Below are positions 1 to 64,000 of a DNA stretch of 64,000 nucleotides, one piece after another. Origin of the DNA: an uncultured delta proteobacterium (GTDB lineage: Bacteria > Desulfobacterota > Binatia > DP-6); the NCBI GenBank assembly GCA_963815115.1, contig CAWFFN010000007.1:1152001-1216000 (forward strand), given 5' to 3'. How positions within the stretch are numbered: position 1 is the first letter of the stretch; each line of letters begins with the position of its first letter. A program made the position numbers and the translations under genes. The notes beneath the pieces are model-generated. The model was not told the DNA's origin. It worked only from the letters and a program-made list of their open reading frames with translations, and did not search any database.

Positions 1-75
1 CCCCTCGAACGGTCTGAGGCCAGACCTTCGGTCTCACCGACACGTCGCGAGCCGCGTCACGACGCGACGCCCGGG

Positions 76-91
76 TGGCCCCTCCTTTGCT
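76..91 (+). promoter_or_regulatory. Putative sigma-54 (-24/-12) promoter
   Basis: TGGCCCCTCCTTTGCT has GG-N10-GC spacing with TGGC and TTGCT elements, about 22 bp before the ATG at 114. Confidence 0.55.
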
Positions 92-113
92 TCCCGCTAC
101 CCACAGAGTGGAT

Positions 114-410
114 ATGCAATTGGGGAGCAATGAGGACACCGTGCCGCCGTATGCACGAGAAATTCTCGACTATTTCCTCCACAACCAGAAGGCGGCGGTG
201 GATGTAGAGGACATGGCTCGGTGGCGGCTACTCGAGTGGATGGTACGTCACACGCTGGAACAGACAGACGAGGCTCTGCGGTGGCTCGCCGGGAAGGGCT
301 TCCTGATCGAGAGCCGGACTCATCCCCGATCGATCTTCAGCTTCAACGAGGAGCGGGCAACCGACGCCAGGCGCTTTCTCCGTAGTCGCACGGCGCGGAG
401 CCGGCCCTGA
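114..410 (+). CDS. Small putative winged-helix-like protein upstream of the eCIS operon
   Basis: ATG at 114; EILDYFLHNQKAAVDVEDMARWRLLE...EALRWLAGKGFLIE has a helix-helix-helix-beta-hairpin pattern. Confidence 0.6.
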   Translation: MQLGSNEDTVPPYAREILDYFLHNQKAAVDVEDMARWRLLEWMVRHTLEQTDEALRWLAGKGFLIESRTHPRSIFSFNEERATDARRFLRSRTARSRP

Positions 411-571
411 GCCCTCGGTAATCGGCACGCCGCGGACGGACGAGCCGACCAGACCGGCGACCGGCATTGCGGCATGAAGCTGCGCCGACCTCGAGGTGAT
501 GCCGTCCCGGCGGGTGTCGCTCGAGAGGTACCCGATCGGCCGCGGTGCATGCAGCCTTGCCGGGCTGCCGC

Positions 572-589
572 CGACCCGGTACCGGGTCG
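572..589. promoter_or_regulatory. Perfect 18-bp palindrome, candidate activator/operator site
   Basis: CGACCCGGTACCGGGTCG, about 150 bp upstream of the second sigma-54-like motif. Confidence 0.35.
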
Positions 590-739
590 ATTCCAACCCG
601 CCTGTCGCAGGTTTGCCGGCCTCTCCTCGGCGACGACGTCCTCGGCGTCGGGGCGGTGGAGCGTGCGCCAGCCAGCCCCGTCCGGGCGGCGCAGCGACCG
701 GCAGACGTCTGGTTGGCCAAGCGCAGCGGAGGAGTCAGA

Positions 740-755
740 CGGCATGCCACTTGCT
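740..755 (+). promoter_or_regulatory. Putative sigma-54 promoter of the eCIS operon
   Basis: CGGCATGCCACTTGCT closely matches YGGCAYG-N4-TTGCW with exact GG-N10-GC spacing, about 230 bp upstream of the sheath gene. Confidence 0.6.
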
Positions 756-981
756 CCGTTCATCCGTCCACAAGGAGAGCCAGCTGACCCCTCGGAATGC
801 GCAGGTTGCGGCCGTGGCCGCAGAGGCAATCCTCCGGCCCCCCTCCGTAGCCCACGGGACACCGGCGACCTCGCGGAGATCCCCGCTGGGGCCGCTGGAC
901 AGCGACCAAGTGCGAGACGCCACGCGGCCGCATCCGCTCTCCGGGCGAGCAACCACGGGACACGCGATCGACTAGGGAGGA

Positions 982-2790
<1,809 letters not shown>

Positions 2791-2800
2791 GGAGGAGGCC

Positions 2801-3325
2801 ATGGCGCAGTTCACCGTCAATGCACAGCGGTTCGACCCCTACAAGAACTTCAAGTTCCGCCTCAAGTGGGACGGCAAGTACGTTGCCGGCATCAGCAAAG
2901 CCAGCGGGCTGAAACGCACCACCGAAGTGGTCAAGCACCGCGAGGGCGGCGACCCCAGCAGCAGCCGCAAATCACCCGGCCGCACCGAATATGACGCCAT
3001 CACCCTCGATCGCGGAGTGACCCACGACAAGGAGTTCGAGCAATGGGCCAACAAGGTGTGGAACTTTGGCTCGGGACTCGGCGCCGAGGTGGCTCTGAAG
3101 GATTTTCGTAAGGACATCATCCTCGAGGTCTACAACGAGGCCGGGCAGCTCGCGATCGCGTACAAGATCTTCCGCTGTTGGGTATCCGAATTCCAATCGC
3201 TTTCCGATCTCGACGCCAACGCCAACGCGGTAGCCATCCAGCACATCAAGCTCGAGAACGAAGGCTGGGAACGGGATGTGGAGGTTCCGGAGCCGACTGA
3301 GCCGACGTTCACCGAACCGGCTTGA
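2801..3325 (+). CDS. Tail tube protein (T4 gp19-like, Afp1/5)
   Basis: DPYKNFKFRL, REGGDP...RKSPGRT.Y..ITL.RG, RKDIILEVYNEAG; RBS GGAGG. Confidence 0.96.
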   Translation: MAQFTVNAQRFDPYKNFKFRLKWDGKYVAGISKASGLKRTTEVVKHREGGDPSSSRKSPGRTEYDAITLDRGVTHDKEFEQWANKVWNFGSGLGAEVALKDFRKDIILEVYNEAGQLAIAYKIFRCWVSEFQSLSDLDANANAVAIQHIKLENEGWERDVEVPEPTEPTFTEPA

Positions 3326-4065
3326 TGTCCCCCATGCGCGCGCTGACGGCCACAGAGCTGCTGGGCGCCTGGGAACAGGGCGTGCCTCAGTCGGCCGTGG
3401 AGCGGGCGTTGACGTTGCTCATGCTCGCCACCGACCAGGCCCCGGAACGGCCGGCTGAACTCAGCATCGGCCAGCGCGACGCGCAGTTGCTGGCGCTGCG
3501 TGAACGCGCCTTCGGGCCTCGCATGACGGGACTGGCGCAGTGTCCCGCGTGCGGTCTGCAGATGGAGCTGGACTTCACCGTGGACGACGTCCGCGTCACC
3601 CCGCCTTCTGAACCGCTCGATATCGGCAGGCTGTGCATCGGCGACTGCGAGGTGTCATTCCGTCTGCCCAACAGCCAGCACCTGGCGGCGATCATTCCCC
3701 AAGGGGACGTGTCCTCGAGCAAGCGCGCGCTCCTCGAGCGGTGCCTGGTGTCGGTGCGCAGCCAGGGGAAGGACATCCCCGCGCAGGACCTGTCCGAGGA
3801 AGTGGTGACGGCCATTTCCCAGCGGATGGCTGAGGCCGATCCGCAGGCCGACGTGCAGCTGGCGCTGACGTGTCCGCAATGTGGCGACCGCTGGCTCGCG
3901 CCGCTGGACATCGCGGCGTTTCTCTGGAGCGAGATCCATGCGTGGGCGGTACGACTGTTGCGCGAGGTCCACACGCTGGCCTCGATCTACGGCTGGCGCG
4001 AGTCGGAGATTCTCGCTCTGAGCCCGCTGCGACGCCGGGCCTATCTCGAATTGATCGACCGATGA
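3322..4065 (+). CDS. Baseplate hub assembly/tail chaperone-like protein with two CxxC pairs
   Basis: CPACG and CPQCG; C-terminal LLREVHTLASIYGWRESEILALSPLRRRAYL typical of CIS loci; follows the tube gene. Confidence 0.8.
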   Translation: MMSPMRALTATELLGAWEQGVPQSAVERALTLLMLATDQAPERPAELSIGQRDAQLLALRERAFGPRMTGLAQCPACGLQMELDFTVDDVRVTPPSEPLDIGRLCIGDCEVSFRLPNSQHLAAIIPQGDVSSSKRALLERCLVSVRSQGKDIPAQDLSEEVVTAISQRMAEADPQADVQLALTCPQCGDRWLAPLDIAAFLWSEIHAWAVRLLREVHTLASIYGWRESEILALSPLRRRAYLELIDR

Positions 4066-4967
4066 CCGACTATCTCGGCTCTCTGGTGGCGCGCACGCTG
4101 CCCTCCGACACGGGCGTCCGCCCACAGCTGTTGTCGCTGTTCGAACCGTCGCCCGCTCGCATCGGGTTGAACGTCCCGGTCGACCGCGCCCCGGAGACCT
4201 CGGGCGAATCCCTTCCCGTTGCGGCACGTGTCGTGCCGCCTCCGGCGCGTGACCTCGGGCTTTCTCATGTCGATCGCGATGCAGTACGGGATCCGTTGCC
4301 TCCCACACCTCAGGCTGCATCACGGCAGCAGGTCCCGCCGTCCCGCGATCAAGCGGAGGCTCAGCTGCTGCGTGTGCTTCCGCGGACTGGGCCCGCACCG
4401 GACGGCGCCGCCGAGTCGTCGGCGGGGCCCCGGGATCGGGAAGTGGACGCTGTCGGCCCTCTCCCGGCAGGCCGTGCGGATGATGGCGGCAGAGCAGAAG
4501 TCCGGGCTGACCACGGCGTCAGCAGGTTGCCGTTGCGGCCCCCGGCTCCGCTCCAGCCGGCGACGGCCGCCCCGCCGGCACAGTCGACCGCTGCCATCGA
4601 CCGGGTGGTTCCGCCGTCCTCGTCCCCGGGTCCCGTGATGGCGTCGGTCCGCAGGTCGGAGGCCCGAGAAGGCGCGCTGCCTTCGCTACCGGATCACCCC
4701 TCGCTGACCCCGAAGGCCGCCGTTGCCCCGGACGTGCAGCCGGCGCGTCCCGTGATCCGGCCGGTGATACCGGTCACGCAGATGTCTCCCCGGAATCTCC
4801 CGCCGGCGGGCATCGCATCGCCACCTTCGATCCAGGTGACGATCGGCCGCGTCGAGGTGCGGGCCGCGCCGTCTCCGGCTGCCAGGAGCCGGCCCCAGGC
4901 TCCCACGGCACCTGCGGTGACGCTGGAAGACTATCTCCGCCAGCGCGCGACGGGAGGTCCGCGATGA
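4062..4967 (+). CDS. Pro/Ala-rich, mostly disordered eCIS-associated protein
   Basis: ATGA overlap at 4062; ordered ends MTDYLGSLVAR and IQVTIGRVEVRA...TLEDYLRQR flank a low-complexity middle. Confidence 0.75.
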   Translation: MTDYLGSLVARTLPSDTGVRPQLLSLFEPSPARIGLNVPVDRAPETSGESLPVAARVVPPPARDLGLSHVDRDAVRDPLPPTPQAASRQQVPPSRDQAEAQLLRVLPRTGPAPDGAAESSAGPRDREVDAVGPLPAGRADDGGRAEVRADHGVSRLPLRPPAPLQPATAAPPAQSTAAIDRVVPPSSSPGPVMASVRRSEAREGALPSLPDHPSLTPKAAVAPDVQPARPVIRPVIPVTQMSPRNLPPAGIASPPSIQVTIGRVEVRAAPSPAARSRPQAPTAPAVTLEDYLRQRATGGPR

Positions 4968-6162
4968 GCAACGCTCTTGCCATCGCGGCCGTGACCGCCA
5001 CGTTGAGCAATCTGATCGCGAAGAGCGTCCACGATCTGCCCAACCAGAACGTCACGACCAAACCCCTCGACAAGGCGCGCGCGAGCAACACGAATCCGGA
5101 TCAGCTCAACATCTTCCTCTACCAGACGGTGCTCAACGCGGCATGGCGGAACATGGACATGCCCCGACAGGTGAGGCCCGGAGAGACCGGGCAGCCCCCC
5201 CTCGCGTTGAACCTCCACTACCTCATCACCGCCTACGGCCAGGGTGACGACGAGACCCGGAGCCATCGCTGGCTGGGCGGGGCCATGAGCGTGTTGCACG
5301 ACCATCCGGTGCTGGGCGCGCAGGAAATCGAGGACGCGTTGAAGGAGAGCGAGCTGCAGGGGCAGATCGAGCGGTTGCGCATCACGCCGCAGCCCCTGTC
5401 GCTGGACGAGCTGTCGAAGCTCTGGACGGCCTTCCAGACCCAGTATCGCATTTCCGCCGCGTACGAGGTCGAGGTGGTGTTGATCGAGAGCACCCGGCCG
5501 GCGCGCACCCCGTTGCCGGTATTGACGCGTGGAAAGGATGATCGCGGCGCAAGCGCGCAAGCGGATCTGATCCCGCCCTTTCCGACCATTTTGGATGTGC
5601 AGCCGCCGAACAAACAACCCAGCGCGCGGCTGAACGAGCCGGTGACGGTCACGGGTTTTCACCTCGACGGCGACAGCGTCGCAGTGCGCTTGACGACATC
5701 GCGCCTCACGACACCTCGCCTCGAGGCCGCGACCGGTACCGCCGAAGAGGTCGTGTTGACGATCCCCGACGATCCGGCCAATTTGCCGGCCGGCCTCTAC
5801 ACGGTCGCCGTCCGGATACGCAAGGCAGGCCTGCCCGATCGCTTCACCAACGAGTGGCCGCTACAGATTGCGCCGGTCATTGCCGCGATCGCTCCCGCGG
5901 CCGTATCCGCCGGGAACATCACGCTGACGGTCACGTGCCGTCCGCAGATCCGGCCCGAGCAGCGCGTCTCCCTGCTGTTCGGCGACCGAGAAATTCCCGC
6001 GGCCGCGCACACGGCGCAGACCGACGCGCTGACCTTCCCCGTCGCCGGCGTCGAGAAGGGCGAGTATTTCGTTCGGCTGCGCGTGGACGGCGTGGACAGT
6101 GTGCTGGTCGACCGCCAGGCCGAGCCGCCGGGCTTCGATCCGACCCAAAAGGTGACGATCAC

Positions 6163-6166
<4 letters not shown>
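4964..6166 (+). CDS. DUF4255/Pvc16 (Afp16) tail terminator-cap with C-terminal IPT/TIG-like domains
   Basis: MSNALAIAAVTATL, LNIFLYQ..NAAWRN, PPLALNLHYLITAY, ELSKLWTAFQTQYRISAAYEV; C-terminal YFVRLRVDGVDS. Confidence 0.92.
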
Positions 6167-8372
<2,206 letters not shown>

Positions 8373-8376
<4 letters not shown>

Positions 8377-8672
8377 ACATCACGGTCCACATCGAACGCT
8401 TGGTGCTGCACGACCTGCCCGCGACGAGCGCTCGGGGTCCGCTCGTGCAAGCCGGCGTCGAAGCCGAGCTGACGCGCCTGCTCGCCGAGCGCGGGCTGGA
8501 CCCCGGGCCCATCCGCGCCGTCCCCTACCTCTCGGCTGGCATCATCGAGCTGGGCGAGCACGGCAAGCCCGCACAGCTCGGGCAACAAATCGCCCGCGCC
8601 GTTCACGGAGCTCTCACGCCGGCCCCAGCCCTGCCGCGTCGGCCTCCCGCGAGCCGAGGAGCGCGCGGGTGA
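8373..8672 (+). CDS. Small conserved eCIS-associated protein
   Basis: MNITVHIERLVLHDL...VEAELTRLL...LGQQIARAVH; ATGA overlap with the ATPase. Confidence 0.75.
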
Positions 8673-9580
8673 CGGCACGACAGGTCGTGCCGGGCCGGCG
8701 TGTGGCGGCAGTCCCTCCCTCGCTCACCCCCGTGCGCACGGGACTCCCGCAGAAGTGCGCCTGCGGCTTCGGGTCCCGCCCGGGCGGCCAATGCCGGGAG
8801 TGCGGCGAGAAACGGTCGCCGTTACGGCAGCGTGCCGTCGGACCAGCATCGGCATCGACCATGGAGGCACTGCCTGCCTCTCGCCACGCGGTGGGCTCGG
8901 CCGGCCAGGGACGGGACGCGAACCAACGCCGGTTCGTGCCGTCACGCTTCGGATACGATCTCAGCCGCATAGTCGCCCGCCATCATGTGCCGCGAGGCGA
9001 CCCAGCGAAGGCGGTCGGTATCGCGCCCGAGCAAGAGGAAGGCCCGAAGCCTTCACCCAGGAACGGGAGCGCGAGCATTCAATGCGATGGCGCTGGCGGA
9101 TACGAGATCACCTATGGCACGTGGGCAGGCGCGACCTGTGGCACCAAAGGCTGTGTGACCATTCACGAGAGCTCTCACATGGCCGACTGGAAAGGGAAAT
9201 GGCCGACCGGGTGCAAGGGACAACCCAGGGGATACGTGCCCAAGGGTGATCCTCCGGACAACCCGTTGATGACGGTTGCCGAGTACGACGCCTTCCTCAA
9301 GGAGAGCGAATGCAAAGCGCACACGGTCGACCTTGCGTGTGCGGAGGGACTCGCCAAGCCACCCGGGTGCGAGGCCACGGTCGATGACTACGTCAAGCTC
9401 ACGCGAGAGCAAAAGGCGAAATGGTGTCCGACCTCCAGGGCGGCGAAGGTAGCGGCCGGCCTGGCCGGCGGCGCGCTCGCCGGAGCGGGCATCGGGGCGC
9501 TGGCGGGTGGGCCAGCCGGTGCGGCGATCGGTGCCGGCATCGGTGCGCTGGTCGGCGGAATCGCCGGGGCATTTCTCTAG
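8669..9580 (+). CDS. Putative eCIS effector 1: CAC..CxxC leader, vestigial DUF4157 motif, Cys-rich HExxH domain, C-terminal glycine zipper
   Basis: QKCACG...CRECG; RFGYDLSRI; IHESSH...ECKAH; AAGLAGGALAGAGIGALAGGPAGAAIGAGIGALVGGIAG. Confidence 0.75.
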   Translation: MTARQVVPGRRVAAVPPSLTPVRTGLPQKCACGFGSRPGGQCRECGEKRSPLRQRAVGPASASTMEALPASRHAVGSAGQGRDANQRRFVPSRFGYDLSRIVARHHVPRGDPAKAVGIAPEQEEGPKPSPRNGSASIQCDGAGGYEITYGTWAGATCGTKGCVTIHESSHMADWKGKWPTGCKGQPRGYVPKGDPPDNPLMTVAEYDAFLKESECKAHTVDLACAEGLAKPPGCEATVDDYVKLTREQKAKWCPTSRAAKVAAGLAGGALAGAGIGALAGGPAGAAIGAGIGALVGGIAGAFL

Positions 9581-9595
9581 TTTGGTCGACTCACA

Positions 9596-9814
9596 ATGAC
9601 GAAGGAGAAAGCGGTCGGGCTCGCGTCACGGTTCGCGGAGCAGCAAGGATATGATCCCCGCCAATACGACACGACGGCATCCAAAACGGCGGCTGAATGG
9701 ACGATACACTTTCAGCGCAAGAGCACGCTCACAAAACCACGACCAGGAGATTTCTTCACCGTCTACGTGAACGACCACTCGGGGACGGTTGAACGGATCA
9801 CCCATGGGAAATGA
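9596..9814 (+). CDS. Small partner protein, possible immunity/inhibitor (PepSY/NTF2-like alpha-beta pattern)
   Basis: 72 aa, 15 bp after effector 1; helix (KEKAVGLASRFA) then strands WTIHF...FFTVYVNDHSGTV. Confidence 0.55.
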   Translation: MTKEKAVGLASRFAEQQGYDPRQYDTTASKTAAEWTIHFQRKSTLTKPRPGDFFTVYVNDHSGTVERITHGK

Positions 9815-9891
9815 ACTCGACACCCGAACGACCAGGTGCAATCCACGGTGGCCGGCATCGAGCGCGCACCGGCTCAGAAGGGATGTGAACG

Positions 9892-10551
9892 GTGAGTACC
9901 TTTCCGGGCTCTCCTCGCCTGCTCAAGGGCGGCATCGTGCTGATCGATCCGGACAGCAGTGCGGTGCAGCGCATCATCGCGTTGCAGTACAATCCGGACA
10001 CCCTCACCCGCACCTTGCAAGTGAAGGCGTTCACGGGGGATAGCGGCGATCGGTCGGAGGCGTTGCGCATCAAGGGGCCCCCGGTCGAGACCCTCAAGCT
10101 CGACGCGGAGATCGACGCGACCGATCAGTTGGAGTTCCCCGATCAGAACCCGAACGCCACCCAGTTTGGTGTCGCGCCCCAGCTCGCCGCGCTGGAGACG
10201 ATCCTGTACCCGACCAGCAGCCAGCTTCTGGCCAACAACGCACTGGCGCAATCGGGCACGCTGGAAATCGTGCCGATGCAGGCGCCGTTGACGCTCTTCA
10301 TCTGGAGCAAGAATCGCATTCTCCCGGTACGCCTGACGGAATTCAGCATCACCGAGGAAGCGTTTGATCCCGCGCTCAATCCAATTCGCGCCAAGGTCAG
10401 TTTCGGGATGCGCGTTCTCAGCGTTGACGACCTGGGCTTCGAGCACAAAGGCGGGAATCTCTTCATGATCTATCTCCAGGCCAAAGAGCGGCTCGCCTCG
10501 GTCAGCCAGGGAGGGGCCTTCGGTACCCTCGGCATCACGGGCATCCCATGA
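9892..10551 (+). CDS. CIS tube-initiator-like protein (Afp7 N-domain)
   Basis: LQYNPDTLTRTL, PLTLFIWSKNRILPVRLTEFSITEEAFDPALNPIRAKV. Confidence 0.85.
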   Translation: MSTFPGSPRLLKGGIVLIDPDSSAVQRIIALQYNPDTLTRTLQVKAFTGDSGDRSEALRIKGPPVETLKLDAEIDATDQLEFPDQNPNATQFGVAPQLAALETILYPTSSQLLANNALAQSGTLEIVPMQAPLTLFIWSKNRILPVRLTEFSITEEAFDPALNPIRAKVSFGMRVLSVDDLGFEHKGGNLFMIYLQAKERLASVSQGGAFGTLGITGIP

Positions 10552-10868
10552 GCGCGAACACCCTTCCACCGGCAAGCCGCTACTACAACGTGGAGACCGC
10601 GACGCTCGAAACCACAGGCGCCAAGACCGTCATCTACCTGCGCCGTCGCTTCGTGCCGGCGCCCGATCGCTTTGTCCTGTTGCAGGAACACATCGTCACA
10701 CAGGGCGACCGATTGGACAACATCACCGCCACGTATCTCGGTGACCCGGAACAGTTCTGGCGCGTGTGCGACGCCAATGCGGCGATGCGACCCGAGGAGC
10801 TGACGGATACCGTTGGCCGCCGATTGCGCATCACGCTGCCCGAAGGGATTCCCGGCCAGACCTCATGA
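10548..10868 (+). CDS. LysM-domain baseplate protein (gp53/P2 X-like)
   Basis: HIVTQGDRLDNITATYLGDPEQFWRVCDAN. Confidence 0.9.
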   Translation: MSANTLPPASRYYNVETATLETTGAKTVIYLRRRFVPAPDRFVLLQEHIVTQGDRLDNITATYLGDPEQFWRVCDANAAMRPEELTDTVGRRLRITLPEGIPGQTS

Positions 10869-11989
10869 ATGCGGCCTTCCATCTCACCCTGCTCGTCGGA
10901 CCGGTCGTTCCGGTGCCGGCGCCGCAGGTCGTGCTCGACGCGTTGACCGGCGTGCAGGTCACCAGCAACACCGACGGGCCGAGCGGCTTTCAGCTCACCT
11001 TCACGCTGAGCAACAAGTCGCCCTTGCAGACGATCTTCCTGGTGGCGGCGGGCCAGACCCCGATGCTCCGGGTGATCATCATCATGACGCTCAATGGCGC
11101 GCCGCAGGTGCTCATGGACGGCGTCATGACGCGCAACGACATCTCACCGGGGAGTCAACCTGGCGAGTCGACCCTGACGGTCACCGGCGAGGATCTGACC
11201 AAGGCCATGGACCTGATCGACTTCACCGGGATTCCGTACCCGGCGATGCCGGTCGAGGCTCGTGTGGCGCTCATCGTCGCCAAGTATGCCGTCTTCGGCA
11301 TGGTCCCGCTGGTCGTCCCGACGTTGTTTCCCGACGTCCCGATTCCCATCGAACGCTACCCGACGCACAAAGGCACCGATCTCAAGTATCTTCGTCAGCT
11401 TGCGGCGGAGGCCGGCTACGTCTTCTACGTCGACCCGGGGCCGGCACCTGGAGTGAACATCGCCTACTGGGGACCCGAGATCAAGGTCGGCGTACCACAG
11501 CCCGCCCTGAATCTCGATATGGACGCGCACACCAACGTCCAGTCGCTGACGTTCAACTTCAACACCGCGAATACCACGTTGCCGATCGTCTACATTCAGA
11601 ATCAGCTGACCAAGGTGCCGATTCCGATTCCCATTCCGAATGTGAATCCGTTGCAGCCGCCGTTGGGTGTGATCCCCGCACCGATCACCAACGTGACGGT
11701 GCTGCGCGAGACGGCGAAGCTGTCGCCCATGGCCGCCGTCATGCGCGGCTTGGCGGAGGCGTCGCGCTCCGCTGACGCGGTCTCCGGCTCGGGCACTCTC
11801 GATGTCGTCCGCTATGGCCGGATGCTGAAGGCGCGGAGCTTGGTGGGCGTCCGGGGCGTCGGCATGGCGTACGACGGTCTCTACTTCGTGAAGAGCGTGA
11901 CCAGCACGATCAAGCGCGGCGAGTTCAAGCAAAACTTCAACCTGACGCGCAACGGCCTGGTGTCGATCACACCTGCGGTGCCCGCATGA
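10865..11989 (+). CDS. Baseplate hub protein (gp27/late control D-like, VgrG N-part)
   Basis: Position between LysM and gp5 genes; TDLKYLRQLAAEAGYVFYV, GLYFVKSVTSTI; ATGA-coupled. Confidence 0.8.
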   Translation: MNAAFHLTLLVGPVVPVPAPQVVLDALTGVQVTSNTDGPSGFQLTFTLSNKSPLQTIFLVAAGQTPMLRVIIIMTLNGAPQVLMDGVMTRNDISPGSQPGESTLTVTGEDLTKAMDLIDFTGIPYPAMPVEARVALIVAKYAVFGMVPLVVPTLFPDVPIPIERYPTHKGTDLKYLRQLAAEAGYVFYVDPGPAPGVNIAYWGPEIKVGVPQPALNLDMDAHTNVQSLTFNFNTANTTLPIVYIQNQLTKVPIPIPIPNVNPLQPPLGVIPAPITNVTVLRETAKLSPMAAVMRGLAEASRSADAVSGSGTLDVVRYGRMLKARSLVGVRGVGMAYDGLYFVKSVTSTIKRGEFKQNFNLTRNGLVSITPAVPA

Positions 11990-12498
11990 CAGAGAAGCAC
12001 TACGGCAAGTACCGCGGCATGGTGCTCAACAACGTCGACCCGATGCAGATAGGCCGCCTGCAGGTCCAGGTGCCGGACGTTGCCGGGCTCATCCCGTCGT
12101 CGTGGGCAATGCCGTGCTTCCCGGTGACCGGCAAACAGATGGGCATGTGGTCGATTCCGCAGATCGGCACGGGGGTGTGGGTCGAGTTCGAGCAGGGCGA
12201 TGCCGACTATCCCATCTGGAGCGGCTGCTGGTTTGGCTCGGCAGCAGAAGTCCCCGCCATCGCCATGCTGACGCAGCCGCCCCTGTCGAGCTTCGTCCTG
12301 CAGACGGCGACGCAACACGTGCTCCAGCTGAGCGACCTGCCCGGCCCGACCGGCGGCATCCTCCTGAAGACGCCCCTCGGGGCATTCATCTCCATCAACG
12401 ACACGACCGGGATCACGATCTCCGATGGCAAGGGCGGAATGATCAACATGATCGGCGGTGTCGTCACCGTCAACCAGGGCGCGCTCTTGATCAAGTAG
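11986..12498 (+). CDS. Spike protein, gp5/gpV OB-fold (VgrG C-part)
   Basis: YGKYRGMV..NVDP...GRLQVQVP, WAMPC.P, PQIGTGVWVEFEQGD..YPIWSG. Confidence 0.92.
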   Translation: MTEKHYGKYRGMVLNNVDPMQIGRLQVQVPDVAGLIPSSWAMPCFPVTGKQMGMWSIPQIGTGVWVEFEQGDADYPIWSGCWFGSAAEVPAIAMLTQPPLSSFVLQTATQHVLQLSDLPGPTGGILLKTPLGAFISINDTTGITISDGKGGMINMIGGVVTVNQGALLIK

Positions 12499-12517
12499 CG
12501 GCGAGGCGGGACCAGGA

Positions 12518-12841
12518 ATGCCGGGATTCCTACTGCATGTCGGTGCGCAGGTGCAGTGCGCACATGCCGGTCAGGCGCAACCGACCGTCCCGAACCCGCG
12601 CGTGCTGGTCAGCGGGCAGCCCACCGTGACCATCACCGGGCCCTACGTCGTCGCGGGATGCACGCTGCCGCCGCCGCCGGCTGCCAATGGCCCCTGCGTC
12701 ACCGCACAGTGGATGACCGGCGCCACGCGCGTCCTGTCCAACGGCCAGCCGCTGTTGCTGCTGGACAGCCAGGCCCTGTGCGCTCCGACCGGCACCCCTT
12801 TGCTCATCGTGGTGACCCAGACGCGCGTCACCGGCATGTGA
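12518..12841 (+). CDS. PAAR-like (DUF4280-type) spike tip
   Basis: LHVGAQVQCAHAG, RVLVSGQP, GCT..PC, W..GATRVL.NGQPLL. Confidence 0.85.
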   Translation: MPGFLLHVGAQVQCAHAGQAQPTVPNPRVLVSGQPTVTITGPYVVAGCTLPPPPAANGPCVTAQWMTGATRVLSNGQPLLLLDSQALCAPTGTPLLIVVTQTRVTGM

Positions 12842-12848
12842 GGCTCCG

Positions 12849-13211
12849 ATGAACATCGATTTCCCCTTTCATTTTGACGCCCGGGGCTGCACGGCCACCA
12901 CTGATGACGATGACCACATTCGCGACATGATCGAGGAGTTTCTCTTCACGAGCTCCGGCGAACGCGTGAACCGCCCGGACTTTGGCAGCGGCCTCCTGCA
13001 GATGGTGTTCGCCCCCAACAGCCCAGAGCTCGCCGCGACGCTGCAGTTCACCATCCAGGCCGGGCTCCAGCGGTGGCTCGGCGACGTCATCGACGTGCAA
13101 AAGCTGGAGGTGACCAGTGAAGATTCGACCCTGCGCATCATCGTCCAGTACGTCGTCCGGGGTACGAGCGAGCAGCGCACCGAAACGTTCGTGAGCGGCG
13201 GATCGGCATGA
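12849..13211 (+). CDS. GPW/gp25 baseplate wedge protein
   Basis: HIRDMIEEFLFT..GERVNRPDFGSGL. Confidence 0.93.
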   Translation: MNIDFPFHFDARGCTATTDDDDHIRDMIEEFLFTSSGERVNRPDFGSGLLQMVFAPNSPELAATLQFTIQAGLQRWLGDVIDVQKLEVTSEDSTLRIIVQYVVRGTSEQRTETFVSGGSA

Positions 13212-15865
13212 GTGGCCCCTCTCTCGCTTGCCAGGACGAACGGCGACGCAGAAGCGCCCGCGAATCGGGCCGAAGCGGCATTGACTACGTCGAAGTGCAT
13301 GACGTCGCTCAGCTCACGCTCTGCGTCCACCTGTTCGGCCCGATCCCCGAGCGGATCGATGCGGCGAGCGTCCGCATCGAGGGGGGGCGCCGCATCCGCG
13401 ATGTCCGGGTCATCGACGTGGAGCTCGACCACCCGCCCGACACCGACGCCGATCCGTGCGTCCTGGTCAGGGTCAACAAGGCCGGAGACTCGCTCTACAC
13501 CCTCGCGCTCGTCGAGGCGAAGGATGGCCGGCCTACAGACACCCCGTTGACCGGCTTCGATCCGCGGTATGCCCGCGTCCAGTTCAGCTTCAAGGTGGAC
13601 TGCCCGAGTGATCTGGACTGCAGGACCGACCCGGTATGCCCGCCGGCCGTGCGCGACGAACCGGAAATCAACTACCTGGCCAAGGACTACGGCAGCTTCC
13701 GCCAGCTCATCCTCGATCGCCTCGCGCTGGTCATGCCGGGGTGGAGAGAGCGCCATGTGCCGGATATCGGCATCGCGCTGGTCGAGCTTCTCGCGTATGT
13801 CGGCGACCACCTCAGCTACTATCAGGACGCCGTCGCGACCGAGGCATATCTCGACACGGCCCGGCAGCGCATTTCCGTGCGCCGCCATGCGCGGCTGGTG
13901 AACTACCAGCTCCACGAGGGCTGCAACGCCCGCGCCTGGGTGACCGTGTGGACGGATCAGGACGTCATCGACCCGTCGCTGAAGCTGCGGGACATCCACT
14001 TCACCACCGGCGACGGCGATGGCGCGCGCGAGGTGTTCGAGCCGCTGCCCACCACGACCGATACGCCGCTCGAGCTCTACGTCGCGCACGACACGATCTC
14101 CTTCTACACGTGGGGCGACGAGGAGTGCTGCCTGCCGCGCGGTGCGACCGCGGCGACGCTCAAGGACGGCTGGCGAGTCGAGGAACACCCTGCACCGGAG
14201 CAACCTCCTGCAAGCGCGCAGAGCGTCCCGCCGCAGCCAGCCGCCGGGGAGTGCCCGGCGCCCGCTCCGGAGCCACCGCAGCCGCCGCGCAGCCTTCGCC
14301 TGAAGAAGGGTGACGTCCTCATCTTCGAGGAAGTGATCGGTCCGAAGACGGGTGACCCCGCGGATGCCGATCCAACCCGCCGCCATGTCGTGCGCCTGGT
14401 GAAGGTCACGCCGGGCGAGGATCCCCTCTTCAAGCAGGCGATTCCCGGATCCGAGGAAGAGTGGCCAACGCCCATCCTGGAGATCGAGTGGGCCGCCGAG
14501 GATGCGCTGCCATTTCCCTTGTGCATCTCTGCCAGGCTGCCCGCACCAGAATGTACGTTCGTTGAAGACATCAGCGTCGCCCACGGCAACGTCCTGCTGG
14601 TCGATCACGGCCGGACGCTCGAGCCCGAGCCGCTCGGCCAGGTGGGAGTCCGGACGGTCGTCGGGCAGTGCGAGTGCGAAGGCAGCCCGGTCGATTTCGC
14701 GTATCTGCCCGAGCCGTTTCGTCCCGACGCGCTCGAGCAAGTCCCCCTCACCTACCGCCAGAGACTCCCACACGGCTCACCGCCGGCTCGCGATCTGCTC
14801 GATCAGGATCCCCGCAAGGCGCTGCCCCAGATCACGCTCACCGGATTGCCCGGCACCTGTCCCGAGCCCGGAGATACGGGAGAACCGACACCGCGCGAAG
14901 GAATCGATCCCGAAGATCCGGAGTGGAGCTGGATCCCGCAATCCGACCTCCTGGCCAGCCGGAGCCAGGACCAGCACTTCGTCGTGGAGACGGACAACGA
15001 CGGCGCTGCCCATCTCCGCTTCGGCGACGGCGAGCTGGGTCGAATGCCCGACGCCTGCATGATCTTCACGGCACGCTATCGGGTGGGAAACGGACCGGCA
15101 GGCAACGTCCCTGCAGACACCATCACCGAAGCGGCCTTCCGCTCGACGACCGTCAGCGGCCCGACGCTCCGGCCGCGCAATCCACTGCCGGCGCGCGGTG
15201 GCACCGCGCCCGAGCCGACAAGCGAGGCCAAGCTGTTTGCGCCGCGGGCATTCCAGAAGACACTCCGACGGGCGATCACCGCCGACGACTACGCTCGGCT
15301 GGCCGAGCGCAATCCAAGGGTCGAGATACAGCGCGCGGGAGCGTCGCTGCGCTGGACGGGCAGCTGGTACGCCGCGCAGGTCGCGATCGACCCGCTCGGC
15401 AGCGAGACCGCGGCCCGCCAGCAGCTCGACCAAAGCGCCGGCTATCTGCACCGCTACCGGCGTGCCGGTCATGACCTGGAAGTACGGCCTGCGCGCTACG
15501 TCCCGCTGAAGATCGAGTTGGCCGTCTGCGTCCTGCCCCACTATCTGCGCGGGCACGTCGAGGCGGCATTGCTCGAGGTCCTCGGCACGCACGACCTCGC
15601 CGACGGCCGGCGCGGCTTCTTCCATCCCGACAACTTGACGTTCGGCGAGGGCATCTACCTCAGCAAGCTCCTCGCGGCCGCACAGGCCGTGACCGGCGTG
15701 GAGAGCGTCCGGGTGACCACCTTCCAGCGTCTTGGCGAAGGCGACAACGGAGAGATCGACAACGGAATCTTGCCGCTCGGTCCCTTCGAGATCGCACAAT
15801 TGGACAATGACCCCAGCTTCCCGGAACACGGCACGCTGAAGTTGACGATGGGAGGCGGGCGATGA
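13208..15865 (+). CDS. Baseplate J-like protein (Afp11-like) 1
   Basis: INYLAKDYGSFRQLILDRL, YYQDAVATEAYL.TAR, RFGDGELG, RAITADDY. Confidence 0.92.
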   Translation: MSGPSLACQDERRRRSARESGRSGIDYVEVHDVAQLTLCVHLFGPIPERIDAASVRIEGGRRIRDVRVIDVELDHPPDTDADPCVLVRVNKAGDSLYTLALVEAKDGRPTDTPLTGFDPRYARVQFSFKVDCPSDLDCRTDPVCPPAVRDEPEINYLAKDYGSFRQLILDRLALVMPGWRERHVPDIGIALVELLAYVGDHLSYYQDAVATEAYLDTARQRISVRRHARLVNYQLHEGCNARAWVTVWTDQDVIDPSLKLRDIHFTTGDGDGAREVFEPLPTTTDTPLELYVAHDTISFYTWGDEECCLPRGATAATLKDGWRVEEHPAPEQPPASAQSVPPQPAAGECPAPAPEPPQPPRSLRLKKGDVLIFEEVIGPKTGDPADADPTRRHVVRLVKVTPGEDPLFKQAIPGSEEEWPTPILEIEWAAEDALPFPLCISARLPAPECTFVEDISVAHGNVLLVDHGRTLEPEPLGQVGVRTVVGQCECEGSPVDFAYLPEPFRPDALEQVPLTYRQRLPHGSPPARDLLDQDPRKALPQITLTGLPGTCPEPGDTGEPTPREGIDPEDPEWSWIPQSDLLASRSQDQHFVVETDNDGAAHLRFGDGELGRMPDACMIFTARYRVGNGPAGNVPADTITEAAFRSTTVSGPTLRPRNPLPARGGTAPEPTSEAKLFAPRAFQKTLRRAITADDYARLAERNPRVEIQRAGASLRWTGSWYAAQVAIDPLGSETAARQQLDQSAGYLHRYRRAGHDLEVRPARYVPLKIELAVCVLPHYLRGHVEAALLEVLGTHDLADGRRGFFHPDNLTFGEGIYLSKLLAAAQAVTGVESVRVTTFQRLGEGDNGEIDNGILPLGPFEIAQLDNDPSFPEHGTLKLTMGGGR

Positions 15866-18800
15866 GCGTCCCTTGCGGCTGCTGCGCGGGAACGGAGGTG
15901 CTCACGCCGCTGACGACGGCGAACCGGCCGGGCCTGCCGGCTCTGTCGTACCGCGTCGGGACGCACGCCACCTTCCTCGAGACGATGAAGGCGCGCCTGT
16001 CGAGCTTCTACCTGGAGATTCCCGAGGACGCACTGGATGCGTTCGGCCGGCAGAAGCTTTCCCGGATCTATCCCCTGCGCGACCTGAAGACGCGTTCGCC
16101 GGACGATCCCGCCATCGCCTGGCTCGATGCGTGGGCCACGGTCGGCGCCGTGCTGACCTTTTATCAAGAGCGCCTGGCCAACGAAGGCTACTTGCGCACC
16201 GCCACGGAGCGCCGCTCGATTCTCGAGCTGGCGCGGCTGATCGGTTACGTCCTCCGCCCCGGCGTGGCCTCGACCGTGTACCTGGCCTACAGTCTGGACG
16301 AAGACCGGTCCGTCACGCCGCCAAAGCCGACCGCCGTCACCATTCCGGCCGGCGCGCGCGCGCAGAGCGTCCCCGGACCCGGTGAGCTGCCGCAGTCGTT
16401 CGAGACCGCCGATAGCCTGGATGCGCGGTCGCCGTGGAACAATCTCCAGGCGCGACTCACCCAGCCCCAGACCGAGGACTCGATCGAGAATCGAGAGGAC
16501 CTCGACCCGGACATGCTCGGCCCGCGCATCTACTTGAAGGGCATCGGCACCAATCTGAAGCTCAATGATCCCCTGCTCGTACAGTTCGGCACCGACGATC
16601 CCGTGCTATTTCGCGTCCTCGACGTGCAGCCCGATGCCGCCGCGGACCGGACGCTCGTCCGGCTCGAGGAATGGACCGCACAGCCGGCGACAGCCGCGCT
16701 CGCCCAGGCTGTCGGGGAGAGCCTGGGGCGCTACCGGCTGGCCGTGCAGACCCTCAACGTCGGCAACCTCAAGATCGTCAAGAGCATAGCGCCAGCGTTG
16801 CATGCTCTCGAAGCCCACCTCACCACGGCGCAACCGGTCGAAACCCTGATGACGAGCGTCCAGACGCTGACGACCATCGTCAGTTCGCAGCTGCCCGCCG
16901 CCCGGAAGCACGCGCGTCATGCGCAACTCGTGCCGTTGCTCGACGGACTCGCCCTTGAGCTCGGTGGCGCGACACAGCTTCTCGCTACATCCAAATCGGG
17001 CGCGGCCCCCGGCGCTTCCGCAACCTCGAAGGCCGTCATCGACCGCAACGAGTTGCTCGGGCCCCTGCTGAAGCCGGCCTCGGTGCCGCCCGCGAGCTCC
17101 GCGGTCCTCGGCCGCGATCCCAGGGAGGCCTTCGTGGCGAAAGCCGACACCGGGCTTCAGCTGCTCGGCGCATTGCAGCCCCGCCTGAGCGACGCGCTCC
17201 CGGTCGCGCTTGCGAACGCGAAGACGACACCGTCGAGCACGATCAAGGCGTTCGCGTTCCGCGTGAAGTCGGCGCCGTTCGGCAACGGCGCGCCCAAACG
17301 CACGAGGTTCGACCGGAAGAGTGATGAGGTGGCGGTGATTGGCGAGTGGCCCATCCAGGAGTGGACCGTCGTCCCCAATCCAGACGGCGCGACGATTACG
17401 GACGCGCTGCCTCATGAAGAACCCGGCGTTCTGTACCTCGAGGCAAGCTACGACGGCATCATGGCAGGCAGCGTCTCGAATCCCAGCTGGATCGTGATTG
17501 ATGCCGGCGCCTGGACGATGCCGACAGCCGGGTCGTTCCGCGTATCACCGGAGAACCTTCCGAAGCTGGTTACGACGGCCGTTGACGTGAAGGCCGGCGT
17601 GTCCCGAGCCGACTACGGTATTTCTGGCAAGACGACCCGGATCAAGCTGGGGGATCCCTGGCTGCGCATCGACACGACGGAGCCGGACACGTCCGTGCAG
17701 CTTCAGGACCTCTACGACAACGACTTTCGCGTTCTACGTGCGTTGACGATCTACGCCCAGAGCGAGGAGCTCCTACTCGCCGAGGAACCGATCACGGACG
17801 ACGTCTGCGGCGGCAAGAAGGACCCGATCGAGCTCGACGGCTTGTACGACGGGCTGAAGTCCGGCCGCTGGCTCATCGTCTCGGGCGAGCGCACGGACAT
17901 CGAGAACGACGCAGGAGTCACGGTGCCCGGGGTGAAGGCCAGCGAGCTGGTCATGATCGCCAAGGTCACGCAGGACGTGAAGAGCGTGAATGCGGGAGTG
18001 GGCAGCGACACGGGCGAGGACGTGATGGAGGTGCTCCCCGGGGACAGGATTCACAGCTTCGTCTACCTCGCGGAGGACCTCGCCTATTGTTACAAGCGTG
18101 ACACCGTCACGGTCTACGGCAATGTCGCGAAGGCGACCCATGGCGAGACGCGTAGCGAGGTGCTCGGGGGTGGGGATGGCAGCAAGTCGCTGCAACAGTT
18201 CCCCCTGCGCCAACCGCCGCTGACCTTCGTCCCCGCGCCCAATCCGGCGGGGGTGGACAGCACACTACAGGTGCGCGTCAACGATGTGCTCTGGCACGAG
18301 ACGGACAGCCTGGCCGCATTGCTGCCGACCGATCGCAACTTCATCACGCGCACGGACGACGACGGCAAGACGAGGGTGATCTTCGGCACCGGCACGCACG
18401 GGGCGCGCCTGCCCACCGGGCAGGAGAATGTGAAGGCGGTCTATCGCAACGGCATCGGCAAGCCGGGCAACGCCAAGGCCGACCAGATCAGCCTGCTGGC
18501 GACGCGGCCGCTCGGAGTCAAGGCCGTCACGAACCCGATTCGCGCCTCCGGCGGTGCCGACAAGGAGAGCCGCGATCAGGCACGCCAGAACGCCCCCCTG
18601 GCGGTGATGGCGCTGGATCGACTGGTCTCGACACAGGACTACGCCGACTTTGCCCGCACCTTTGCCGGGATCGGGAAGGCCAGCGCCACGCGGCTCTCGG
18701 ACGGTCACCGCCAGCTCGTGCACGTCACGATCGCCGGCGCCGACGACATTCCCATCGAGCCCTCCTCGGACCTGTATCGCAACCTGCTCAAGGCACTGCG

Positions 18801-19281
18801 CGCCTTCGGCGATCCGTACCTGCCAGTCCGGGTCGACGTGCGCGAGCTCCTCGCGCTGGTCATCAGCGCGAACGTCCAGGTCCTTCCCGACTACCAGTTG
18901 GAGACGGTCGAGCCGCTGATCCGCGCAACCCTCCTCGACACGTTCGGCTTTCAACGCCGCGACCTGGGACAGAACGTCTACCTGAGCGAGGTCGTCGCGA
19001 CGATCCAACGGGTCACCGGCGTAGCCTACGTCGACGTGGACGTCCTCAGCAGCATCTCGGAAACCGAACTCTCCACGCCCGCCCTCCTCGCCGAGAAGCT
19101 GCAGGCCCTGACCGCGAGCTCCAAACCGGAGTCCTGCGTGCCCGTCTACCTGGCGGAAACGGCCGCGCAAGCGCAGCAACACAGACCCACGTCTCCCGGG
19201 ACCACGATCTACCCCGCTCAGCTGGCGTTCCTCATTCCCGATGTGCCTGCCACGCTGATCCTCAACGAGGTGCAGGCATGA
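15862..19281 (+). CDS. Baseplate J-like protein 2
   Basis: NRPGLPALSYRVGTH, LTFYQERLANEGYLRTATERRS, YGNVAKATHGET, RLVSTQDYADFAR. Confidence 0.9.
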   Translation: MSVPCGCCAGTEVLTPLTTANRPGLPALSYRVGTHATFLETMKARLSSFYLEIPEDALDAFGRQKLSRIYPLRDLKTRSPDDPAIAWLDAWATVGAVLTFYQERLANEGYLRTATERRSILELARLIGYVLRPGVASTVYLAYSLDEDRSVTPPKPTAVTIPAGARAQSVPGPGELPQSFETADSLDARSPWNNLQARLTQPQTEDSIENREDLDPDMLGPRIYLKGIGTNLKLNDPLLVQFGTDDPVLFRVLDVQPDAAADRTLVRLEEWTAQPATAALAQAVGESLGRYRLAVQTLNVGNLKIVKSIAPALHALEAHLTTAQPVETLMTSVQTLTTIVSSQLPAARKHARHAQLVPLLDGLALELGGATQLLATSKSGAAPGASATSKAVIDRNELLGPLLKPASVPPASSAVLGRDPREAFVAKADTGLQLLGALQPRLSDALPVALANAKTTPSSTIKAFAFRVKSAPFGNGAPKRTRFDRKSDEVAVIGEWPIQEWTVVPNPDGATITDALPHEEPGVLYLEASYDGIMAGSVSNPSWIVIDAGAWTMPTAGSFRVSPENLPKLVTTAVDVKAGVSRADYGISGKTTRIKLGDPWLRIDTTEPDTSVQLQDLYDNDFRVLRALTIYAQSEELLLAEEPITDDVCGGKKDPIELDGLYDGLKSGRWLIVSGERTDIENDAGVTVPGVKASELVMIAKVTQDVKSVNAGVGSDTGEDVMEVLPGDRIHSFVYLAEDLAYCYKRDTVTVYGNVAKATHGETRSEVLGGGDGSKSLQQFPLRQPPLTFVPAPNPAGVDSTLQVRVNDVLWHETDSLAALLPTDRNFITRTDDDGKTRVIFGTGTHGARLPTGQENVKAVYRNGIGKPGNAKADQISLLATRPLGVKAVTNPIRASGGADKESRDQARQNAPLAVMALDRLVSTQDYADFARTFAGIGKASATRLSDGHRQLVHVTIAGADDIPIEPSSDLYRNLLKALRAFGDPYLPVRVDVRELLALVISANVQVLPDYQLETVEPLIRATLLDTFGFQRRDLGQNVYLSEVVATIQRVTGVAYVDVDVLSSISETELSTPALLAEKLQALTASSKPESCVPVYLAETAAQAQQHRPTSPGTTIYPAQLAFLIPDVPATLILNEVQA

Positions 19282-21590
19282 CCCGGCCTGACCGCCTGTA
19301 CGAGTTGCTGCCAGTCGTCTATCGACTGCGCGACGCGCGGCAAGGCTACCCGTTGCGGGGCCTGCTCCAGGTGATCGCCGAACAGGTGGACGTGGTCGAG
19401 CGTGACATCGCGCAGCTGTACGAGAATTGGTTCATCGAGACCTGCGAAGACTGGGTGGTGCCGTACATTGGCGACCTGATCGGCTATCGCCCGGTGCACG
19501 AAGCCGGCGAGCCAGGCGACCCGCGTCTGCCGCAAGGGCGCGCGTTGAACAAGATACTCATCCCGCGCCGCGAGATCGCCGGGACGATCGCCCATCGGAG
19601 TCAAAAGGGTGCGCTGGCGCTGCTGGAGCTGCTCGCCAACGACGTGGCGGGCTGGCCGGCGCGCGCGGTCGAGTTCTACAAGCGGCTCGGCTGGACCCAG
19701 CACCTCGATCATCAACGGCCACACCGCGGAGGAACCATCGACCTGCGGCACACCGGGGCGCTGGACGTCCTCGATGGACCGTTCGACGGGTTCGCGCACA
19801 CGGTGGACGTGCGCCGCGTCGATGCTCACCGGACGGTCGGCCGCTACGACATCCCCAGCATCGGCGTCTTCGTCTGGCGATTGAGATCATACTCGGTCGG
19901 CTGGAGCGACGCAGAGGCAAACGAGTGGAAATCACCGGTCGGTCTCACGGCAGCGAGCTGTGTCGAGGAGGCAGGCCCGCATTGCTACACCTTCAGCGTG
20001 CTCGGCAACGACACGCCGTTGTACAATCGCCCGCAGCCCGAGAGTGACCCGACCCACATCGCAGGCGAGCTGAATCTCCCGACTTCGATCCGCCGCCAGG
20101 CGTTTGCGAAACGCGTGGCCAATGGCGGATCGGACTACACGGAAGCTTCGCCGGCGTACTACGGTCCGGGCAAGAGCGTGGCGGTCTGGGCGCCCGATTG
20201 GCCGAAGAAGGGTGCCGAGCAGCCGGTTCCGGCGACCAGCATCATCCCGGCCAACCTGAGCGGCTGGCACTATCAATCCCCACGTAACCACCTCGCCATC
20301 GATCCGGAGACGGGGCGCATGGTCTTCCCCGGCACGCAATTGCCGAGGCAGGGCGTGCGGGTCGTCTACCACTATGCCTTCAGCGCGGACATCGGCGGTG
20401 GCGACTATGAGCGGACACTGTCGCAGCCGATCGATCACAAGCTGTACCGGGTAGCCCAGGGCAAGGAGGGCTACTTCGACAGCATCAAGGCGGCGCTGGA
20501 CCAATGGGCGCACGACAAGGCGGGACTTGCTCCGCCCGCACCGGCGGCCGGGGATTCGACGCTACTCTCCGCAGTCATCGAGATCGCGGACAGCGCCGTG
20601 TACACCGATGCGCTCAACCTGCGGCTGCAGGTGAACGAGAGCCTCCAGATTCGCGCTGCCAATCGCGTCCGGCCCATCGTCCGCCTGCTGGACTACATGG
20701 CAGACATGCCCGATGCCCTGAGCATCGGTGGCGACAAGGGCAGCCGCCTGACGTTGGACGGATTGCTGATCACGGGCCGTGGCGTTCAGGTGTCGGGGCC
20801 GGAGGTCGATCCCGACGGCGCAGAGCCCGAACGCCCTGGCGATTTGTGCACCGTGACGATCCGCCACTGCACGCTGGTACCGGGCTGGGCCCTGCACTGC
20901 GATTGCGAGCCAAAACGATCCACCGAGCCGAGCCTCACGCTCCTCAGCACCGGCGCGCACGTCGTCATCGAGCACAGCATCGTCGGGGCGATCGAGGTCA
21001 CCGCTGACCACGCGACCACCGACCCGGTGCGCATCGACGTCAGTGACAGCATCTGGGATGCCACCAGCGACGAGCGGGATGCATTGAGCGGGCCCGATTG
21101 CGCCACCGCCTATGCCCGCCTCTGCATCGTGCGCAGCACGGTGCTCGGGCGGATCGCGCCCCATGAAATATCCCTGGCGGAGAACTGCATCTTCAGCGGC
21201 CCGATCCGAGTCGCACGCCGTCAAACGGGCTGCCTGCGCTTCTGCTACGTCCCGCCCGACTCGCGCACTCCGCGCCGCTACGAATGCCAGCCCGACCTCC
21301 TGGACCGGGCGGTCGAGGAACGCTTCCCCGCCGGCTCGGCGCGCGAACGGGCGAGGAGCAACGAGCGACTGCGCGTGGAGCCCGAATTCAACAGCACGCG
21401 CTACGGCACGCCGACGTACTGCCAGCTCGCAGACACCTGCGCCGAGGAGATCAAGCGCGGCGCCGAGGACGAGTCGGAGATGGGCGCGTTTCACGACCTG
21501 TATCAGCCACAGCGGGCCGCCAATCTGCGCGCCCGCCTCGACGAGTACACGCCCGCCGGAATGGACGCGGGCATCATCTACGTAGACTGA
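19278..21590 (+). CDS. Baseplate/tail protein (P2 gpI/Afp12-like)
   Basis: LYELLPVVYRLRD, LYENWFIETCEDWVVPYIGDL; C-terminal GAEDESEMGAFH...LRARLDEYTPAG. Confidence 0.85.
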   Translation: MTRPDRLYELLPVVYRLRDARQGYPLRGLLQVIAEQVDVVERDIAQLYENWFIETCEDWVVPYIGDLIGYRPVHEAGEPGDPRLPQGRALNKILIPRREIAGTIAHRSQKGALALLELLANDVAGWPARAVEFYKRLGWTQHLDHQRPHRGGTIDLRHTGALDVLDGPFDGFAHTVDVRRVDAHRTVGRYDIPSIGVFVWRLRSYSVGWSDAEANEWKSPVGLTAASCVEEAGPHCYTFSVLGNDTPLYNRPQPESDPTHIAGELNLPTSIRRQAFAKRVANGGSDYTEASPAYYGPGKSVAVWAPDWPKKGAEQPVPATSIIPANLSGWHYQSPRNHLAIDPETGRMVFPGTQLPRQGVRVVYHYAFSADIGGGDYERTLSQPIDHKLYRVAQGKEGYFDSIKAALDQWAHDKAGLAPPAPAAGDSTLLSAVIEIADSAVYTDALNLRLQVNESLQIRAANRVRPIVRLLDYMADMPDALSIGGDKGSRLTLDGLLITGRGVQVSGPEVDPDGAEPERPGDLCTVTIRHCTLVPGWALHCDCEPKRSTEPSLTLLSTGAHVVIEHSIVGAIEVTADHATTDPVRIDVSDSIWDATSDERDALSGPDCATAYARLCIVRSTVLGRIAPHEISLAENCIFSGPIRVARRQTGCLRFCYVPPDSRTPRRYECQPDLLDRAVEERFPAGSARERARSNERLRVEPEFNSTRYGTPTYCQLADTCAEEIKRGAEDESEMGAFHDLYQPQRAANLRARLDEYTPAGMDAGIIYVD

Positions 21591-21607
21591 ACGAGTCGGA
21601 GGCGCAC

Positions 21608-23014
21608 ATGAGCAACGGCAGTCGACCGAGCGGCCAGGGAGACTTCAGGGGTGACTTCACCCGCGATACATTCGATGCCGCGAAGCGCTTCAGCCGCGTT
21701 TTCATGCAACAGGGCCGCGTTCAGCTCGATGCCGACTGGAACGAGCAGACGTCCATCGTCTTGCACTACCTGCGCTCATTGGCGGCCGATTTGATCGGCC
21801 AGCACGGCGGCCCTGGGGATAGCTTCAAACTCGACACGGTCGTGGTCACCGATGGGACCCTCACCTTCACCGTGACGCCGGGTCGCTACTACGTCGATGG
21901 CATTCTGTGTGAGGCCGGCGACCCCTTCGTCATCGACGAGGCGAGCGTGACGCAGGGTACCAATCTGGTGTTTCTCGACGTCTGGGAACGGCACGTCACC
22001 AGCAACGAAGACCCCGACATCTCCGAGGTCGCGCTGGGCGGCCCCGACACGACGACGCGCGCACAGGTCGTCTGTCACCTCACGGTGCCGACCCTCACGG
22101 ACGACCAGAAGAATGCACTCAAGGCCGCCGATACGGACGCGAAGCTGCGCGCGTTTGCTGACTCGGTACTGGGTGATCTGGGGTCATTCACAAAGCCCAC
22201 CTTGCGCGCCCGGGCGAAGGTCGCCCAACCAATCGAAGCGTGTCACATCTCACCCGAGGCGCAGTACCGCGGCGCGGAGAACCAACTCTACCGCGTCGAG
22301 ATTCACCATGGCGGCGCGGCATGGGATGGGACCATGGACACGGAGAAGGCCCAACCCGTGTTCACCGACGCGACCGCTACCTTCAAGTGGTCACGCGACA
22401 ACGGCTCCGTCGTCTTTCCGGTGCTCGCCCTGAAAGGCAAATCGGTCACGCTGGCCAACCTCGGACGTGACCATCGCCGCACTCTGACCATAGGTGACTG
22501 GGTCGAGGTCGTGGATGACGATCTCGCGTCGCGGGGCCAGCCCGGGGAGCTACGGCAGATCAAGGACGTCAAGACTGACGAGATGACCGTCACGCTGAAT
22601 GAAGAGGTGGATCAGAGCTACGACGAGGCCAGCACGACACATCCTTTGCTTCGCCGCTGGGATCACTCGACCTCGGACGCCCAGCCCGCGGACGGGGCGC
22701 TGCTGTTCAAGGAAGCCGCGGGCGAGGATGACGGCAACTGGATCACGCTGGAGGACGGCGTGCAGATTCAGTTCGCCACCTCCGACGCTGGGGCTCTCTA
22801 CCACGCCGGCGACTACTGGCTCATTCCGGCCAGGGTGGCGACGGGTGACGTCCTGTGGCCCAAGGTTCAGACCGGTGACAAACAGGTCGCGGATGGGAGG
22901 GCACCGCATGGTGTCGAGCATCATTACGCCCCGCTGGCAATCATCGACGTCGCCGGCAGTACGATCAACGTCATCCTCGATCTCCGTCGTACGTTCCCTC
23001 CGCTCGCCACATGA
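21608..23014 (+). CDS. DUF6519-domain protein (fibre-attachment type) with no extended distal domain
   Basis: GDFTRDTFD...QQGRVQLDADWNEQ, ENQLYRVEIH, FKWSRDNGSV, GDYWLIPAR, HHYAPLA, then stop. Confidence 0.85.
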   Translation: MSNGSRPSGQGDFRGDFTRDTFDAAKRFSRVFMQQGRVQLDADWNEQTSIVLHYLRSLAADLIGQHGGPGDSFKLDTVVVTDGTLTFTVTPGRYYVDGILCEAGDPFVIDEASVTQGTNLVFLDVWERHVTSNEDPDISEVALGGPDTTTRAQVVCHLTVPTLTDDQKNALKAADTDAKLRAFADSVLGDLGSFTKPTLRARAKVAQPIEACHISPEAQYRGAENQLYRVEIHHGGAAWDGTMDTEKAQPVFTDATATFKWSRDNGSVVFPVLALKGKSVTLANLGRDHRRTLTIGDWVEVVDDDLASRGQPGELRQIKDVKTDEMTVTLNEEVDQSYDEASTTHPLLRRWDHSTSDAQPADGALLFKEAAGEDDGNWITLEDGVQIQFATSDAGALYHAGDYWLIPARVATGDVLWPKVQTGDKQVADGRAPHGVEHHYAPLAIIDVAGSTINVILDLRRTFPPLAT

Positions 23015-24225
23015 GCCTCGAGCATCTCGATACGGTCATTTCCTTCGTGGTGATCCTTGCGGGCGTCAGCCTGCTCGTCACCACACTGACGCAGATGGCT
23101 TCGGCGCTGCTGGGCTTGCGGGGCACTAACCTCCGCTGGGGGATCACGACCCTGCTCAAGGAGCTGGATCCCGAGCTCAGGGCTTACGCTCCTTCGATCA
23201 GCCAGGCCGTCCTGCACCATCCGCTCATCTCGGATTCCACGTTCTCTCGCTTCGGCGCCCGGCTCCTCGGACGATGGAAGCTGGCCTCGGCGATTCGCAA
23301 GGATGAATTGATCGGAATACTCCACATCCTCGCCGAGTCTCCCCCGGCTGCCGCATCCGGCGCCAACACGGAGACCTGGCAGCCCAAGCTTCGCGACGCG
23401 CTCGAACAGCTCGACCGGGACGCGGCGGGCAGTGTCGTACTGGCCGCGCCGGAGATCCGGAAGCTGTTTCCGGGCGATGCCGACAAGAGCGAGCAGGTGC
23501 TGGCGCAGATGATGACCTCCGCCGAACATGTCTCCGGCACGATCAACGCGTGGTTCGACTCGACGATGGATCGGGTCAAGCAGCGGTTTGCGATGCACGC
23601 CAGGATCTCCACGATCATCTTCTCCGTGGCGATCGCGCTTGCTCTGCACCTGGACGCATTCAAGCTGCTGACGCAGCTCTCCACGGATGCCGAGCTGCGT
23701 GCGCGGCTGATCTCCAGCGCCGACACCCTCGCCAGGAAGGCCGACGAGATCCTCGTGACGTCCCCGAACGCCTCCACGGTCTACGTCGTGGCCATGCAGC
23801 AACTGCTCAGCGATGCGGGGAACGAGCTCGCGGGAGTAGGACAGCCCTCGGGATTCACCGACCTGTCCGGAGGAAAGCAATGGCTGGCGGATCAGCTGAA
23901 GGCCGCCCACATTCACGACCCCGACAAGTGGCTGGCACGGTACGAGGCCCTGGTGCCCCAAGCAGCGCTGCGCACGGCGGCGGACGATTTCCACTCGATC
24001 CTGAACGACAAGCTGAAGTTCCAGCTCATCCCCGATCCCTACCCTTCGCCGATCTACAACTACTGGACGCCGAGCTGGCTTCACCTCTGGGGCGTCGTCG
24101 CGAGCGCCGCTTTGCTGAGCCTGGGAGCACCTTTCTGGTTCAACATGCTCAAGACGCTCAGTAGCCTCCGCCCAGTGGTGGCAAACAAGCAAGAGCAGGA
24201 AGCCGGGGAGGAAGCGAAGACGTGA
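23011..24225 (+). CDS. Polytopic membrane protein coupled to the DUF6519 gene
   Basis: Hydrophobic stretches VISFVVILAGVSLLVTTL, IIFSVAIALALHLDA, LWGVVASAALLSLGAPFWFNML; ATGA overlap. Confidence 0.85.
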   Translation: MSLEHLDTVISFVVILAGVSLLVTTLTQMASALLGLRGTNLRWGITTLLKELDPELRAYAPSISQAVLHHPLISDSTFSRFGARLLGRWKLASAIRKDELIGILHILAESPPAAASGANTETWQPKLRDALEQLDRDAAGSVVLAAPEIRKLFPGDADKSEQVLAQMMTSAEHVSGTINAWFDSTMDRVKQRFAMHARISTIIFSVAIALALHLDAFKLLTQLSTDAELRARLISSADTLARKADEILVTSPNASTVYVVAMQQLLSDAGNELAGVGQPSGFTDLSGGKQWLADQLKAAHIHDPDKWLARYEALVPQAALRTAADDFHSILNDKLKFQLIPDPYPSPIYNYWTPSWLHLWGVVASAALLSLGAPFWFNMLKTLSSLRPVVANKQEQEAGEEAKT

Positions 24226-24508
24226 TTGGCGGACTTTCCCGGAGGCTCGCACGTAGGCCGCCTTGGTTGACGGCACCATGGGCCGTCGCTAGCATCGCGA
24301 GCAAGCGGACGGGTGCTCTCCGCACGTGTGAGAGGTTGCCGTATGCTTCGCAGTCGAACTGCTGGTGTTCACGAGGGCTTGCCGCCTCCTGGCCATCGGG
24401 GGGCGGCGCCCGGAGTCCGTCGCCCTCGAGAGCACGCTTCCGAGACGGCCCCCACGTCCAAGCGCGGGCTTTCGCCGGCTTCCAGCCGAGGAACAGAGAG
24501 CGTACCGA

Positions 24509-25609
24509 ATGAGAATGCAACCACTCAACGCTAAGCCCACGTCGACGCGAGCGCTCCCCTTGTTGCCCGCGCGAGGCCAGTTCCTGCAGCGGAAGTGTGC
24601 GTGTGCGGGGAAGGCCGCCGCAGCCGAGGGCTGCGCGGCGTGCCTCGAGAAGGAGCCGTTGCAACGTCGTGCGATGAGCACAGCTGAGCAAACGGGCGCG
24701 CCGGTCCGCGTGCGTGATGTGCTTCAGTCACGCGGCCAGCCGCTCGATTTGCGCAATCGCGCCTTCATGAAGACCTACTTCGGGCACGACTTCAGCCGCG
24801 TGCGAGTCCACACCGACGCACGAGCTGCAGAGTCTGCGCGGGAAGCCGGCGCGCTGGCATACACGGCCGGGGATCAGATTGTGTTTGGGTCGGGACAATA
24901 TGCGCCGAGATCGCCGAAAGGCATGGAGCTGCTCGCCCACGAGCTCGCCCACGTGATCCAGCAGCGCTCTGGGAGGGTTGTAGCTGAGCATGGAGTCGGC
25001 TCACCGCAAAGCGCTCACGAGCACGAAGCCGATAGTTTCGCTGAACGTGTATCTCGGATGATCTCACAGACGCGTGTCTTCCAAAGGTCCTCCCCTTCCA
25101 CTGTGAATTGCCTCACGAAGGGAGCAAGCGAGGCGGCGGACACGGAGACGTCATTTGAGCCTCCTGATCCGCGCTTCTTGTACCAAAACAACGGCGACAC
25201 GACCTGCAGGTTCCCGGCAGGGACGCCCTCGACCACCATTTCCAACACAGATTGCGCCCGGCCATGCACCGTGAGGCATGAAGGCATCCACAGCGCTGAT
25301 ATTTCTCCGTGCTGCGCTGCCGCCGGGAGGGCACACGCCGCCGCTGCAACGCCCGCGGCCAAGACTGCAGTTGAAGATCGCTTCTTCACGTGGATGGGTA
25401 GCAACCGTAGCTGGTTCGAATGTCGGGCCTATGCAGAAAGCGTCAGATGCGCCGATGGGATGATTACCGCGAAGCATTGTTCGAGTCCGGCGCCGGGTGA
25501 CGCGGCATGCTGCGGGACCCTGGCCTCGTACCGTTCAGACAAGGAGACCCGCCGCGCAAGCAATTGTGCCGCCGCGGCGGCCAACTTGTCTGCCTGTCCC
25601 TTTCCGTAG
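24509..25609 (+). CDS. Putative eCIS effector 2: CAC..CxxC leader, DUF4157 (eCIS core) domain, Cys-rich HExxH C-terminal domain
   Basis: LQRKCACAG..CAAC; GQPLD...FGHDFSRVRVHTD..A.AYTAGDQIVF...LLAHELAHVIQQ; C-terminal VRHEGIH...ECRAY. Confidence 0.88.
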   Translation: MRMQPLNAKPTSTRALPLLPARGQFLQRKCACAGKAAAAEGCAACLEKEPLQRRAMSTAEQTGAPVRVRDVLQSRGQPLDLRNRAFMKTYFGHDFSRVRVHTDARAAESAREAGALAYTAGDQIVFGSGQYAPRSPKGMELLAHELAHVIQQRSGRVVAEHGVGSPQSAHEHEADSFAERVSRMISQTRVFQRSSPSTVNCLTKGASEAADTETSFEPPDPRFLYQNNGDTTCRFPAGTPSTTISNTDCARPCTVRHEGIHSADISPCCAAAGRAHAAAATPAAKTAVEDRFFTWMGSNRSWFECRAYAESVRCADGMITAKHCSSPAPGDAACCGTLASYRSDKETRRASNCAAAAANLSACPFP

Positions 25610-25631
25610 GAAGAACGGGCAAGGCGGGACC

Positions 25632-26384
25632 GTGAAGAGGAAGCGCCTCGTCAGGCCGCTTGTCGGGGGCGCGGTGATGATGGCGGCGCTCTGGGTATCT
25701 CAGGCGCTCCGACCAGAGAGTGGTGCTGCCGCGGATGGAGGACACCGCGACAGCACGGGTGCCAGGCGGGGGGATACGACGTGCTCGGACAACTCCGCGC
25801 AATTGTCGAGGGGAGAAGAGATGGATGAGGTCAAGCTTCTAGAGGATCAGGAAGTGAAACTACGGCTCCCCATGTCCGGCTATCGCCTGATTCCCGGGTA
25901 TACGGGTCACCTCGGATTGCCGGTGGAGATCCACCTGCGGCTGTATGCGGTCAAGGACCAGGAGAAGAGGCTGATAGCCAGTCCTGACGACCTGTCGCGT
26001 ATCGTCACGCATATTGACGACGAGGATGCGGCGTGGCGTTTTCTCCGTCTCTTTACAGCGCCGGCAACTCACTACCTCTTCCAGAAGGGCGTCTACACGA
26101 TCGATCTGGAAGTATCATCCCCGGGCTTGCAGACCGGCGAGGGCGTGATCTCACCCGAGGTGGCTCAGCGGATTGGTCTCCAGCCGGCAGAGATGACGCG
26201 GGAGAACCGTCAGTATGTTGCCAGCCGCGATCTGGTGCGCGCGAATGCAATGGAGCGAGGAGCGCCGGCCGAAGTCCTTCGCCGCCGTGAAACGCTCTCT
26301 GAGGGAGCCGCGTATCGCCTGATAGAGGACCGTGTGAAGGGAAGCATCCCGCGCCAGGATGTGACCTTCCCGTCGTATGAATGA
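25632..26384 (+). CDS. Exported partner protein of effector 2, possible immunity
   Basis: GTG start, basic then hydrophobic N-terminus (KRKRLVRPLVGGAVMMAALWVSQA); 22 bp after effector 2. Confidence 0.55.
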   Translation: MKRKRLVRPLVGGAVMMAALWVSQALRPESGAAADGGHRDSTGARRGDTTCSDNSAQLSRGEEMDEVKLLEDQEVKLRLPMSGYRLIPGYTGHLGLPVEIHLRLYAVKDQEKRLIASPDDLSRIVTHIDDEDAAWRFLRLFTAPATHYLFQKGVYTIDLEVSSPGLQTGEGVISPEVAQRIGLQPAEMTRENRQYVASRDLVRANAMERGAPAEVLRRRETLSEGAAYRLIEDRVKGSIPRQDVTFPSYE

Positions 26385-26534
26385 GTCGCGAGACAGGCGG
26401 GAGGTGACCCGCGCCTCTTCGATCCGTTCCGCGCGCTAGGATCACCGACGCCGCGGGTGCTTGCCTGCGTGTGGTGAACGGCGGTAGAGGGTTCCCCCTG
26501 TTCCCGAACGGGAACACCCCGACGCGAAGGCCGT

Positions 26535-28560
26535 ATGCCCGACGATCCGCTGTCCCGCAGACTCACCACGATCGTTGCGCTCGACGTCGCGGGCTATTCC
26601 GCACGCACGGAAGCCGATGAGGCGAGAACCGCGGCCGAGGTGGCGGCGCTGCGGCGCGTGATCGAAGGCATCGCCACGGCGCAAGGCGGGCGCGTGTTCA
26701 ACACCGCAGGCGATGGCTTCATGCTGGAGTTCGGCTCGAGCCTGGCCGCCGTCGAGGCCGCCTACGCCCTCGCAGACACGTGCGAGCCCAAGGTGCGGGT
26801 CGGCGTACATCTGGGCGACGTCGTGGTGCAGCCCAATGGCGACCTCCTCGGCCACGGCGTCAATGTCGCGTACCGCCTGATGGCGCGCAGCGATCCAGGT
26901 TCGGTGTTGGTGTCGGCCGACGTGCGCCGTACGATCCGGGGCCCGTTGGCCGAGCGTCTCGTCTCGCGCGGCAGCCTGCAGCTCGACAAGATGACGGAGA
27001 CCATCGAGGCCTTCGCGCTCGGTTCCGCGGCGTCGGTCAACGTCGCGACGCCACCCACGAGCACCGAGCCGCTTCTCGCCGTGCTACCCTTCGACAACCT
27101 GTCGGATGATCGGGAGATGCAGTTCTTCTCGGACGGCGTGTCGGAGGAGATCATTCAACGGCTGTCACGCGGCGCACAGATGAAAGTGATCGGGCGCACA
27201 TCGAGCTTTCAGTTTCGTGGTGCGGACAAGACTGCCGCGCAACGTGGCGAAGGAGCTCAAGTGCTCGCACATCCTGGACGGCTCCATCCGCCGGGCGGGC
27301 GGGCGGGTGCGCATCGCGACGCATCTCGTGGACGCGACCTCGCAGACGACCCTGTGGTCGGATCGGTATGACCGCAGCCTCGAAGACATCTTCGCCGTGC
27401 AGGACGAGATCTCCGAACACATCGCGGCCGCCCTCGACAGGACCTTCACGAGCTTCTCGACCAAGGCGATCGATCCGGCGGTCTATGACCTCTATCTGCA
27501 CGCCAGCCCCAGGTCCTATGCGCCCGAGGAGCTGCGGACCAACATCGGCCTGCTGGAGGTCGCCACGCAGCGCGGCCCCACTTTCGCCGAAGCCTGGGGT
27601 CGGCTCGCGTATCTGCGGGCCTGGCTGCGCCTCTATCAGCCGTTTGCCGATCGCGCTGCGAGCGCCGGCCTGGTGGCGAACGAAGCAGAGCGGGCGTTGG
27701 CTCTCGATCCGCAGAACGTCGACGCCCTGTTGGCGCAGTTCTTCCTCATCCCCCCCTTCGGACGGTTCGTCGAGGCCGACGCGGTCATGGGGCGCATCGG
27801 GCGGGCGGCCGGCCTCGGCGCCGGAGGAATCTACGTCGGCTGGCACTGCAGGGCCATCGGACGGCTTCGCGAAAGCGCCGAAGCGACGGAGCGCGCCTTC
27901 CTGTTGGACGCATTGAACCCGATGTCCGCGAATCTGGTCGCGCTCTCGAGAATGGCGACGGGGCGCGTTGCGGAAGCCGTGCCGGTTTTCGAGGACCTCA
28001 TGGCGCGCGTGCCCGACATGAGCTTCCCGGTTGCGAACCTGCTGCGCGCGCAGGCCTTCCTCGAGGATTGGGCGGCGGTCGACCGGCTACTGGATCCTGC
28101 GGCACGACACCCTCTGCGCGAGTTTCAGGACGGTCTGGCGTTCATCCGGACCAAGCGCGACCCCACGCCGGAGAACATCGGCGCCATCCGAGACGCGCTC
28201 GCGGCGGATTGCACCAGGACGGGATGCGTCGACGTCTCGCGGCTCGTGTACGCAGCGCACCTCGGCCTGGTCGAGAAAGCCTACCGGACGGCCGAGACCG
28301 CCTGCCTCGGTCCGGGTGGTACCGAAGACGACATCATGGGTCCGGACGGCTACCGCACCGGGCTGTTGTTCCACGCTGGGATGCCTGAATTGCGCAACGA
28401 TCCGCGCTTCGCGCTCCTGTGCGCACGCCTCGGCCTCGTCGAATTCTGGTTGGCGACGGGCAAATGGCCCGACTGCGTCGATGAAGTTCCCTACGACTTC
28501 AAGGCCGAATGCGAGAAGGTGCGCATGGTTCCGATACACGAGTTCAGGTTTTTGAACTGA
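26535..28560 (+). pseudogene. Class III adenylate/guanylate cyclase with TolB-like and TPR regions, frameshifted near 27234
   Basis: RRLTTIVALDVAGYS, AGDGF, GHGVNVAYRL, AVLPFDNLS..FSDG; continues in another frame as RNVAKEL..HILDGSIRRAGGRVRI. Confidence 0.85.
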
Positions 28561-28589
28561 CACCGCGCGCCCCATCTTCCCTCGGCCTG

Positions 28590-28879
28590 ACGTAGCTCTT
28601 CATCTCCACGACCTCCGCGTGGTCGAGCATCTGAGCGACCGCGTCGCGACCATGTCCCTCGGGACGATCGGCGAGATCGCCTCCCGCGACGAGGTCTACA
28701 CCGATGCGCGACATCGATACACGCGCGCGCTGCTCGCCGCCGTTTCGGTGCCGGACCCGCTACGGCGTGCGGAGCGGCCGCCGCTCCGCGGCGACTTCCC
28801 GAGCCCGCTCTCGCCACCGCCGCCCCTTTCCGAGACGGCCAGAGCGGGGCGCGGCCGTCTGGCGCATTCGCAAACCTGA
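28590..28879 (+). pseudogene. C-terminal fragment of an oligopeptide ABC ATPase (OppF/DppF-type)
   Basis: FISHDLRVVEHLSDRVATM..G...HRYTRALLAAV.VPDP with no Walker A. Confidence 0.75.
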
Positions 28880-29101
28880 GAGAGGTATTCGCAGACCCAA
28901 GACAGATTGGTATGGTGTTGCCCTATGCCCGTGGGTGTCACCATGTTGCTCACCGACACGGTAAACGCCCTTCTACCGGCCGGGCGACGGGCGGGCGCGG
29001 CGCGTTCGGCGGTCCGGCTCTTGCTTGGTCTCACCCGGGAACGGCCTCCGGCACGCCCCGGCCGATGACAGCCGACCGGAACAACGCTCGAGAGGAGACT
29101 C

Positions 29102-30490
29102 ATGCGACATCCGAGGATCAACCATGCGACCGCGATGGCCGCCGCCTTGGTGCTCACCTTCCTCCGCGTGGTGGCCTGGGCGGAAGCCCAGGATGAGCTG
29201 GACGGCCAGCTGACCGCCGTCCTGCACCAGCACGGCTTCACGGGCGCCGTCGAGAGCACCCTAGAGGCGAGGATCGGACGGCGGATCGACCAACGTCTGG
29301 CGCGGCTCGGCAAGGTGCTGTGGTTCGATGAGCTGACCTCGGTCAATGACGACAACACGTGCGGTGGGTGCCACGCGCCGCCAGCCAACATGGGAGACAC
29401 GCAGTCGATCGCCATCGGCATCGAGAACAACCGCCTCGTCGGGCCGGACCGGATCGGCCCCAGGAACCAGCGCCGAGCTCCCACGGTGGTCAATGCCGCG
29501 TTCTATCCGAATCTCATGTGGAACTCGCGATTTGCGTCGCTGTCGCGCGACCCGTTCGACAACGGCGCCGGGTTCAGCTTCCCGGCGCCCGAAGGAACCC
29601 GCCTGTCGTACGAACCGCAGCTCCTCATCGCACAAGCCTTCATCCCGCCGACCGAGCGAGTCGAGGCGGCGGGGTTTGCCTTTCCGGGTGACAACGACGA
29701 CATCCGGGCGGAGGTCATCCGCCGCCTCAATGACACCGCGGCGTATCGCGATCTCTTCGGACGCGTCTTTGCGGAGGTCCGCCGGGGCGATCCCATCACC
29801 TACGAGCACTTCTCGCGGGCGATCGCCGAGTTCGAGTTCACTCTCGTGTTCGCCGATGCACCGCTCGATCGTTTCGCGCGTGGTCGGACGCACGCCATGA
29901 CGGCCGACCAGAAATCGGGCGCGCTTCTCTTCTTCGGAAAAGCTGGCTGCGTGCAGTGCCACGCCGTATCGGGCCAGTCGAACGAGATGTTCAGCGACTT
30001 CTCCCAGCACGTCGTCGGCGTGCCGCAGGTGACACCGAGCACCGGCAACGTCACGTTCGACGGTCCCGGCGGCAACGAGGATTTCGGGCTGGAGCAGATC
30101 ACGGGCGATCCCGGGGACCGCTACAAGTTTCGCACCTCCCCGATCCGCAACGCGGCCGTGCAGCCCGCCTTCTTCCACAACGGCGCGTTCGTGACTCTCG
30201 AGGCTGCGATTCGTCACCATCTGAATGTCTACGAATCGGCCCGTACCTACAGCACGGCGCAACTGGACGTCGATCTGCGTGGTCCGGTCGGCCCGATCGA
30301 GCCGGTGCTGGAGCGGCTGGATCCGCTGTTGCGGACGCCGATCGAACTGACGGATGCCGAGTTCGGGCAACTCTACGCATTCGTGGCGGAAGCGCTCCTC
30401 GACCGGAGAGCGCTGCCCGTGCATCAGCGTCATCTGGTACCGAAGCGGGTGCCCAGCGGCCGTGCGATTCCGACGTTTCAGTTCGAGTAG
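29102..30490 (+). CDS. Diheme cytochrome c peroxidase/MauG-family protein
   Basis: Signal peptide; CGGCH and CVQCH; RRAPTVVN, FRTSPIRN...FFHNG. Confidence 0.9.
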   Translation: MRHPRINHATAMAAALVLTFLRVVAWAEAQDELDGQLTAVLHQHGFTGAVESTLEARIGRRIDQRLARLGKVLWFDELTSVNDDNTCGGCHAPPANMGDTQSIAIGIENNRLVGPDRIGPRNQRRAPTVVNAAFYPNLMWNSRFASLSRDPFDNGAGFSFPAPEGTRLSYEPQLLIAQAFIPPTERVEAAGFAFPGDNDDIRAEVIRRLNDTAAYRDLFGRVFAEVRRGDPITYEHFSRAIAEFEFTLVFADAPLDRFARGRTHAMTADQKSGALLFFGKAGCVQCHAVSGQSNEMFSDFSQHVVGVPQVTPSTGNVTFDGPGGNEDFGLEQITGDPGDRYKFRTSPIRNAAVQPAFFHNGAFVTLEAAIRHHLNVYESARTYSTAQLDVDLRGPVGPIEPVLERLDPLLRTPIELTDAEFGQLYAFVAEALLDRRALPVHQRHLVPKRVPSGRAIPTFQFE

Positions 30491-30611
30491 GCGCGCGCCG
30501 CGCCCCTTCCGGCTGGTGGGCCTGACATTGCCCCTTTCTTGTCGTAACTCCTGCAACCTAGCCTGGCGTGCGTAGACACGGCGGGTTGCCGGGCTCTTTG
30601 AGGAGGTGCTC

Positions 30612-31247
30612 ATGACGTCGAGAGTCGTCGGGTCGGTCGTCTCGTTGCTCGTGCTGCTGTGGGCCACGCCGGGGCACGCAGTCTTCGACCTGGCTCACAC
30701 CGGCAGTACAACCCTGTCGGCTCCGCCGCGCAGCGAGTGTACGTCGAAGAAGCTCGAGATCGCCGGCAAGAAGCTGCGCGACGAGATGAACTGCCACTCG
30801 AAGGCGGTGAACAAGGGCGAGCCGCTCGACGGCGAATGCCTGAGCAAGGTCGAGACGAAGTTCAGCGAGACCTGGGCCAAGGAGGAAGGCAAGGGCGGGT
30901 GCCTCACCACGGGTGATGCGGCGGGCATCGAAGGAACGATCGACGGCTTCATCGGCGAAGTCGTGGGTGACCTCGTGCGAGCGCACACCAAGAGCAAGTG
31001 CACCTCGAAGAAACTCGGGCTGATCGGCAAGAAGGCGCAGTCACTCGCGAAGTGCCACGCGAAGGCCCTCGACAAGGGCCTCGTCGTGGACGAGGAGTGC
31101 CTCCAGAAGGCCAGCGACACGTTCGCCAAAGGCTGGCCGAAGGCCGAGAAGGAGGCCGACTGCCAGGCGGGCCCCGGTGATCTCGCGCACATCGAGGGCG
31201 AGGTCGACGAGCTCGTCGAGGGGCTCGTCGATTTGCTGGTGCCGTAG
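30612..31247 (+). CDS. Secreted protein with two tandem Cys-rich helical repeats
   Basis: Signal peptide; twice CTSKKL..GKK..CH.KA..KG...ECL.K...F...W.K.E...C. Confidence 0.85.
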   Translation: MTSRVVGSVVSLLVLLWATPGHAVFDLAHTGSTTLSAPPRSECTSKKLEIAGKKLRDEMNCHSKAVNKGEPLDGECLSKVETKFSETWAKEEGKGGCLTTGDAAGIEGTIDGFIGEVVGDLVRAHTKSKCTSKKLGLIGKKAQSLAKCHAKALDKGLVVDEECLQKASDTFAKGWPKAEKEADCQAGPGDLAHIEGEVDELVEGLVDLLVP

Positions 31248-31551
31248 CGTCGACATCTCCCCATGGCACCCCGCGGGTCGCGCCGCGTCGCCGGGGTCAT
31301 GCCAACGACGGCAGCTGGCGCGGCCGGCGGCGGACCCGCTGGTGGCGGTCGCGGGCGAAGGCGTCACCGCGTCTCGCCGGCGCCCCGTGCAGCGTTCGTA
31401 CTGCAGCCGCCTTCCCGGGTGCAACCGCCCGGCTGCGGCGATTGCACGCTCGAGACCCGTCCAGCGTGCGAGTTCACGCGGTTCGGGCCGAAGTCCGGAT
31501 CTTGCTTGGGAACTCGGGGCCGATGCCGAGGAACCGCACGCGACGCCACCC

Positions 31552-31986
31552 ATGAGCGGGAGCGACGCCGCCACGCCAGGACCGTCCCGGCCGCGGCCGC
31601 GCCCGGCATCGCGCCAACGCGCCCGTCGATGGCGGGCGGTGCACGTCGCCACCGGTGCGCTCGTCGCCCTCCACTTTTCGGTGCTCGTGGCGGCGTTCCC
31701 GGACATCATGGTGACCAACGACTCGGCGTTTCACGTCGCCCTCGCACGGCAGTACGCGGAGCACGGGACCTACTTCTGGGACACGATCCACTACGCGCCT
31801 GCACACCGGCCCAACCTCCAGGGCCCCGCGGTGCATATGGCGACCGGCTTGCTCGGCCGCCTCCTCGGCGGCTCGGGTGACGACTACGTCCGCGCCAATG
31901 TATTGCTCGCCCTGGCCGGCTGGCTCGCAGCCGTCGGCACGGTCGTCTTCTGTGCGCTGGCCATCAGCGACGCGGCGACCCCGTAG
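31552..31986 (+). pseudogene. Truncated membrane protein, GT-C glycosyltransferase-like N-terminus
   Basis: TM helix, loop DSAFHVALARQY, second TM helix, then an abrupt stop. Confidence 0.45.
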
Positions 31987-32307
31987 TCTCCCGAGACCCC
32001 TGCGCCGGCGACGCGTCTCGCAACGCGGCCATGCCATCGCCGGCGCAGGGACGACCGAGAACGGCACGTATCCTCACGCGGGCCCCGCGGCACGACAGCC
32101 GGGGACCGATGACGGCTGCGTATCGCCGTAGCGCGCCTCGTCGTTGAAGACCTCGGGAGACGCCATCACCGGGAGGCCTGACGGTGTCGGCCCCGCCCCT
32201 TGATATCCCTGTGCCCATGGAGTTATCTAGGTCCGTGCCCGGCGGCACCGGTCGAGGCCTGTCGGCGTTCGACCCTCAGACGCTGCAGGGCTTTTGCATC
32301 GGAATTC

Positions 32308-33258
32308 ATGAACCATCACCTCGCGCTGACCACGGTCCGACATCTTTGGGCCGTGAGACCGATGCTGGTCGGCTTGCGTAGCTACCTGCCGCTCACCCTG
32401 TCGTCGCTGGCGGTTCCGCTGCGTGAACCGGGAGGGACCGTCTCGGCGCGCTACTGCTACAGCGTTTGGCTGCGGCATCTATGCCAGGCACAGAGGTACG
32501 GGCTCAACACGTCCCCGAGCGTGGTCGCCGAGCTGGGTCCCGGCGGCTCGATCGGCGTCGGGCTGGCGGCGTTGCTGACCGGCGCCGAACGCTACTACGC
32601 GCTCGACGCGGTGCCTCGCGCGTCGGACGTGCGGAACCAGACGGTACACCGCGACCTGGTGCAATTGCTGGCGGCGCGCACCGACATCCCGGACGAGAGA
32701 GAGTTTCCCCGTTTGCACCCATCGCTGCCGGCGTACGACTTTCCCAGAGGCATCCTGACCGACGAGCGGCTGGTCGCCTCGGGCCGCGAGCTTCCGGCGT
32801 CTGCGATCACCTACATCTGCCCCTGGGAACGGATCGATGCCGTCCGACCCGCGTCGGTCGATTGGGTCATTTCCCAGGCCGTGCTGGAACACGTCGACGA
32901 CCTGGATCTCGTCTACCGGGCGATGGCTTCGTGGCTCAGGCCTTGGGGAGTGATGTCGCACGAGATCGACTTCAAGAGCCACGGGACCGCGCCGGCGTGG
33001 AATGGCCATTGGGCCTATGGAAACCGGACCTGGACGCTGATCAGGGGGAAGCGTCCGTACCTGATCAACCGCGAACCACTCGGCACACATCTTCGACTGT
33101 TGGCGAAGCACGGCTTCGAGGTGCGGCACGTCGCACGCTTCACGATGCCGAGCACGCTGGAACGGAGCGAGCTCGCCGGGCCGTTCCGAGGCATCAGCGA
33201 CGAAGATCTCGCCACCAGTGGCGCGTACATCCTCGCGGTCAAGATCCCCCGGCAGTGA
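32308..33258 (+). CDS. Class I SAM-dependent methyltransferase
   Basis: VAELGPGGS, VDWVISQAVLEHVDD, LRPWGVMSHEIDF. Confidence 0.85.
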   Translation: MNHHLALTTVRHLWAVRPMLVGLRSYLPLTLSSLAVPLREPGGTVSARYCYSVWLRHLCQAQRYGLNTSPSVVAELGPGGSIGVGLAALLTGAERYYALDAVPRASDVRNQTVHRDLVQLLAARTDIPDEREFPRLHPSLPAYDFPRGILTDERLVASGRELPASAITYICPWERIDAVRPASVDWVISQAVLEHVDDLDLVYRAMASWLRPWGVMSHEIDFKSHGTAPAWNGHWAYGNRTWTLIRGKRPYLINREPLGTHLRLLAKHGFEVRHVARFTMPSTLERSELAGPFRGISDEDLATSGAYILAVKIPRQ

Positions 33259-33381
33259 ACCACGCCGCCGTCGCGTGATGCGACCCGCCCGTCGATCGTC
33301 CCGACCCCCGGTGGCCCCGAGTCATCCCTGGCACCCCGGGCCACCCATTGTGCGCTCCCTCGTGGCTCCTCATCGAAGGGA

Positions 33382-34320
33382 CTAGTTGGCTGCGCCTTCG
33401 ATCAATACTTCCATCACGACCACGTCACCAGATCTGGTCGCGACGTCACACGTCCAGGCACTGGTGCCCGCTGCGAGCTTGGCGTGCGATGTCTCATGGG
33501 TGGCCTTGTTCAAGCACAGCACAACGCCCTTCCGCACGGTTATCCCACCGACTGCACCGCTGATCTTACACTTGCCCGCGCTGCCGGCATTGACGATGGC
33601 CTGAACGTCCGCGGCAGTGAGCGCACGGTTGTAGACGGCCAGGTCATCAACGCCACCAGCGAAGTACCGGATCCCGGTCTGGGAGCCGATCCGGAACTGG
33701 GTGGGGACCGCGGGACCGATGGTGGACGTGTTCGGCGTTTGGACGCCGTCGACGTAAAACATCGTCGTCCCGGATTCCCGTACCATCGCTACATGGTACC
33801 ACTGGTTGGCCGCGGGGAACGTGTAGCCGCTATCAAACCAGGCGATGCCGGGGAAGAGCCCCTGCAGATTGCTGCCCACGCCGCCGGTGCCATCCCCCAC
33901 TCCGAACGCATACCCATCACCAGTGACACCATCGTCCGCACCGTTGCTCACCGCAATGCCCAGCTGGGGGAGAGTCGCAGGGTTGATCCAAGCCTCCAGG
34001 GTCCAGTCGTCAGTGGCGGTGAGGGGGACGCTCTCGAAGGAGACGTAATCGTCTACCCCATCAAAACCAAACGCCTGACCGACCATGCCCGGGGCAAACG
34101 TCGCACCATTCAGCACCCCGTCATTGCCATTCTGAACGTCATTGGCACTTCCATCCCCTGGCCAAAGGCTCACGAGACCTGCAGGAGGGATGACACAGCC
34201 CTGCGCCGGCGCGGGGCGGGCGAGAGCGAAGGCAGCGAAGACAAGGAGAGCCACGACACCGAACCTCCGCGCCACGGCGCCTTGCTTGATAGCAGTCATG
34301 CCAGCCTCCAGTCTGCCCAT
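33382..34320 (-). CDS. Secreted LamG/concanavalin-like domain protein
   Basis: Signal peptide; GLVSLWPGDG, FGFDGVDDYV, WTLEAWINP, WYHVAMV, FAGGVDDLAVYNRALT. Confidence 0.9.
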   Translation of the reverse strand: MGRLEAGMTAIKQGAVARRFGVVALLVFAAFALARPAPAQGCVIPPAGLVSLWPGDGSANDVQNGNDGVLNGATFAPGMVGQAFGFDGVDDYVSFESVPLTATDDWTLEAWINPATLPQLGIAVSNGADDGVTGDGYAFGVGDGTGGVGSNLQGLFPGIAWFDSGYTFPAANQWYHVAMVRESGTTMFYVDGVQTPNTSTIGPAVPTQFRIGSQTGIRYFAGGVDDLAVYNRALTAADVQAIVNAGSAGKCKISGAVGGITVRKGVVLCLNKATHETSHAKLAAGTSAWTCDVATRSGDVVVMEVLIEGAAN

Positions 34321-34491
34321 TCTGGGCGCTGGCAGACAACAGAACGTTCAGGCTCTTATGGGTCAAGCGCCTGGCTGCGGAAGGCGCGGGGCCCGTGGGC
34401 GCGCCGGGCGGCTCGTCAGGACCGCGCCGGCGCACTCGCCGGCGCCCACATCGATGCTCGACGCGCTCGACCCGGCCAGCGAGATGCCGGG

Positions 34492-37400
34492 TCACAGCGT
34501 GGCGAGGATGGCGTCGACCTGCGTCGTCAGGATCTGGAGGCACTCGGCGGTCGTCGCGCCAGGCTTGTGTCGCCCGATCTTGCCGAGCGCCGTGCTCGCC
34601 TTGTCGAGCAGTCGCTGCTGCCGTTTCGGTTTGGTCGCCTGCGCGGCCTTCCGTACCAGGTCGAGGGCTCGCTGGAGCTTCCCGGTCGCGAACCCTTCCA
34701 GCTTGGGATCGATCGTGCCCGCCGGGCAGAGCGGCTCGGCGAGCGCCGCCGCGAGCAGGCACTCGGCGCCCTGGAGGCCAGCGGCGGCCACATGCTGGCA
34801 GCCGGCGGGGGTGCAGTCGTCCCCGGTACAGGCGTTGCCGTCATCGCAGTCCTCGTCTGCCTGACAGGCCGGCGACGAGGTGCTGGTGGTCGTGGACGCC
34901 GGCGTCGTCGTCGTGCTGGTGGTCGTGGACGCGGGCGTCGACGTCGTGCTGGTCGTCGTGGGAGGGTCCGGCGTGATCGTGGTGCTCGTCGTCGACGGGG
35001 GGACGGTCGTCGTGGTCGTCGTGGCTGCGCCGCAGGGACCGACATCATCCGGCACGAGCGCACGAATCGGGACGGCGGCGCTGTCGACACCGTCGAAGGT
35101 GACGATGAGCGTGTCGTCGAACGGCTCGTTCAGGACCACGACGCCTGCTCCGCTCGGCGCGGCACTCCCGGTCGCGAAGGTCAGGACGAGGTCTGGCTGC
35201 TCCGACAGGTCTCGTGCCACGCCGTCCTCGTAGTGTCCGGTGATCTCCAGCGACGTCGTGGTGCATGGTTGCAGGTGAACGACCGGTGGATAGACCGTGA
35301 TGCTGTTCAGCGCCGACGGAACGGTCACGTCGACGGTCACGCCGTCGCTCACGGCCACCAGCCTCCCGGAGGCGTCGAGGCCACCGGCGACCAGGTTCTG
35401 CAGCCCGATGGCCTTCTCGGGAACCTCGAGCTCGAAGTGTGCGTCCGGCCCGGTCTGCTCCGCCAGCACCATGTCGTCACCCGGCTGGCTCATGACGAGG
35501 AGGACCGTCGCGATGTCCGGGCTGCCAGTCACCTCGACGACGATCGACTCGCCGGGCGTGGCGGTGGTGCCGGACGCAGGGCTCGTGATCGAGATGCTCG
35601 TGGCGACCGCGCTGCTCGTCGCACCCGTGCTCCTCGCCGCCCCCAACCTTCTCGCGCCCGACAGCACGGAGCAGAACGACGGGGTCGCGTACGACAGCGG
35701 GGCGGGCGAGTAGCCGGCGCGCGTGAAGCTGCTCGAGTCGTCCGGCTCGTTGAGTAGCTCCTTCACCCGATCGATCACGTCGACGTTCGCGACCGGCCCC
35801 TTGATGAAGGGGTCCACCGCCATGTGCGGCTGGTTCGAAAAGCGCGACTCGAGCGACCCGCTGAGCCCGCCGTCCTGGCTGGTGGCGGAGACGATGAGGT
35901 CGTACTGGCTGGAGTCGAAGACGTCGTTCACGAACGAGACACCACAGGCCTGCGCCACCTTCGCGATGACGAACCCTGCCGAGCCACCGGCAAGGCCGAA
36001 AGGGGACAGGTCCGGGAGACCGGCCAGGTCGACGACGGTGGCCACGGCGTGCACGGCGACATCGGTGGGATGCACGCCGAGGTTCAGGGAGTCGGTGGTC
36101 GCGGGGCTCGTGACCTGCATGTCCTCGACGGCACCGTTGTGGCATCCGCGATCTGGCTGCCCCGTGGCGCTCAGCGCGATCGAGAGCATGTTGCAGACGA
36201 GGCCCGGCGGGTCGAAGGTGCGGTCGAGGATCAGGTTGGCCATGTGCGATCCTGCGTGCGGCGTGTTGGAGGTGATGAGCCGGCGCACCTCGTGCTCGTA
36301 GCCGGGATCCTGGAGGTAGAGCCGGCCGAGGACCCCACCCATGCTGTGCGCGACCAGGTCCACCTTCCCGGCCGCGAGCCCTGCCTCGGCACAGTCCTGG
36401 ATGGCCGTGCGAATGGCAACGGGGATGATCGGGCGGTTGAAGGCGAACGAGGCATCGTTGGAACGGCCGTAGTCGAGGCGGAAGAGCTGGAACGGCTCGT
36501 AGTTCGATCCCGCGAGCGTCTGCTCCATGTCCGCGAAGGCGCTCGCGTCGCTCCACAGGCCGTGGATCATCAGCACGGGTGTCCGGTAGACACGAACCTC
36601 GAGGATGTCCCCGAGCCGTTCACCGGCACCGGGGTTTCGCTGGTCGAGGTAGAAGATCCCGATCCTGATCACGCGGAACTTGTCGTTCATGTCCGGCGGC
36701 GTCGTCGGGTGCGTGTAGTTGAAACGGACGAAGTCGGAGCGGCGATCGGTCGCGAGCACCGAGCCGTAGAAGTCGGGATCGGGGTTCGCGATCGGCTGAA
36801 AGGCGTCGTCGAGAAAGTGCGGGGTCGGGTCGGTGAGCGTGGTCTGGCAGGAGCCCTCGACGACCCGGGTGACGTCGAAGATCGACGACTGCGTTCCGTC
36901 GGCGGCAACCTGGAAGGTCGGACGGGGGAACTCGACGGCCGCACAACCATCCTGGAGCAGGCGCTCATGGTTGAACAGGGGGTGGTTCTCGATGCGGAAC
37001 CGATGCTGGATGCGATCGTGGATGCAGGATCCGCACGCCGGGTCCTCCTCCGGGGGGATGGGCGGCAGGGTGCTCGTCGTCGTGGAGGGGCTCGGTGTGG
37101 TCGTCTGTGTGGGGCCGAGCGTCGTCGTGGTGCTCGTCGTGGTCGTCGACGTCGTGCTGCTGGTGCTGGTGGTCGAGGGTGGAGACGTCGTCGTGGTCGT
37201 CACTCCGACGGGGCAGAAGCTGAGGTTGTCTGGTTCTATGACGAGGAGCGGAACCGGCGCGCTCTCGATGCCGTCGAGGGTGACGGTGAGCGTGTCGTCG
37301 AGTCCCACGTTGTCCACCACGGTGTGCGTTCCGGCCCGCTGGGCGTTGCCCTCTGCGAAGATGAAGGTCAGGCCGAACTCCAACGACAGGTCGCGCGCCG

Positions 37401-37581
37401 AGCCGTCGTCGAAGTGCCCGACGATGTCGAGCACCACCACCTCGCACCGTCGCAGGTGGACGGTTGGGGGATCGACCGTGATGCTCTCCAGCGCCGAGGC
37501 GCCAGCGAGCGAGCGGAAGGAAACGAGCAGGAGCGCCGCAGCGATGATGGCGACCATCCACGGGGTCGAGCGATGAATCAT
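34492..37581 (-). CDS. Large secreted modular alpha/beta hydrolase (PGAP1/lipase-like) with duplicated Ig-like domains and Thr-rich linkers
   Basis: PVLMIHGLWS, VAHSMGG nucleophile elbow, SNTPHAGS; two homologous SITV.PP.VHL..C domains; CDDGNACT repeat. Confidence 0.85.
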   Translation of the reverse strand: MIHRSTPWMVAIIAAALLLVSFRSLAGASALESITVDPPTVHLRRCEVVVLDIVGHFDDGSARDLSLEFGLTFIFAEGNAQRAGTHTVVDNVGLDDTLTVTLDGIESAPVPLLVIEPDNLSFCPVGVTTTTTSPPSTTSTSSTTSTTTTSTTTTLGPTQTTTPSPSTTTSTLPPIPPEEDPACGSCIHDRIQHRFRIENHPLFNHERLLQDGCAAVEFPRPTFQVAADGTQSSIFDVTRVVEGSCQTTLTDPTPHFLDDAFQPIANPDPDFYGSVLATDRRSDFVRFNYTHPTTPPDMNDKFRVIRIGIFYLDQRNPGAGERLGDILEVRVYRTPVLMIHGLWSDASAFADMEQTLAGSNYEPFQLFRLDYGRSNDASFAFNRPIIPVAIRTAIQDCAEAGLAAGKVDLVAHSMGGVLGRLYLQDPGYEHEVRRLITSNTPHAGSHMANLILDRTFDPPGLVCNMLSIALSATGQPDRGCHNGAVEDMQVTSPATTDSLNLGVHPTDVAVHAVATVVDLAGLPDLSPFGLAGGSAGFVIAKVAQACGVSFVNDVFDSSQYDLIVSATSQDGGLSGSLESRFSNQPHMAVDPFIKGPVANVDVIDRVKELLNEPDDSSSFTRAGYSPAPLSYATPSFCSVLSGARRLGAARSTGATSSAVATSISITSPASGTTATPGESIVVEVTGSPDIATVLLVMSQPGDDMVLAEQTGPDAHFELEVPEKAIGLQNLVAGGLDASGRLVAVSDGVTVDVTVPSALNSITVYPPVVHLQPCTTTSLEITGHYEDGVARDLSEQPDLVLTFATGSAAPSGAGVVVLNEPFDDTLIVTFDGVDSAAVPIRALVPDDVGPCGAATTTTTTVPPSTTSTTITPDPPTTTSTTSTPASTTTSTTTTPASTTTSTSSPACQADEDCDDGNACTGDDCTPAGCQHVAAAGLQGAECLLAAALAEPLCPAGTIDPKLEGFATGKLQRALDLVRKAAQATKPKRQQRLLDKASTALGKIGRHKPGATTAECLQILTTQVDAILATL

Positions 37582-37829
37582 GGGGCAACGCCAACGCAAG
37601 CCGCATGCCCGGCCACGGGGGCGGAAAAAGCCCAACGAAAACGCCGGAGCTCGCCCGCGGCATGCCGTCGAAGCCGCAGCGGGATGGTGCCGCCGGCAAC
37701 CTCTTGTTGCCGCACCGACCGGGCCGCCGAGGGCTAGCTGCCGCGAGGGCCGGCTAGCAGCGGCCGCCGTGTCCCGGCGTGGTCGCCGCCACGCCGGGGA
37801 GGTGACTTGCTTGGCGGTCGTTCAGGCGG

Positions 37830-38210
37830 TCATTTGACCGGAACCAGCACCGGAGCTCCCTTGTCCTTCACCAAGAGCACCAGGAATTTCGCCGGCTTGG
37901 TGCTACTCGCGTTCCGACCGACGACATGGACGTCGTCCGGGCCCTCGTAAAACGTCTGTCCTGGCGTCAGCGTCGTTTCTTTTCCGCCCTTGACCTGCAT
38001 CACGACGGAGCCCTCCAGGACGTAGATGAACCCATGTGCGTTGTGCCGGTGGACGGGGTCGGACCCGCCGGGGGGATACTCCACCGTGATCATCAGACCT
38101 TCCTTGCCGGGAAGGTCCGTCAGGTCTTTCGACAGGAGCGAGGTGACGCTAGGCTCCTGGGCCATCAACGCGCCGGGTACGAGACAGAGCAGCAGCAATA
38201 GTCCTTTCAC
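37830..38210 (-). CDS. Cupin domain protein with signal peptide
   Basis: PPGGSDPVHRHNAH.FIYVLEG...PGQTFYEGPDDVH. Confidence 0.92.
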   Translation of the reverse strand: MKGLLLLLCLVPGALMAQEPSVTSLLSKDLTDLPGKEGLMITVEYPPGGSDPVHRHNAHGFIYVLEGSVVMQVKGGKETTLTPGQTFYEGPDDVHVVGRNASSTKPAKFLVLLVKDKGAPVLVPVK

Positions 38211-38968
38211 GGTTTGCCTCCTGGTCTTGGCCGGCTGAGCCAGTCCGCGAAACGTGTCGGGCCGAGGCGCGGGTGATCGCCGGGGGTGAGGCTTTGATCG
38301 TTCACCGTGATGCCGAAGTAGAGCGCCTTGGGATCGGTGATCACCGTCCGTGCGTCCCCGGTTGCTTTCAGGAATTGCCGCACGAGGTCGTCTTGCCGAA
38401 TCGGTTCGGGACCGGCCAGATCGAACGTGCCGTTCAACGGCTCGGCGAGGGCCACATCGGCCATGGCGGCGGCGACGTCATCCGACGCAATGGGCTGCAT
38501 CAGAGCCGGTGGAAGCCGAACCGTCTGCCCTTCAGTCGCCGATTGGGCGATGCCGCCCACGAAGTCGAAGAACTGCGTAGCACGCACGATCGTGTAAGGA
38601 ATCGGGGAAGCCTTGATCAGTTTTTCCTGGGCCAGCTTCGCGCGGAAGTAACCACTCGCGAGCAGGCGTTCGGTGCCGACGACCGACAACGCCACATGAT
38701 GGCCGACGCCCGCGGCAGCTTCCGCGGCGAGGAGGGTGCGACCTGACGTCTCAAAGAACGCCAGGACTGCGTCGTCCTCCCACGAAGGCGCATTCGCGAC
38801 ATCGACGACCACCTGAGCGCCGGCGAGCGCTGGCGCCAGTCCCTCGCCAGTGACGGTGTTGACACCCGATGCCGGTGATGCCGCCACCACCTCATGGCCG
38901 TGCTGACGAAGGTTCATCACGACCTTTGTCCCAATGAGCCCGCTTCCGCCGATGACCACGATTTTCAT
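38207..38968 (-). CDS. NmrA-like/atypical SDR oxidoreductase
   Basis: MKIVVIGGSGLIG, YFRAKLAQE, IVRATQFF; coupled to the cupin gene. Confidence 0.92.
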   Translation of the reverse strand: MKIVVIGGSGLIGTKVVMNLRQHGHEVVAASPASGVNTVTGEGLAPALAGAQVVVDVANAPSWEDDAVLAFFETSGRTLLAAEAAAGVGHHVALSVVGTERLLASGYFRAKLAQEKLIKASPIPYTIVRATQFFDFVGGIAQSATEGQTVRLPPALMQPIASDDVAAAMADVALAEPLNGTFDLAGPEPIRQDDLVRQFLKATGDARTVITDPKALYFGITVNDQSLTPGDHPRLGPTRFADWLSRPRPGGKP

Positions 38969-39351
38969 CGTTGCCCCCTTTCGTTCGTCCCCCGAAGCCC
39001 CCACCGTGCCGATCGGTTGTCGTGTACCGTCCTGTGACACGGTCCTCCTCGACGCCCAGCGCCATCCCCGGCAGCCGATGCTGGATCAGAAACGGAGGGC
39101 GCTGCAAGTGGCGGCGGGGCGATCGATCAGCCGAGTGCAGGATGACGAGTACGGCGAACCAGGTGGCCCCCGCGGGATGCGCGCGACGTCGCGTCGGGGT
39201 GGGTGAAGCATCACCGTCGCCAGTACGCGGATCCGCGCCACGCCGGTCCGGCGCGCGGAAGCAGGTCCGGGCACGGGTTGATTGGCGGGCGTCCTGTTCG
39301 GAGGTGACCCGTGCCCATACGGCATGCTGATGCCGGGCGCCGATACTGTTA

Positions 39352-39382
39352 GCGGAGGGGGGGAGATTCGAACTTCGAGGGG
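39352..39382 (-). other. Degenerate tRNA 3'-half-like sequence (possible att scar)
   Basis: Minus strand GAAGTTCGAATCTCCCCCCCTCCGC resembles the T-loop and acceptor arm of tRNA-Ser; no 5' half. Confidence 0.3.
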
Positions 39383-39654
39383 AGCAGGAGGGCGCCCAAC
39401 CCCATAGCAGCGTAACTCCGGAGACTTCCGAACGGAACGAGGCCAAATCGGGGCGGCGGCCCAATCCCAAAACGGCCCGCCGGAACCCAACTTGACCCAG
39501 AAAAGCGGGAACGGTTCCCGACTCCGGCAACTACGAGGCGACCAAGGACACGTTCGAAGGGTTGAACCAGACCGGCTGCCCGCTCAACTGAACGTTCGGT
39601 GCGGCGCCACGTCGAGGGGTCGGGCGGTAGCCGCCTGGCCCCCCGACGGTGTGG

Positions 39655-40040
39655 CTGTTCATCGGGAACCACGTGGTTGATCAGTCCGAGCTCGTAGGCG
39701 CGCTTCGCGGGCAGGTCCTCGCCGCAGATGAGCATCTCGGCGCCACCGCGTAGCCGATCTGCGGCAACTGCCTGGACGACGACGGGAACGGGCTGATCGA
39801 CGCCGAGGATCCGGCGTGCTGCAGCACGGTCCAGCCCTCAGCGTCACGCAGCGTGTCGAACGCCGGGACCGCGGTCGCCGACGGATAGCCGAAGACTTGG
39901 CCATCGTCGTGCAGCGCCTCCGCGAGCGACCCGCGGAAGCTCGCCTCGTCGACGAGGATGATCGTGACGGTCTGCTTGCGCGTGGCGAGGTCGAGACCGG
40001 TGCCGTGGGGCTTCGTCGTCTCGAAGAGAATGAACAGGTA
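39655..40040. pseudogene. Cluster of short gene fragments (enoyl-CoA hydratase, Cys-rich repeat, receiver domain, HATPase)
   Basis: Minus strand MLICGEDLPAKRAYELGLINHVVP; plus strand ICGNCLDDDGNGLIDAEDPACC; minus strand FETTKPHGTGLDL and TIILVDEASFRGSLAEAL. Confidence 0.55.
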
Positions 40041-40254
40041 GCGACACTCTGGCGTTCGCCCGGGCACCCGCCATCAGGAATGGTTGCGATGCGCCAGGGC
40101 GGTGCGTAGCATTCCCGCGCATGCTCGCTCATCCCAGGGCGAGGCACCCTGCTCCTCGCGTGCCATGCGATCGATCGGGGCTTCGGATCGCCCTGGCGAC
40201 ACTCTGGCACACCACGGCGATCGGCACCGACGCGGGTGCAGCGGTGCCGAGCTG

Positions 40255-41565
40255 ATGGCCGAGAACGACGCCGTCCACGTGCTGACCGAGCAGGACCTGA
40301 ATCGGCTCCAGCTGACTACGCTGCAGTACTACCTCCACGAGGCCAACCCGGAGAACGGTCTCATCCGCGACAAGACGGAGAAGGGCGCGCCGGCCAGCAT
40401 CGCGGCGGTCGGCCTGGCGTTGGCCTCCCTTCCGATCCTCGTCGAGCGAGGCGTGGTCTCACGGGAATTCGCGCCAGCGATCGCCCTGCGAAGACTCCGA
40501 TTCTTCCGCGACAGCCCGCACGGACCCGAGCCGGACGCGACCGGCTACCAGGGCTTCTACTATCACTTCCTCGACATGAAGACCGGTCGGCGCGTGTGGA
40601 GCTGCGAGCTGTCGACCATCGACTCGGCCTTCCTCTTCGCGGGCATGCTCACCTGTGCTGCCTACTTCGACGGGGACAGCGAGGAGGAGACGGAGGTACG
40701 ACGTCTGGCCGACGCCCTCTTCCGTCGAGCCGACTGGCGCTGGGCCCTGAACGGTGGGCCTGCGGTCTCCCATGGCTGGCGCCCCGAGGATGGCTTCATC
40801 CCGTACTGTTGGAAGGGCTACGACGAGGCCCTGCTGGTGTACATCCTCGGGCTCGGCTCGCCGAGCTTCCCGCTGCCGGAAGAGAGCTATCGAGCATACA
40901 CGTCGACCTACCAATGGAGAGAAATCCAGGGGCGGGAGGTCCTCTACTCCGGCCCCCTGTTCACGCACCAGCTCTCTCACCTTTGGATCGATTTCCGGGG
41001 TATTCGCGACACCTTCATGCGGGAGCGCGGCACGGACTATTTCGAGAACAGCCGTCAGGCGACCTACGTGCATCGGGAGTATGCAGTCCGCAACCCGCAC
41101 GGCTTCGTCGGCTACGGGGAGCACTGCTGGGGAATCACGGCCTCGGATGGCCCGGGCTGGACGACGCGGACGGTGGGAGGGGTCGAACGCCAGTTCTTCG
41201 ACTACATCGCCCGGGGAGCGCCCGACGGCCCCGACGACGGAACGCTCGCGCCCTGGGTCGTACTGGCCTCGCTCCCCTTCACGCCGGAGATCGTGATCCC
41301 GACCATCGACCACATGGCGCAGCTGAACGTCGGGGTGAGCAGCCGCTATGGTTTCAAGCCCTCCTTCAACCAGACCTACGTAGTGGCGGAGAGCCCGACA
41401 GGCTGGTGGGTCACTCCCCACCACTTCGGCATCGACCAGGGCCCCGTGATCCTGATGATCGAGAATTACCGCACGGGCTTGATCTGGAACATCATGCGCC
41501 GATCGCCCTACATCGCGGCGGGATTGCGACGGGCCGGGTTCCGGGGCGGCTGGCTGGAGCCGTAG
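40255..41565 (+). CDS. Glucoamylase-like (DUF3131/GH144) endo-beta-1,2-glucanase family protein
   Basis: ASIAAVG, GFYYHFLDM, ELSTIDSA, GPLFTHQLSHLWIDFRGI, WGITASDGP, GIDQGP.ILMIENYR. Confidence 0.9.
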   Translation: MAENDAVHVLTEQDLNRLQLTTLQYYLHEANPENGLIRDKTEKGAPASIAAVGLALASLPILVERGVVSREFAPAIALRRLRFFRDSPHGPEPDATGYQGFYYHFLDMKTGRRVWSCELSTIDSAFLFAGMLTCAAYFDGDSEEETEVRRLADALFRRADWRWALNGGPAVSHGWRPEDGFIPYCWKGYDEALLVYILGLGSPSFPLPEESYRAYTSTYQWREIQGREVLYSGPLFTHQLSHLWIDFRGIRDTFMRERGTDYFENSRQATYVHREYAVRNPHGFVGYGEHCWGITASDGPGWTTRTVGGVERQFFDYIARGAPDGPDDGTLAPWVVLASLPFTPEIVIPTIDHMAQLNVGVSSRYGFKPSFNQTYVVAESPTGWWVTPHHFGIDQGPVILMIENYRTGLIWNIMRRSPYIAAGLRRAGFRGGWLEP

Positions 41566-41605
41566 CTCGCCGCCGTCGGTCGGAGCCCGCTGGAGGGATG
41601 CGCAC

Positions 41606-42322
41606 ATGACAGATGCGACGGAATCGGCGCCCCGTGGGCCCTTCTCCCTGCTCGGCAAGGTCGAGGGCGCCGAGAAGGCGTTCCTCGCCGGGCGCCGCAA
41701 TCGCGAGGCGGATCTGGAGAGTGCGGTGGGCTTCTTCCTCGAGTTCCTGCGTGGCTTCGAGAGCTTCGATTTCGACGGGCCCTGCGTCACCGTGTTCGGC
41801 TCCGCGCGCTTCGCCGACGGCCATCCCTACTACCGGCTCGCGCGAGACCTCGGCGCAGCCCTGGCGACGGCGGGCTACGCCGTCATGACCGGCGGCGGTC
41901 CGGGAATCATGGAGGCCGCGAATCGCGGCGCCCGTGAGGCGGGGGGCGTGAGCCTCGGCTGCAACATCCGGCTCCCCATGGAACAGAAGCCGAATCCCTA
42001 TCTCGACTGCTTCATCGAGTTCGAGCACTTCTTCGTGCGCAAGGTGATGTTGGTCAAGTACTCGACCGCCTTCGTGGTGATGCCCGGCGGCTTCGGCACC
42101 CTCGACGAGGCGTTCGAGGTCATCACGTTGATGCAGACGGGCAAGCTGCGGTCCTTCCCGCTGGTGGGCATGGGCGGCGACTTCTGGGCGCACCTGCGGA
42201 GCTTCGGCCTCGAGACGATGGTCGCCGAGGGCGTGATCAGCCCGCAGGACACGGATCTGATCCAGCGTGCCGACAGCGTCGAAGACGCGATCCGGATCAT
42301 CCAGAGCCGCCCGGCCCCCTAG
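41606..42322 (+). CDS. LOG family protein (TIGR00730)
   Basis: VTVFGSAR, TGGGPGIMEAANRGA, FFVRKVML, PGGFGTLDE. Confidence 0.95.
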   Translation: MTDATESAPRGPFSLLGKVEGAEKAFLAGRRNREADLESAVGFFLEFLRGFESFDFDGPCVTVFGSARFADGHPYYRLARDLGAALATAGYAVMTGGGPGIMEAANRGAREAGGVSLGCNIRLPMEQKPNPYLDCFIEFEHFFVRKVMLVKYSTAFVVMPGGFGTLDEAFEVITLMQTGKLRSFPLVGMGGDFWAHLRSFGLETMVAEGVISPQDTDLIQRADSVEDAIRIIQSRPAP

Positions 42323-42513
42323 ACTTCCCCTAGACTCGAGCGCGATGGCCTCAGGCCGCGCGGAGCACGGCGTTCGCGGCGTCGAGGAATCCGCGATCGT
42401 GAGGACGGGCGCTGAATGCGAGAGTCTTCACGCTTCGCTCGCACCTGCCTGGCCGGTGCACTTTACAAGCGCGACCCGGCGCTGGCATCGTCGGCGCCTT
42501 CTCCGTCCGAGGG

Positions 42514-45500
42514 ATGCCGATGGCTCTGCCTGTCTCACCGCCTGCGCTCGTGTCCCACGCAGTGGGCGGACCCTGCGCCCGCCTGCTCTCGAACGGCGCG
42601 CTCACCAGCCTGGTGAGCGCGGAGGGTACCGGCTTCACGCACCTCGACTGGCGGCGCATCACGAGCTGGACACCGGACCCCGTCGAGGATCACGAGGGCC
42701 TGTTCCTCTACCTGCGCGACGAGGAGGACGGCGCCCTCTGGTCGCTCGGACGCGAGCCCGTGGCCGGAGCGCCCGACCGCTACCACGTACGCAGCGAGCC
42801 GGGTCTGCTGCGCATCGAGCGCAGCGAGCGCGGCATCGAGGCGGTCTGCGAGATCGTGGTCGGCGCCGACCGTCACGCCGAGCTGCGGCGGACCCGGCTC
42901 CGCAACGCCGGCGCGCGGCCGCGCCGCCTCTCGCTCACGAGCTACGTCGGCGTCGTGCTGCACCATCCCGGCGGCCACGCCGGGCATCCCGGCTTCTCGA
43001 AGCTCTTCGTACAGACGAGCGTCGATGCCGCAGCAGGCGTACTCTTCGCGCACCGGCGGGCGCGCGGCTCGACGCCCGAGCCGCTGCATCTCGCGCACGC
43101 CTTGTTCGGTCCTGGTGCCGCGAGCTTCGAGACCGACCGGGCTCGCTTCGTGGGCCGCGGCCGTTCGCTCGCGTCTCCGGCCGCGCTCGACCCGGGCGCG
43201 AGCCTGTCCGGTTCCGTCGGCAACGTGCTGGATCCGATCGCGAGCTGGCGCCGCGAGCCGACACTCGCGCCGGGGGAGACTCTGGAGCTGCTCGGCGTCA
43301 TCGCCCTCGCCGAGAACGAGGCGGACGCGCGCGCGCTCGCGCTGGAGATGGCGGCGCCGGGAGCGTTCGACGCCATGCGCGACGGCGCCGAGCGCCGTGC
43401 GCGAGCCGAGCGGGACCGCTGCGGGCTCGCACCCGAGCAGGCCGCCTACCTCGAGGCCCTGCTCGCGCAGATGCTCTACGGCGTTTCCGCCCTGCGCGCG
43501 CCCGCGGAGGTCTTCCGGCGCGTGCGGGGAACCCCGGACGATCTCTGGATGTTCGGGATCCCGCCCGACGCCCCGCTCGTCGTGATCGAGGACGGGCCCG
43601 CGGCCGCAGCGCTCGCGCGCGAGCTCGAGACGGCGATCGCGTACTGGTCGGGTTCCGGGTTCGCCGTGCGAGGGCTCGTCCTCGGCGGCGGCGCGCCGGC
43701 GAGCGAGGCGATCGCCGTGGCGAAGAGCGACGCCGATCCCCGTGCAGTCGACTCGGCGCGGGCGTGTGCACGCCTCGTGCTGTATGACTCGTGGCCTGAT
43801 CTCGGGGTCGCGGCGCCGCCATCCAGGCGCGCCCACGCCTATCCGAGTCGAGCACGAGACGGGGCGCTCCCGCCGCGCGCCGGCGGCCTCCGTCTCGCGA
43901 ACGGCATCGGCGGCTTCGCCGACGACGGCCACGACTACGTGATCGACGTCCCCGGCACGCCCGAGGCGGGCGGGCTCCCGCCCATGCCCTGGGTGAACGT
44001 GCTCGCGAACCCGCGCTTCGGGACACTCGTCTCCGAGCGCGGCGCCGCGCACACGTGGAGCCGGAACTCGCGCGAGCACCGGCTCACGCCTTGGTCGAAC
44101 GACCCCATCCTCGATCCCCACGGCGAGGCTCTCTGGGTGCGCGACGAGGACGCCTGCGCCTTCTGGTCGCCGCAGCCCGGGCCCACGCCCGGTGGAGCCC
44201 CCTACGAGACGCGCCACGGCTTCGGAACGTCGAGCTGGCGCCACCGCAGCCACGACCTCGATCAGGAGGTGACGACGCTCGTCGCCGCCGACGCGCCCGT
44301 GAAGCTGACGCGCCTGCGCCTCACCAACCTCGCGCGTACGACTCGCCAGCTCTCGGTCTTCTCCTACGCGCGACTCGTGCTCGGCGGCCTGGCAGAGGAC
44401 ATCGCGCACGCAACCGTCGTCGCGTCTGCCCGCGACCGCCGCACGCTGCTCGCGACCAACGGACTCGCCGGGGCCTTCGCCGACGGGGTAGCCTTCGCGT
44501 CCGTCCGGGCCACGGCCGTCGCGGCGGAGGCCTTCGTCACGGACGACCGCGGCAGCTTCCTCGGCGTCGGCGGATCGGCCGCCTGTCCCCGTGCGCTCGT
44601 CGAAGACGCGACGCTCGACGGCACGAGCGGCGCGCGGCGCGATCCGTGCTTCGCGCACCAGGTGCGCTTCGAGCTGGCCGCCGGCGCCAGCGCCGAGTGC
44701 GTGTTCCTGCTCGGCGAGGGCCGGAGCGCCGCCGATGCCGAGGCGCTCGTCGTACGCTTCGGCGGAGCCTCGGCCTTCGACGACGCGCTGGAGGCCGTGC
44801 GCAGCCAGTGGGACAGCGTGCTCGGCGCCGTCGCGGTCGAGACGCCCGCCCCCGCCCTCGACCTGATGGTGAACGGCTGGCTCGCCTACCAGACGCTCGC
44901 CTGCCGCATCTGGGGCCGCACGGCCTTCTACCAGTCTGGAGGGGCATTCGGCTTCCGCGACCAACTCCAGGACGCCGCGGCGCTCGTGCACGCGCGCCCG
45001 GATCTCACGCGCGCGCAGATCCTGCTCCACGCGGCCCACCAGTTCGTGGAGGGAGACGTCCTCCACTGGTGGCACCCGCCGCAGGACCGTGGCACGCGCA
45101 CACGCATCTCCGACGACCTGCTCTGGCTGCCCTGGGTGACGGCGCACTACGTCGCGACCACGGGCGACCGCGGCCTGCTCGACGAGACGGCCGGCTTCGT
45201 GACGGCGCGGCTGCTCGAGGCCGGCGAGGACGAGGCATACCTCCCGACGGCGCCGGCTGGCGAGCGCGCGAGCGTATACGACCACTGCTGCCGCGCGATC
45301 GACCGCTCGCTCTCCGTCGGCGCGCACGGCCTCCCGCTGATCGGCACGGGTGACTGGAACGACGGCATGAACCTGGTCGGCCGCGAGGGGCGGGGCGAGA
45401 GCGTCTGGATGGCGTTCTTCCTGTACGACGTGCTGCGGGTCTTCGAGCCACTCTGTGCCGCGCGCGGCGACACGGCGCGCGCCGAGCGCTACGCCGCGCA

Positions 45501-46338
45501 CCGCGCGGCGCTGACGCGCGCGGTCGAGGAGCACGCGTGGGACGGCGCCTGGTATCGGCGCGCCTATTTCGACGACGGCCGCCCGCTCGGCACCGCGCAG
45601 GGCACCGAGTGTCGCATCGACGTGCTGCCGCAGGCCTGGGCCGTGCTCTCGGGGGCGGCGCCGCGCGCGCGTTGCGAGCGGGCGATGGACGCGCTCGAGC
45701 GCGAGCTGGTGCTGCCCGAGGGAAGACTGATCCGGCTGCTCGCGCCGCCCTTCGACACCAGCGACCCGACGCCCGGCTACATCCAGGGCTACGTGCCCGG
45801 TATCCGCGAGAACGGCGGGCAGTACACGCACGCCGCGACGTGGGCCGTGCGCGCGACCGCGGCGCTCGGCCGCCGCGAGCGCGCGCTCGCACTGCTCGAG
45901 ATGATCCTCCCGCCGAACCATGCGCGGACACCCGAAGAGGTCGCGGTCTACCAGGTGGAGCCCTACGTGATGACGGCCGACGTCTACGCGGTGCCGCCCC
46001 ACGTCGGGCGCGGCGGCTGGAGCTGGTACACCGGCTCCTCGGGCTGGATGCTGCGCGTCGCGCTCGAGTCGGTGCTCGGCCTGCGCATGGAGGACGGAGA
46101 GCGCCTCGTGTTGCGGCCCTGCGTCCCCGACGTCTGGCGGGAGTTCCGCCTCACCTACCGGCTGCCGGATGGGGTCACCCGTTACGCGATCCGCGTGCGC
46201 AGCACCGCGGGCTCGACCGCTCAGGTCGTCGGCGTGCGGGTGGACGGCAAGCCCCTCGCGCCGGTCGAGGGCGCCGCAGTGTGGCCGATCGCGCGGGACG
46301 GCGGGCGACACGAGGTCGATGTCGAACTCGGTCAGTAG
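42514..46338 (+). CDS. GH94 glycoside phosphorylase (NdvB/Cgs C-terminal-like)
   Basis: Two GH36/94 N-domains; FYQSGGAFGFRDQLQD, GTGDWNDGMN, RENGGQYTHAA, GRGGWSWYTGS. Confidence 0.93.
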   Translation: MPMALPVSPPALVSHAVGGPCARLLSNGALTSLVSAEGTGFTHLDWRRITSWTPDPVEDHEGLFLYLRDEEDGALWSLGREPVAGAPDRYHVRSEPGLLRIERSERGIEAVCEIVVGADRHAELRRTRLRNAGARPRRLSLTSYVGVVLHHPGGHAGHPGFSKLFVQTSVDAAAGVLFAHRRARGSTPEPLHLAHALFGPGAASFETDRARFVGRGRSLASPAALDPGASLSGSVGNVLDPIASWRREPTLAPGETLELLGVIALAENEADARALALEMAAPGAFDAMRDGAERRARAERDRCGLAPEQAAYLEALLAQMLYGVSALRAPAEVFRRVRGTPDDLWMFGIPPDAPLVVIEDGPAAAALARELETAIAYWSGSGFAVRGLVLGGGAPASEAIAVAKSDADPRAVDSARACARLVLYDSWPDLGVAAPPSRRAHAYPSRARDGALPPRAGGLRLANGIGGFADDGHDYVIDVPGTPEAGGLPPMPWVNVLANPRFGTLVSERGAAHTWSRNSREHRLTPWSNDPILDPHGEALWVRDEDACAFWSPQPGPTPGGAPYETRHGFGTSSWRHRSHDLDQEVTTLVAADAPVKLTRLRLTNLARTTRQLSVFSYARLVLGGLAEDIAHATVVASARDRRTLLATNGLAGAFADGVAFASVRATAVAAEAFVTDDRGSFLGVGGSAACPRALVEDATLDGTSGARRDPCFAHQVRFELAAGASAECVFLLGEGRSAADAEALVVRFGGASAFDDALEAVRSQWDSVLGAVAVETPAPALDLMVNGWLAYQTLACRIWGRTAFYQSGGAFGFRDQLQDAAALVHARPDLTRAQILLHAAHQFVEGDVLHWWHPPQDRGTRTRISDDLLWLPWVTAHYVATTGDRGLLDETAGFVTARLLEAGEDEAYLPTAPAGERASVYDHCCRAIDRSLSVGAHGLPLIGTGDWNDGMNLVGREGRGESVWMAFFLYDVLRVFEPLCAARGDTARAERYAAHRAALTRAVEEHAWDGAWYRRAYFDDGRPLGTAQGTECRIDVLPQAWAVLSGAAPRARCERAMDALERELVLPEGRLIRLLAPPFDTSDPTPGYIQGYVPGIRENGGQYTHAATWAVRATAALGRRERALALLEMILPPNHARTPEEVAVYQVEPYVMTADVYAVPPHVGRGGWSWYTGSSGWMLRVALESVLGLRMEDGERLVLRPCVPDVWREFRLTYRLPDGVTRYAIRVRSTAGSTAQVVGVRVDGKPLAPVEGAAVWPIARDGGRHEVDVELGQ

Positions 46339-46620
46339 AGCAGCCGCATCTCGGCCGGCAGCTCGGGCAGCATCAGCTGTCGCGGGTCCGCGGCGCGCCG
46401 CGCGCGTCGCCGCCGGGTCGCGGTCGGCATGCTGGAGGAGATCGGGCCGGCGATCCGCGAGAGCGATCTCTCGACGCGGGAGGAAGGGCTGGAGTCCGCC
46501 GCGGCACCCCTCGATCGCTTCACGTCCATGGCCGACGTGGTGGACGCGGTCGGCGTGCAGCCCGCGCAGAGTGCGCCGTTCAAGCAGCTTCTCTTGTGAC
46601 ACTCGTGATGGGGCGCTGGT

Positions 46621-47376
46621 TCATTCAAATCTCAGCGCCTTTAGGGGGGCGTCGCTGAGCTGCATCAGCCCGGCGCGCGGGTGGTCGAGATCGATGGTGA
46701 TCCACACCGAGGTGCCGATCAGGAGCGCCAGTGACACGGTCAGCGGCGCACGTCTCCGCCCGCCGAGTCCACACCCGTATCCGATGACGCCGACCGCGAG
46801 CACGCAGCACGCGATGAGCAATCCCATCACGAGCGGCGGAAGGCGCTTCCGTGCGGCGGCCAGGCGGGTGGCGTGCAGGTCGATGACCTCGTTGACGGGC
46901 GCGAGGACCGCGAGCATCGTCGCTGGCCGGGCCGTGACCCCGGCGCGGGCCGCGTTCCAGATCCGGGCGTGGAGGCGCTCGACTTCCTCGCGGTCGGCGG
47001 GCTGCGCACCTGCGCGGAGCCGGCTGGAAACCTCGATGCGGTTCTTGGTGTAGCGTTGCAGAGCCGCACGCAACTCCGACCGGTGGGGCTCGTCCAGCAG
47101 GTCCGCGCGCAGGTAGGCCGTGCCGATCGCGTTTGCCTCCTGCACGACCAGGTCCTGCCGCTCGAGGAATCGTGCGCCGGCCGCTGCGAAGCTGAAGGCG
47201 AGCAGGAGCCCCAGCAGGCCGAGAAGCGCTCCTTGGATGGCGCCGACCTGGCTGCTCAGGGTGGCGTCCGCGCCACGGGTCGCGCGCCGACCGATCCGGA
47301 ACCCGGCTTCGAGCGCGACGAGGAGGAGAAGGAGCAGGCCGGCGGCGACGGAAATGTCCTGGATGATGGGGATCAC
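46621..47376 (-). CDS. DUF4239/bestrophin-like membrane protein
   Basis: LGLLGLLLAFSF, EANAIGTAYLRADLL, IDLDHPRAGL. Confidence 0.85.
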   Translation of the reverse strand: MIPIIQDISVAAGLLLLLLVALEAGFRIGRRATRGADATLSSQVGAIQGALLGLLGLLLAFSFAAAGARFLERQDLVVQEANAIGTAYLRADLLDEPHRSELRAALQRYTKNRIEVSSRLRAGAQPADREEVERLHARIWNAARAGVTARPATMLAVLAPVNEVIDLHATRLAAARKRLPPLVMGLLIACCVLAVGVIGYGCGLGGRRRAPLTVSLALLIGTSVWITIDLDHPRAGLMQLSDAPLKALRFE

Positions 47377-47541
47377 GGTCGGCTACTCTCCGAATGATTC
47401 TCGTGCTCACGAGGTTCGTCAACGGGGATCGGCCCGCTGTCGCGGGCTCCTGCTTGTGCGAGATCGTCGCTGCACAGCAATCGCCTCCGCCATCGTGCGG
47501 TCTCTAGTCGATCGCTCCCTGCCTGAACAAGCGGGGCCGGC

Positions 47542-48006
47542 TCACTTCCTGCGTCCGCCGCGGCGCTTCCGGATGGGTACCCGCAGGGTCAGCACGGGGA
47601 CGGTGGCGTGCCGAACGACCCGCTCGGCAACGCTCCCGATGAGGAAGTGGGACAGCCCGGTGCGCCCGGACGTCGCCATGACGATGCTGTCCGCCCGACG
47701 GGCGGCGTCGATGATGCGCTGAGACGCATCGCCGATGTCGACCCGCACCGTCACCGGCGGCCCACCGGCTCCCAGCACCTTGGTCACCAGGCGCTGGAGA
47801 ACCTGGCGCTGCTCGGGGAGCAGATCGCGCACCGCTGGTATGCCGAACGAGGTGTCAGCGGGCATGTAGAACGGCACGAGCACATGCAACACGGTGAGCT
47901 TGCCCCGGTTCTCCTTGGCGAGCTGGGCGGCTGTCTTGAGCGCGACGGTCGCCTGGCTGGAGAAGTCGTGGGGGACGAGGATGTGGCGAAAGAGGCTTCG
48001 AGCCAT
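47542..48006 (-). CDS. Universal stress protein
   Basis: HILVPHDFS, IVMATSGRTGLSHFLIGSVAERVVRHATVPVLT. Confidence 0.95.
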   Translation of the reverse strand: MARSLFRHILVPHDFSSQATVALKTAAQLAKENRGKLTVLHVLVPFYMPADTSFGIPAVRDLLPEQRQVLQRLVTKVLGAGGPPVTVRVDIGDASQRIIDAARRADSIVMATSGRTGLSHFLIGSVAERVVRHATVPVLTLRVPIRKRRGGRRK

Positions 48007-48031
48007 CACTGCTCCCTTCTCGGACCGCGAG

Positions 48032-48088
48032 ATGATGATCGAGCGATGCGCCGGACTCGACGTGCACAAGGACACGGTGATGGCGTGA
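48032..48088 (+). mobile_element. IS110 transposase N-terminal remnant
   Basis: MMIERCAGLDVHKDTVMA, then stop. Confidence 0.65.
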
Positions 48089-48183
48089 CTCTCCCCCGCG
48101 CCCGTGAAGGCGGATGTGGCCGATCATGCGAGCCCACGGCCCGGAAGCGGCTCGCCCGGCGCATGAAGCCGGTCCGATGCCGA

Positions 48184-48670
48184 TCAGGTCATAGGACCTC
48201 GGCACTCCCTCCGCAACGAGGCGACCTTCGGCTGCACCAGTCGCGCGAAGTCCGCATAGGCCATGTGCACCGTCTGTTCATGGGTGCCGGCGTTGAAAGA
48301 CGATCTCCTCGTCCCGTGTGAGCGCCTCGTCGATCACCACCGGGATCCCATAGAGGTTCCCCAGCGGCGGCATCGCGCCCAGGTCGCAGTCCGGGAAGAG
48401 GCGGGCGAACTCCACCTCCGTCGCCAGGCGCAGGTCCGTTCTTCCGACCGTTTTCCCCAGGGGCTCGAGGTCAACGTGGTACGGGGCGGGCAGCACGGCC
48501 ATGAGGTGCTCGTCGCCCTTGCGCACGATCACAACCTTCGCCATCTCGCGCCCGGGAACGTGCTCAGCCGCGGCGACCTCCTGCGCCGTGAAGGCACGCC
48601 GGTGCGACCGCACCTCGTAGCGGACCCGGTTCGCGTCGAGGAACTCCTTCAGCTTCGTGAGGATCGGCAT
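48184..48670 (-). pseudogene. YbaK/EbsC-family tRNA deacylase, +1 frameshift near 48296
   Basis: FTAQEVAAA, AKVV, GAMPPLGNLYG; removing one T restores IVFNAGTHEQTVHMAYADFARLV. Confidence 0.88.
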
Positions 48671-48689
48671 GGCTCCCTCCTCGTGCCGC

Positions 48690-49465
48690 TCATTCTTCCT
48701 CCGACGGCGGGCGGTCGGGCGGCACATAGTCCAGCCCTTGCTCGGTGTTCTCGATGATGTCCTCGGTACCGACGGGCTCGAACCCCTCCGGCCGCACGCG
48801 TTCGGTGGGTTCCGACCGGCCACGGGGGGGCCGCTCCCGAAGGAATTCGTTTACCTGCATGCGATCGGCGACGTCCTCGCAACCCGCGACGTCGGTCACG
48901 AGCTTCAGGAGGATCTGGTGCGCGGCCTCGCTCGGCACGGCGCCCTGGAGATGTACCACGCCGTGACGGCACACGATCCGGAGCTCGTGCATGTCGACGC
49001 GGCCATCCTCACGGACGAGGTCCCGCAGCATCCCTTCGACTTCGCGATCCAAGAGTGGCTCGAGGTCCGGGGGCAGGCGCCCCGGGTGGCGAGGCTCGGC
49101 TGTCACAGGCGCTTCAATCCCGGTCCCCTCCGCCTCGCGTGCGCACTCCACGCAGAAGAGGGCGGCCGGACCGCCCGGAGGCGAGCCAGGGGAATCGCAC
49201 GGCCGCAGTCGGGGCACTTGCCGTAGGTCCCATCGATCATCCGTTGCAGGGCGGCGTGGATCTCCTGCATTTCCCGCAGGCTGCGATCGTCCAAGCGAGA
49301 GAGGATGCGGGCGGCGCGCTCGCCCTGTGCCCACTCCTCGAGTCCGGCCTCGCGTTCCTCCGCGATCGATCGGAGATCGGCCTCGGCATCGAGGAACTCC
49401 TTCAGAAGCGCCGCCCGCTTGCGCCGCAGCGCGTTCACCAGCTCGCCACGCGTCCGGGCATCCAT
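48690..49465 (-). pseudogene. DksA/TraR C4 zinc-finger-BON fusion, 1-bp deletion near 49170
   Basis: ALQRMIDGTYGKCPDCGRAIPLARLRAV in one frame, PAALFCVECA plus BON-like GVVHLQGAVP..DVADRMQV in the next. Confidence 0.75.
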
Positions 49466-49599
49466 GTCATCGAGCGAGAGCAAGGATCACGCCAGCTCAG
49501 CCTCCCGGCCCGCGGGTTGACGGCGTATCCAGCCGAGAGCTGGTCTCGTGCCTGGCAGCTCGTGCCTGGCAACTGGAGCTGCGAGAATTCCCGTCGCCG

Positions 49600-49780
49600 C
49601 GAAAAGCATTTCCCCCCTATCGCGTGCTTGGCCGCGCCGTAGGCGGAGCGCAGCGAGGCGAACGGGATACGCCCCAGCATCGATGACATGTTGATAATGT
49701 GGCCCCGCTGCCGCTCCTTCATGTGCGGCAGCACTGTCTCCATGCCGTAGAGCGCCGACTTCGCGTTGACGAGCGCCCAT
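49600..49780 (-). pseudogene. Internal fragment of a short-chain dehydrogenase
   Basis: VLPHMKERQRGHIINMSSMLG...AYGAAKHA. Confidence 0.7.
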
Positions 49781-50055
49781 CGGGCGCTATGGCCCAACTA
49801 CCCGGGCCCCCGTGGGCGACGCCGTGCATTTCGGCCAGTACGGCAACAGGCCGTACCGGGGATGACGGCCGACTCCCTCGGAGTCGGCGGTGGTGCGCCC
49901 CGCAGGTGAGCACCCGGTCCATCTGACAGCGCGGCCTCAGAGGCGCCCCCTACGGGGTCGCCCTTCACAGCGGCCGCCCGTTTTCCACGACGCCCAACAC
50001 GGGGACGACGGCTTTCAGGGAATGCCCGGCTTCCTCACCGAAGGTGCTCCCAGGC

Positions 50056-51618
50056 TCAGGTGCGGTAGATCTCGAACGCCCGGGTCTGTCCGTCGGGCCG
50101 GCTGAGCCGCACGCTGATCACGCCGTCGGCGTCGCAGGCGTAGGTCTCGCTCACGGGAGTGCCGGCGAGGTCGTCGCGGTGGCGGATATCGGCCGGCGTC
50201 ACGCGCTGCTCGACCGCGATCGCCGGGTCGTAGGGAAAGAGGACGTCGGACCAGGTCCGCACGCCGAGCGCGGGGCGTCCGGCATCGTCGACACCGGCGC
50301 ACTCGAGGTAGCGCAGGTGGCCGATGTTGTGGCGCGGCGTGTACTCCACGCGCTGCTCGACCGGCGGCGCGCCGCGCGGCGGCAGTCGCGTGCCGGCGGC
50401 GAAGATCGGCGCGAAGATCTCGCGCTGCCCGTGGTCGGCCAGCCGCAGCACGCCGAAGTGGCGCGCCAGGATGTCGTGCATCGTCGCCGCGCCCTCGCCG
50501 TGGATGGCCGCGCCCATGGCGGTGGCGGTGAAGGGTTTGTCGGTCATGACGAGGCGAAGGTCCGGGAAGCGGGCCGCGAGCAGCTTCGCCACCAGCGGCA
50601 GGCGCGACGAGCCCCCGACCAGGTAGATGGCGTCGAGAGCGGCGGGATCGACGCCGGCGGCGCCGGTAACGAGTCGCCACACGGCGTCGACGGCTGGGCC
50701 GACGACGTCGGTCAGCGCCTTCCAGTAGGTGGCGACCGACACGACGCAGGGTTTTGCCCTGATGCCGACGTCGGCGGGGACCAGCGCGAGCGAGCGCACC
50801 CCGCCGGCCGCGATGCTTTCCTTCTGGCGGCGGGCATGCTCGATCAGCAGCTCGCGCTGCAGCGGCGCCAGCGAGTCCAGCTCGAGCTTCATGCGCCGCG
50901 CAAACAGCCGCGCCAGGACCACGTCGAGGTCGTCGCCGCCCAGACGCTCGATCCCGACGCTGTCGAGGACGGTGAACTCCGGACCGTCGATGCGCACCAG
51001 GGAGGCATCGAACGTGCCGCCGCCGAAGTCGAACACGGCCACGGTCCCGCGCACGCGCCGGGCCTCTGCCCGATCGCCCTGCGCGGTCCGGTTGGCATAC
51101 TCGATGGCGGCGGCGGCCGACTCGCTGAGCGTGGCGACGACGTCGAAGCCGGCCAGCCGGAAGGCAGCGCGCGTCACCCAGCGTTGTGCGCCGTTGGCGT
51201 TCGCGGGCCAGGTGACGACCGCCTCCAGCAGCTCACCGTCGCGGAACAGCCCCGATGCCCGGATGGAGGTTCGCAGCGCGCCGGCGAAGGCGGCGAGCAG
51301 CTCGAGCGTGTCGAAGCCACCGGGACGCACGTCGCCGCCCAGGCGGCCGCCGCCGACCCAGTCGCGCAGGAGGCGCTTCAGCGAGCGGATGCTGCCGACG
51401 CGGCCGGCCGCTCCGGGCCGTGCGAGCCGGCGCTCCGCCTCCGACCCAAACAGGAGGCGGTCGCCGTCGTGCTCGTACGCCACCAGCGAGGGGAAGACCT
51501 CGCGCACGACGCGCCCGACGGCCGTGTCGGTGGCGTGCGGGACGATCGGGTAGCGGCCCCGGTCACTCGCCACCGCCACCGTGTTGGTGGTGCCGAAATC
51601 GATGCCGAGCCGTGCCAT
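50056..51618 (-). CDS. Atypical Hsp70-family protein
   Basis: GIDFGTTNT, VFDFGGGTFDAS, LGGDDLD, YLVGGSSRLP. Confidence 0.92.
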   Translation of the reverse strand: MARLGIDFGTTNTVAVASDRGRYPIVPHATDTAVGRVVREVFPSLVAYEHDGDRLLFGSEAERRLARPGAAGRVGSIRSLKRLLRDWVGGGRLGGDVRPGGFDTLELLAAFAGALRTSIRASGLFRDGELLEAVVTWPANANGAQRWVTRAAFRLAGFDVVATLSESAAAAIEYANRTAQGDRAEARRVRGTVAVFDFGGGTFDASLVRIDGPEFTVLDSVGIERLGGDDLDVVLARLFARRMKLELDSLAPLQRELLIEHARRQKESIAAGGVRSLALVPADVGIRAKPCVVSVATYWKALTDVVGPAVDAVWRLVTGAAGVDPAALDAIYLVGGSSRLPLVAKLLAARFPDLRLVMTDKPFTATAMGAAIHGEGAATMHDILARHFGVLRLADHGQREIFAPIFAAGTRLPPRGAPPVEQRVEYTPRHNIGHLRYLECAGVDDAGRPALGVRTWSDVLFPYDPAIAVEQRVTPADIRHRDDLAGTPVSETYACDADGVISVRLSRPDGQTRAFEIYRT

Positions 51619-51622
51619 GGTC

Positions 51623-52084
51623 TCACCCTCCGCTCACCGCCACCGCGGCCTTGCATAGCACCAGCCCGCGACCGCTCCGGAAGCCCGGCTGCACCGCCTC
51701 GACGATGACACCGGCGGGGACGCCGGCGGCGCGCCGCTCCTCGACCACGGTGTGAATGAGCGGATCGACGGCGTCGAGCGGCTCCGCCGTGAAACGGAGG
51801 GCGCCGAGCCGCTCGAGCGCGTCGTCGAGTAGCTCGGCCGCTTGCGCCGCTGTGGCGCCGCCGACCAGGGCGCGCCGGACCTCGGCGAGGTCGCGGGCGA
51901 CCGCCCCGAGCCGCTGCTCGAGAAGCTCGCTCAGCAGCCCGCGCAGCGCGCTGACCGCGTCGTCGAGCATGGCCTCGAGGGATCGTGCCACGACCGGCGG
52001 CGGGGACGTCGTACGGACCGCCCGCCCCGTCGCGTTGCCGCGAGCCGCGGCCTTCCCGGGCCGCTTCGCTCCCCGCCTCGCCAT
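51623..52084 (-). CDS. Divergent GrpE-like nucleotide exchange factor
   Basis: Coiled coil followed by DPLIHTVV...GVIVEAVQPGF...KAAVAVS; immediately upstream of the Hsp70 gene. Confidence 0.75.
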   Translation of the reverse strand: MARRGAKRPGKAAARGNATGRAVRTTSPPPVVARSLEAMLDDAVSALRGLLSELLEQRLGAVARDLAEVRRALVGGATAAQAAELLDDALERLGALRFTAEPLDAVDPLIHTVVEERRAAGVPAGVIVEAVQPGFRSGRGLVLCKAAVAVSGG

Positions 52085-52635
52085 CCGCTTCTCCTTCCTC
52101 ACCACCCACCACCTCCCGGAGGCGCCGGGCCCCGGCGCCACGCCGCCCTCACTGTACGTGATCCGCGAGCTCGTGTTCAAGAAGCAGACTTTCAGGCCAC
52201 GGGGCGAGTCAGGTTGAGTATCAGAGCGCAAGGGCGAGATTCAGGTCGAGCTCAACTTCACGACGCAAGAAGCGATGGGATCGGCGCTGCTGCACCATGG
52301 CGGCTCGGCGCAGTTCAATGTCTTCACGCGATCCCGAGCGAAGCGTCAGGGGGACTCGTTGAGCCAGCACGGACTGTTCAAGGGTGATCAGCTGGTGGCG
52401 TCCGCGACTGAGGAGGCGATCATCGTCTTGCTGAACATCTGGAGAAGCAGGCCGTCGACCTCTCGCAGGAAAACGAAGTTCTCGTTCACGCAGGTCATCG
52501 AGGGCTTCAAGCTGGTCGGTCGTCCTTCGTCTCGCCGTCTCGGCATATACCGTCGAGCGGTTCCTCGCGGAGCGGTGAGTGGAGCCGCTGGCGTGCCGAG
52601 GCGCGACACCTCGGCCGCCCGGGACGGCCGAGCGA

Positions 52636-53390
52636 ATGACGCGCATCGAGCCGGCTGATATGCCGCTCCGTGCTCGCCGCGCTCGCACGACTCGGCCGCG
52701 ACGCCGTCGCCTTGGTCACCGGCCGTCGGCCGGAGGTGCGCAACCGCGTCAAGTCCTTCCTGCTGAGCCCAATCTACGACGGGTTCTACCGCCTCGCACC
52801 GATGGATCCGCACCAACGAGATCGAGCGGCGCCTCCCGCCCGGCGCCCGGCGCGTGCTCGATCTCTGCACCGGGACGGCGCTCGTGCCGGCCGTAGTTGC
52901 CGCGGCGCGGCCCGAGGCCACGGTGGTAGGGCTCGACCTGTCGCCCGAGACGCTGGCGGTGGGCCGCGAGAAGCTCGCGCGACTCGGCATCCGGAATGCG
53001 CATCTCGTGCGGGCCGACGCGGGCACGCTGCCGTTTCGCAGCGCCATCTTCGATGCGGTGACCGTGTCGTACGGCTTGCACGAGCTTCCGACCGCGGTGC
53101 GCGAGCGCACGGTGCGCGAAGTCGCCGGTGTGCTCCGCCCGGGAGGCCGGCTCGTGGTGGCCGACCTCGATCGTCCGCCCCGGCTCGGCTGGTTCGTCGA
53201 GGAATACCTGCGCGTGGGCGAGCCGGCGCACGCGCGGGAGGTCCTCGGCGACGGGCTTGCGTGCCTCCTCCATGGGGCAGGCTTCGCGGTGGAACGCGAG
53301 CCGCCCCGCGGGGCCATCCCGATGCAACTCCTGGTCGCCACACCGGGCCGCGCGCCGCGACCCCCGGGGCCCTACGACCCGACCCGGTAG
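52636..53390 (+). pseudogene. UbiE-like SAM methyltransferase with frameshifts near 52665 and 52815
   Basis: VLDLCTGT, GLDLSPE, LPFRSAIFDAVTVSYGLHE, VLRPGGRL; the N-terminus lies in other frames. Confidence 0.75.
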
Positions 53391-53470
53391 GGTCGCATCA
53401 TCTCGTTGTCCTCGTGCTCGACGATGTGGCAGTGCCACACGTAGAGGGCCGCCAGATCGAACGTCGCCAG
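53389..53470 (-). pseudogene. Multicopper oxidase C-terminal fragment
   Basis: YVWHCHIVEHEDNEMMRPY. Confidence 0.8.
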
Positions 53471-53577
53471 GAGGGGCGGCGAGGCGATGGACGCGCCAGG
53501 CAGAGGGCTGTTGGCGCGAAGAGCGACTACCCCTTTTGAAGCGCCCATGAAGACGGGCTGTCCAGAGGGTCGTGCGG

Positions 53578-53770
53578 CCGAGAAGATGCTCCACGAGAAC
53601 GGGACGCGCATCGTGAAGCTCTATCTTCACATCAGCCCGAGGAGCAGCTCGCGCGCTTCCATGAGCGCCTGCGGGACCCCGCACGCCACTGGGAGATCAG
53701 TGAGACGGACTACTCCGAGCGCGAGCTCTGGCCCGCCTACGTCGAGGCGTTCGAGGACGCCATGGAGCCG
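53578..53770 (+). pseudogene. Polyphosphate kinase 2 internal fragment (frameshifted)
   Basis: EKMLHENGTRIVKLYLHISP / EQLARFHERLRDP..W.IS..DY.ERELWPAYVEAFED. Confidence 0.75.
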
Positions 53771-53810
53771 GAGCTACTCGGGAGGCGCGCGAGCGTGCTA
53801 TGCCCCGGCC

Positions 53811-54329
53811 ATGACGAACAAAGGCTGGTCGCACGTGAGCCTCGGGACGCTCGATATGGACGCGACGCGGGCGTTCTACGAGGGCGTCCTCGGGTTCACG
53901 GCCGTGCGCTGCGACATCATCACGGTGAAGGAAGGCGGCCAGATCCGCCACGTCTTCTTCGACACGGGCCAGAAGCAGCTCCTGGCCTTCATGGAGCCAC
54001 GCGGCATCCCCGGCACGCCGGTCGAGTTCGACGGCAGTCTCAACCGTCCGCTCGGCATGCCCGAGGGCGTCTACCACTTCGCGTTCGAAGCCGGGACCGA
54101 GGTGGAGCTCGAGCAGAAGCGGGCCGATCTCATCGCCAAGGGCATCAAGGTGACGCCCGTCGTCGACCACGAGTGGGCGAAGTCGATCTACTTCAAGGAC
54201 CCGAACGGCCTCCTGCTCGAGTACTCGTACATCACGCGCGAGTTCACCGCCGACGACCGCATCCTGCAGCCGCGGTTCGAGATGAGCTTCCGCGACGAGT
54301 CGCCGATCACCGACTTCCGCGACCGGTAG
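53811..54329 (+). CDS. VOC/glyoxalase family protein
   Basis: HVSLGTLDMDATRAFYEGVLGF, YHFAF, SIYFKDPNGLLLE. Confidence 0.92.
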   Translation: MTNKGWSHVSLGTLDMDATRAFYEGVLGFTAVRCDIITVKEGGQIRHVFFDTGQKQLLAFMEPRGIPGTPVEFDGSLNRPLGMPEGVYHFAFEAGTEVELEQKRADLIAKGIKVTPVVDHEWAKSIYFKDPNGLLLEYSYITREFTADDRILQPRFEMSFRDESPITDFRDR

Positions 54330-54383
54330 CGCCGTCACCGACGCGGCGGCGCGAGTCGGCATCGGCGAGGGAGGACGAGCGGA

Positions 54384-55260
54384 ATGTACGAGCAATGGGG
54401 CTTTGCCATCACATCGACGGACGAGCAGCGCCTGCGGCTGTTCGTGCCCGACGCGAACGTCGACACCTTCCAGTACGTCCGCGGCGGTCATTCGAACATC
54501 GTGACGGTACGGGCCGTCGGCGACTTCCTGTCGAAGCTCGGCGGCGGCCGGCGCGATTGGACGGTTGCCGACGGCCTCGTGATGGCGCCGCGCCCGCACC
54601 CGAACGGCATTGTCTACGAGGCGGTGTTCCCCGCGAAGCTGCCGAACGGCTACTACCAGTACAAGTACGTCGTCGACTTCGCGACGGTGAAGGGGCGCTG
54701 GGTGTCGGATCCGTGTGCGAAGGTCAGCGGGCGATCAGACGGCAACAGTGCCTTCGTCGTCGACGACGCTCCGCTCGCGCCGGCCGCGGCCCTCGCAGTC
54801 GTGCCCTCGCCGACCTTGTGATCTACGAGGTCATGGTCGACGATTTCACGCGCGGCTACCGCGGGACGCGCGCTCCGCTCGACGCGCTCGGGGATCGGCT
54901 GGGTTACTTCTCGTCGGTGGGCGCGAACGCGATCGAGCTCATGCCCTGTACGGCGCGGCCCGACGACGAGGCGTTCAGCTGGGGCTACGACCCCACGCAG
55001 TTCTTCGCGATCGAGAACGCGTACGTTGAGGACCCCGCGGTACCGCTCGACCGCCGGTCGCGCCTCCGGACCCTGGTCGCGAACGCGCACGCGGGCGGGC
55101 CTCGACGTCGTACTTCAGCATGCGAAGGCAGACTCGTCAGACTTCGGCTTCGCGTACAGGTTCCTGTGGGAGGACCCGAACGATAGCCCGTTCTGCGGGT
55201 CGTTCCTCGACGCGCCCACATTCGGCAGCGCGCCGCTCGACTACAACAACCTGTGCACGA
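54384..55260 (+). pseudogene. GH13 alpha-amylase-family gene, frameshifted and truncated
   Basis: YQYKYVV..WVSDP; VIYEVMVDDF, GANAIELMP, SWGYDP..FFA; GLDVV. Confidence 0.75.
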
Positions 55261-55516
55261 TGGGAAGGCGTACGCGGTGATCGCGTCGAAGGGCGGCGCG
55301 CCGCATCACCCGGGGTGGTTTCACAACCTCACCGCCGAGCCCAACGTCGAGATCCAGGTAGGCCGCGACCGGATCCCCGTGCGCGCCCGGATCGCCGAAG
55401 GCGACGAGCGCTCCCGACTCTGGGCGCGCGCGGACGAGGTCAACCAGGGCCAGTACGCCACGTACCAGTCCCGTACGAGCCGCGTGATCCCGGTCGTGGT
55501 GCTCGCGCCGCGCTGA
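55260..55516 (+). pseudogene. Deazaflavin-dependent nitroreductase (Ddn-like) C-terminal fragment
   Basis: IASKGGAPHHPGWFHNLTAEPNVEIQVG...YQSRTSRVIPVVVL. Confidence 0.8.
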
Positions 55517-55574
55517 GCGCTCGGGACCGCGGCCCGGCACCCCAGGATAGCAGGCACCTCGGGCGTGTCCCCTT

Positions 55575-55765
55575 GGACAAACACTTTCTTCTTCTTCATT
55601 CATGCGCTCGGTGATGCGATATCGCCCCCGATCATCGGAATGCTCTCCGATCACATCGGTGTGTTCCGCGCGACCATGATCGCCCCGGCCATGATGGTTG
55701 CTGGTGGTGGCGTCCGGCTCCGTGCGATCCGCTTGCCAGCGCCGTCACCAAGACACGAGACGTGA
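55575..55765 (+). pseudogene. MFS (spinster-like) transporter C-terminal fragment
   Basis: FFIHALGDAISPPIIGMLSD. Confidence 0.6.
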
Positions 55766-55767
55766 CG

Positions 55768-56613
55768 TCAGCACAGAAGAAGCGGAGGCGCGATACCCCC
55801 CTGCCCGGTCCGGCCTCGCCACTCCCTCGCCGACGGTGCCTTCGTCCGCTTTACCCGCGCGGTTGTCGCCCACCCCATGTAGAGCAGGGACTGGAAGGGC
55901 GTAGGGCCGACGAGCGCGAGCGCATCGTCGTGGTCCATCCGCCCGGTCGCGCGGCGCAGGAGCGCGCGGCCCAGACCGAGGGGGTCGAGACTCGGCCCGA
56001 GCCCGGTGAGATCACAGAGTTCCAGCCCCGCTCGCGCGAGCGAGACGCCGAGTTCCCCGGGGGTGATGAACATGTCCCAGTCGTGGGTGCCCGGGGGGAC
56101 CAGGTGCAGCCACTCCTGGAAGACCTCGATCACGAACAGCCAGGAAAGCCAGGTCCGGTTGATCGTGTCGAAGAAGAAGAGGCCTCCGGGCCGAAGCACG
56201 CGCGCGATCTGGCGGATCACGGCATCGAGGTCGTCGACGTGCTCGAGCACGTCGCAGCAAGAGACGAGGTCGAAGCTTGCGTCGAGAAGGGGAATCGCCT
56301 CGCCACGCCCCTGCTCGTAGCGAATCGACAGGCGAGACTCGCGCGCGTGCGAGCGCGCCACCGCGAGCGAACCGCTCGAAGGGTCGACTCCGGTCACCCG
56401 CGCCCCGTGCCGAGCGTATGCCTCGCTCATGAGGCCCCCGCCACAGCCCAGGTCCAGCACCTCGAGGTCGTCGTAGCGCAGGCCAAGCGTGCCGAGGACG
56501 CCGTTGAGGTACGCGAAGCGTCCCGGGTTGAGCGTGTCGAGGCCGCCGAGCGCGCCACCCGGCTGCCACCAAGTCTCTGCCAGCCGGTCGTAGAGCTGGT
56601 TGTCCACGGGCAC
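55768..56613 (-). CDS. ubiG: UbiG-family O-methyltransferase
   Basis: VDNQLYD..WW..LNPGRFAY, VLDLGCGGGL, CCDVLEHVDD, FDTINRT, THDWDMFITP. Confidence 0.8.
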   Translation of the reverse strand: MPVDNQLYDRLAETWWQPGGALGGLDTLNPGRFAYLNGVLGTLGLRYDDLEVLDLGCGGGLMSEAYARHGARVTGVDPSSGSLAVARSHARESRLSIRYEQGRGEAIPLLDASFDLVSCCDVLEHVDDLDAVIRQIARVLRPGGLFFFDTINRTWLSWLFVIEVFQEWLHLVPPGTHDWDMFITPGELGVSLARAGLELCDLTGLGPSLDPLGLGRALLRRATGRMDHDDALALVGPTPFQSLLYMGWATTARVKRTKAPSAREWRGRTGQGGIAPPLLLC

Positions 56614-56919
56614 CACGTCCTTATCGCCAACGCAAGGCGACCGAAGCAAGACCGGCGCATCGTCACTCTTGCCTACGAGGTCCAGGCCGTCCCGGCAGAA
56701 GGGCGAAGGGAGGTGAACGTCTGAGTCTCCATGAGCCTACGGCTCACCCAGCAGGACGAAATTGCAGTATTGGAGGTGGCGTCGTGGTTCGGACGTCGGC
56801 CCTTCTTGGTACCGCGAGTCCGGTCTGAGTCTGACGCGGGAGCTTCCGGGACCCCGCATTGTTGCTTCGAGCACGGAGAGCAGAGTCGTGAACGCGAGGC
56901 TCCTCCGAACCGCGGCACA

Positions 56920-57130
56920 CCACACGACGGAGGGACCGTCCGCAGCGCGGCCGGGTCGGCGCCCGCCTCCGCCGCCCGACGCTACACCTCGCGCTCGGCC
57001 CAGGCGAGGGCGCTGCTCCGGGTCATCGTCGCGAGGGAGAACATGAAGTCCACTTCGCCCCCCCTCCGCGACGGCCGCCCCGTACGCGTTCCCGATGCTC
57101 GCGTGCTCGGGCTGGACCACCGCGCGGCCG
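56920..57130 (-). pseudogene. Hydantoinase/oxoprolinase C-terminal fragment
   Basis: PEHASIGNAYGAAVA / GEVDFMFSL..TRSSAL..AAEAGADPA with a frameshift and a stop. Confidence 0.55.
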
Positions 57131-57219
57131 AAGGGGAGCCCGGCCGCCGCACATACCGGCACCCGTCTGCCCCGCAATCCGATGGCCTTCACGGCGCGTG
57201 GGTGGGCCCCTTCGCATTG

Positions 57220-57867
57220 CTACGCGCGCAACAGCAGCGCGAGTTCCAGGGCAGCCTTCAAGAACGCAATGAGTTTCGCGAATTCGTCGTCGGAAAGCTC
57301 GCGTGCCGCGTCGTTGCCGCGATAAAGGTTGGCAAATTCACGCTCGCGGCCGGCCTGCACCGCCAGCCGCCCGATGCCCAAGTCCTCCAGTGTGCGCCAC
57401 ACGTCCGGGTTGTATGCCCGGGTGAGGCGCATCACGAATGAAAGCGGGTCGTGCCGGGCGAGCACCGATGCCAGGCGGAGAATGATCTCGAACGGCAGTG
57501 CGGCGTTGCCATTTTCGACCAGTGTGAGGAGCGCTGGATCCTGAAGATCGATCGCATCGCCGACTTCGCGAAGGCTTAGGCCCGCTGCCTCCCGCGCTGC
57601 CCGCAACAACCCTCCGGCCTTCGCCAATGCCTTCCGCTGTTCGGGCTTGGGCAACACGATGCGGGCAGCTGCCAGCGACACATCGGTCGCCATGCCGGCC
57701 ATGCCGAGCACCGAGTCGGTCCACGAGCGAAGTTGCCGTGCCAGGCCGAGGAGCGCCGGTTCGCCCGTGCGCGGAACGGCCACCGTTTTGCGCGTCCCTT
57801 TGGCAGTCGCGCCGCTCGGTTCGCGTGAAGTCGTTTTGCGTTTCGTGGTTTTGCGGTTCGTCGTCAC
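57220..57867 (-). CDS. XRE-family HTH regulator with basic N-terminal tail
   Basis: GGLLRAAREAAGLSLREVGDAI...LVENG..LPFE; start uncertain. Confidence 0.85.
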   Translation of the reverse strand: MTTNRKTTKRKTTSREPSGATAKGTRKTVAVPRTGEPALLGLARQLRSWTDSVLGMAGMATDVSLAAARIVLPKPEQRKALAKAGGLLRAAREAAGLSLREVGDAIDLQDPALLTLVENGNAALPFEIILRLASVLARHDPLSFVMRLTRAYNPDVWRTLEDLGIGRLAVQAGREREFANLYRGNDAARELSDDEFAKLIAFLKAALELALLLRA

Positions 57868-58332
57868 GCGAGGCCTAGGATCTTTTCGTCGAATGCAGGT
57901 ATGCACGATGGCATGCTGGGGCACGTTGTGGCAACAATGCGCGGCGCCTGCATGGAGTCTTTGTCGCGTCGGCGGCAGTGCTTGCCCGACTGCGGCACTT
58001 GCGCTTGGACGGCCGCCGCGGCGAGCGGGAACTACCCGCTGCGGCACTCGACGTCTCCTTCGCGGAAGACAGATCGACGGGCGAGCCGGCCTTTGTACCT
58101 GATCTTCCGAAGCCGCTCGATCACGAACACCTTCTCGGGAACATGTGCTGCTGCATGAACGTCCACGCCTCGCGGATTGAATCGGTGTCGACCCTTCCTT
58201 CCAATGTCCTTCATCTGGACCGGCCTCTGTCGCTCCAGTTCGCGCTCAAATCGCGCGGACTTACAGCTTCGCACCGGATCACCTTTGTTGCTCACCGCCT
58301 TTCGTGTATTTGGCGCCGGAAAGGAGGGCTCG

Positions 58333-58515
58333 ATGCCGAGACAGAAGAGCTTGTTGACGATCATCCGGAACCTGGTGCAGCAGGAAGTGCGCTCTGCAGT
58401 TCAGGCGTTGCTCGGGAGCTTCTCTACCGCGAAGCCATCGAAGAACGGGCGTCGCCGTCGCAGGCGTCGGCGTGGCTCTGGCCGGCCGCCGGGATCGAAA
58501 AACAAGAAGGCGTGA
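58333..58515 (+). CDS. Small basic AT-hook-like protein
   Basis: RBS AAGGAGG; amphipathic helix then GRRRRRRRRGSGRPPGSKNKK. Confidence 0.75.
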   Translation: MPRQKSLLTIIRNLVQQEVRSAVQALLGSFSTAKPSKNGRRRRRRRRGSGRPPGSKNKKA

Positions 58516-58521
58516 GGTCTG

Positions 58522-58700
58522 ATGGCGAAGGCCGACGCACCTTGGACGCAGTTGGCGACCCGCATCCCGCAGGAGCTGCACTGTCGCCTCAGACTGTGCT
58601 GCGTGACGCACGACATCGTCCTCATGCACTTCGTGGCGAGGGCGAGTGAGGAGAAGCTCGACGGGAGCGAGGGTCGAAGAAGAAGCCCGCCTGACACGCG
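58522..58700 (+). CDS. Ribbon-helix-helix-like protein, probably degenerate; 3' end uncertain
   Basis: WTQLATRIPQELHCRLRLCCVTHDIVLMHFVARA strand-helix-helix pattern. Confidence 0.5.
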
Positions 58701-58929
58701 CTGGGGCCTTCTGCTGCGCCGACGCCTGAGTCCCAGTGCACCCCGTGGCAGCACGATGCGGTGCCCGACTAGCAGGACGCCGGGCCGTGAGGCCGTTCCC
58801 CGCATCCGCGCCACGAGGCCGCTCGAGCCGGACCACCCGAACACGGTACGCACACGCGTCGTGCTTCACGCTTACCCCCTGCCCACGACGTGGTCTTGGC
58901 GCTCCTCGACTGCGGCCACAGCGAGCCAG

Positions 58930-59206
58930 TCCCCCGGGGGACCTGAAGGCCGGCCATCTGCCGCACCACCACCGGAGCCAGCAGGAGGACGACGAGGATC
59001 CCCATGGCGTACGAGGCGAACACGATGACGCCCGCCGCGGCGGCGCGCGGGACGCCGCGGCGTGCCAGGCGGTCCACGACCGGGTCGAGGAGATAGCCAA
59101 TTGCCATGCCGAGCACGAAGGGCAGCAGCACCTTGCGCAGGAGCCAGAGCGCGAACACGAACGCCGCGAGGAGCCCGAGCCAGAAGCGTGCCGGGTGCGC
59201 CGTCAT
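58930..59206 (-). pseudogene. AI-2E transporter N-terminal fragment
   Basis: VLLPFVLGMAIGYLLDPVVDRLARRGVPR. Confidence 0.8.
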
Positions 59207-59348
59207 GAAGGCCCCATAGTGGACACGCGCGCGTCAAGTCCAACCCGGACGGCGACACCCAGGCGGCTGGCCGAGGACACGCGACCGTGCGCGGACCCGC
59301 TCGCCCCGGCAACCACCGGGGTACTCGGAGGCTCTCTGCTGACTCCCC

Positions 59349-59455
59349 TTAAGTGATGCGCGTGATCGCGTGATAGGCGAGTAGGACGACGACGGCACCG
59401 ATCACGGCGACCAGGAGGCTGTAAAGATTCAGGCCGGTCACCCCGGCCGCGCCAC
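59349..59455 (-). pseudogene. GlsB/YeaQ/YmgE C-terminal fragment
   Basis: GVTGLNLYSLLVAVIGAVVVLLAYHAI. Confidence 0.75.
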
Positions 59456-59475
59456 ATCGCACGGAGGAAGACGGA

Positions 59476-59898
59476 GTGGCCACGGATCCCCTGTTCGCGT
59501 CACTGGTCCTGAGTGCCCTAGGCTGCCTGGCGATCCTGGGCATCGGTCGGGCGCTGATGCTGTCAGCCCGCGGTGCCGGATCATCGCCATCGACCGAGAA
59601 CGCACAGATCGACCGCGATCGGCCGGGCGCATTGGTGACCGGGGGCATCTTCGGCCGCAGCCGCAACCCAGTGTATCTGGGCCTCGCCCTGCTGGCGTTC
59701 GGAGTGTTCCTCGTCCTGGGACCGCTCGTGCTCTTGTTGCTGGCGATCGTCTTCCTGGTCTACTTCCAGGTCCTGATCCGCCGCGGAGAACGGTTCTTGG
59801 CCGAACACTACGGTAATGCCTACCGGGAGTACGCCCGGTCTGTCGGCCGGTGGTGGACGTGGCGGCTGGGCGACGGTGCTCGGCGGACGAAGACATGA
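59476..59898 (+). CDS. ICMT/PEMT-family membrane methyltransferase, possibly 5'-truncated
   Basis: LVTGGIFGRSRNPVYLG, ERFLAEHYGNAYREY..VGRW. Confidence 0.75.
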   Translation: MATDPLFASLVLSALGCLAILGIGRALMLSARGAGSSPSTENAQIDRDRPGALVTGGIFGRSRNPVYLGLALLAFGVFLVLGPLVLLLLAIVFLVYFQVLIRRGERFLAEHYGNAYREYARSVGRWWTWRLGDGARRTKT

Positions 59899-59938
59899 AG
59901 AGCTCCGTATACTCGAATCGCCTGCAGGAGGTCGGCGA

Positions 59939-60769
59939 ATGGAGGACGCCATGCAGTTCGACACAATCGGGGTGACGTGCGATGGGCCGCTGGGGCGTCT
60001 GATGCTGGCGCGGCCCGACCGCCTCAACGCGATGGGCGCTGCGATGCTTCAAGAACTGGCCGAAGCCGCCCACTGGTTCGATCGCCAGCCGGAGGTGCGC
60101 GTGGTCATCATCAGCGGCGCGGGCCGCGCGTTCAGCGCCGGCGCGGACCTCCAAGATCGGCCGATCGCCGCGGCGGCGCCGGAGTCCGGGAACGCCTGGG
60201 GGATGCGTCGAGAAGTCGGCCAGTACGGGCTCCGTATGGCGGACGCCATCGAGCAGATGCGGCCGATCACCATCGCACAAGTGCACGGTTACGCCGTCGG
60301 CGGCGGGTTGGTGCTGATGGCTGCCTGCGATCTTCGCGTGGCGGCGGAGGACACGGTCTTCTCGATTCCGGAGATCGAGCTCGGTATTCCTCTCGCGTGG
60401 GGAGGCATCCCGCGACTGGTGCGTGAGATCGGGCCGGCGCTGACGAAAGAGTTGGTGATCACCTGCCGCCGCTTCACGGCAGCCGAGGCCAAGGCGGCGG
60501 GGCTGATCAATCGCGTCGTGCCTGCGGCCCAGCTCCACGCCGAGGTGGAGACGTTGGCGCGCACAGTGATCGAGAAGCCACCGGTGCCCGTGACCATCAC
60601 CAAGGAACACGTCAACGCCATCGCACGCGCGATGAGCGCCGGCTTGACCGGGTTCGCCGACGGCGACATGCTACTCGGTGTCGCGTCTGATCCAGAATCG
60701 CGTGCCGCCGCAATCGCGTACATGGAACGCTGGGTGAGGCGCAAGGGAACCGGGGAACGTTCGCCCTGA
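59939..60769 (+). CDS. Enoyl-CoA hydratase/isomerase
   Basis: RPDRLNA, FSAGADL, VHGYAVGGG, PEIELG. Confidence 0.93.
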   Translation: MEDAMQFDTIGVTCDGPLGRLMLARPDRLNAMGAAMLQELAEAAHWFDRQPEVRVVIISGAGRAFSAGADLQDRPIAAAAPESGNAWGMRREVGQYGLRMADAIEQMRPITIAQVHGYAVGGGLVLMAACDLRVAAEDTVFSIPEIELGIPLAWGGIPRLVREIGPALTKELVITCRRFTAAEAKAAGLINRVVPAAQLHAEVETLARTVIEKPPVPVTITKEHVNAIARAMSAGLTGFADGDMLLGVASDPESRAAAIAYMERWVRRKGTGERSP

Positions 60770-60825
60770 CAAGTGGGGCCGGCGTCCCTGCCGGTCCGTT
60801 GAGAACGCCAGTCTGTTCGGATGAA

Positions 60826-60960
60826 GCCACTGCTCGAGCCGATCGGGCACATTCTTCCGGCGGAGTACGAGCAGGCGTACTACCCTACCGGGCTCACGAA
60901 ACTCCAGCCATGGGGGCCGGAGTCATGTAACGAAGCCTCCGGAGAACTCGGGGCGGTTCA
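60826..60960 (+). mobile_element. IS3-family right-end remnant with terminal inverted repeat
   Basis: LLEPIGHILPAEYEQAYY; end GCCTCCGGAGAACTCGGGGCGGTTCA (reverse complement TGAACCGCCCCG, IS51/IS6110-like). Confidence 0.8.
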
Positions 60961-61050
60961 GGAGACGACCTTCCGCGCCGGACGCCGGAGGTTCGTGACG
61001 ATGAAGCCGATGCGCGGGTACAGCATCCCGGGATGCCACCCCACTTGCCC
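60961..61050 (-). mobile_element. IS1380-family transposase internal remnant
   Basis: WHPGMLYPRIGFIVTNLRRPARKVV. Confidence 0.65.
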
Positions 61051-61055
61051 GTCCC

Positions 61056-62252
61056 TCAGATCACACCGTCGCGCGTGAGGCGCGCGAGCTCGGTCCCGTC
61101 GAGTCCGAGGATCTCGCCGTACACGTCGCGATTGTGCTCGCCGAGGAGCGGCGAGCGCGTCACCGTGGTCGGCGAATCGGCGAGCTTGACCGGGTTGCCC
61201 GGGACGTCGAGCGTGCCGCGTGTCGGGTGCTCGATCGTCGTGATCATGCCGCGCGCGCGCAGGTGCGGGTTGGTGAGGATGTCGCGGGTGTCAAAGACGG
61301 CGCCGCAGGGGACGCCGTTCGCCGCCATCGCCTCCATGACGGTGACCTTGTCGCGCGTACCGGTCCACTCCTCGATCATGGTGTGCAGCTCCGCCTGGTG
61401 GTGGTTGCGCCAGTTGACGTCGCCGTATTCGGGGTGACCGATCAGGTCGGCGCGGCCGATGGTCGTCAGCACGCCGTTCCACATCGCGGGGCTGTTGATC
61501 ATCATGTACGCGTAGTCATTGTCGCCACCCGGCGCACACTTATAGAGGTCGCTCGGCGCGAGCACCGGGATGCGGTTGCCGCTGCGTATCGTCGGGTAGC
61601 CGGTGATGTAGTGGGCCAGCATCGACGGGCGCACGAAGTTGACGACCGCCTCCTGCATCGAGACCTCGACGCGCTGCCCCCGGCCCGTCTGCAGGCGCTG
61701 GATGTACGCGGCGAGAATGCCGACCGCGCAGTGGACGCCGCTGCCCGTGTCGCCGAGCGTGATCCCGAGCTTGATCGGCGGCCCGCCGAGCTCGCCGTTC
61801 ACGCTCATCGCGCCGCCGGTTGCCTGCGCGATCATGTCGAAGGCCTTGAAGGACGCGTACGGACCGCTGTCGCCGAAGCCGCGGATCGTCGCGTAGATGA
61901 GGTCGGGGTGGAGCGCGGACAGGGCGTCCCACCCGAGCCCCCACTTGTCGAGGGTGCCGAGCGTGAAGTTCTCGATGAGCACATCGAAGCGCGGCAGCAT
62001 CTGCCGGAACAGCGCCCGGCCGCGCTCGTCCTTCAGGTTGAGCGTCACGCTGCGCTTGTTCGCGTTCAGCAGCACGAAGTAATAGGCATCGGTGCAGGGG
62101 GTGTCGGGGATCATGCGGCGGCCTTGGTCGCCGCCGTCGGGGTTCTCCACCTTGACGACGTCGGCGCCGAGCCAGGCGAGGAGCTGCGTGCACGACGGAC
62201 CCGCCTCGAACTGCGTGAGGTCGAGAATGCGTATGCCGGAGAGTGCGGCCAT
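61056..62252 (-). CDS. Family III CoA-transferase (CaiB/BaiF, formyl-CoA transferase-like)
   Basis: LSGIRILDLTQFEAGPSCTQLLAWLGADVVKVE, NANKRSVTLNLK, FDMIAQATGG. Confidence 0.95.
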   Translation of the reverse strand: MAALSGIRILDLTQFEAGPSCTQLLAWLGADVVKVENPDGGDQGRRMIPDTPCTDAYYFVLLNANKRSVTLNLKDERGRALFRQMLPRFDVLIENFTLGTLDKWGLGWDALSALHPDLIYATIRGFGDSGPYASFKAFDMIAQATGGAMSVNGELGGPPIKLGITLGDTGSGVHCAVGILAAYIQRLQTGRGQRVEVSMQEAVVNFVRPSMLAHYITGYPTIRSGNRIPVLAPSDLYKCAPGGDNDYAYMMINSPAMWNGVLTTIGRADLIGHPEYGDVNWRNHHQAELHTMIEEWTGTRDKVTVMEAMAANGVPCGAVFDTRDILTNPHLRARGMITTIEHPTRGTLDVPGNPVKLADSPTTVTRSPLLGEHNRDVYGEILGLDGTELARLTRDGVI

Positions 62253-62461
62253 GGAGCACTTGCTCACCCATCTCCGCCTGACCGTCAAGCAGCAGACGCC
62301 TCTTGAGGAAACGATCAGGAAAAGGCAGCAAGGCGCGGGCTGAGAGCTGATCCCCGTCATGCTCCCATCGCTGAGACGCCCGAGACAGCCATGACCGGCT
62401 GCGCCGGCAGGACAGTCGTGTCATAGTCCCCGGAGCCGGCGCCCGGCCTACACCGCCGCGC

Positions 62462-62477
62462 CGGCCTCCGGCTTGCC
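62462..62477 (+). promoter_or_regulatory. Weak sigma-54-like motif before the second YbaK copy
   Basis: CGGCCTCCGGCTTGCC with GG-N10-GC spacing. Confidence 0.3.
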
Positions 62478-62494
62478 AAAGCGAGGGAGACGCC

Positions 62495-62978
62495 GTACCC
62501 ATTCTGACGAAGCTGAAGGACTTCCTCGACGCGAACCACGTCGTCTACGAAGTCCGTTCGCACCAGCGCGCACTCACTGCCCAGGAGGTGGCCGCAGCCC
62601 AGCACGTCCGGGGGCGGGAGGTTGCGAAGGTGGTCATGCTGCGCGCCGGTGACGAGTACGTGATGGCCGTGCTGCCGGCGCCCTATCATGTCGACATCGC
62701 GCGCTTGGGCGACGCGACCGGGAAGCACGACCTCCGGCTCGCGACCGAGGCGCAATTCGCCGGACTCTTTCCGGGCTGCGAGCCGGGCGCCATGCCGCCG
62801 TTCGGAAACCTGTACGGGGTGCCGGTCTGGGTCGACAGATCGCTCACGCAGGACGAGGACATCTTCTTCAACGCCGGCAATCACGAGCAGACGGACGGTT
62901 CATCTCTCCTACGCCGACTTCGCTCGTCTGGTGCAGCCGAGGATCGCGTCTTTCGGCATGGGGCTGCCAGTCGAGTGA
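62495..62978 (+). pseudogene. Second YbaK/EbsC copy with mutated start (GTA) and a 4-bp ACGG duplication at 62891-62898
   Basis: PILTKLKDFLDANHVVYEVRSH...FNAGNHEQT, then VHLSYADFARLVQP in another frame. Confidence 0.85.
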
Positions 62979-63001
62979 GCGCGTTCGATTGAAAGGGAGG
63001 A

Positions 63002-63095
63002 GCGATGGCGAAAAGGAGCGGCCCGGTGAAGCGCCGGGCGATGGCGAAGAGGAGCGCGCCGGTAAAGCGCGGGGCGATGGCGAAGAGGAGCGCGC
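63002..63095 (+). repeat. 36-bp tandem repeat, about 2.6 copies
   Basis: GCGATGGCGAA(A/G)AGGAGCG... repeated every 36 bp. Confidence 0.85.
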
Positions 63096-63436
63096 AGATG
63101 TCGCGGGAGGCACGGGCCGCCTATCGCGAGATCCGGAAGGGGCTCGATCACGTGGCCCGGTCGATCAAGGAGATCCGGATTGGGCTGCGCAAGACCGAGC
63201 GGAGGATCGAGGCGGACGCCCGGAGACGGATTCGCGCGTTGCGCGCGGAGGCCCGGGCCCAGCTCGCGGTGTTGCAATCGCGGCAGGGCGAGGCGGCCCG
63301 CCGGCTCCGGCGGCTCGCGGACGCTGCCGGCGGCTCGTGGCAGGAGATCAAGCAGGCGGCCGACCGCGCCCTGGCCGACGCGCGCACGGTTGCACAGTCC
63401 GTGGCGACCCGCTTCCAGGAGGCGCTCCAGAAGTGA
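63005..63436 (+). CDS. Basic coiled-coil protein with N-terminal 12-aa repeats
   Basis: RBS GGAGGAG; MAKRSGPVKRRA/MAKRSAPVKRGA/MAKRSA; heptad-rich C-terminus. Confidence 0.75.
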   Translation: MAKRSGPVKRRAMAKRSAPVKRGAMAKRSAQMSREARAAYREIRKGLDHVARSIKEIRIGLRKTERRIEADARRRIRALRAEARAQLAVLQSRQGEAARRLRRLADAAGGSWQEIKQAADRALADARTVAQSVATRFQEALQK

Positions 63437-63475
63437 GCCGCTTGACTTGCTCCGGAAGGTGAGCATCGAGCCCGC

Positions 63476-64000
63476 GTGAAGGCTGCTCTCGACAGTATCG
63501 CGCCGCCGGCGCGGGGCCTGTTGGTGCTCGAGGGACGCGCGTTGCTCGAGCTAGCCGCGCTGGGCCCTGCCTACCCGCTGCTCCGGCGGGCGCCACGGGG
63601 TGACGGCCATCCGGTGCTGGTCCTGCCGGGCCTGATGGCCAGCGATTTCTCCACCGGCGCGCTGCGCAGCTTCCTGCGTGCGCGCGGCTACCGGACCCAC
63701 GGCTGGAAGCTGGGTCGCAACCTCGGTCCGACACCGGAGCGCGCCGCCGGCATGGTCGCCCGGCTCGAGGAGCTGCATGCGCAGGAGGGCCGGCGCGTCA
63801 GCCTCATCGGCTGGAGCCTGGGAGGCATCGACGCGAGAGAGCTGGCCCGTCGCTTCCCGTCTCTGGTCCGTCAGGTGATCACCTTGGCGAGCCCGTTCCG
63901 CGACGTGGACGCAACCAACGTGCCCCGCTTCCTGCGCACCGCCGCAACCCGCCGACCACTGCCCGACCAGGAGGCCATGCGCGCCCGGCTCTCGACGCCG
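63476..64000 (+). CDS. Alpha/beta hydrolase (lipase-like), runs off the window end
   Basis: PRGDGHPVLVLPGL, LIGWSLGG, VITLASPF. Confidence 0.9.
   Translation, partial: MKAALDSIAPPARGLLVLEGRALLELAALGPAYPLLRRAPRGDGHPVLVLPGLMASDFSTGALRSFLRARGYRTHGWKLGRNLGPTPERAAGMVARLEELHAQEGRRVSLIGWSLGGIDARELARRFPSLVRQVITLASPFRDVDATNVPRFLRTAATRRPLPDQEAMRARLSTP

Follow-up and report, generated by a model that had tools for sequence, protein, structure and literature searches.

The closest described counterparts of the proteins analyzed here are the AlgoCIS cargo proteins Cgo1 and Cgo2 of Algoriphagus machipongonensis. As described, they combine a disordered N-terminal loading leader, an optional DUF4157 and a variable C-terminal effector domain, their genes lie inside the eCIS cluster, and their loading into the lumen was shown (PMC8894135; bioRxiv 10.64898/2026.05.27.728243). 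The C-terminal domain of Cgo1 is described with a putative HExxH metalloprotease motif (PMC8894135; bioRxiv 10.64898/2026.05.27.728243), and the inhibition of E. coli growth by Cgo1 is reported to depend neither on a periplasmic tag nor on the HExxH motifs, both of which were point-mutated (PMC8894135). A second point of reference is the C-terminal metallopeptidase of VgrG2b, which together with PA0261 represents the Tpe1-Tpi1 family of T6SS effector-immunity pairs, with activity, periplasmic action and immunity binding reported as shown (PMC6899460). Among predicted eCIS toxins, 983 of 1130 are listed as DUF4157 plus nothing annotated (PMC11297309), and many such toxins seemingly lack immunity genes according to Geller et al.

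The window, i.e. the whole stretch of 64,000 nucleotides analyzed here, harbors an eCIS locus at about 982-26384, in which genes for sheath, tube, Pvc16_N, AAA, VgrG-like, PAAR-like, gp25 and baseplate J proteins surround two effector genes. The following features are relevant:

5854..8376, + strand: AAA+ ATPase of the Pvc15/Afp15 type (PF00004, E 7e-25)
8669..9580, + strand: effector 1, with N-terminal leader, Cys-rich HExxH domain and glycine-zipper tail
8669..9040, + strand: leader of effector 1, with a Q-K-C-x-C-G ... C-x-x-C motif
9041..9433, + strand: Cys-rich HExxH domain 1, residues 125-255 of effector 1
9434..9580, + strand: glycine-zipper-like hydrophobic tail of effector 1, about 48 aa
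9596..9814, + strand: 72-aa ORF, partner of the 8-Cys clade and candidate immunity protein
9892..10551, + strand: CIS tube protein (PF19266, E 3.7e-7; synteny), downstream edge of the cargo slot
24509..25609, + strand: effector 2, 366 aa from ATG 24509, with leader, DUF4157 and Cys-rich HExxH domain
24740..24973, + strand: DUF4157/eCIS_core domain of effector 2 (PF13699, E 3.6e-30), residues 126-203
25148..25606, + strand: Cys-rich HExxH domain 2, residues 262-414 of the 414-aa frame
25821..26384, + strand: 187-aa protein belonging to no known family, the 12-Cys clade partner, directly downstream of effector 2

The succession of leader, DUF4157 and C-terminal domain resembles the AlgoCIS lumen cargo, the likeness to the Cgo1 C-terminal domain being one of description only. 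Unlike the AlgoCIS cargo as described, effector 1 is devoid of DUF4157 and each effector is followed by a conserved downstream partner; lumen loading, shown for Cgo1 and Cgo2, is deduced here from the genes. A leader joined to an effector C-terminal domain and a gene inside the eCIS cluster are the build of eCIS lumen cargo, and by analogy both proteins may be loaded. With VgrG2b/PA0261 the two pairs would share a HExxH effector, delivery by a contractile system and an adjacent cognate immunity gene, but the VgrG2b domain is reported to be related to DUF4157 and the Cys-rich domain is not. When the latter was compared with DUF4157, hhalign aligned only the 10 HExxH columns, with a probability of 1.9%. 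We consider it fairly probable that both proteins are injected eCIS effectors ending in a metal-dependent hydrolase domain, each with a cognate partner.

Effector 1 (303 aa, 8-Cys clade) starts with a GTG, in a 4-nt overlap with the stop of the small gene preceding it, and its 73 homologues, all named hypothetical, are 62-85% identical in the domain. Effector 2 (12-Cys clade) has a longest frame of 414 aa (24365-25609, + strand), with the start probably at ATG 24509, as the protein database entry is the 366-aa form. The DUF4157 of effector 2 carries a HExxH of its own and is the sole PF13699 match in the genome. DUF4157 had been taken as the mark of cargo for both proteins, which holds for effector 2; the Pfam search gave no PF13699 match in effector 1, where only the first strand-like piece is present and the leader alone is common to both (BLASTP of the two leaders, E 4e-5). 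The leader Cys motif, as defined by our own pattern, recurs in 100 of 231 homologues, and PF13699 is found in 14 of 134 representatives and in 7 of the 10 longest. The AAA+ ATPase, whose start is uncertain because its ORF overlaps the Pvc16_N gene, is the likely cargo loader.

Both reading frames, together with the motif strings and positions given in the initial annotation, are present in the translations, including His-to-Glu spacings of 48 residues in effector 1 (9164 to 9308) and 47 in effector 2 (25277 to 25418). HExxH lies at 9164-9178 in domain 1, with an Asp three residues past the second His, Glu at 9308-9310 and eight conserved Cys, and at 25277-25291 in domain 2, with Glu at 25418-25420 and twelve Cys. 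By themselves, the two sequences resemble each other hardly more than by chance, since BLASTP of the C-terminal domains returns a single HSP of 23 residues (E 0.043). Alignment of the two families by hhalign nevertheless covers 90 columns at 95% probability (E 3.6e-8), a mixed alignment contains 13 invariant columns, and a mixed profile recovers 675 clusters at 50% identity (E<=1e-3, 1.84 billion representatives). This bears out the proposal that the domains are diverged paralogues of one unrecognized Cys-rich family. Searches of Pfam, NCBIfam, PHROG and PDB sequences gave no match covering the Cys-rich domain, neither the window proteins nor 134 representatives have it covered by a Pfam or NCBIfam family, and the superfamily profile has no match among PDB chains at E<=10. 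At the level of sequence, the Cys-rich HExxH domain is an undescribed superfamily with two clades, termed 8-Cys and 12-Cys.

Conservation was evaluated across 148 aligned members, with residues numbered as in 9041-9433 of the window. H42, E43, H46, C15 and C58 are present in all 148, D49 in 145, and E90 in 145, the other three carrying Gln. The further cysteines are likewise nearly invariant (C38, C91 and C129 in 147 of 148 each, C100 in 145, C110 in 144). Of 231 proteins matching our motif pattern, 228 have a His-to-Glu spacing of 39 to 50 residues, with 150 at 47 or 48. In a third paralogue Gln replaces the Asp, which counts against a hydrolase. Four disulfides in the 8-Cys clade and six in the 12-Cys clade are probable; paired Cys losses (C91 with C129, C38 with C100, and C33 with C110 twice, the last pair also in the divergent member at locus L011) support them, and the single or ambiguous losses in five of the nine aligned sequences missing a conserved Cys count against them.

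AlphaFold2 models were obtained with high scores for domain 1 (pLDDT 95.3, pTM 0.88) and domain 2 (pLDDT 95.8, pTM 0.88), and their predicted topology is common to both, as anticipated: a small beta-sheet, then one helix carrying HExxH, another carrying the Glu, and a last one at the C-terminus. Two or three beta-strands precede the HExxH helix (residues 35-53 in model 1, 38-65 in model 2) and the Glu helix (79-102 and 87-108, respectively). Gluzincins, including minimal "minigluzincins", also place HExxH on a helix and Glu on a later helix, and a small beta-sheet precedes the helix of the active site. In some gluzincins an Asp three residues past the second His is common as well. The Cys-rich domain differs from them in having no match to a zincin profile or, for domain 1, to a zincin fold, four to six probable disulfides and only two or three strands. 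The expectation that Foldseek would reveal a zincin fold was not borne out for domain 1: the PDB search gave no zincin or other significant match (0 at E<=0.001; best E 2.4, TM at most 0.41), the sole zincin in the list is the botulinum neurotoxin light chain (TM 0.27), and BFVD returned nothing. As the initial annotation had presumed, there is no match to an already characterized family, by profile or, for domain 1, by fold. Metalloprotease chemistry is plausible from the motif and from helix placement in the models; the reported independence of Cgo1 toxicity from its HExxH motifs counts against it.

The models also bear on a related reading, in which the domain would hydrolyze a non-peptide envelope substrate (phospholipid, lipid II or lipoprotein anchor, peptidoglycan) in a metal-dependent manner, on a disulfide-braced helical scaffold resembling secreted phospholipase A2. 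In outline, secreted PLA2 is of similar size, is similarly rich in Cys and likewise has two long antiparallel helices that are cross-linked and bear the conserved acid and His. Rice PLA2 appears in the domain 1 Foldseek list at ranks 8 and 50 (TM 0.33-0.41), and phmmer gives a faint match of effector 2 to pancreatic PLA2 (E 2.3). Membrane tethers and, in one member, a PG_binding_1 domain (E 1e-14) that interrupts the loop leading to the last helix point to the envelope, and DUF4157-PLA2G12 fusions are reported among predicted eCIS toxins (PMC11297309). Every PLA2 signal is, however, far from significant and disappears when the search is made with just the domain or with the superfamily profile; Pfam PLA2 families give no match, and the His-Asp dyad and calcium loop are absent as such, making this reading quite unlikely.

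The tail of effector 1, kept in most close homologues, is probably a membrane-inserting hairpin. It resembles the Gly-zipper_YMGG and 2TM families and glycine-zipper membrane toxins, although its score against Gly-zipper_YMGG (PF13441, E 0.0011, 19.1 bits) is under the 28.9-bit gathering cut-off; many close homologues carry precomputed PF13441 labels. One could picture a toxin that kills through membrane insertion or depolarization by the zipper, or by the helical domain itself, with HExxH as a structural metal site or binding module. A zipper hairpin ends effector 1 and its close relatives and sits inside the domain in another subclade, membrane-depolarizing glycine-zipper toxins are reported for T7SS and T6SS, and the toxicity of Cgo1 is described as independent of its HExxH motifs (PMC8894135). 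In contrast to glycine-zipper toxins, the zipper is here an optional addition to the Cys-rich domain, found by our criterion in 16 of 150 representatives (7 at the C-terminus, 9 in the loop before the last helix); 130 are zipper-free, yet keep H-E-x-x-H, Asp and Glu, and effector 2 has none. A catalytic-type Glu beside the first His in all 148 aligned members is, moreover, hard to square with a purely structural site, and we regard membrane insertion as an unlikely mode of killing.

For the hydrolase effectors that we favor, the strongest evidence of toxin identity comes from two conserved partner genes, both overlooked in the initial annotation. The 72-aa ORF, absent from that annotation, is matched at 8 of 8 other loci by a homologous ORF that comes right after the 8-Cys gene in the same orientation (9 of 9 with the window), and wherever sequence beyond the 12-Cys gene is available (7 of 7 loci, window included) the 187-aa partner comes next. 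Both partners are single-copy in the genome, each beside its toxin, and the two families are unrelated to each other; partner identity drops along with toxin identity (55-28% versus 83-36%). As in effector-immunity pairs, a cognate small gene is conserved immediately downstream across distant loci. Signal peptides are absent from the small partner at 8 of 9 loci and from the 187-aa partner in 4 of 5 homologues, which suits an antidote or chaperone acting in the cytoplasm better than one in the periplasm. Starting the 187-aa partner at an in-frame GTG further upstream (25632) would give it a signal-peptide-like extension, but only here and in one 93%-identical relative. Tpe1-Tpi1 immunity homologues are described as periplasmic proteins or lipoproteins (PMC6899460), comparable to the L011 partner with its lipoprotein-like signal. 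Judging from gene order, the two effectors are likely injected toxins of a new family, with the clade-specific partners as their probable antidotes.

Genomic contexts agree with the placement of both effectors within an eCIS locus, and relatives occur in eCIS loci of other phyla. Of 9 genome loci with an 8-Cys gene, 5 are eCIS loci, and in each of these the gene sits between those for AAA and CIS_tube. A 12-Cys gene fills this slot at 4 of 6 metagenome loci, and the remaining two are contigs of about 2 kb. Such a fixed slot in a structural operon, between ATPase and tube genes, would also suit a non-toxic accessory or lumen component (plug, length or loading factor) with the downstream gene as its assembly chaperone. 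The 8-Cys domain is as conserved as structural proteins (73% identity in Almyronema versus 78% for the tube), its 69-83% identity across phyla is unusually high for a toxin and counts against one, and the partners appear cytoplasmic. Either clade, however, fills the slot interchangeably, and a search of 300 other genomes sampled in the same phylum did not turn up the domain. It is also present away from any detected eCIS gene (L003, L009, L010). At L011 a VgrG gene (Phage_GPD, E 8e-81) is immediately followed by one for a PAAR protein (PF05488, E 3e-6) that ends in a divergent member, so that the family extends beyond the eCIS delivery first proposed. On a Ca. Methanoperedens contig, the domain is 70% identical and the tube, sheath and ATPase only 30-40%, a gap indicating that the domain moves as a cassette; by sequence comparison this suggests that cargo has been exchanged between Bacteria and Archaea. 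A non-toxic component is, on balance, very unlikely.

The preferred reading would have both proteins loaded as cargo and injected by the eCIS at about 982-26384, each by a disordered N-terminal loading leader to which effector 2 adds DUF4157. The C-terminal domain of about 120-150 aa (small beta-sheet, H-E-x-x-H-x-x-D helix, E-C-x-A-[Y/H] helix, C-terminal helix) would bind a metal, probably zinc, and use it for hydrolysis, most likely of peptide bonds. Its site of action may be the target cell envelope, as hinted by the lipoprotein-like signal of the L011 partner, the PG_binding_1 insert and the glycine zippers, with some lineages membrane-tethered via the zipper. The producer would be protected from effector 1 by the 72-aa ORF product and from effector 2 by the 187-aa protein, each neutralizing or chaperoning its domain. 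A bolder version, which we hold to be rather doubtful, posits a redox-gated minimal zinc hydrolase of new fold on a toxin-antidote cassette that is passed from one contractile system to another (eCIS, T6SS) and from Bacteria to Archaea or back. The four to six disulfides of the domain could not form in the producer cytoplasm, where the small cognate protein would hold the inactive domain; threaded unfolded into the tube, it would fold and become active only in the oxidizing target envelope, where the glycine zipper or an insert that binds peptidoglycan would position it.

Among the unannotated C-terminal domains of eCIS toxins, one can now be named, as a large superfamily with two clades and confident models, and two new partner families are added as candidate immunity proteins. 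These findings bear on what environmental eCIS carry as payloads, on whether they target bacteria, and on how producers protect themselves.

[quoted passage not shown] Two effectors with a C-terminal Cys-rich HExxH domain and their neighbors are positioned within it as follows (window coordinates).

8669-9580, plus strand, effector 1 ORF, 303 aa
9041-9433, domain 1
9596-9814, 72-aa ORF, beginning sixteen bases past effector 1
24365-25609, plus strand, effector 2 ORF as translated
25148-25606, domain 2
25821-26384, 187-aa partner, 3' of effector 2 and unrelated to the small partner

Translations of both ORFs agree exactly with the effector sequences quoted in the initial annotation, and its placement of the first His and the Glu in each effector (four positions) is right by arithmetic on these translations. 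Effector 2 probably starts at 24509, because its protein database entry is a 366-aa form. The GTG start of effector 1 and the stop of a small gene preceding it overlap by 4 nt (GTGA). Most of a listed 351-aa ORF (7617-8672) overlaps the AAA gene out of frame; the true gene, at ~8376-8672, probably encodes ~100 aa from a start close to the ATPase stop. Its translation is coupled to that of effector 1, and its position ahead of the cargo slot is conserved. The longest AAA ORF (5854-8376) overlaps the Pvc16_N gene (4964-6166) by ~300 nt, and the ATPase start probably lies near 6163. Directly past the locus, the product of 26535-27371 (278 aa) weakly matches the adenylate/guanylate cyclase domain (PF00211, E 2.7e-5).

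Pairwise BLASTP between the C-terminal parts of the two effectors yields a lone 23-residue HSP (E 0.043), and the N-terminal leaders match better (E 4e-5). Close relatives amount to 73 proteins at 62-85% identity for effector 1 and 22 proteins at 33-100% identity for effector 2, the window's own protein counted; every named one is labelled hypothetical. When their profiles are compared by hhalign, the families match over 90 columns (probability 95%, E 3.6e-8), and 13 invariant columns remain in their mixed alignment, bearing out the initial proposal of a domain common to both effectors. A profile of this alignment retrieved 675 clusters at E≤1e-3, 292 of them at E≤1e-10, from 1.84 billion representatives. 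Among 148 aligned members (residue numbering of domain 1), H42, E43, H46, C15 and C58 are found in all, C38, C91 and C129 in 147, D49, E90 and C100 in 145 (the E90 exceptions being three Gln) and C110 in 144, while position 94 is Tyr in 121 and His in 24. Profile alignment, family profile and residue conservation together identify effectors 1 and 2 as old paralogues.

The family divides into two clades in the topology of a midpoint-rooted FastTree phylogeny (143 trimmed columns, all 148 rows): an 8-Cys clade including effector 1, with a Trp right after the conserved Asp, and a 12-Cys clade including effector 2, in which that position is aliphatic and two further Cys-Cys pairs are present. A third, more distant paralogue (E 3.6e-9) lies on another contig of the same genome (contig 9, 1140343-1140918; 1447-2214 of the retrieved locus L003); it carries Gln instead of Asp after HExxH, a Cys leader like that of the effectors and a remnant of the first strand of DUF4157 (PF13699, eCIS_core). 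No eCIS gene is found near this copy and neither partner family adjoins it; its flanks encode an MBOAT-like membrane protein and a Cys-rich secreted protein. By our own pattern, the N-terminal motif Q-[RK]-x-C-x-C-G ... C-x-x-C occurs in all three paralogues and in 100 of 231 homologues, in the effectors within otherwise disordered leaders (8669-8810 and 24509-24700). This motif may be a small metal knuckle and belong to the loading signal of the window's eCIS lineage. Other members, for example from Methanoperedens and Korobacteraceae, have a different leader, L-Q-R-x-x-G-N. None of 7998 candidates was a longer fused form of the domain, a result that carries little weight.

The domain had been described as unrecognised, and this holds: Pfam, NCBIfam and PHROGs contain nothing that matches it, whether in the window proteins or across 134 representatives; single-sequence and profile searches of PDB sequences were likewise negative, and the 134-sequence profile retrieved 0 chains at E≤10. 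A diverged DUF4157 is ruled out, as hhalign covers only the ten HExxH columns (probability 1.9%). ESM Atlas returned only eCIS_core neighbors for one homologue (P0026), all sub-threshold. A description of the domain was not found in the published literature, of which the supplementary toxin tables of PMC8213781 and PMC11297309 may include members.

AF2 models of domain 1 (pLDDT 95.3, pTM 0.88) and domain 2 (pLDDT 95.8, pTM 0.88) show elements in identical order, in line with the expectation of a common fold.

Predicted elements of the two domains (AF2, domain numbering)
Strands: domain 1, 11-15 and 21-24; domain 2, 11-13, 16-21 and 26-31
Short helix: domain 1, 26-30; domain 2, none
HExxH helix: domain 1, 35-53, bearing HExxH and Asp; domain 2, 38-65
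Between HExxH and Glu helices: domain 1, long loop; domain 2, helix 69-85
Glu helix: domain 1, 79-102, bearing E-C-x-A-H; domain 2, 87-108
C-terminal helix: domain 1, 111-128; domain 2, 116-142

The long inter-helix loop of the 8-Cys clade thus corresponds to a helix in the 12-Cys clade. Neither PDB (best E 2.4, TM ≤0.41) nor BFVD (best E 1.2) yielded a significant Foldseek match for model 1, so that the zincin fold sought with AlphaFold and Foldseek was not recovered for this model. Of the metalloprotease claim, the location of HExxH and Glu on helices stands in the models, whereas a zincin match by fold (model 1) or profile does not; membership of any curated zincin family likewise fails on fold (model 1) and profile and agrees only in the motifs on helices. 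A minor rival reading, that the domain is secreted PLA2-like, drew on a faint phmmer match (E 2.3) and on rice PLA2 among the Foldseek entries (TM 0.33-0.41), signals that were gone with the domain alone and with the 134-sequence profile.

The number of Cys is even (8 or 12) in most members. At least one conserved Cys is missing in nine aligned sequences; four of these show joint losses, namely C91 with C129, C38 with C100 and, twice, C33 with C110, and the other five a single or alignment-ambiguous loss. C33 and C110 are both absent from a member fused to a PAAR motif (locus L011). Since joint losses take up three pairs, C15-C58 remains as the fourth. From these sequence patterns we predict, with moderate confidence, four disulfides in 8-Cys and six in 12-Cys domains.

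Both clades have a partner gene of their own. A 60-102-aa homologue of the 72-aa ORF lies directly downstream on the same strand in all eight other real 8-Cys loci (tblastn against the small locus database, E 1e-22 to 3e-4; BLASTP E 2e-7 for the most distant). Compared with the window copy, these homologues range from 56% down to 28% identity, in parallel with a decrease from 83% to 36% in the toxin domain. The 187-aa partner was found in 6/6 other 12-Cys loci with downstream sequence. The window's genome holds one copy of each, adjoining its own effector. Such clade-specific, strictly linked partners bear the signature of effector-immunity pairs or dedicated chaperones. Pfam holds no family for either partner, and a PDB profile search with the small one gave no meaningful match. 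A PepSY-like nature of the 72-aa partner, considered because of its pattern, is left unsupported by PF03413 (E 0.12, one of nine members). Upstream of the 187-aa partner, 25632-25820 forms an in-frame extension with a Sec-signal-like stretch, retained in a 93%-identical metagenome relative (L013) and missing in four more distant homologues. A periplasmic 187-aa partner was not adopted, as this extension from GTG 25632 is missing in 4/5 homologues.

We surveyed nine genome loci of the 8-Cys clade and six metagenome loci of the 12-Cys clade. Five of the nine (two Rubrobacter, Almyronema, Ca. Methanoperedens and an Acidobacteriaceae MAG) are within eCIS loci, with the AAA gene on one side of the 8-Cys gene and CIS_tube on the other, matching the window. 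Outside eCIS are the PAAR fusion and two Korobacteraceae loci, the latter with eCIS genes of this lineage absent from the reachable flanks; a Duganella locus (L012) was rejected as no ORF there encodes the domain. The 12-Cys gene occupies the AAA-CIS_tube slot in 4/6 loci, the other two contigs being ~2 kb. As genes of both clades occupy the same slot, we regard it as a cargo bay that takes either. Both clades are present in the window and in the Methanoperedens contig, where the domain is 70% identical to that of the window and tube, sheath and ATPase 30-40%; these sequence identities indicate that the cargo cassette, and not the machine as a whole, was transferred. Upstream of its AAA gene, that archaeal eCIS (L007:1-3445) has three consecutive cargo genes: one for a DUF4157 protein whose C-terminal domain is a different one, an 8-Cys gene with small partner and a 12-Cys gene with 187-aa partner. 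Within the phylum of the window, 0/300 other sampled genomes contain the domain.

In L011, a Planctomycetales MAG contig, a PAAR-motif protein (PF05488, E 3e-6, at cut-off) ends in a divergent member of the family, and the preceding gene encodes a full VgrG (Phage_GPD, E 8e-81); the small partner begins 11 bases past the effector stop codon and has an N-terminal lipoprotein-like signal. One representative contains a PG_binding_1 domain (E 1e-14) in the loop preceding the last helix, and a glycine zipper, by our own composition criterion, occurs in 16 of 150, seven C-terminal as in effector 1 and nine in that loop. The loop between Glu helix and last helix is an insertion hot spot (P0181, P0178, P0233, P0210 and P0168), where one cluster has PG_binding_1 and several 12-Cys clusters carry a glycine-zipper segment of 80 residues. 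Lipoprotein-like partner, PG_binding_1 insert and glycine zippers point to the bacterial cell envelope as a probable site of action. Partners in eCIS loci are devoid of signal peptides (8/9 small partners, 4/5 homologues of the large one), which argues against a strictly periplasmic model. An eCIS producer encounters its own toxin in the cytoplasm, before loading; signal-less partners fit this biology, and the domain may therefore be harmful in the producer cytoplasm too.

In the proposed mechanism the leader would, by analogy with AlgoCIS, guide the protein to the AAA+ ATPase and then to the tube lumen, while the partner would hold or block the domain inside the producer. After contraction the domain would fold in the target, where the H-E-x-x-H-x-x-D and E-C-x-A-[Y/H] helices would make a putative metal site to hydrolyse a substrate in the envelope, and the glycine zipper of effector 1 could serve as membrane anchor. 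According to a preprint (bioRxiv 10.64898/2026.05.27.728243) and PMC8894135, AlgoCIS loading needs the N-terminal region but not DUF4157, and cargo is probably unfolded by the ATPase. The AlgoCIS cargo protein Cgo1 is described as being of like build, with its own HExxH in the C-terminal domain; in PMC8894135, its inhibition of E. coli growth is reportedly unchanged by mutating both HExxH motifs. By analogy, this HExxH-independent inhibition is the main caution against the catalytic mechanism proposed here. Closest in working are AlgoCIS cargo and the T6SS metallopeptidase effector-immunity pairs VgrG2b C-ter/PA0261 (Tpe1-Tpi1; PMC6899460). The delivery logic is of a known kind, and the domain itself appears new: it represents a genuine effector-domain superfamily, large and hitherto unannotated, accompanied by two new cognate partner families.
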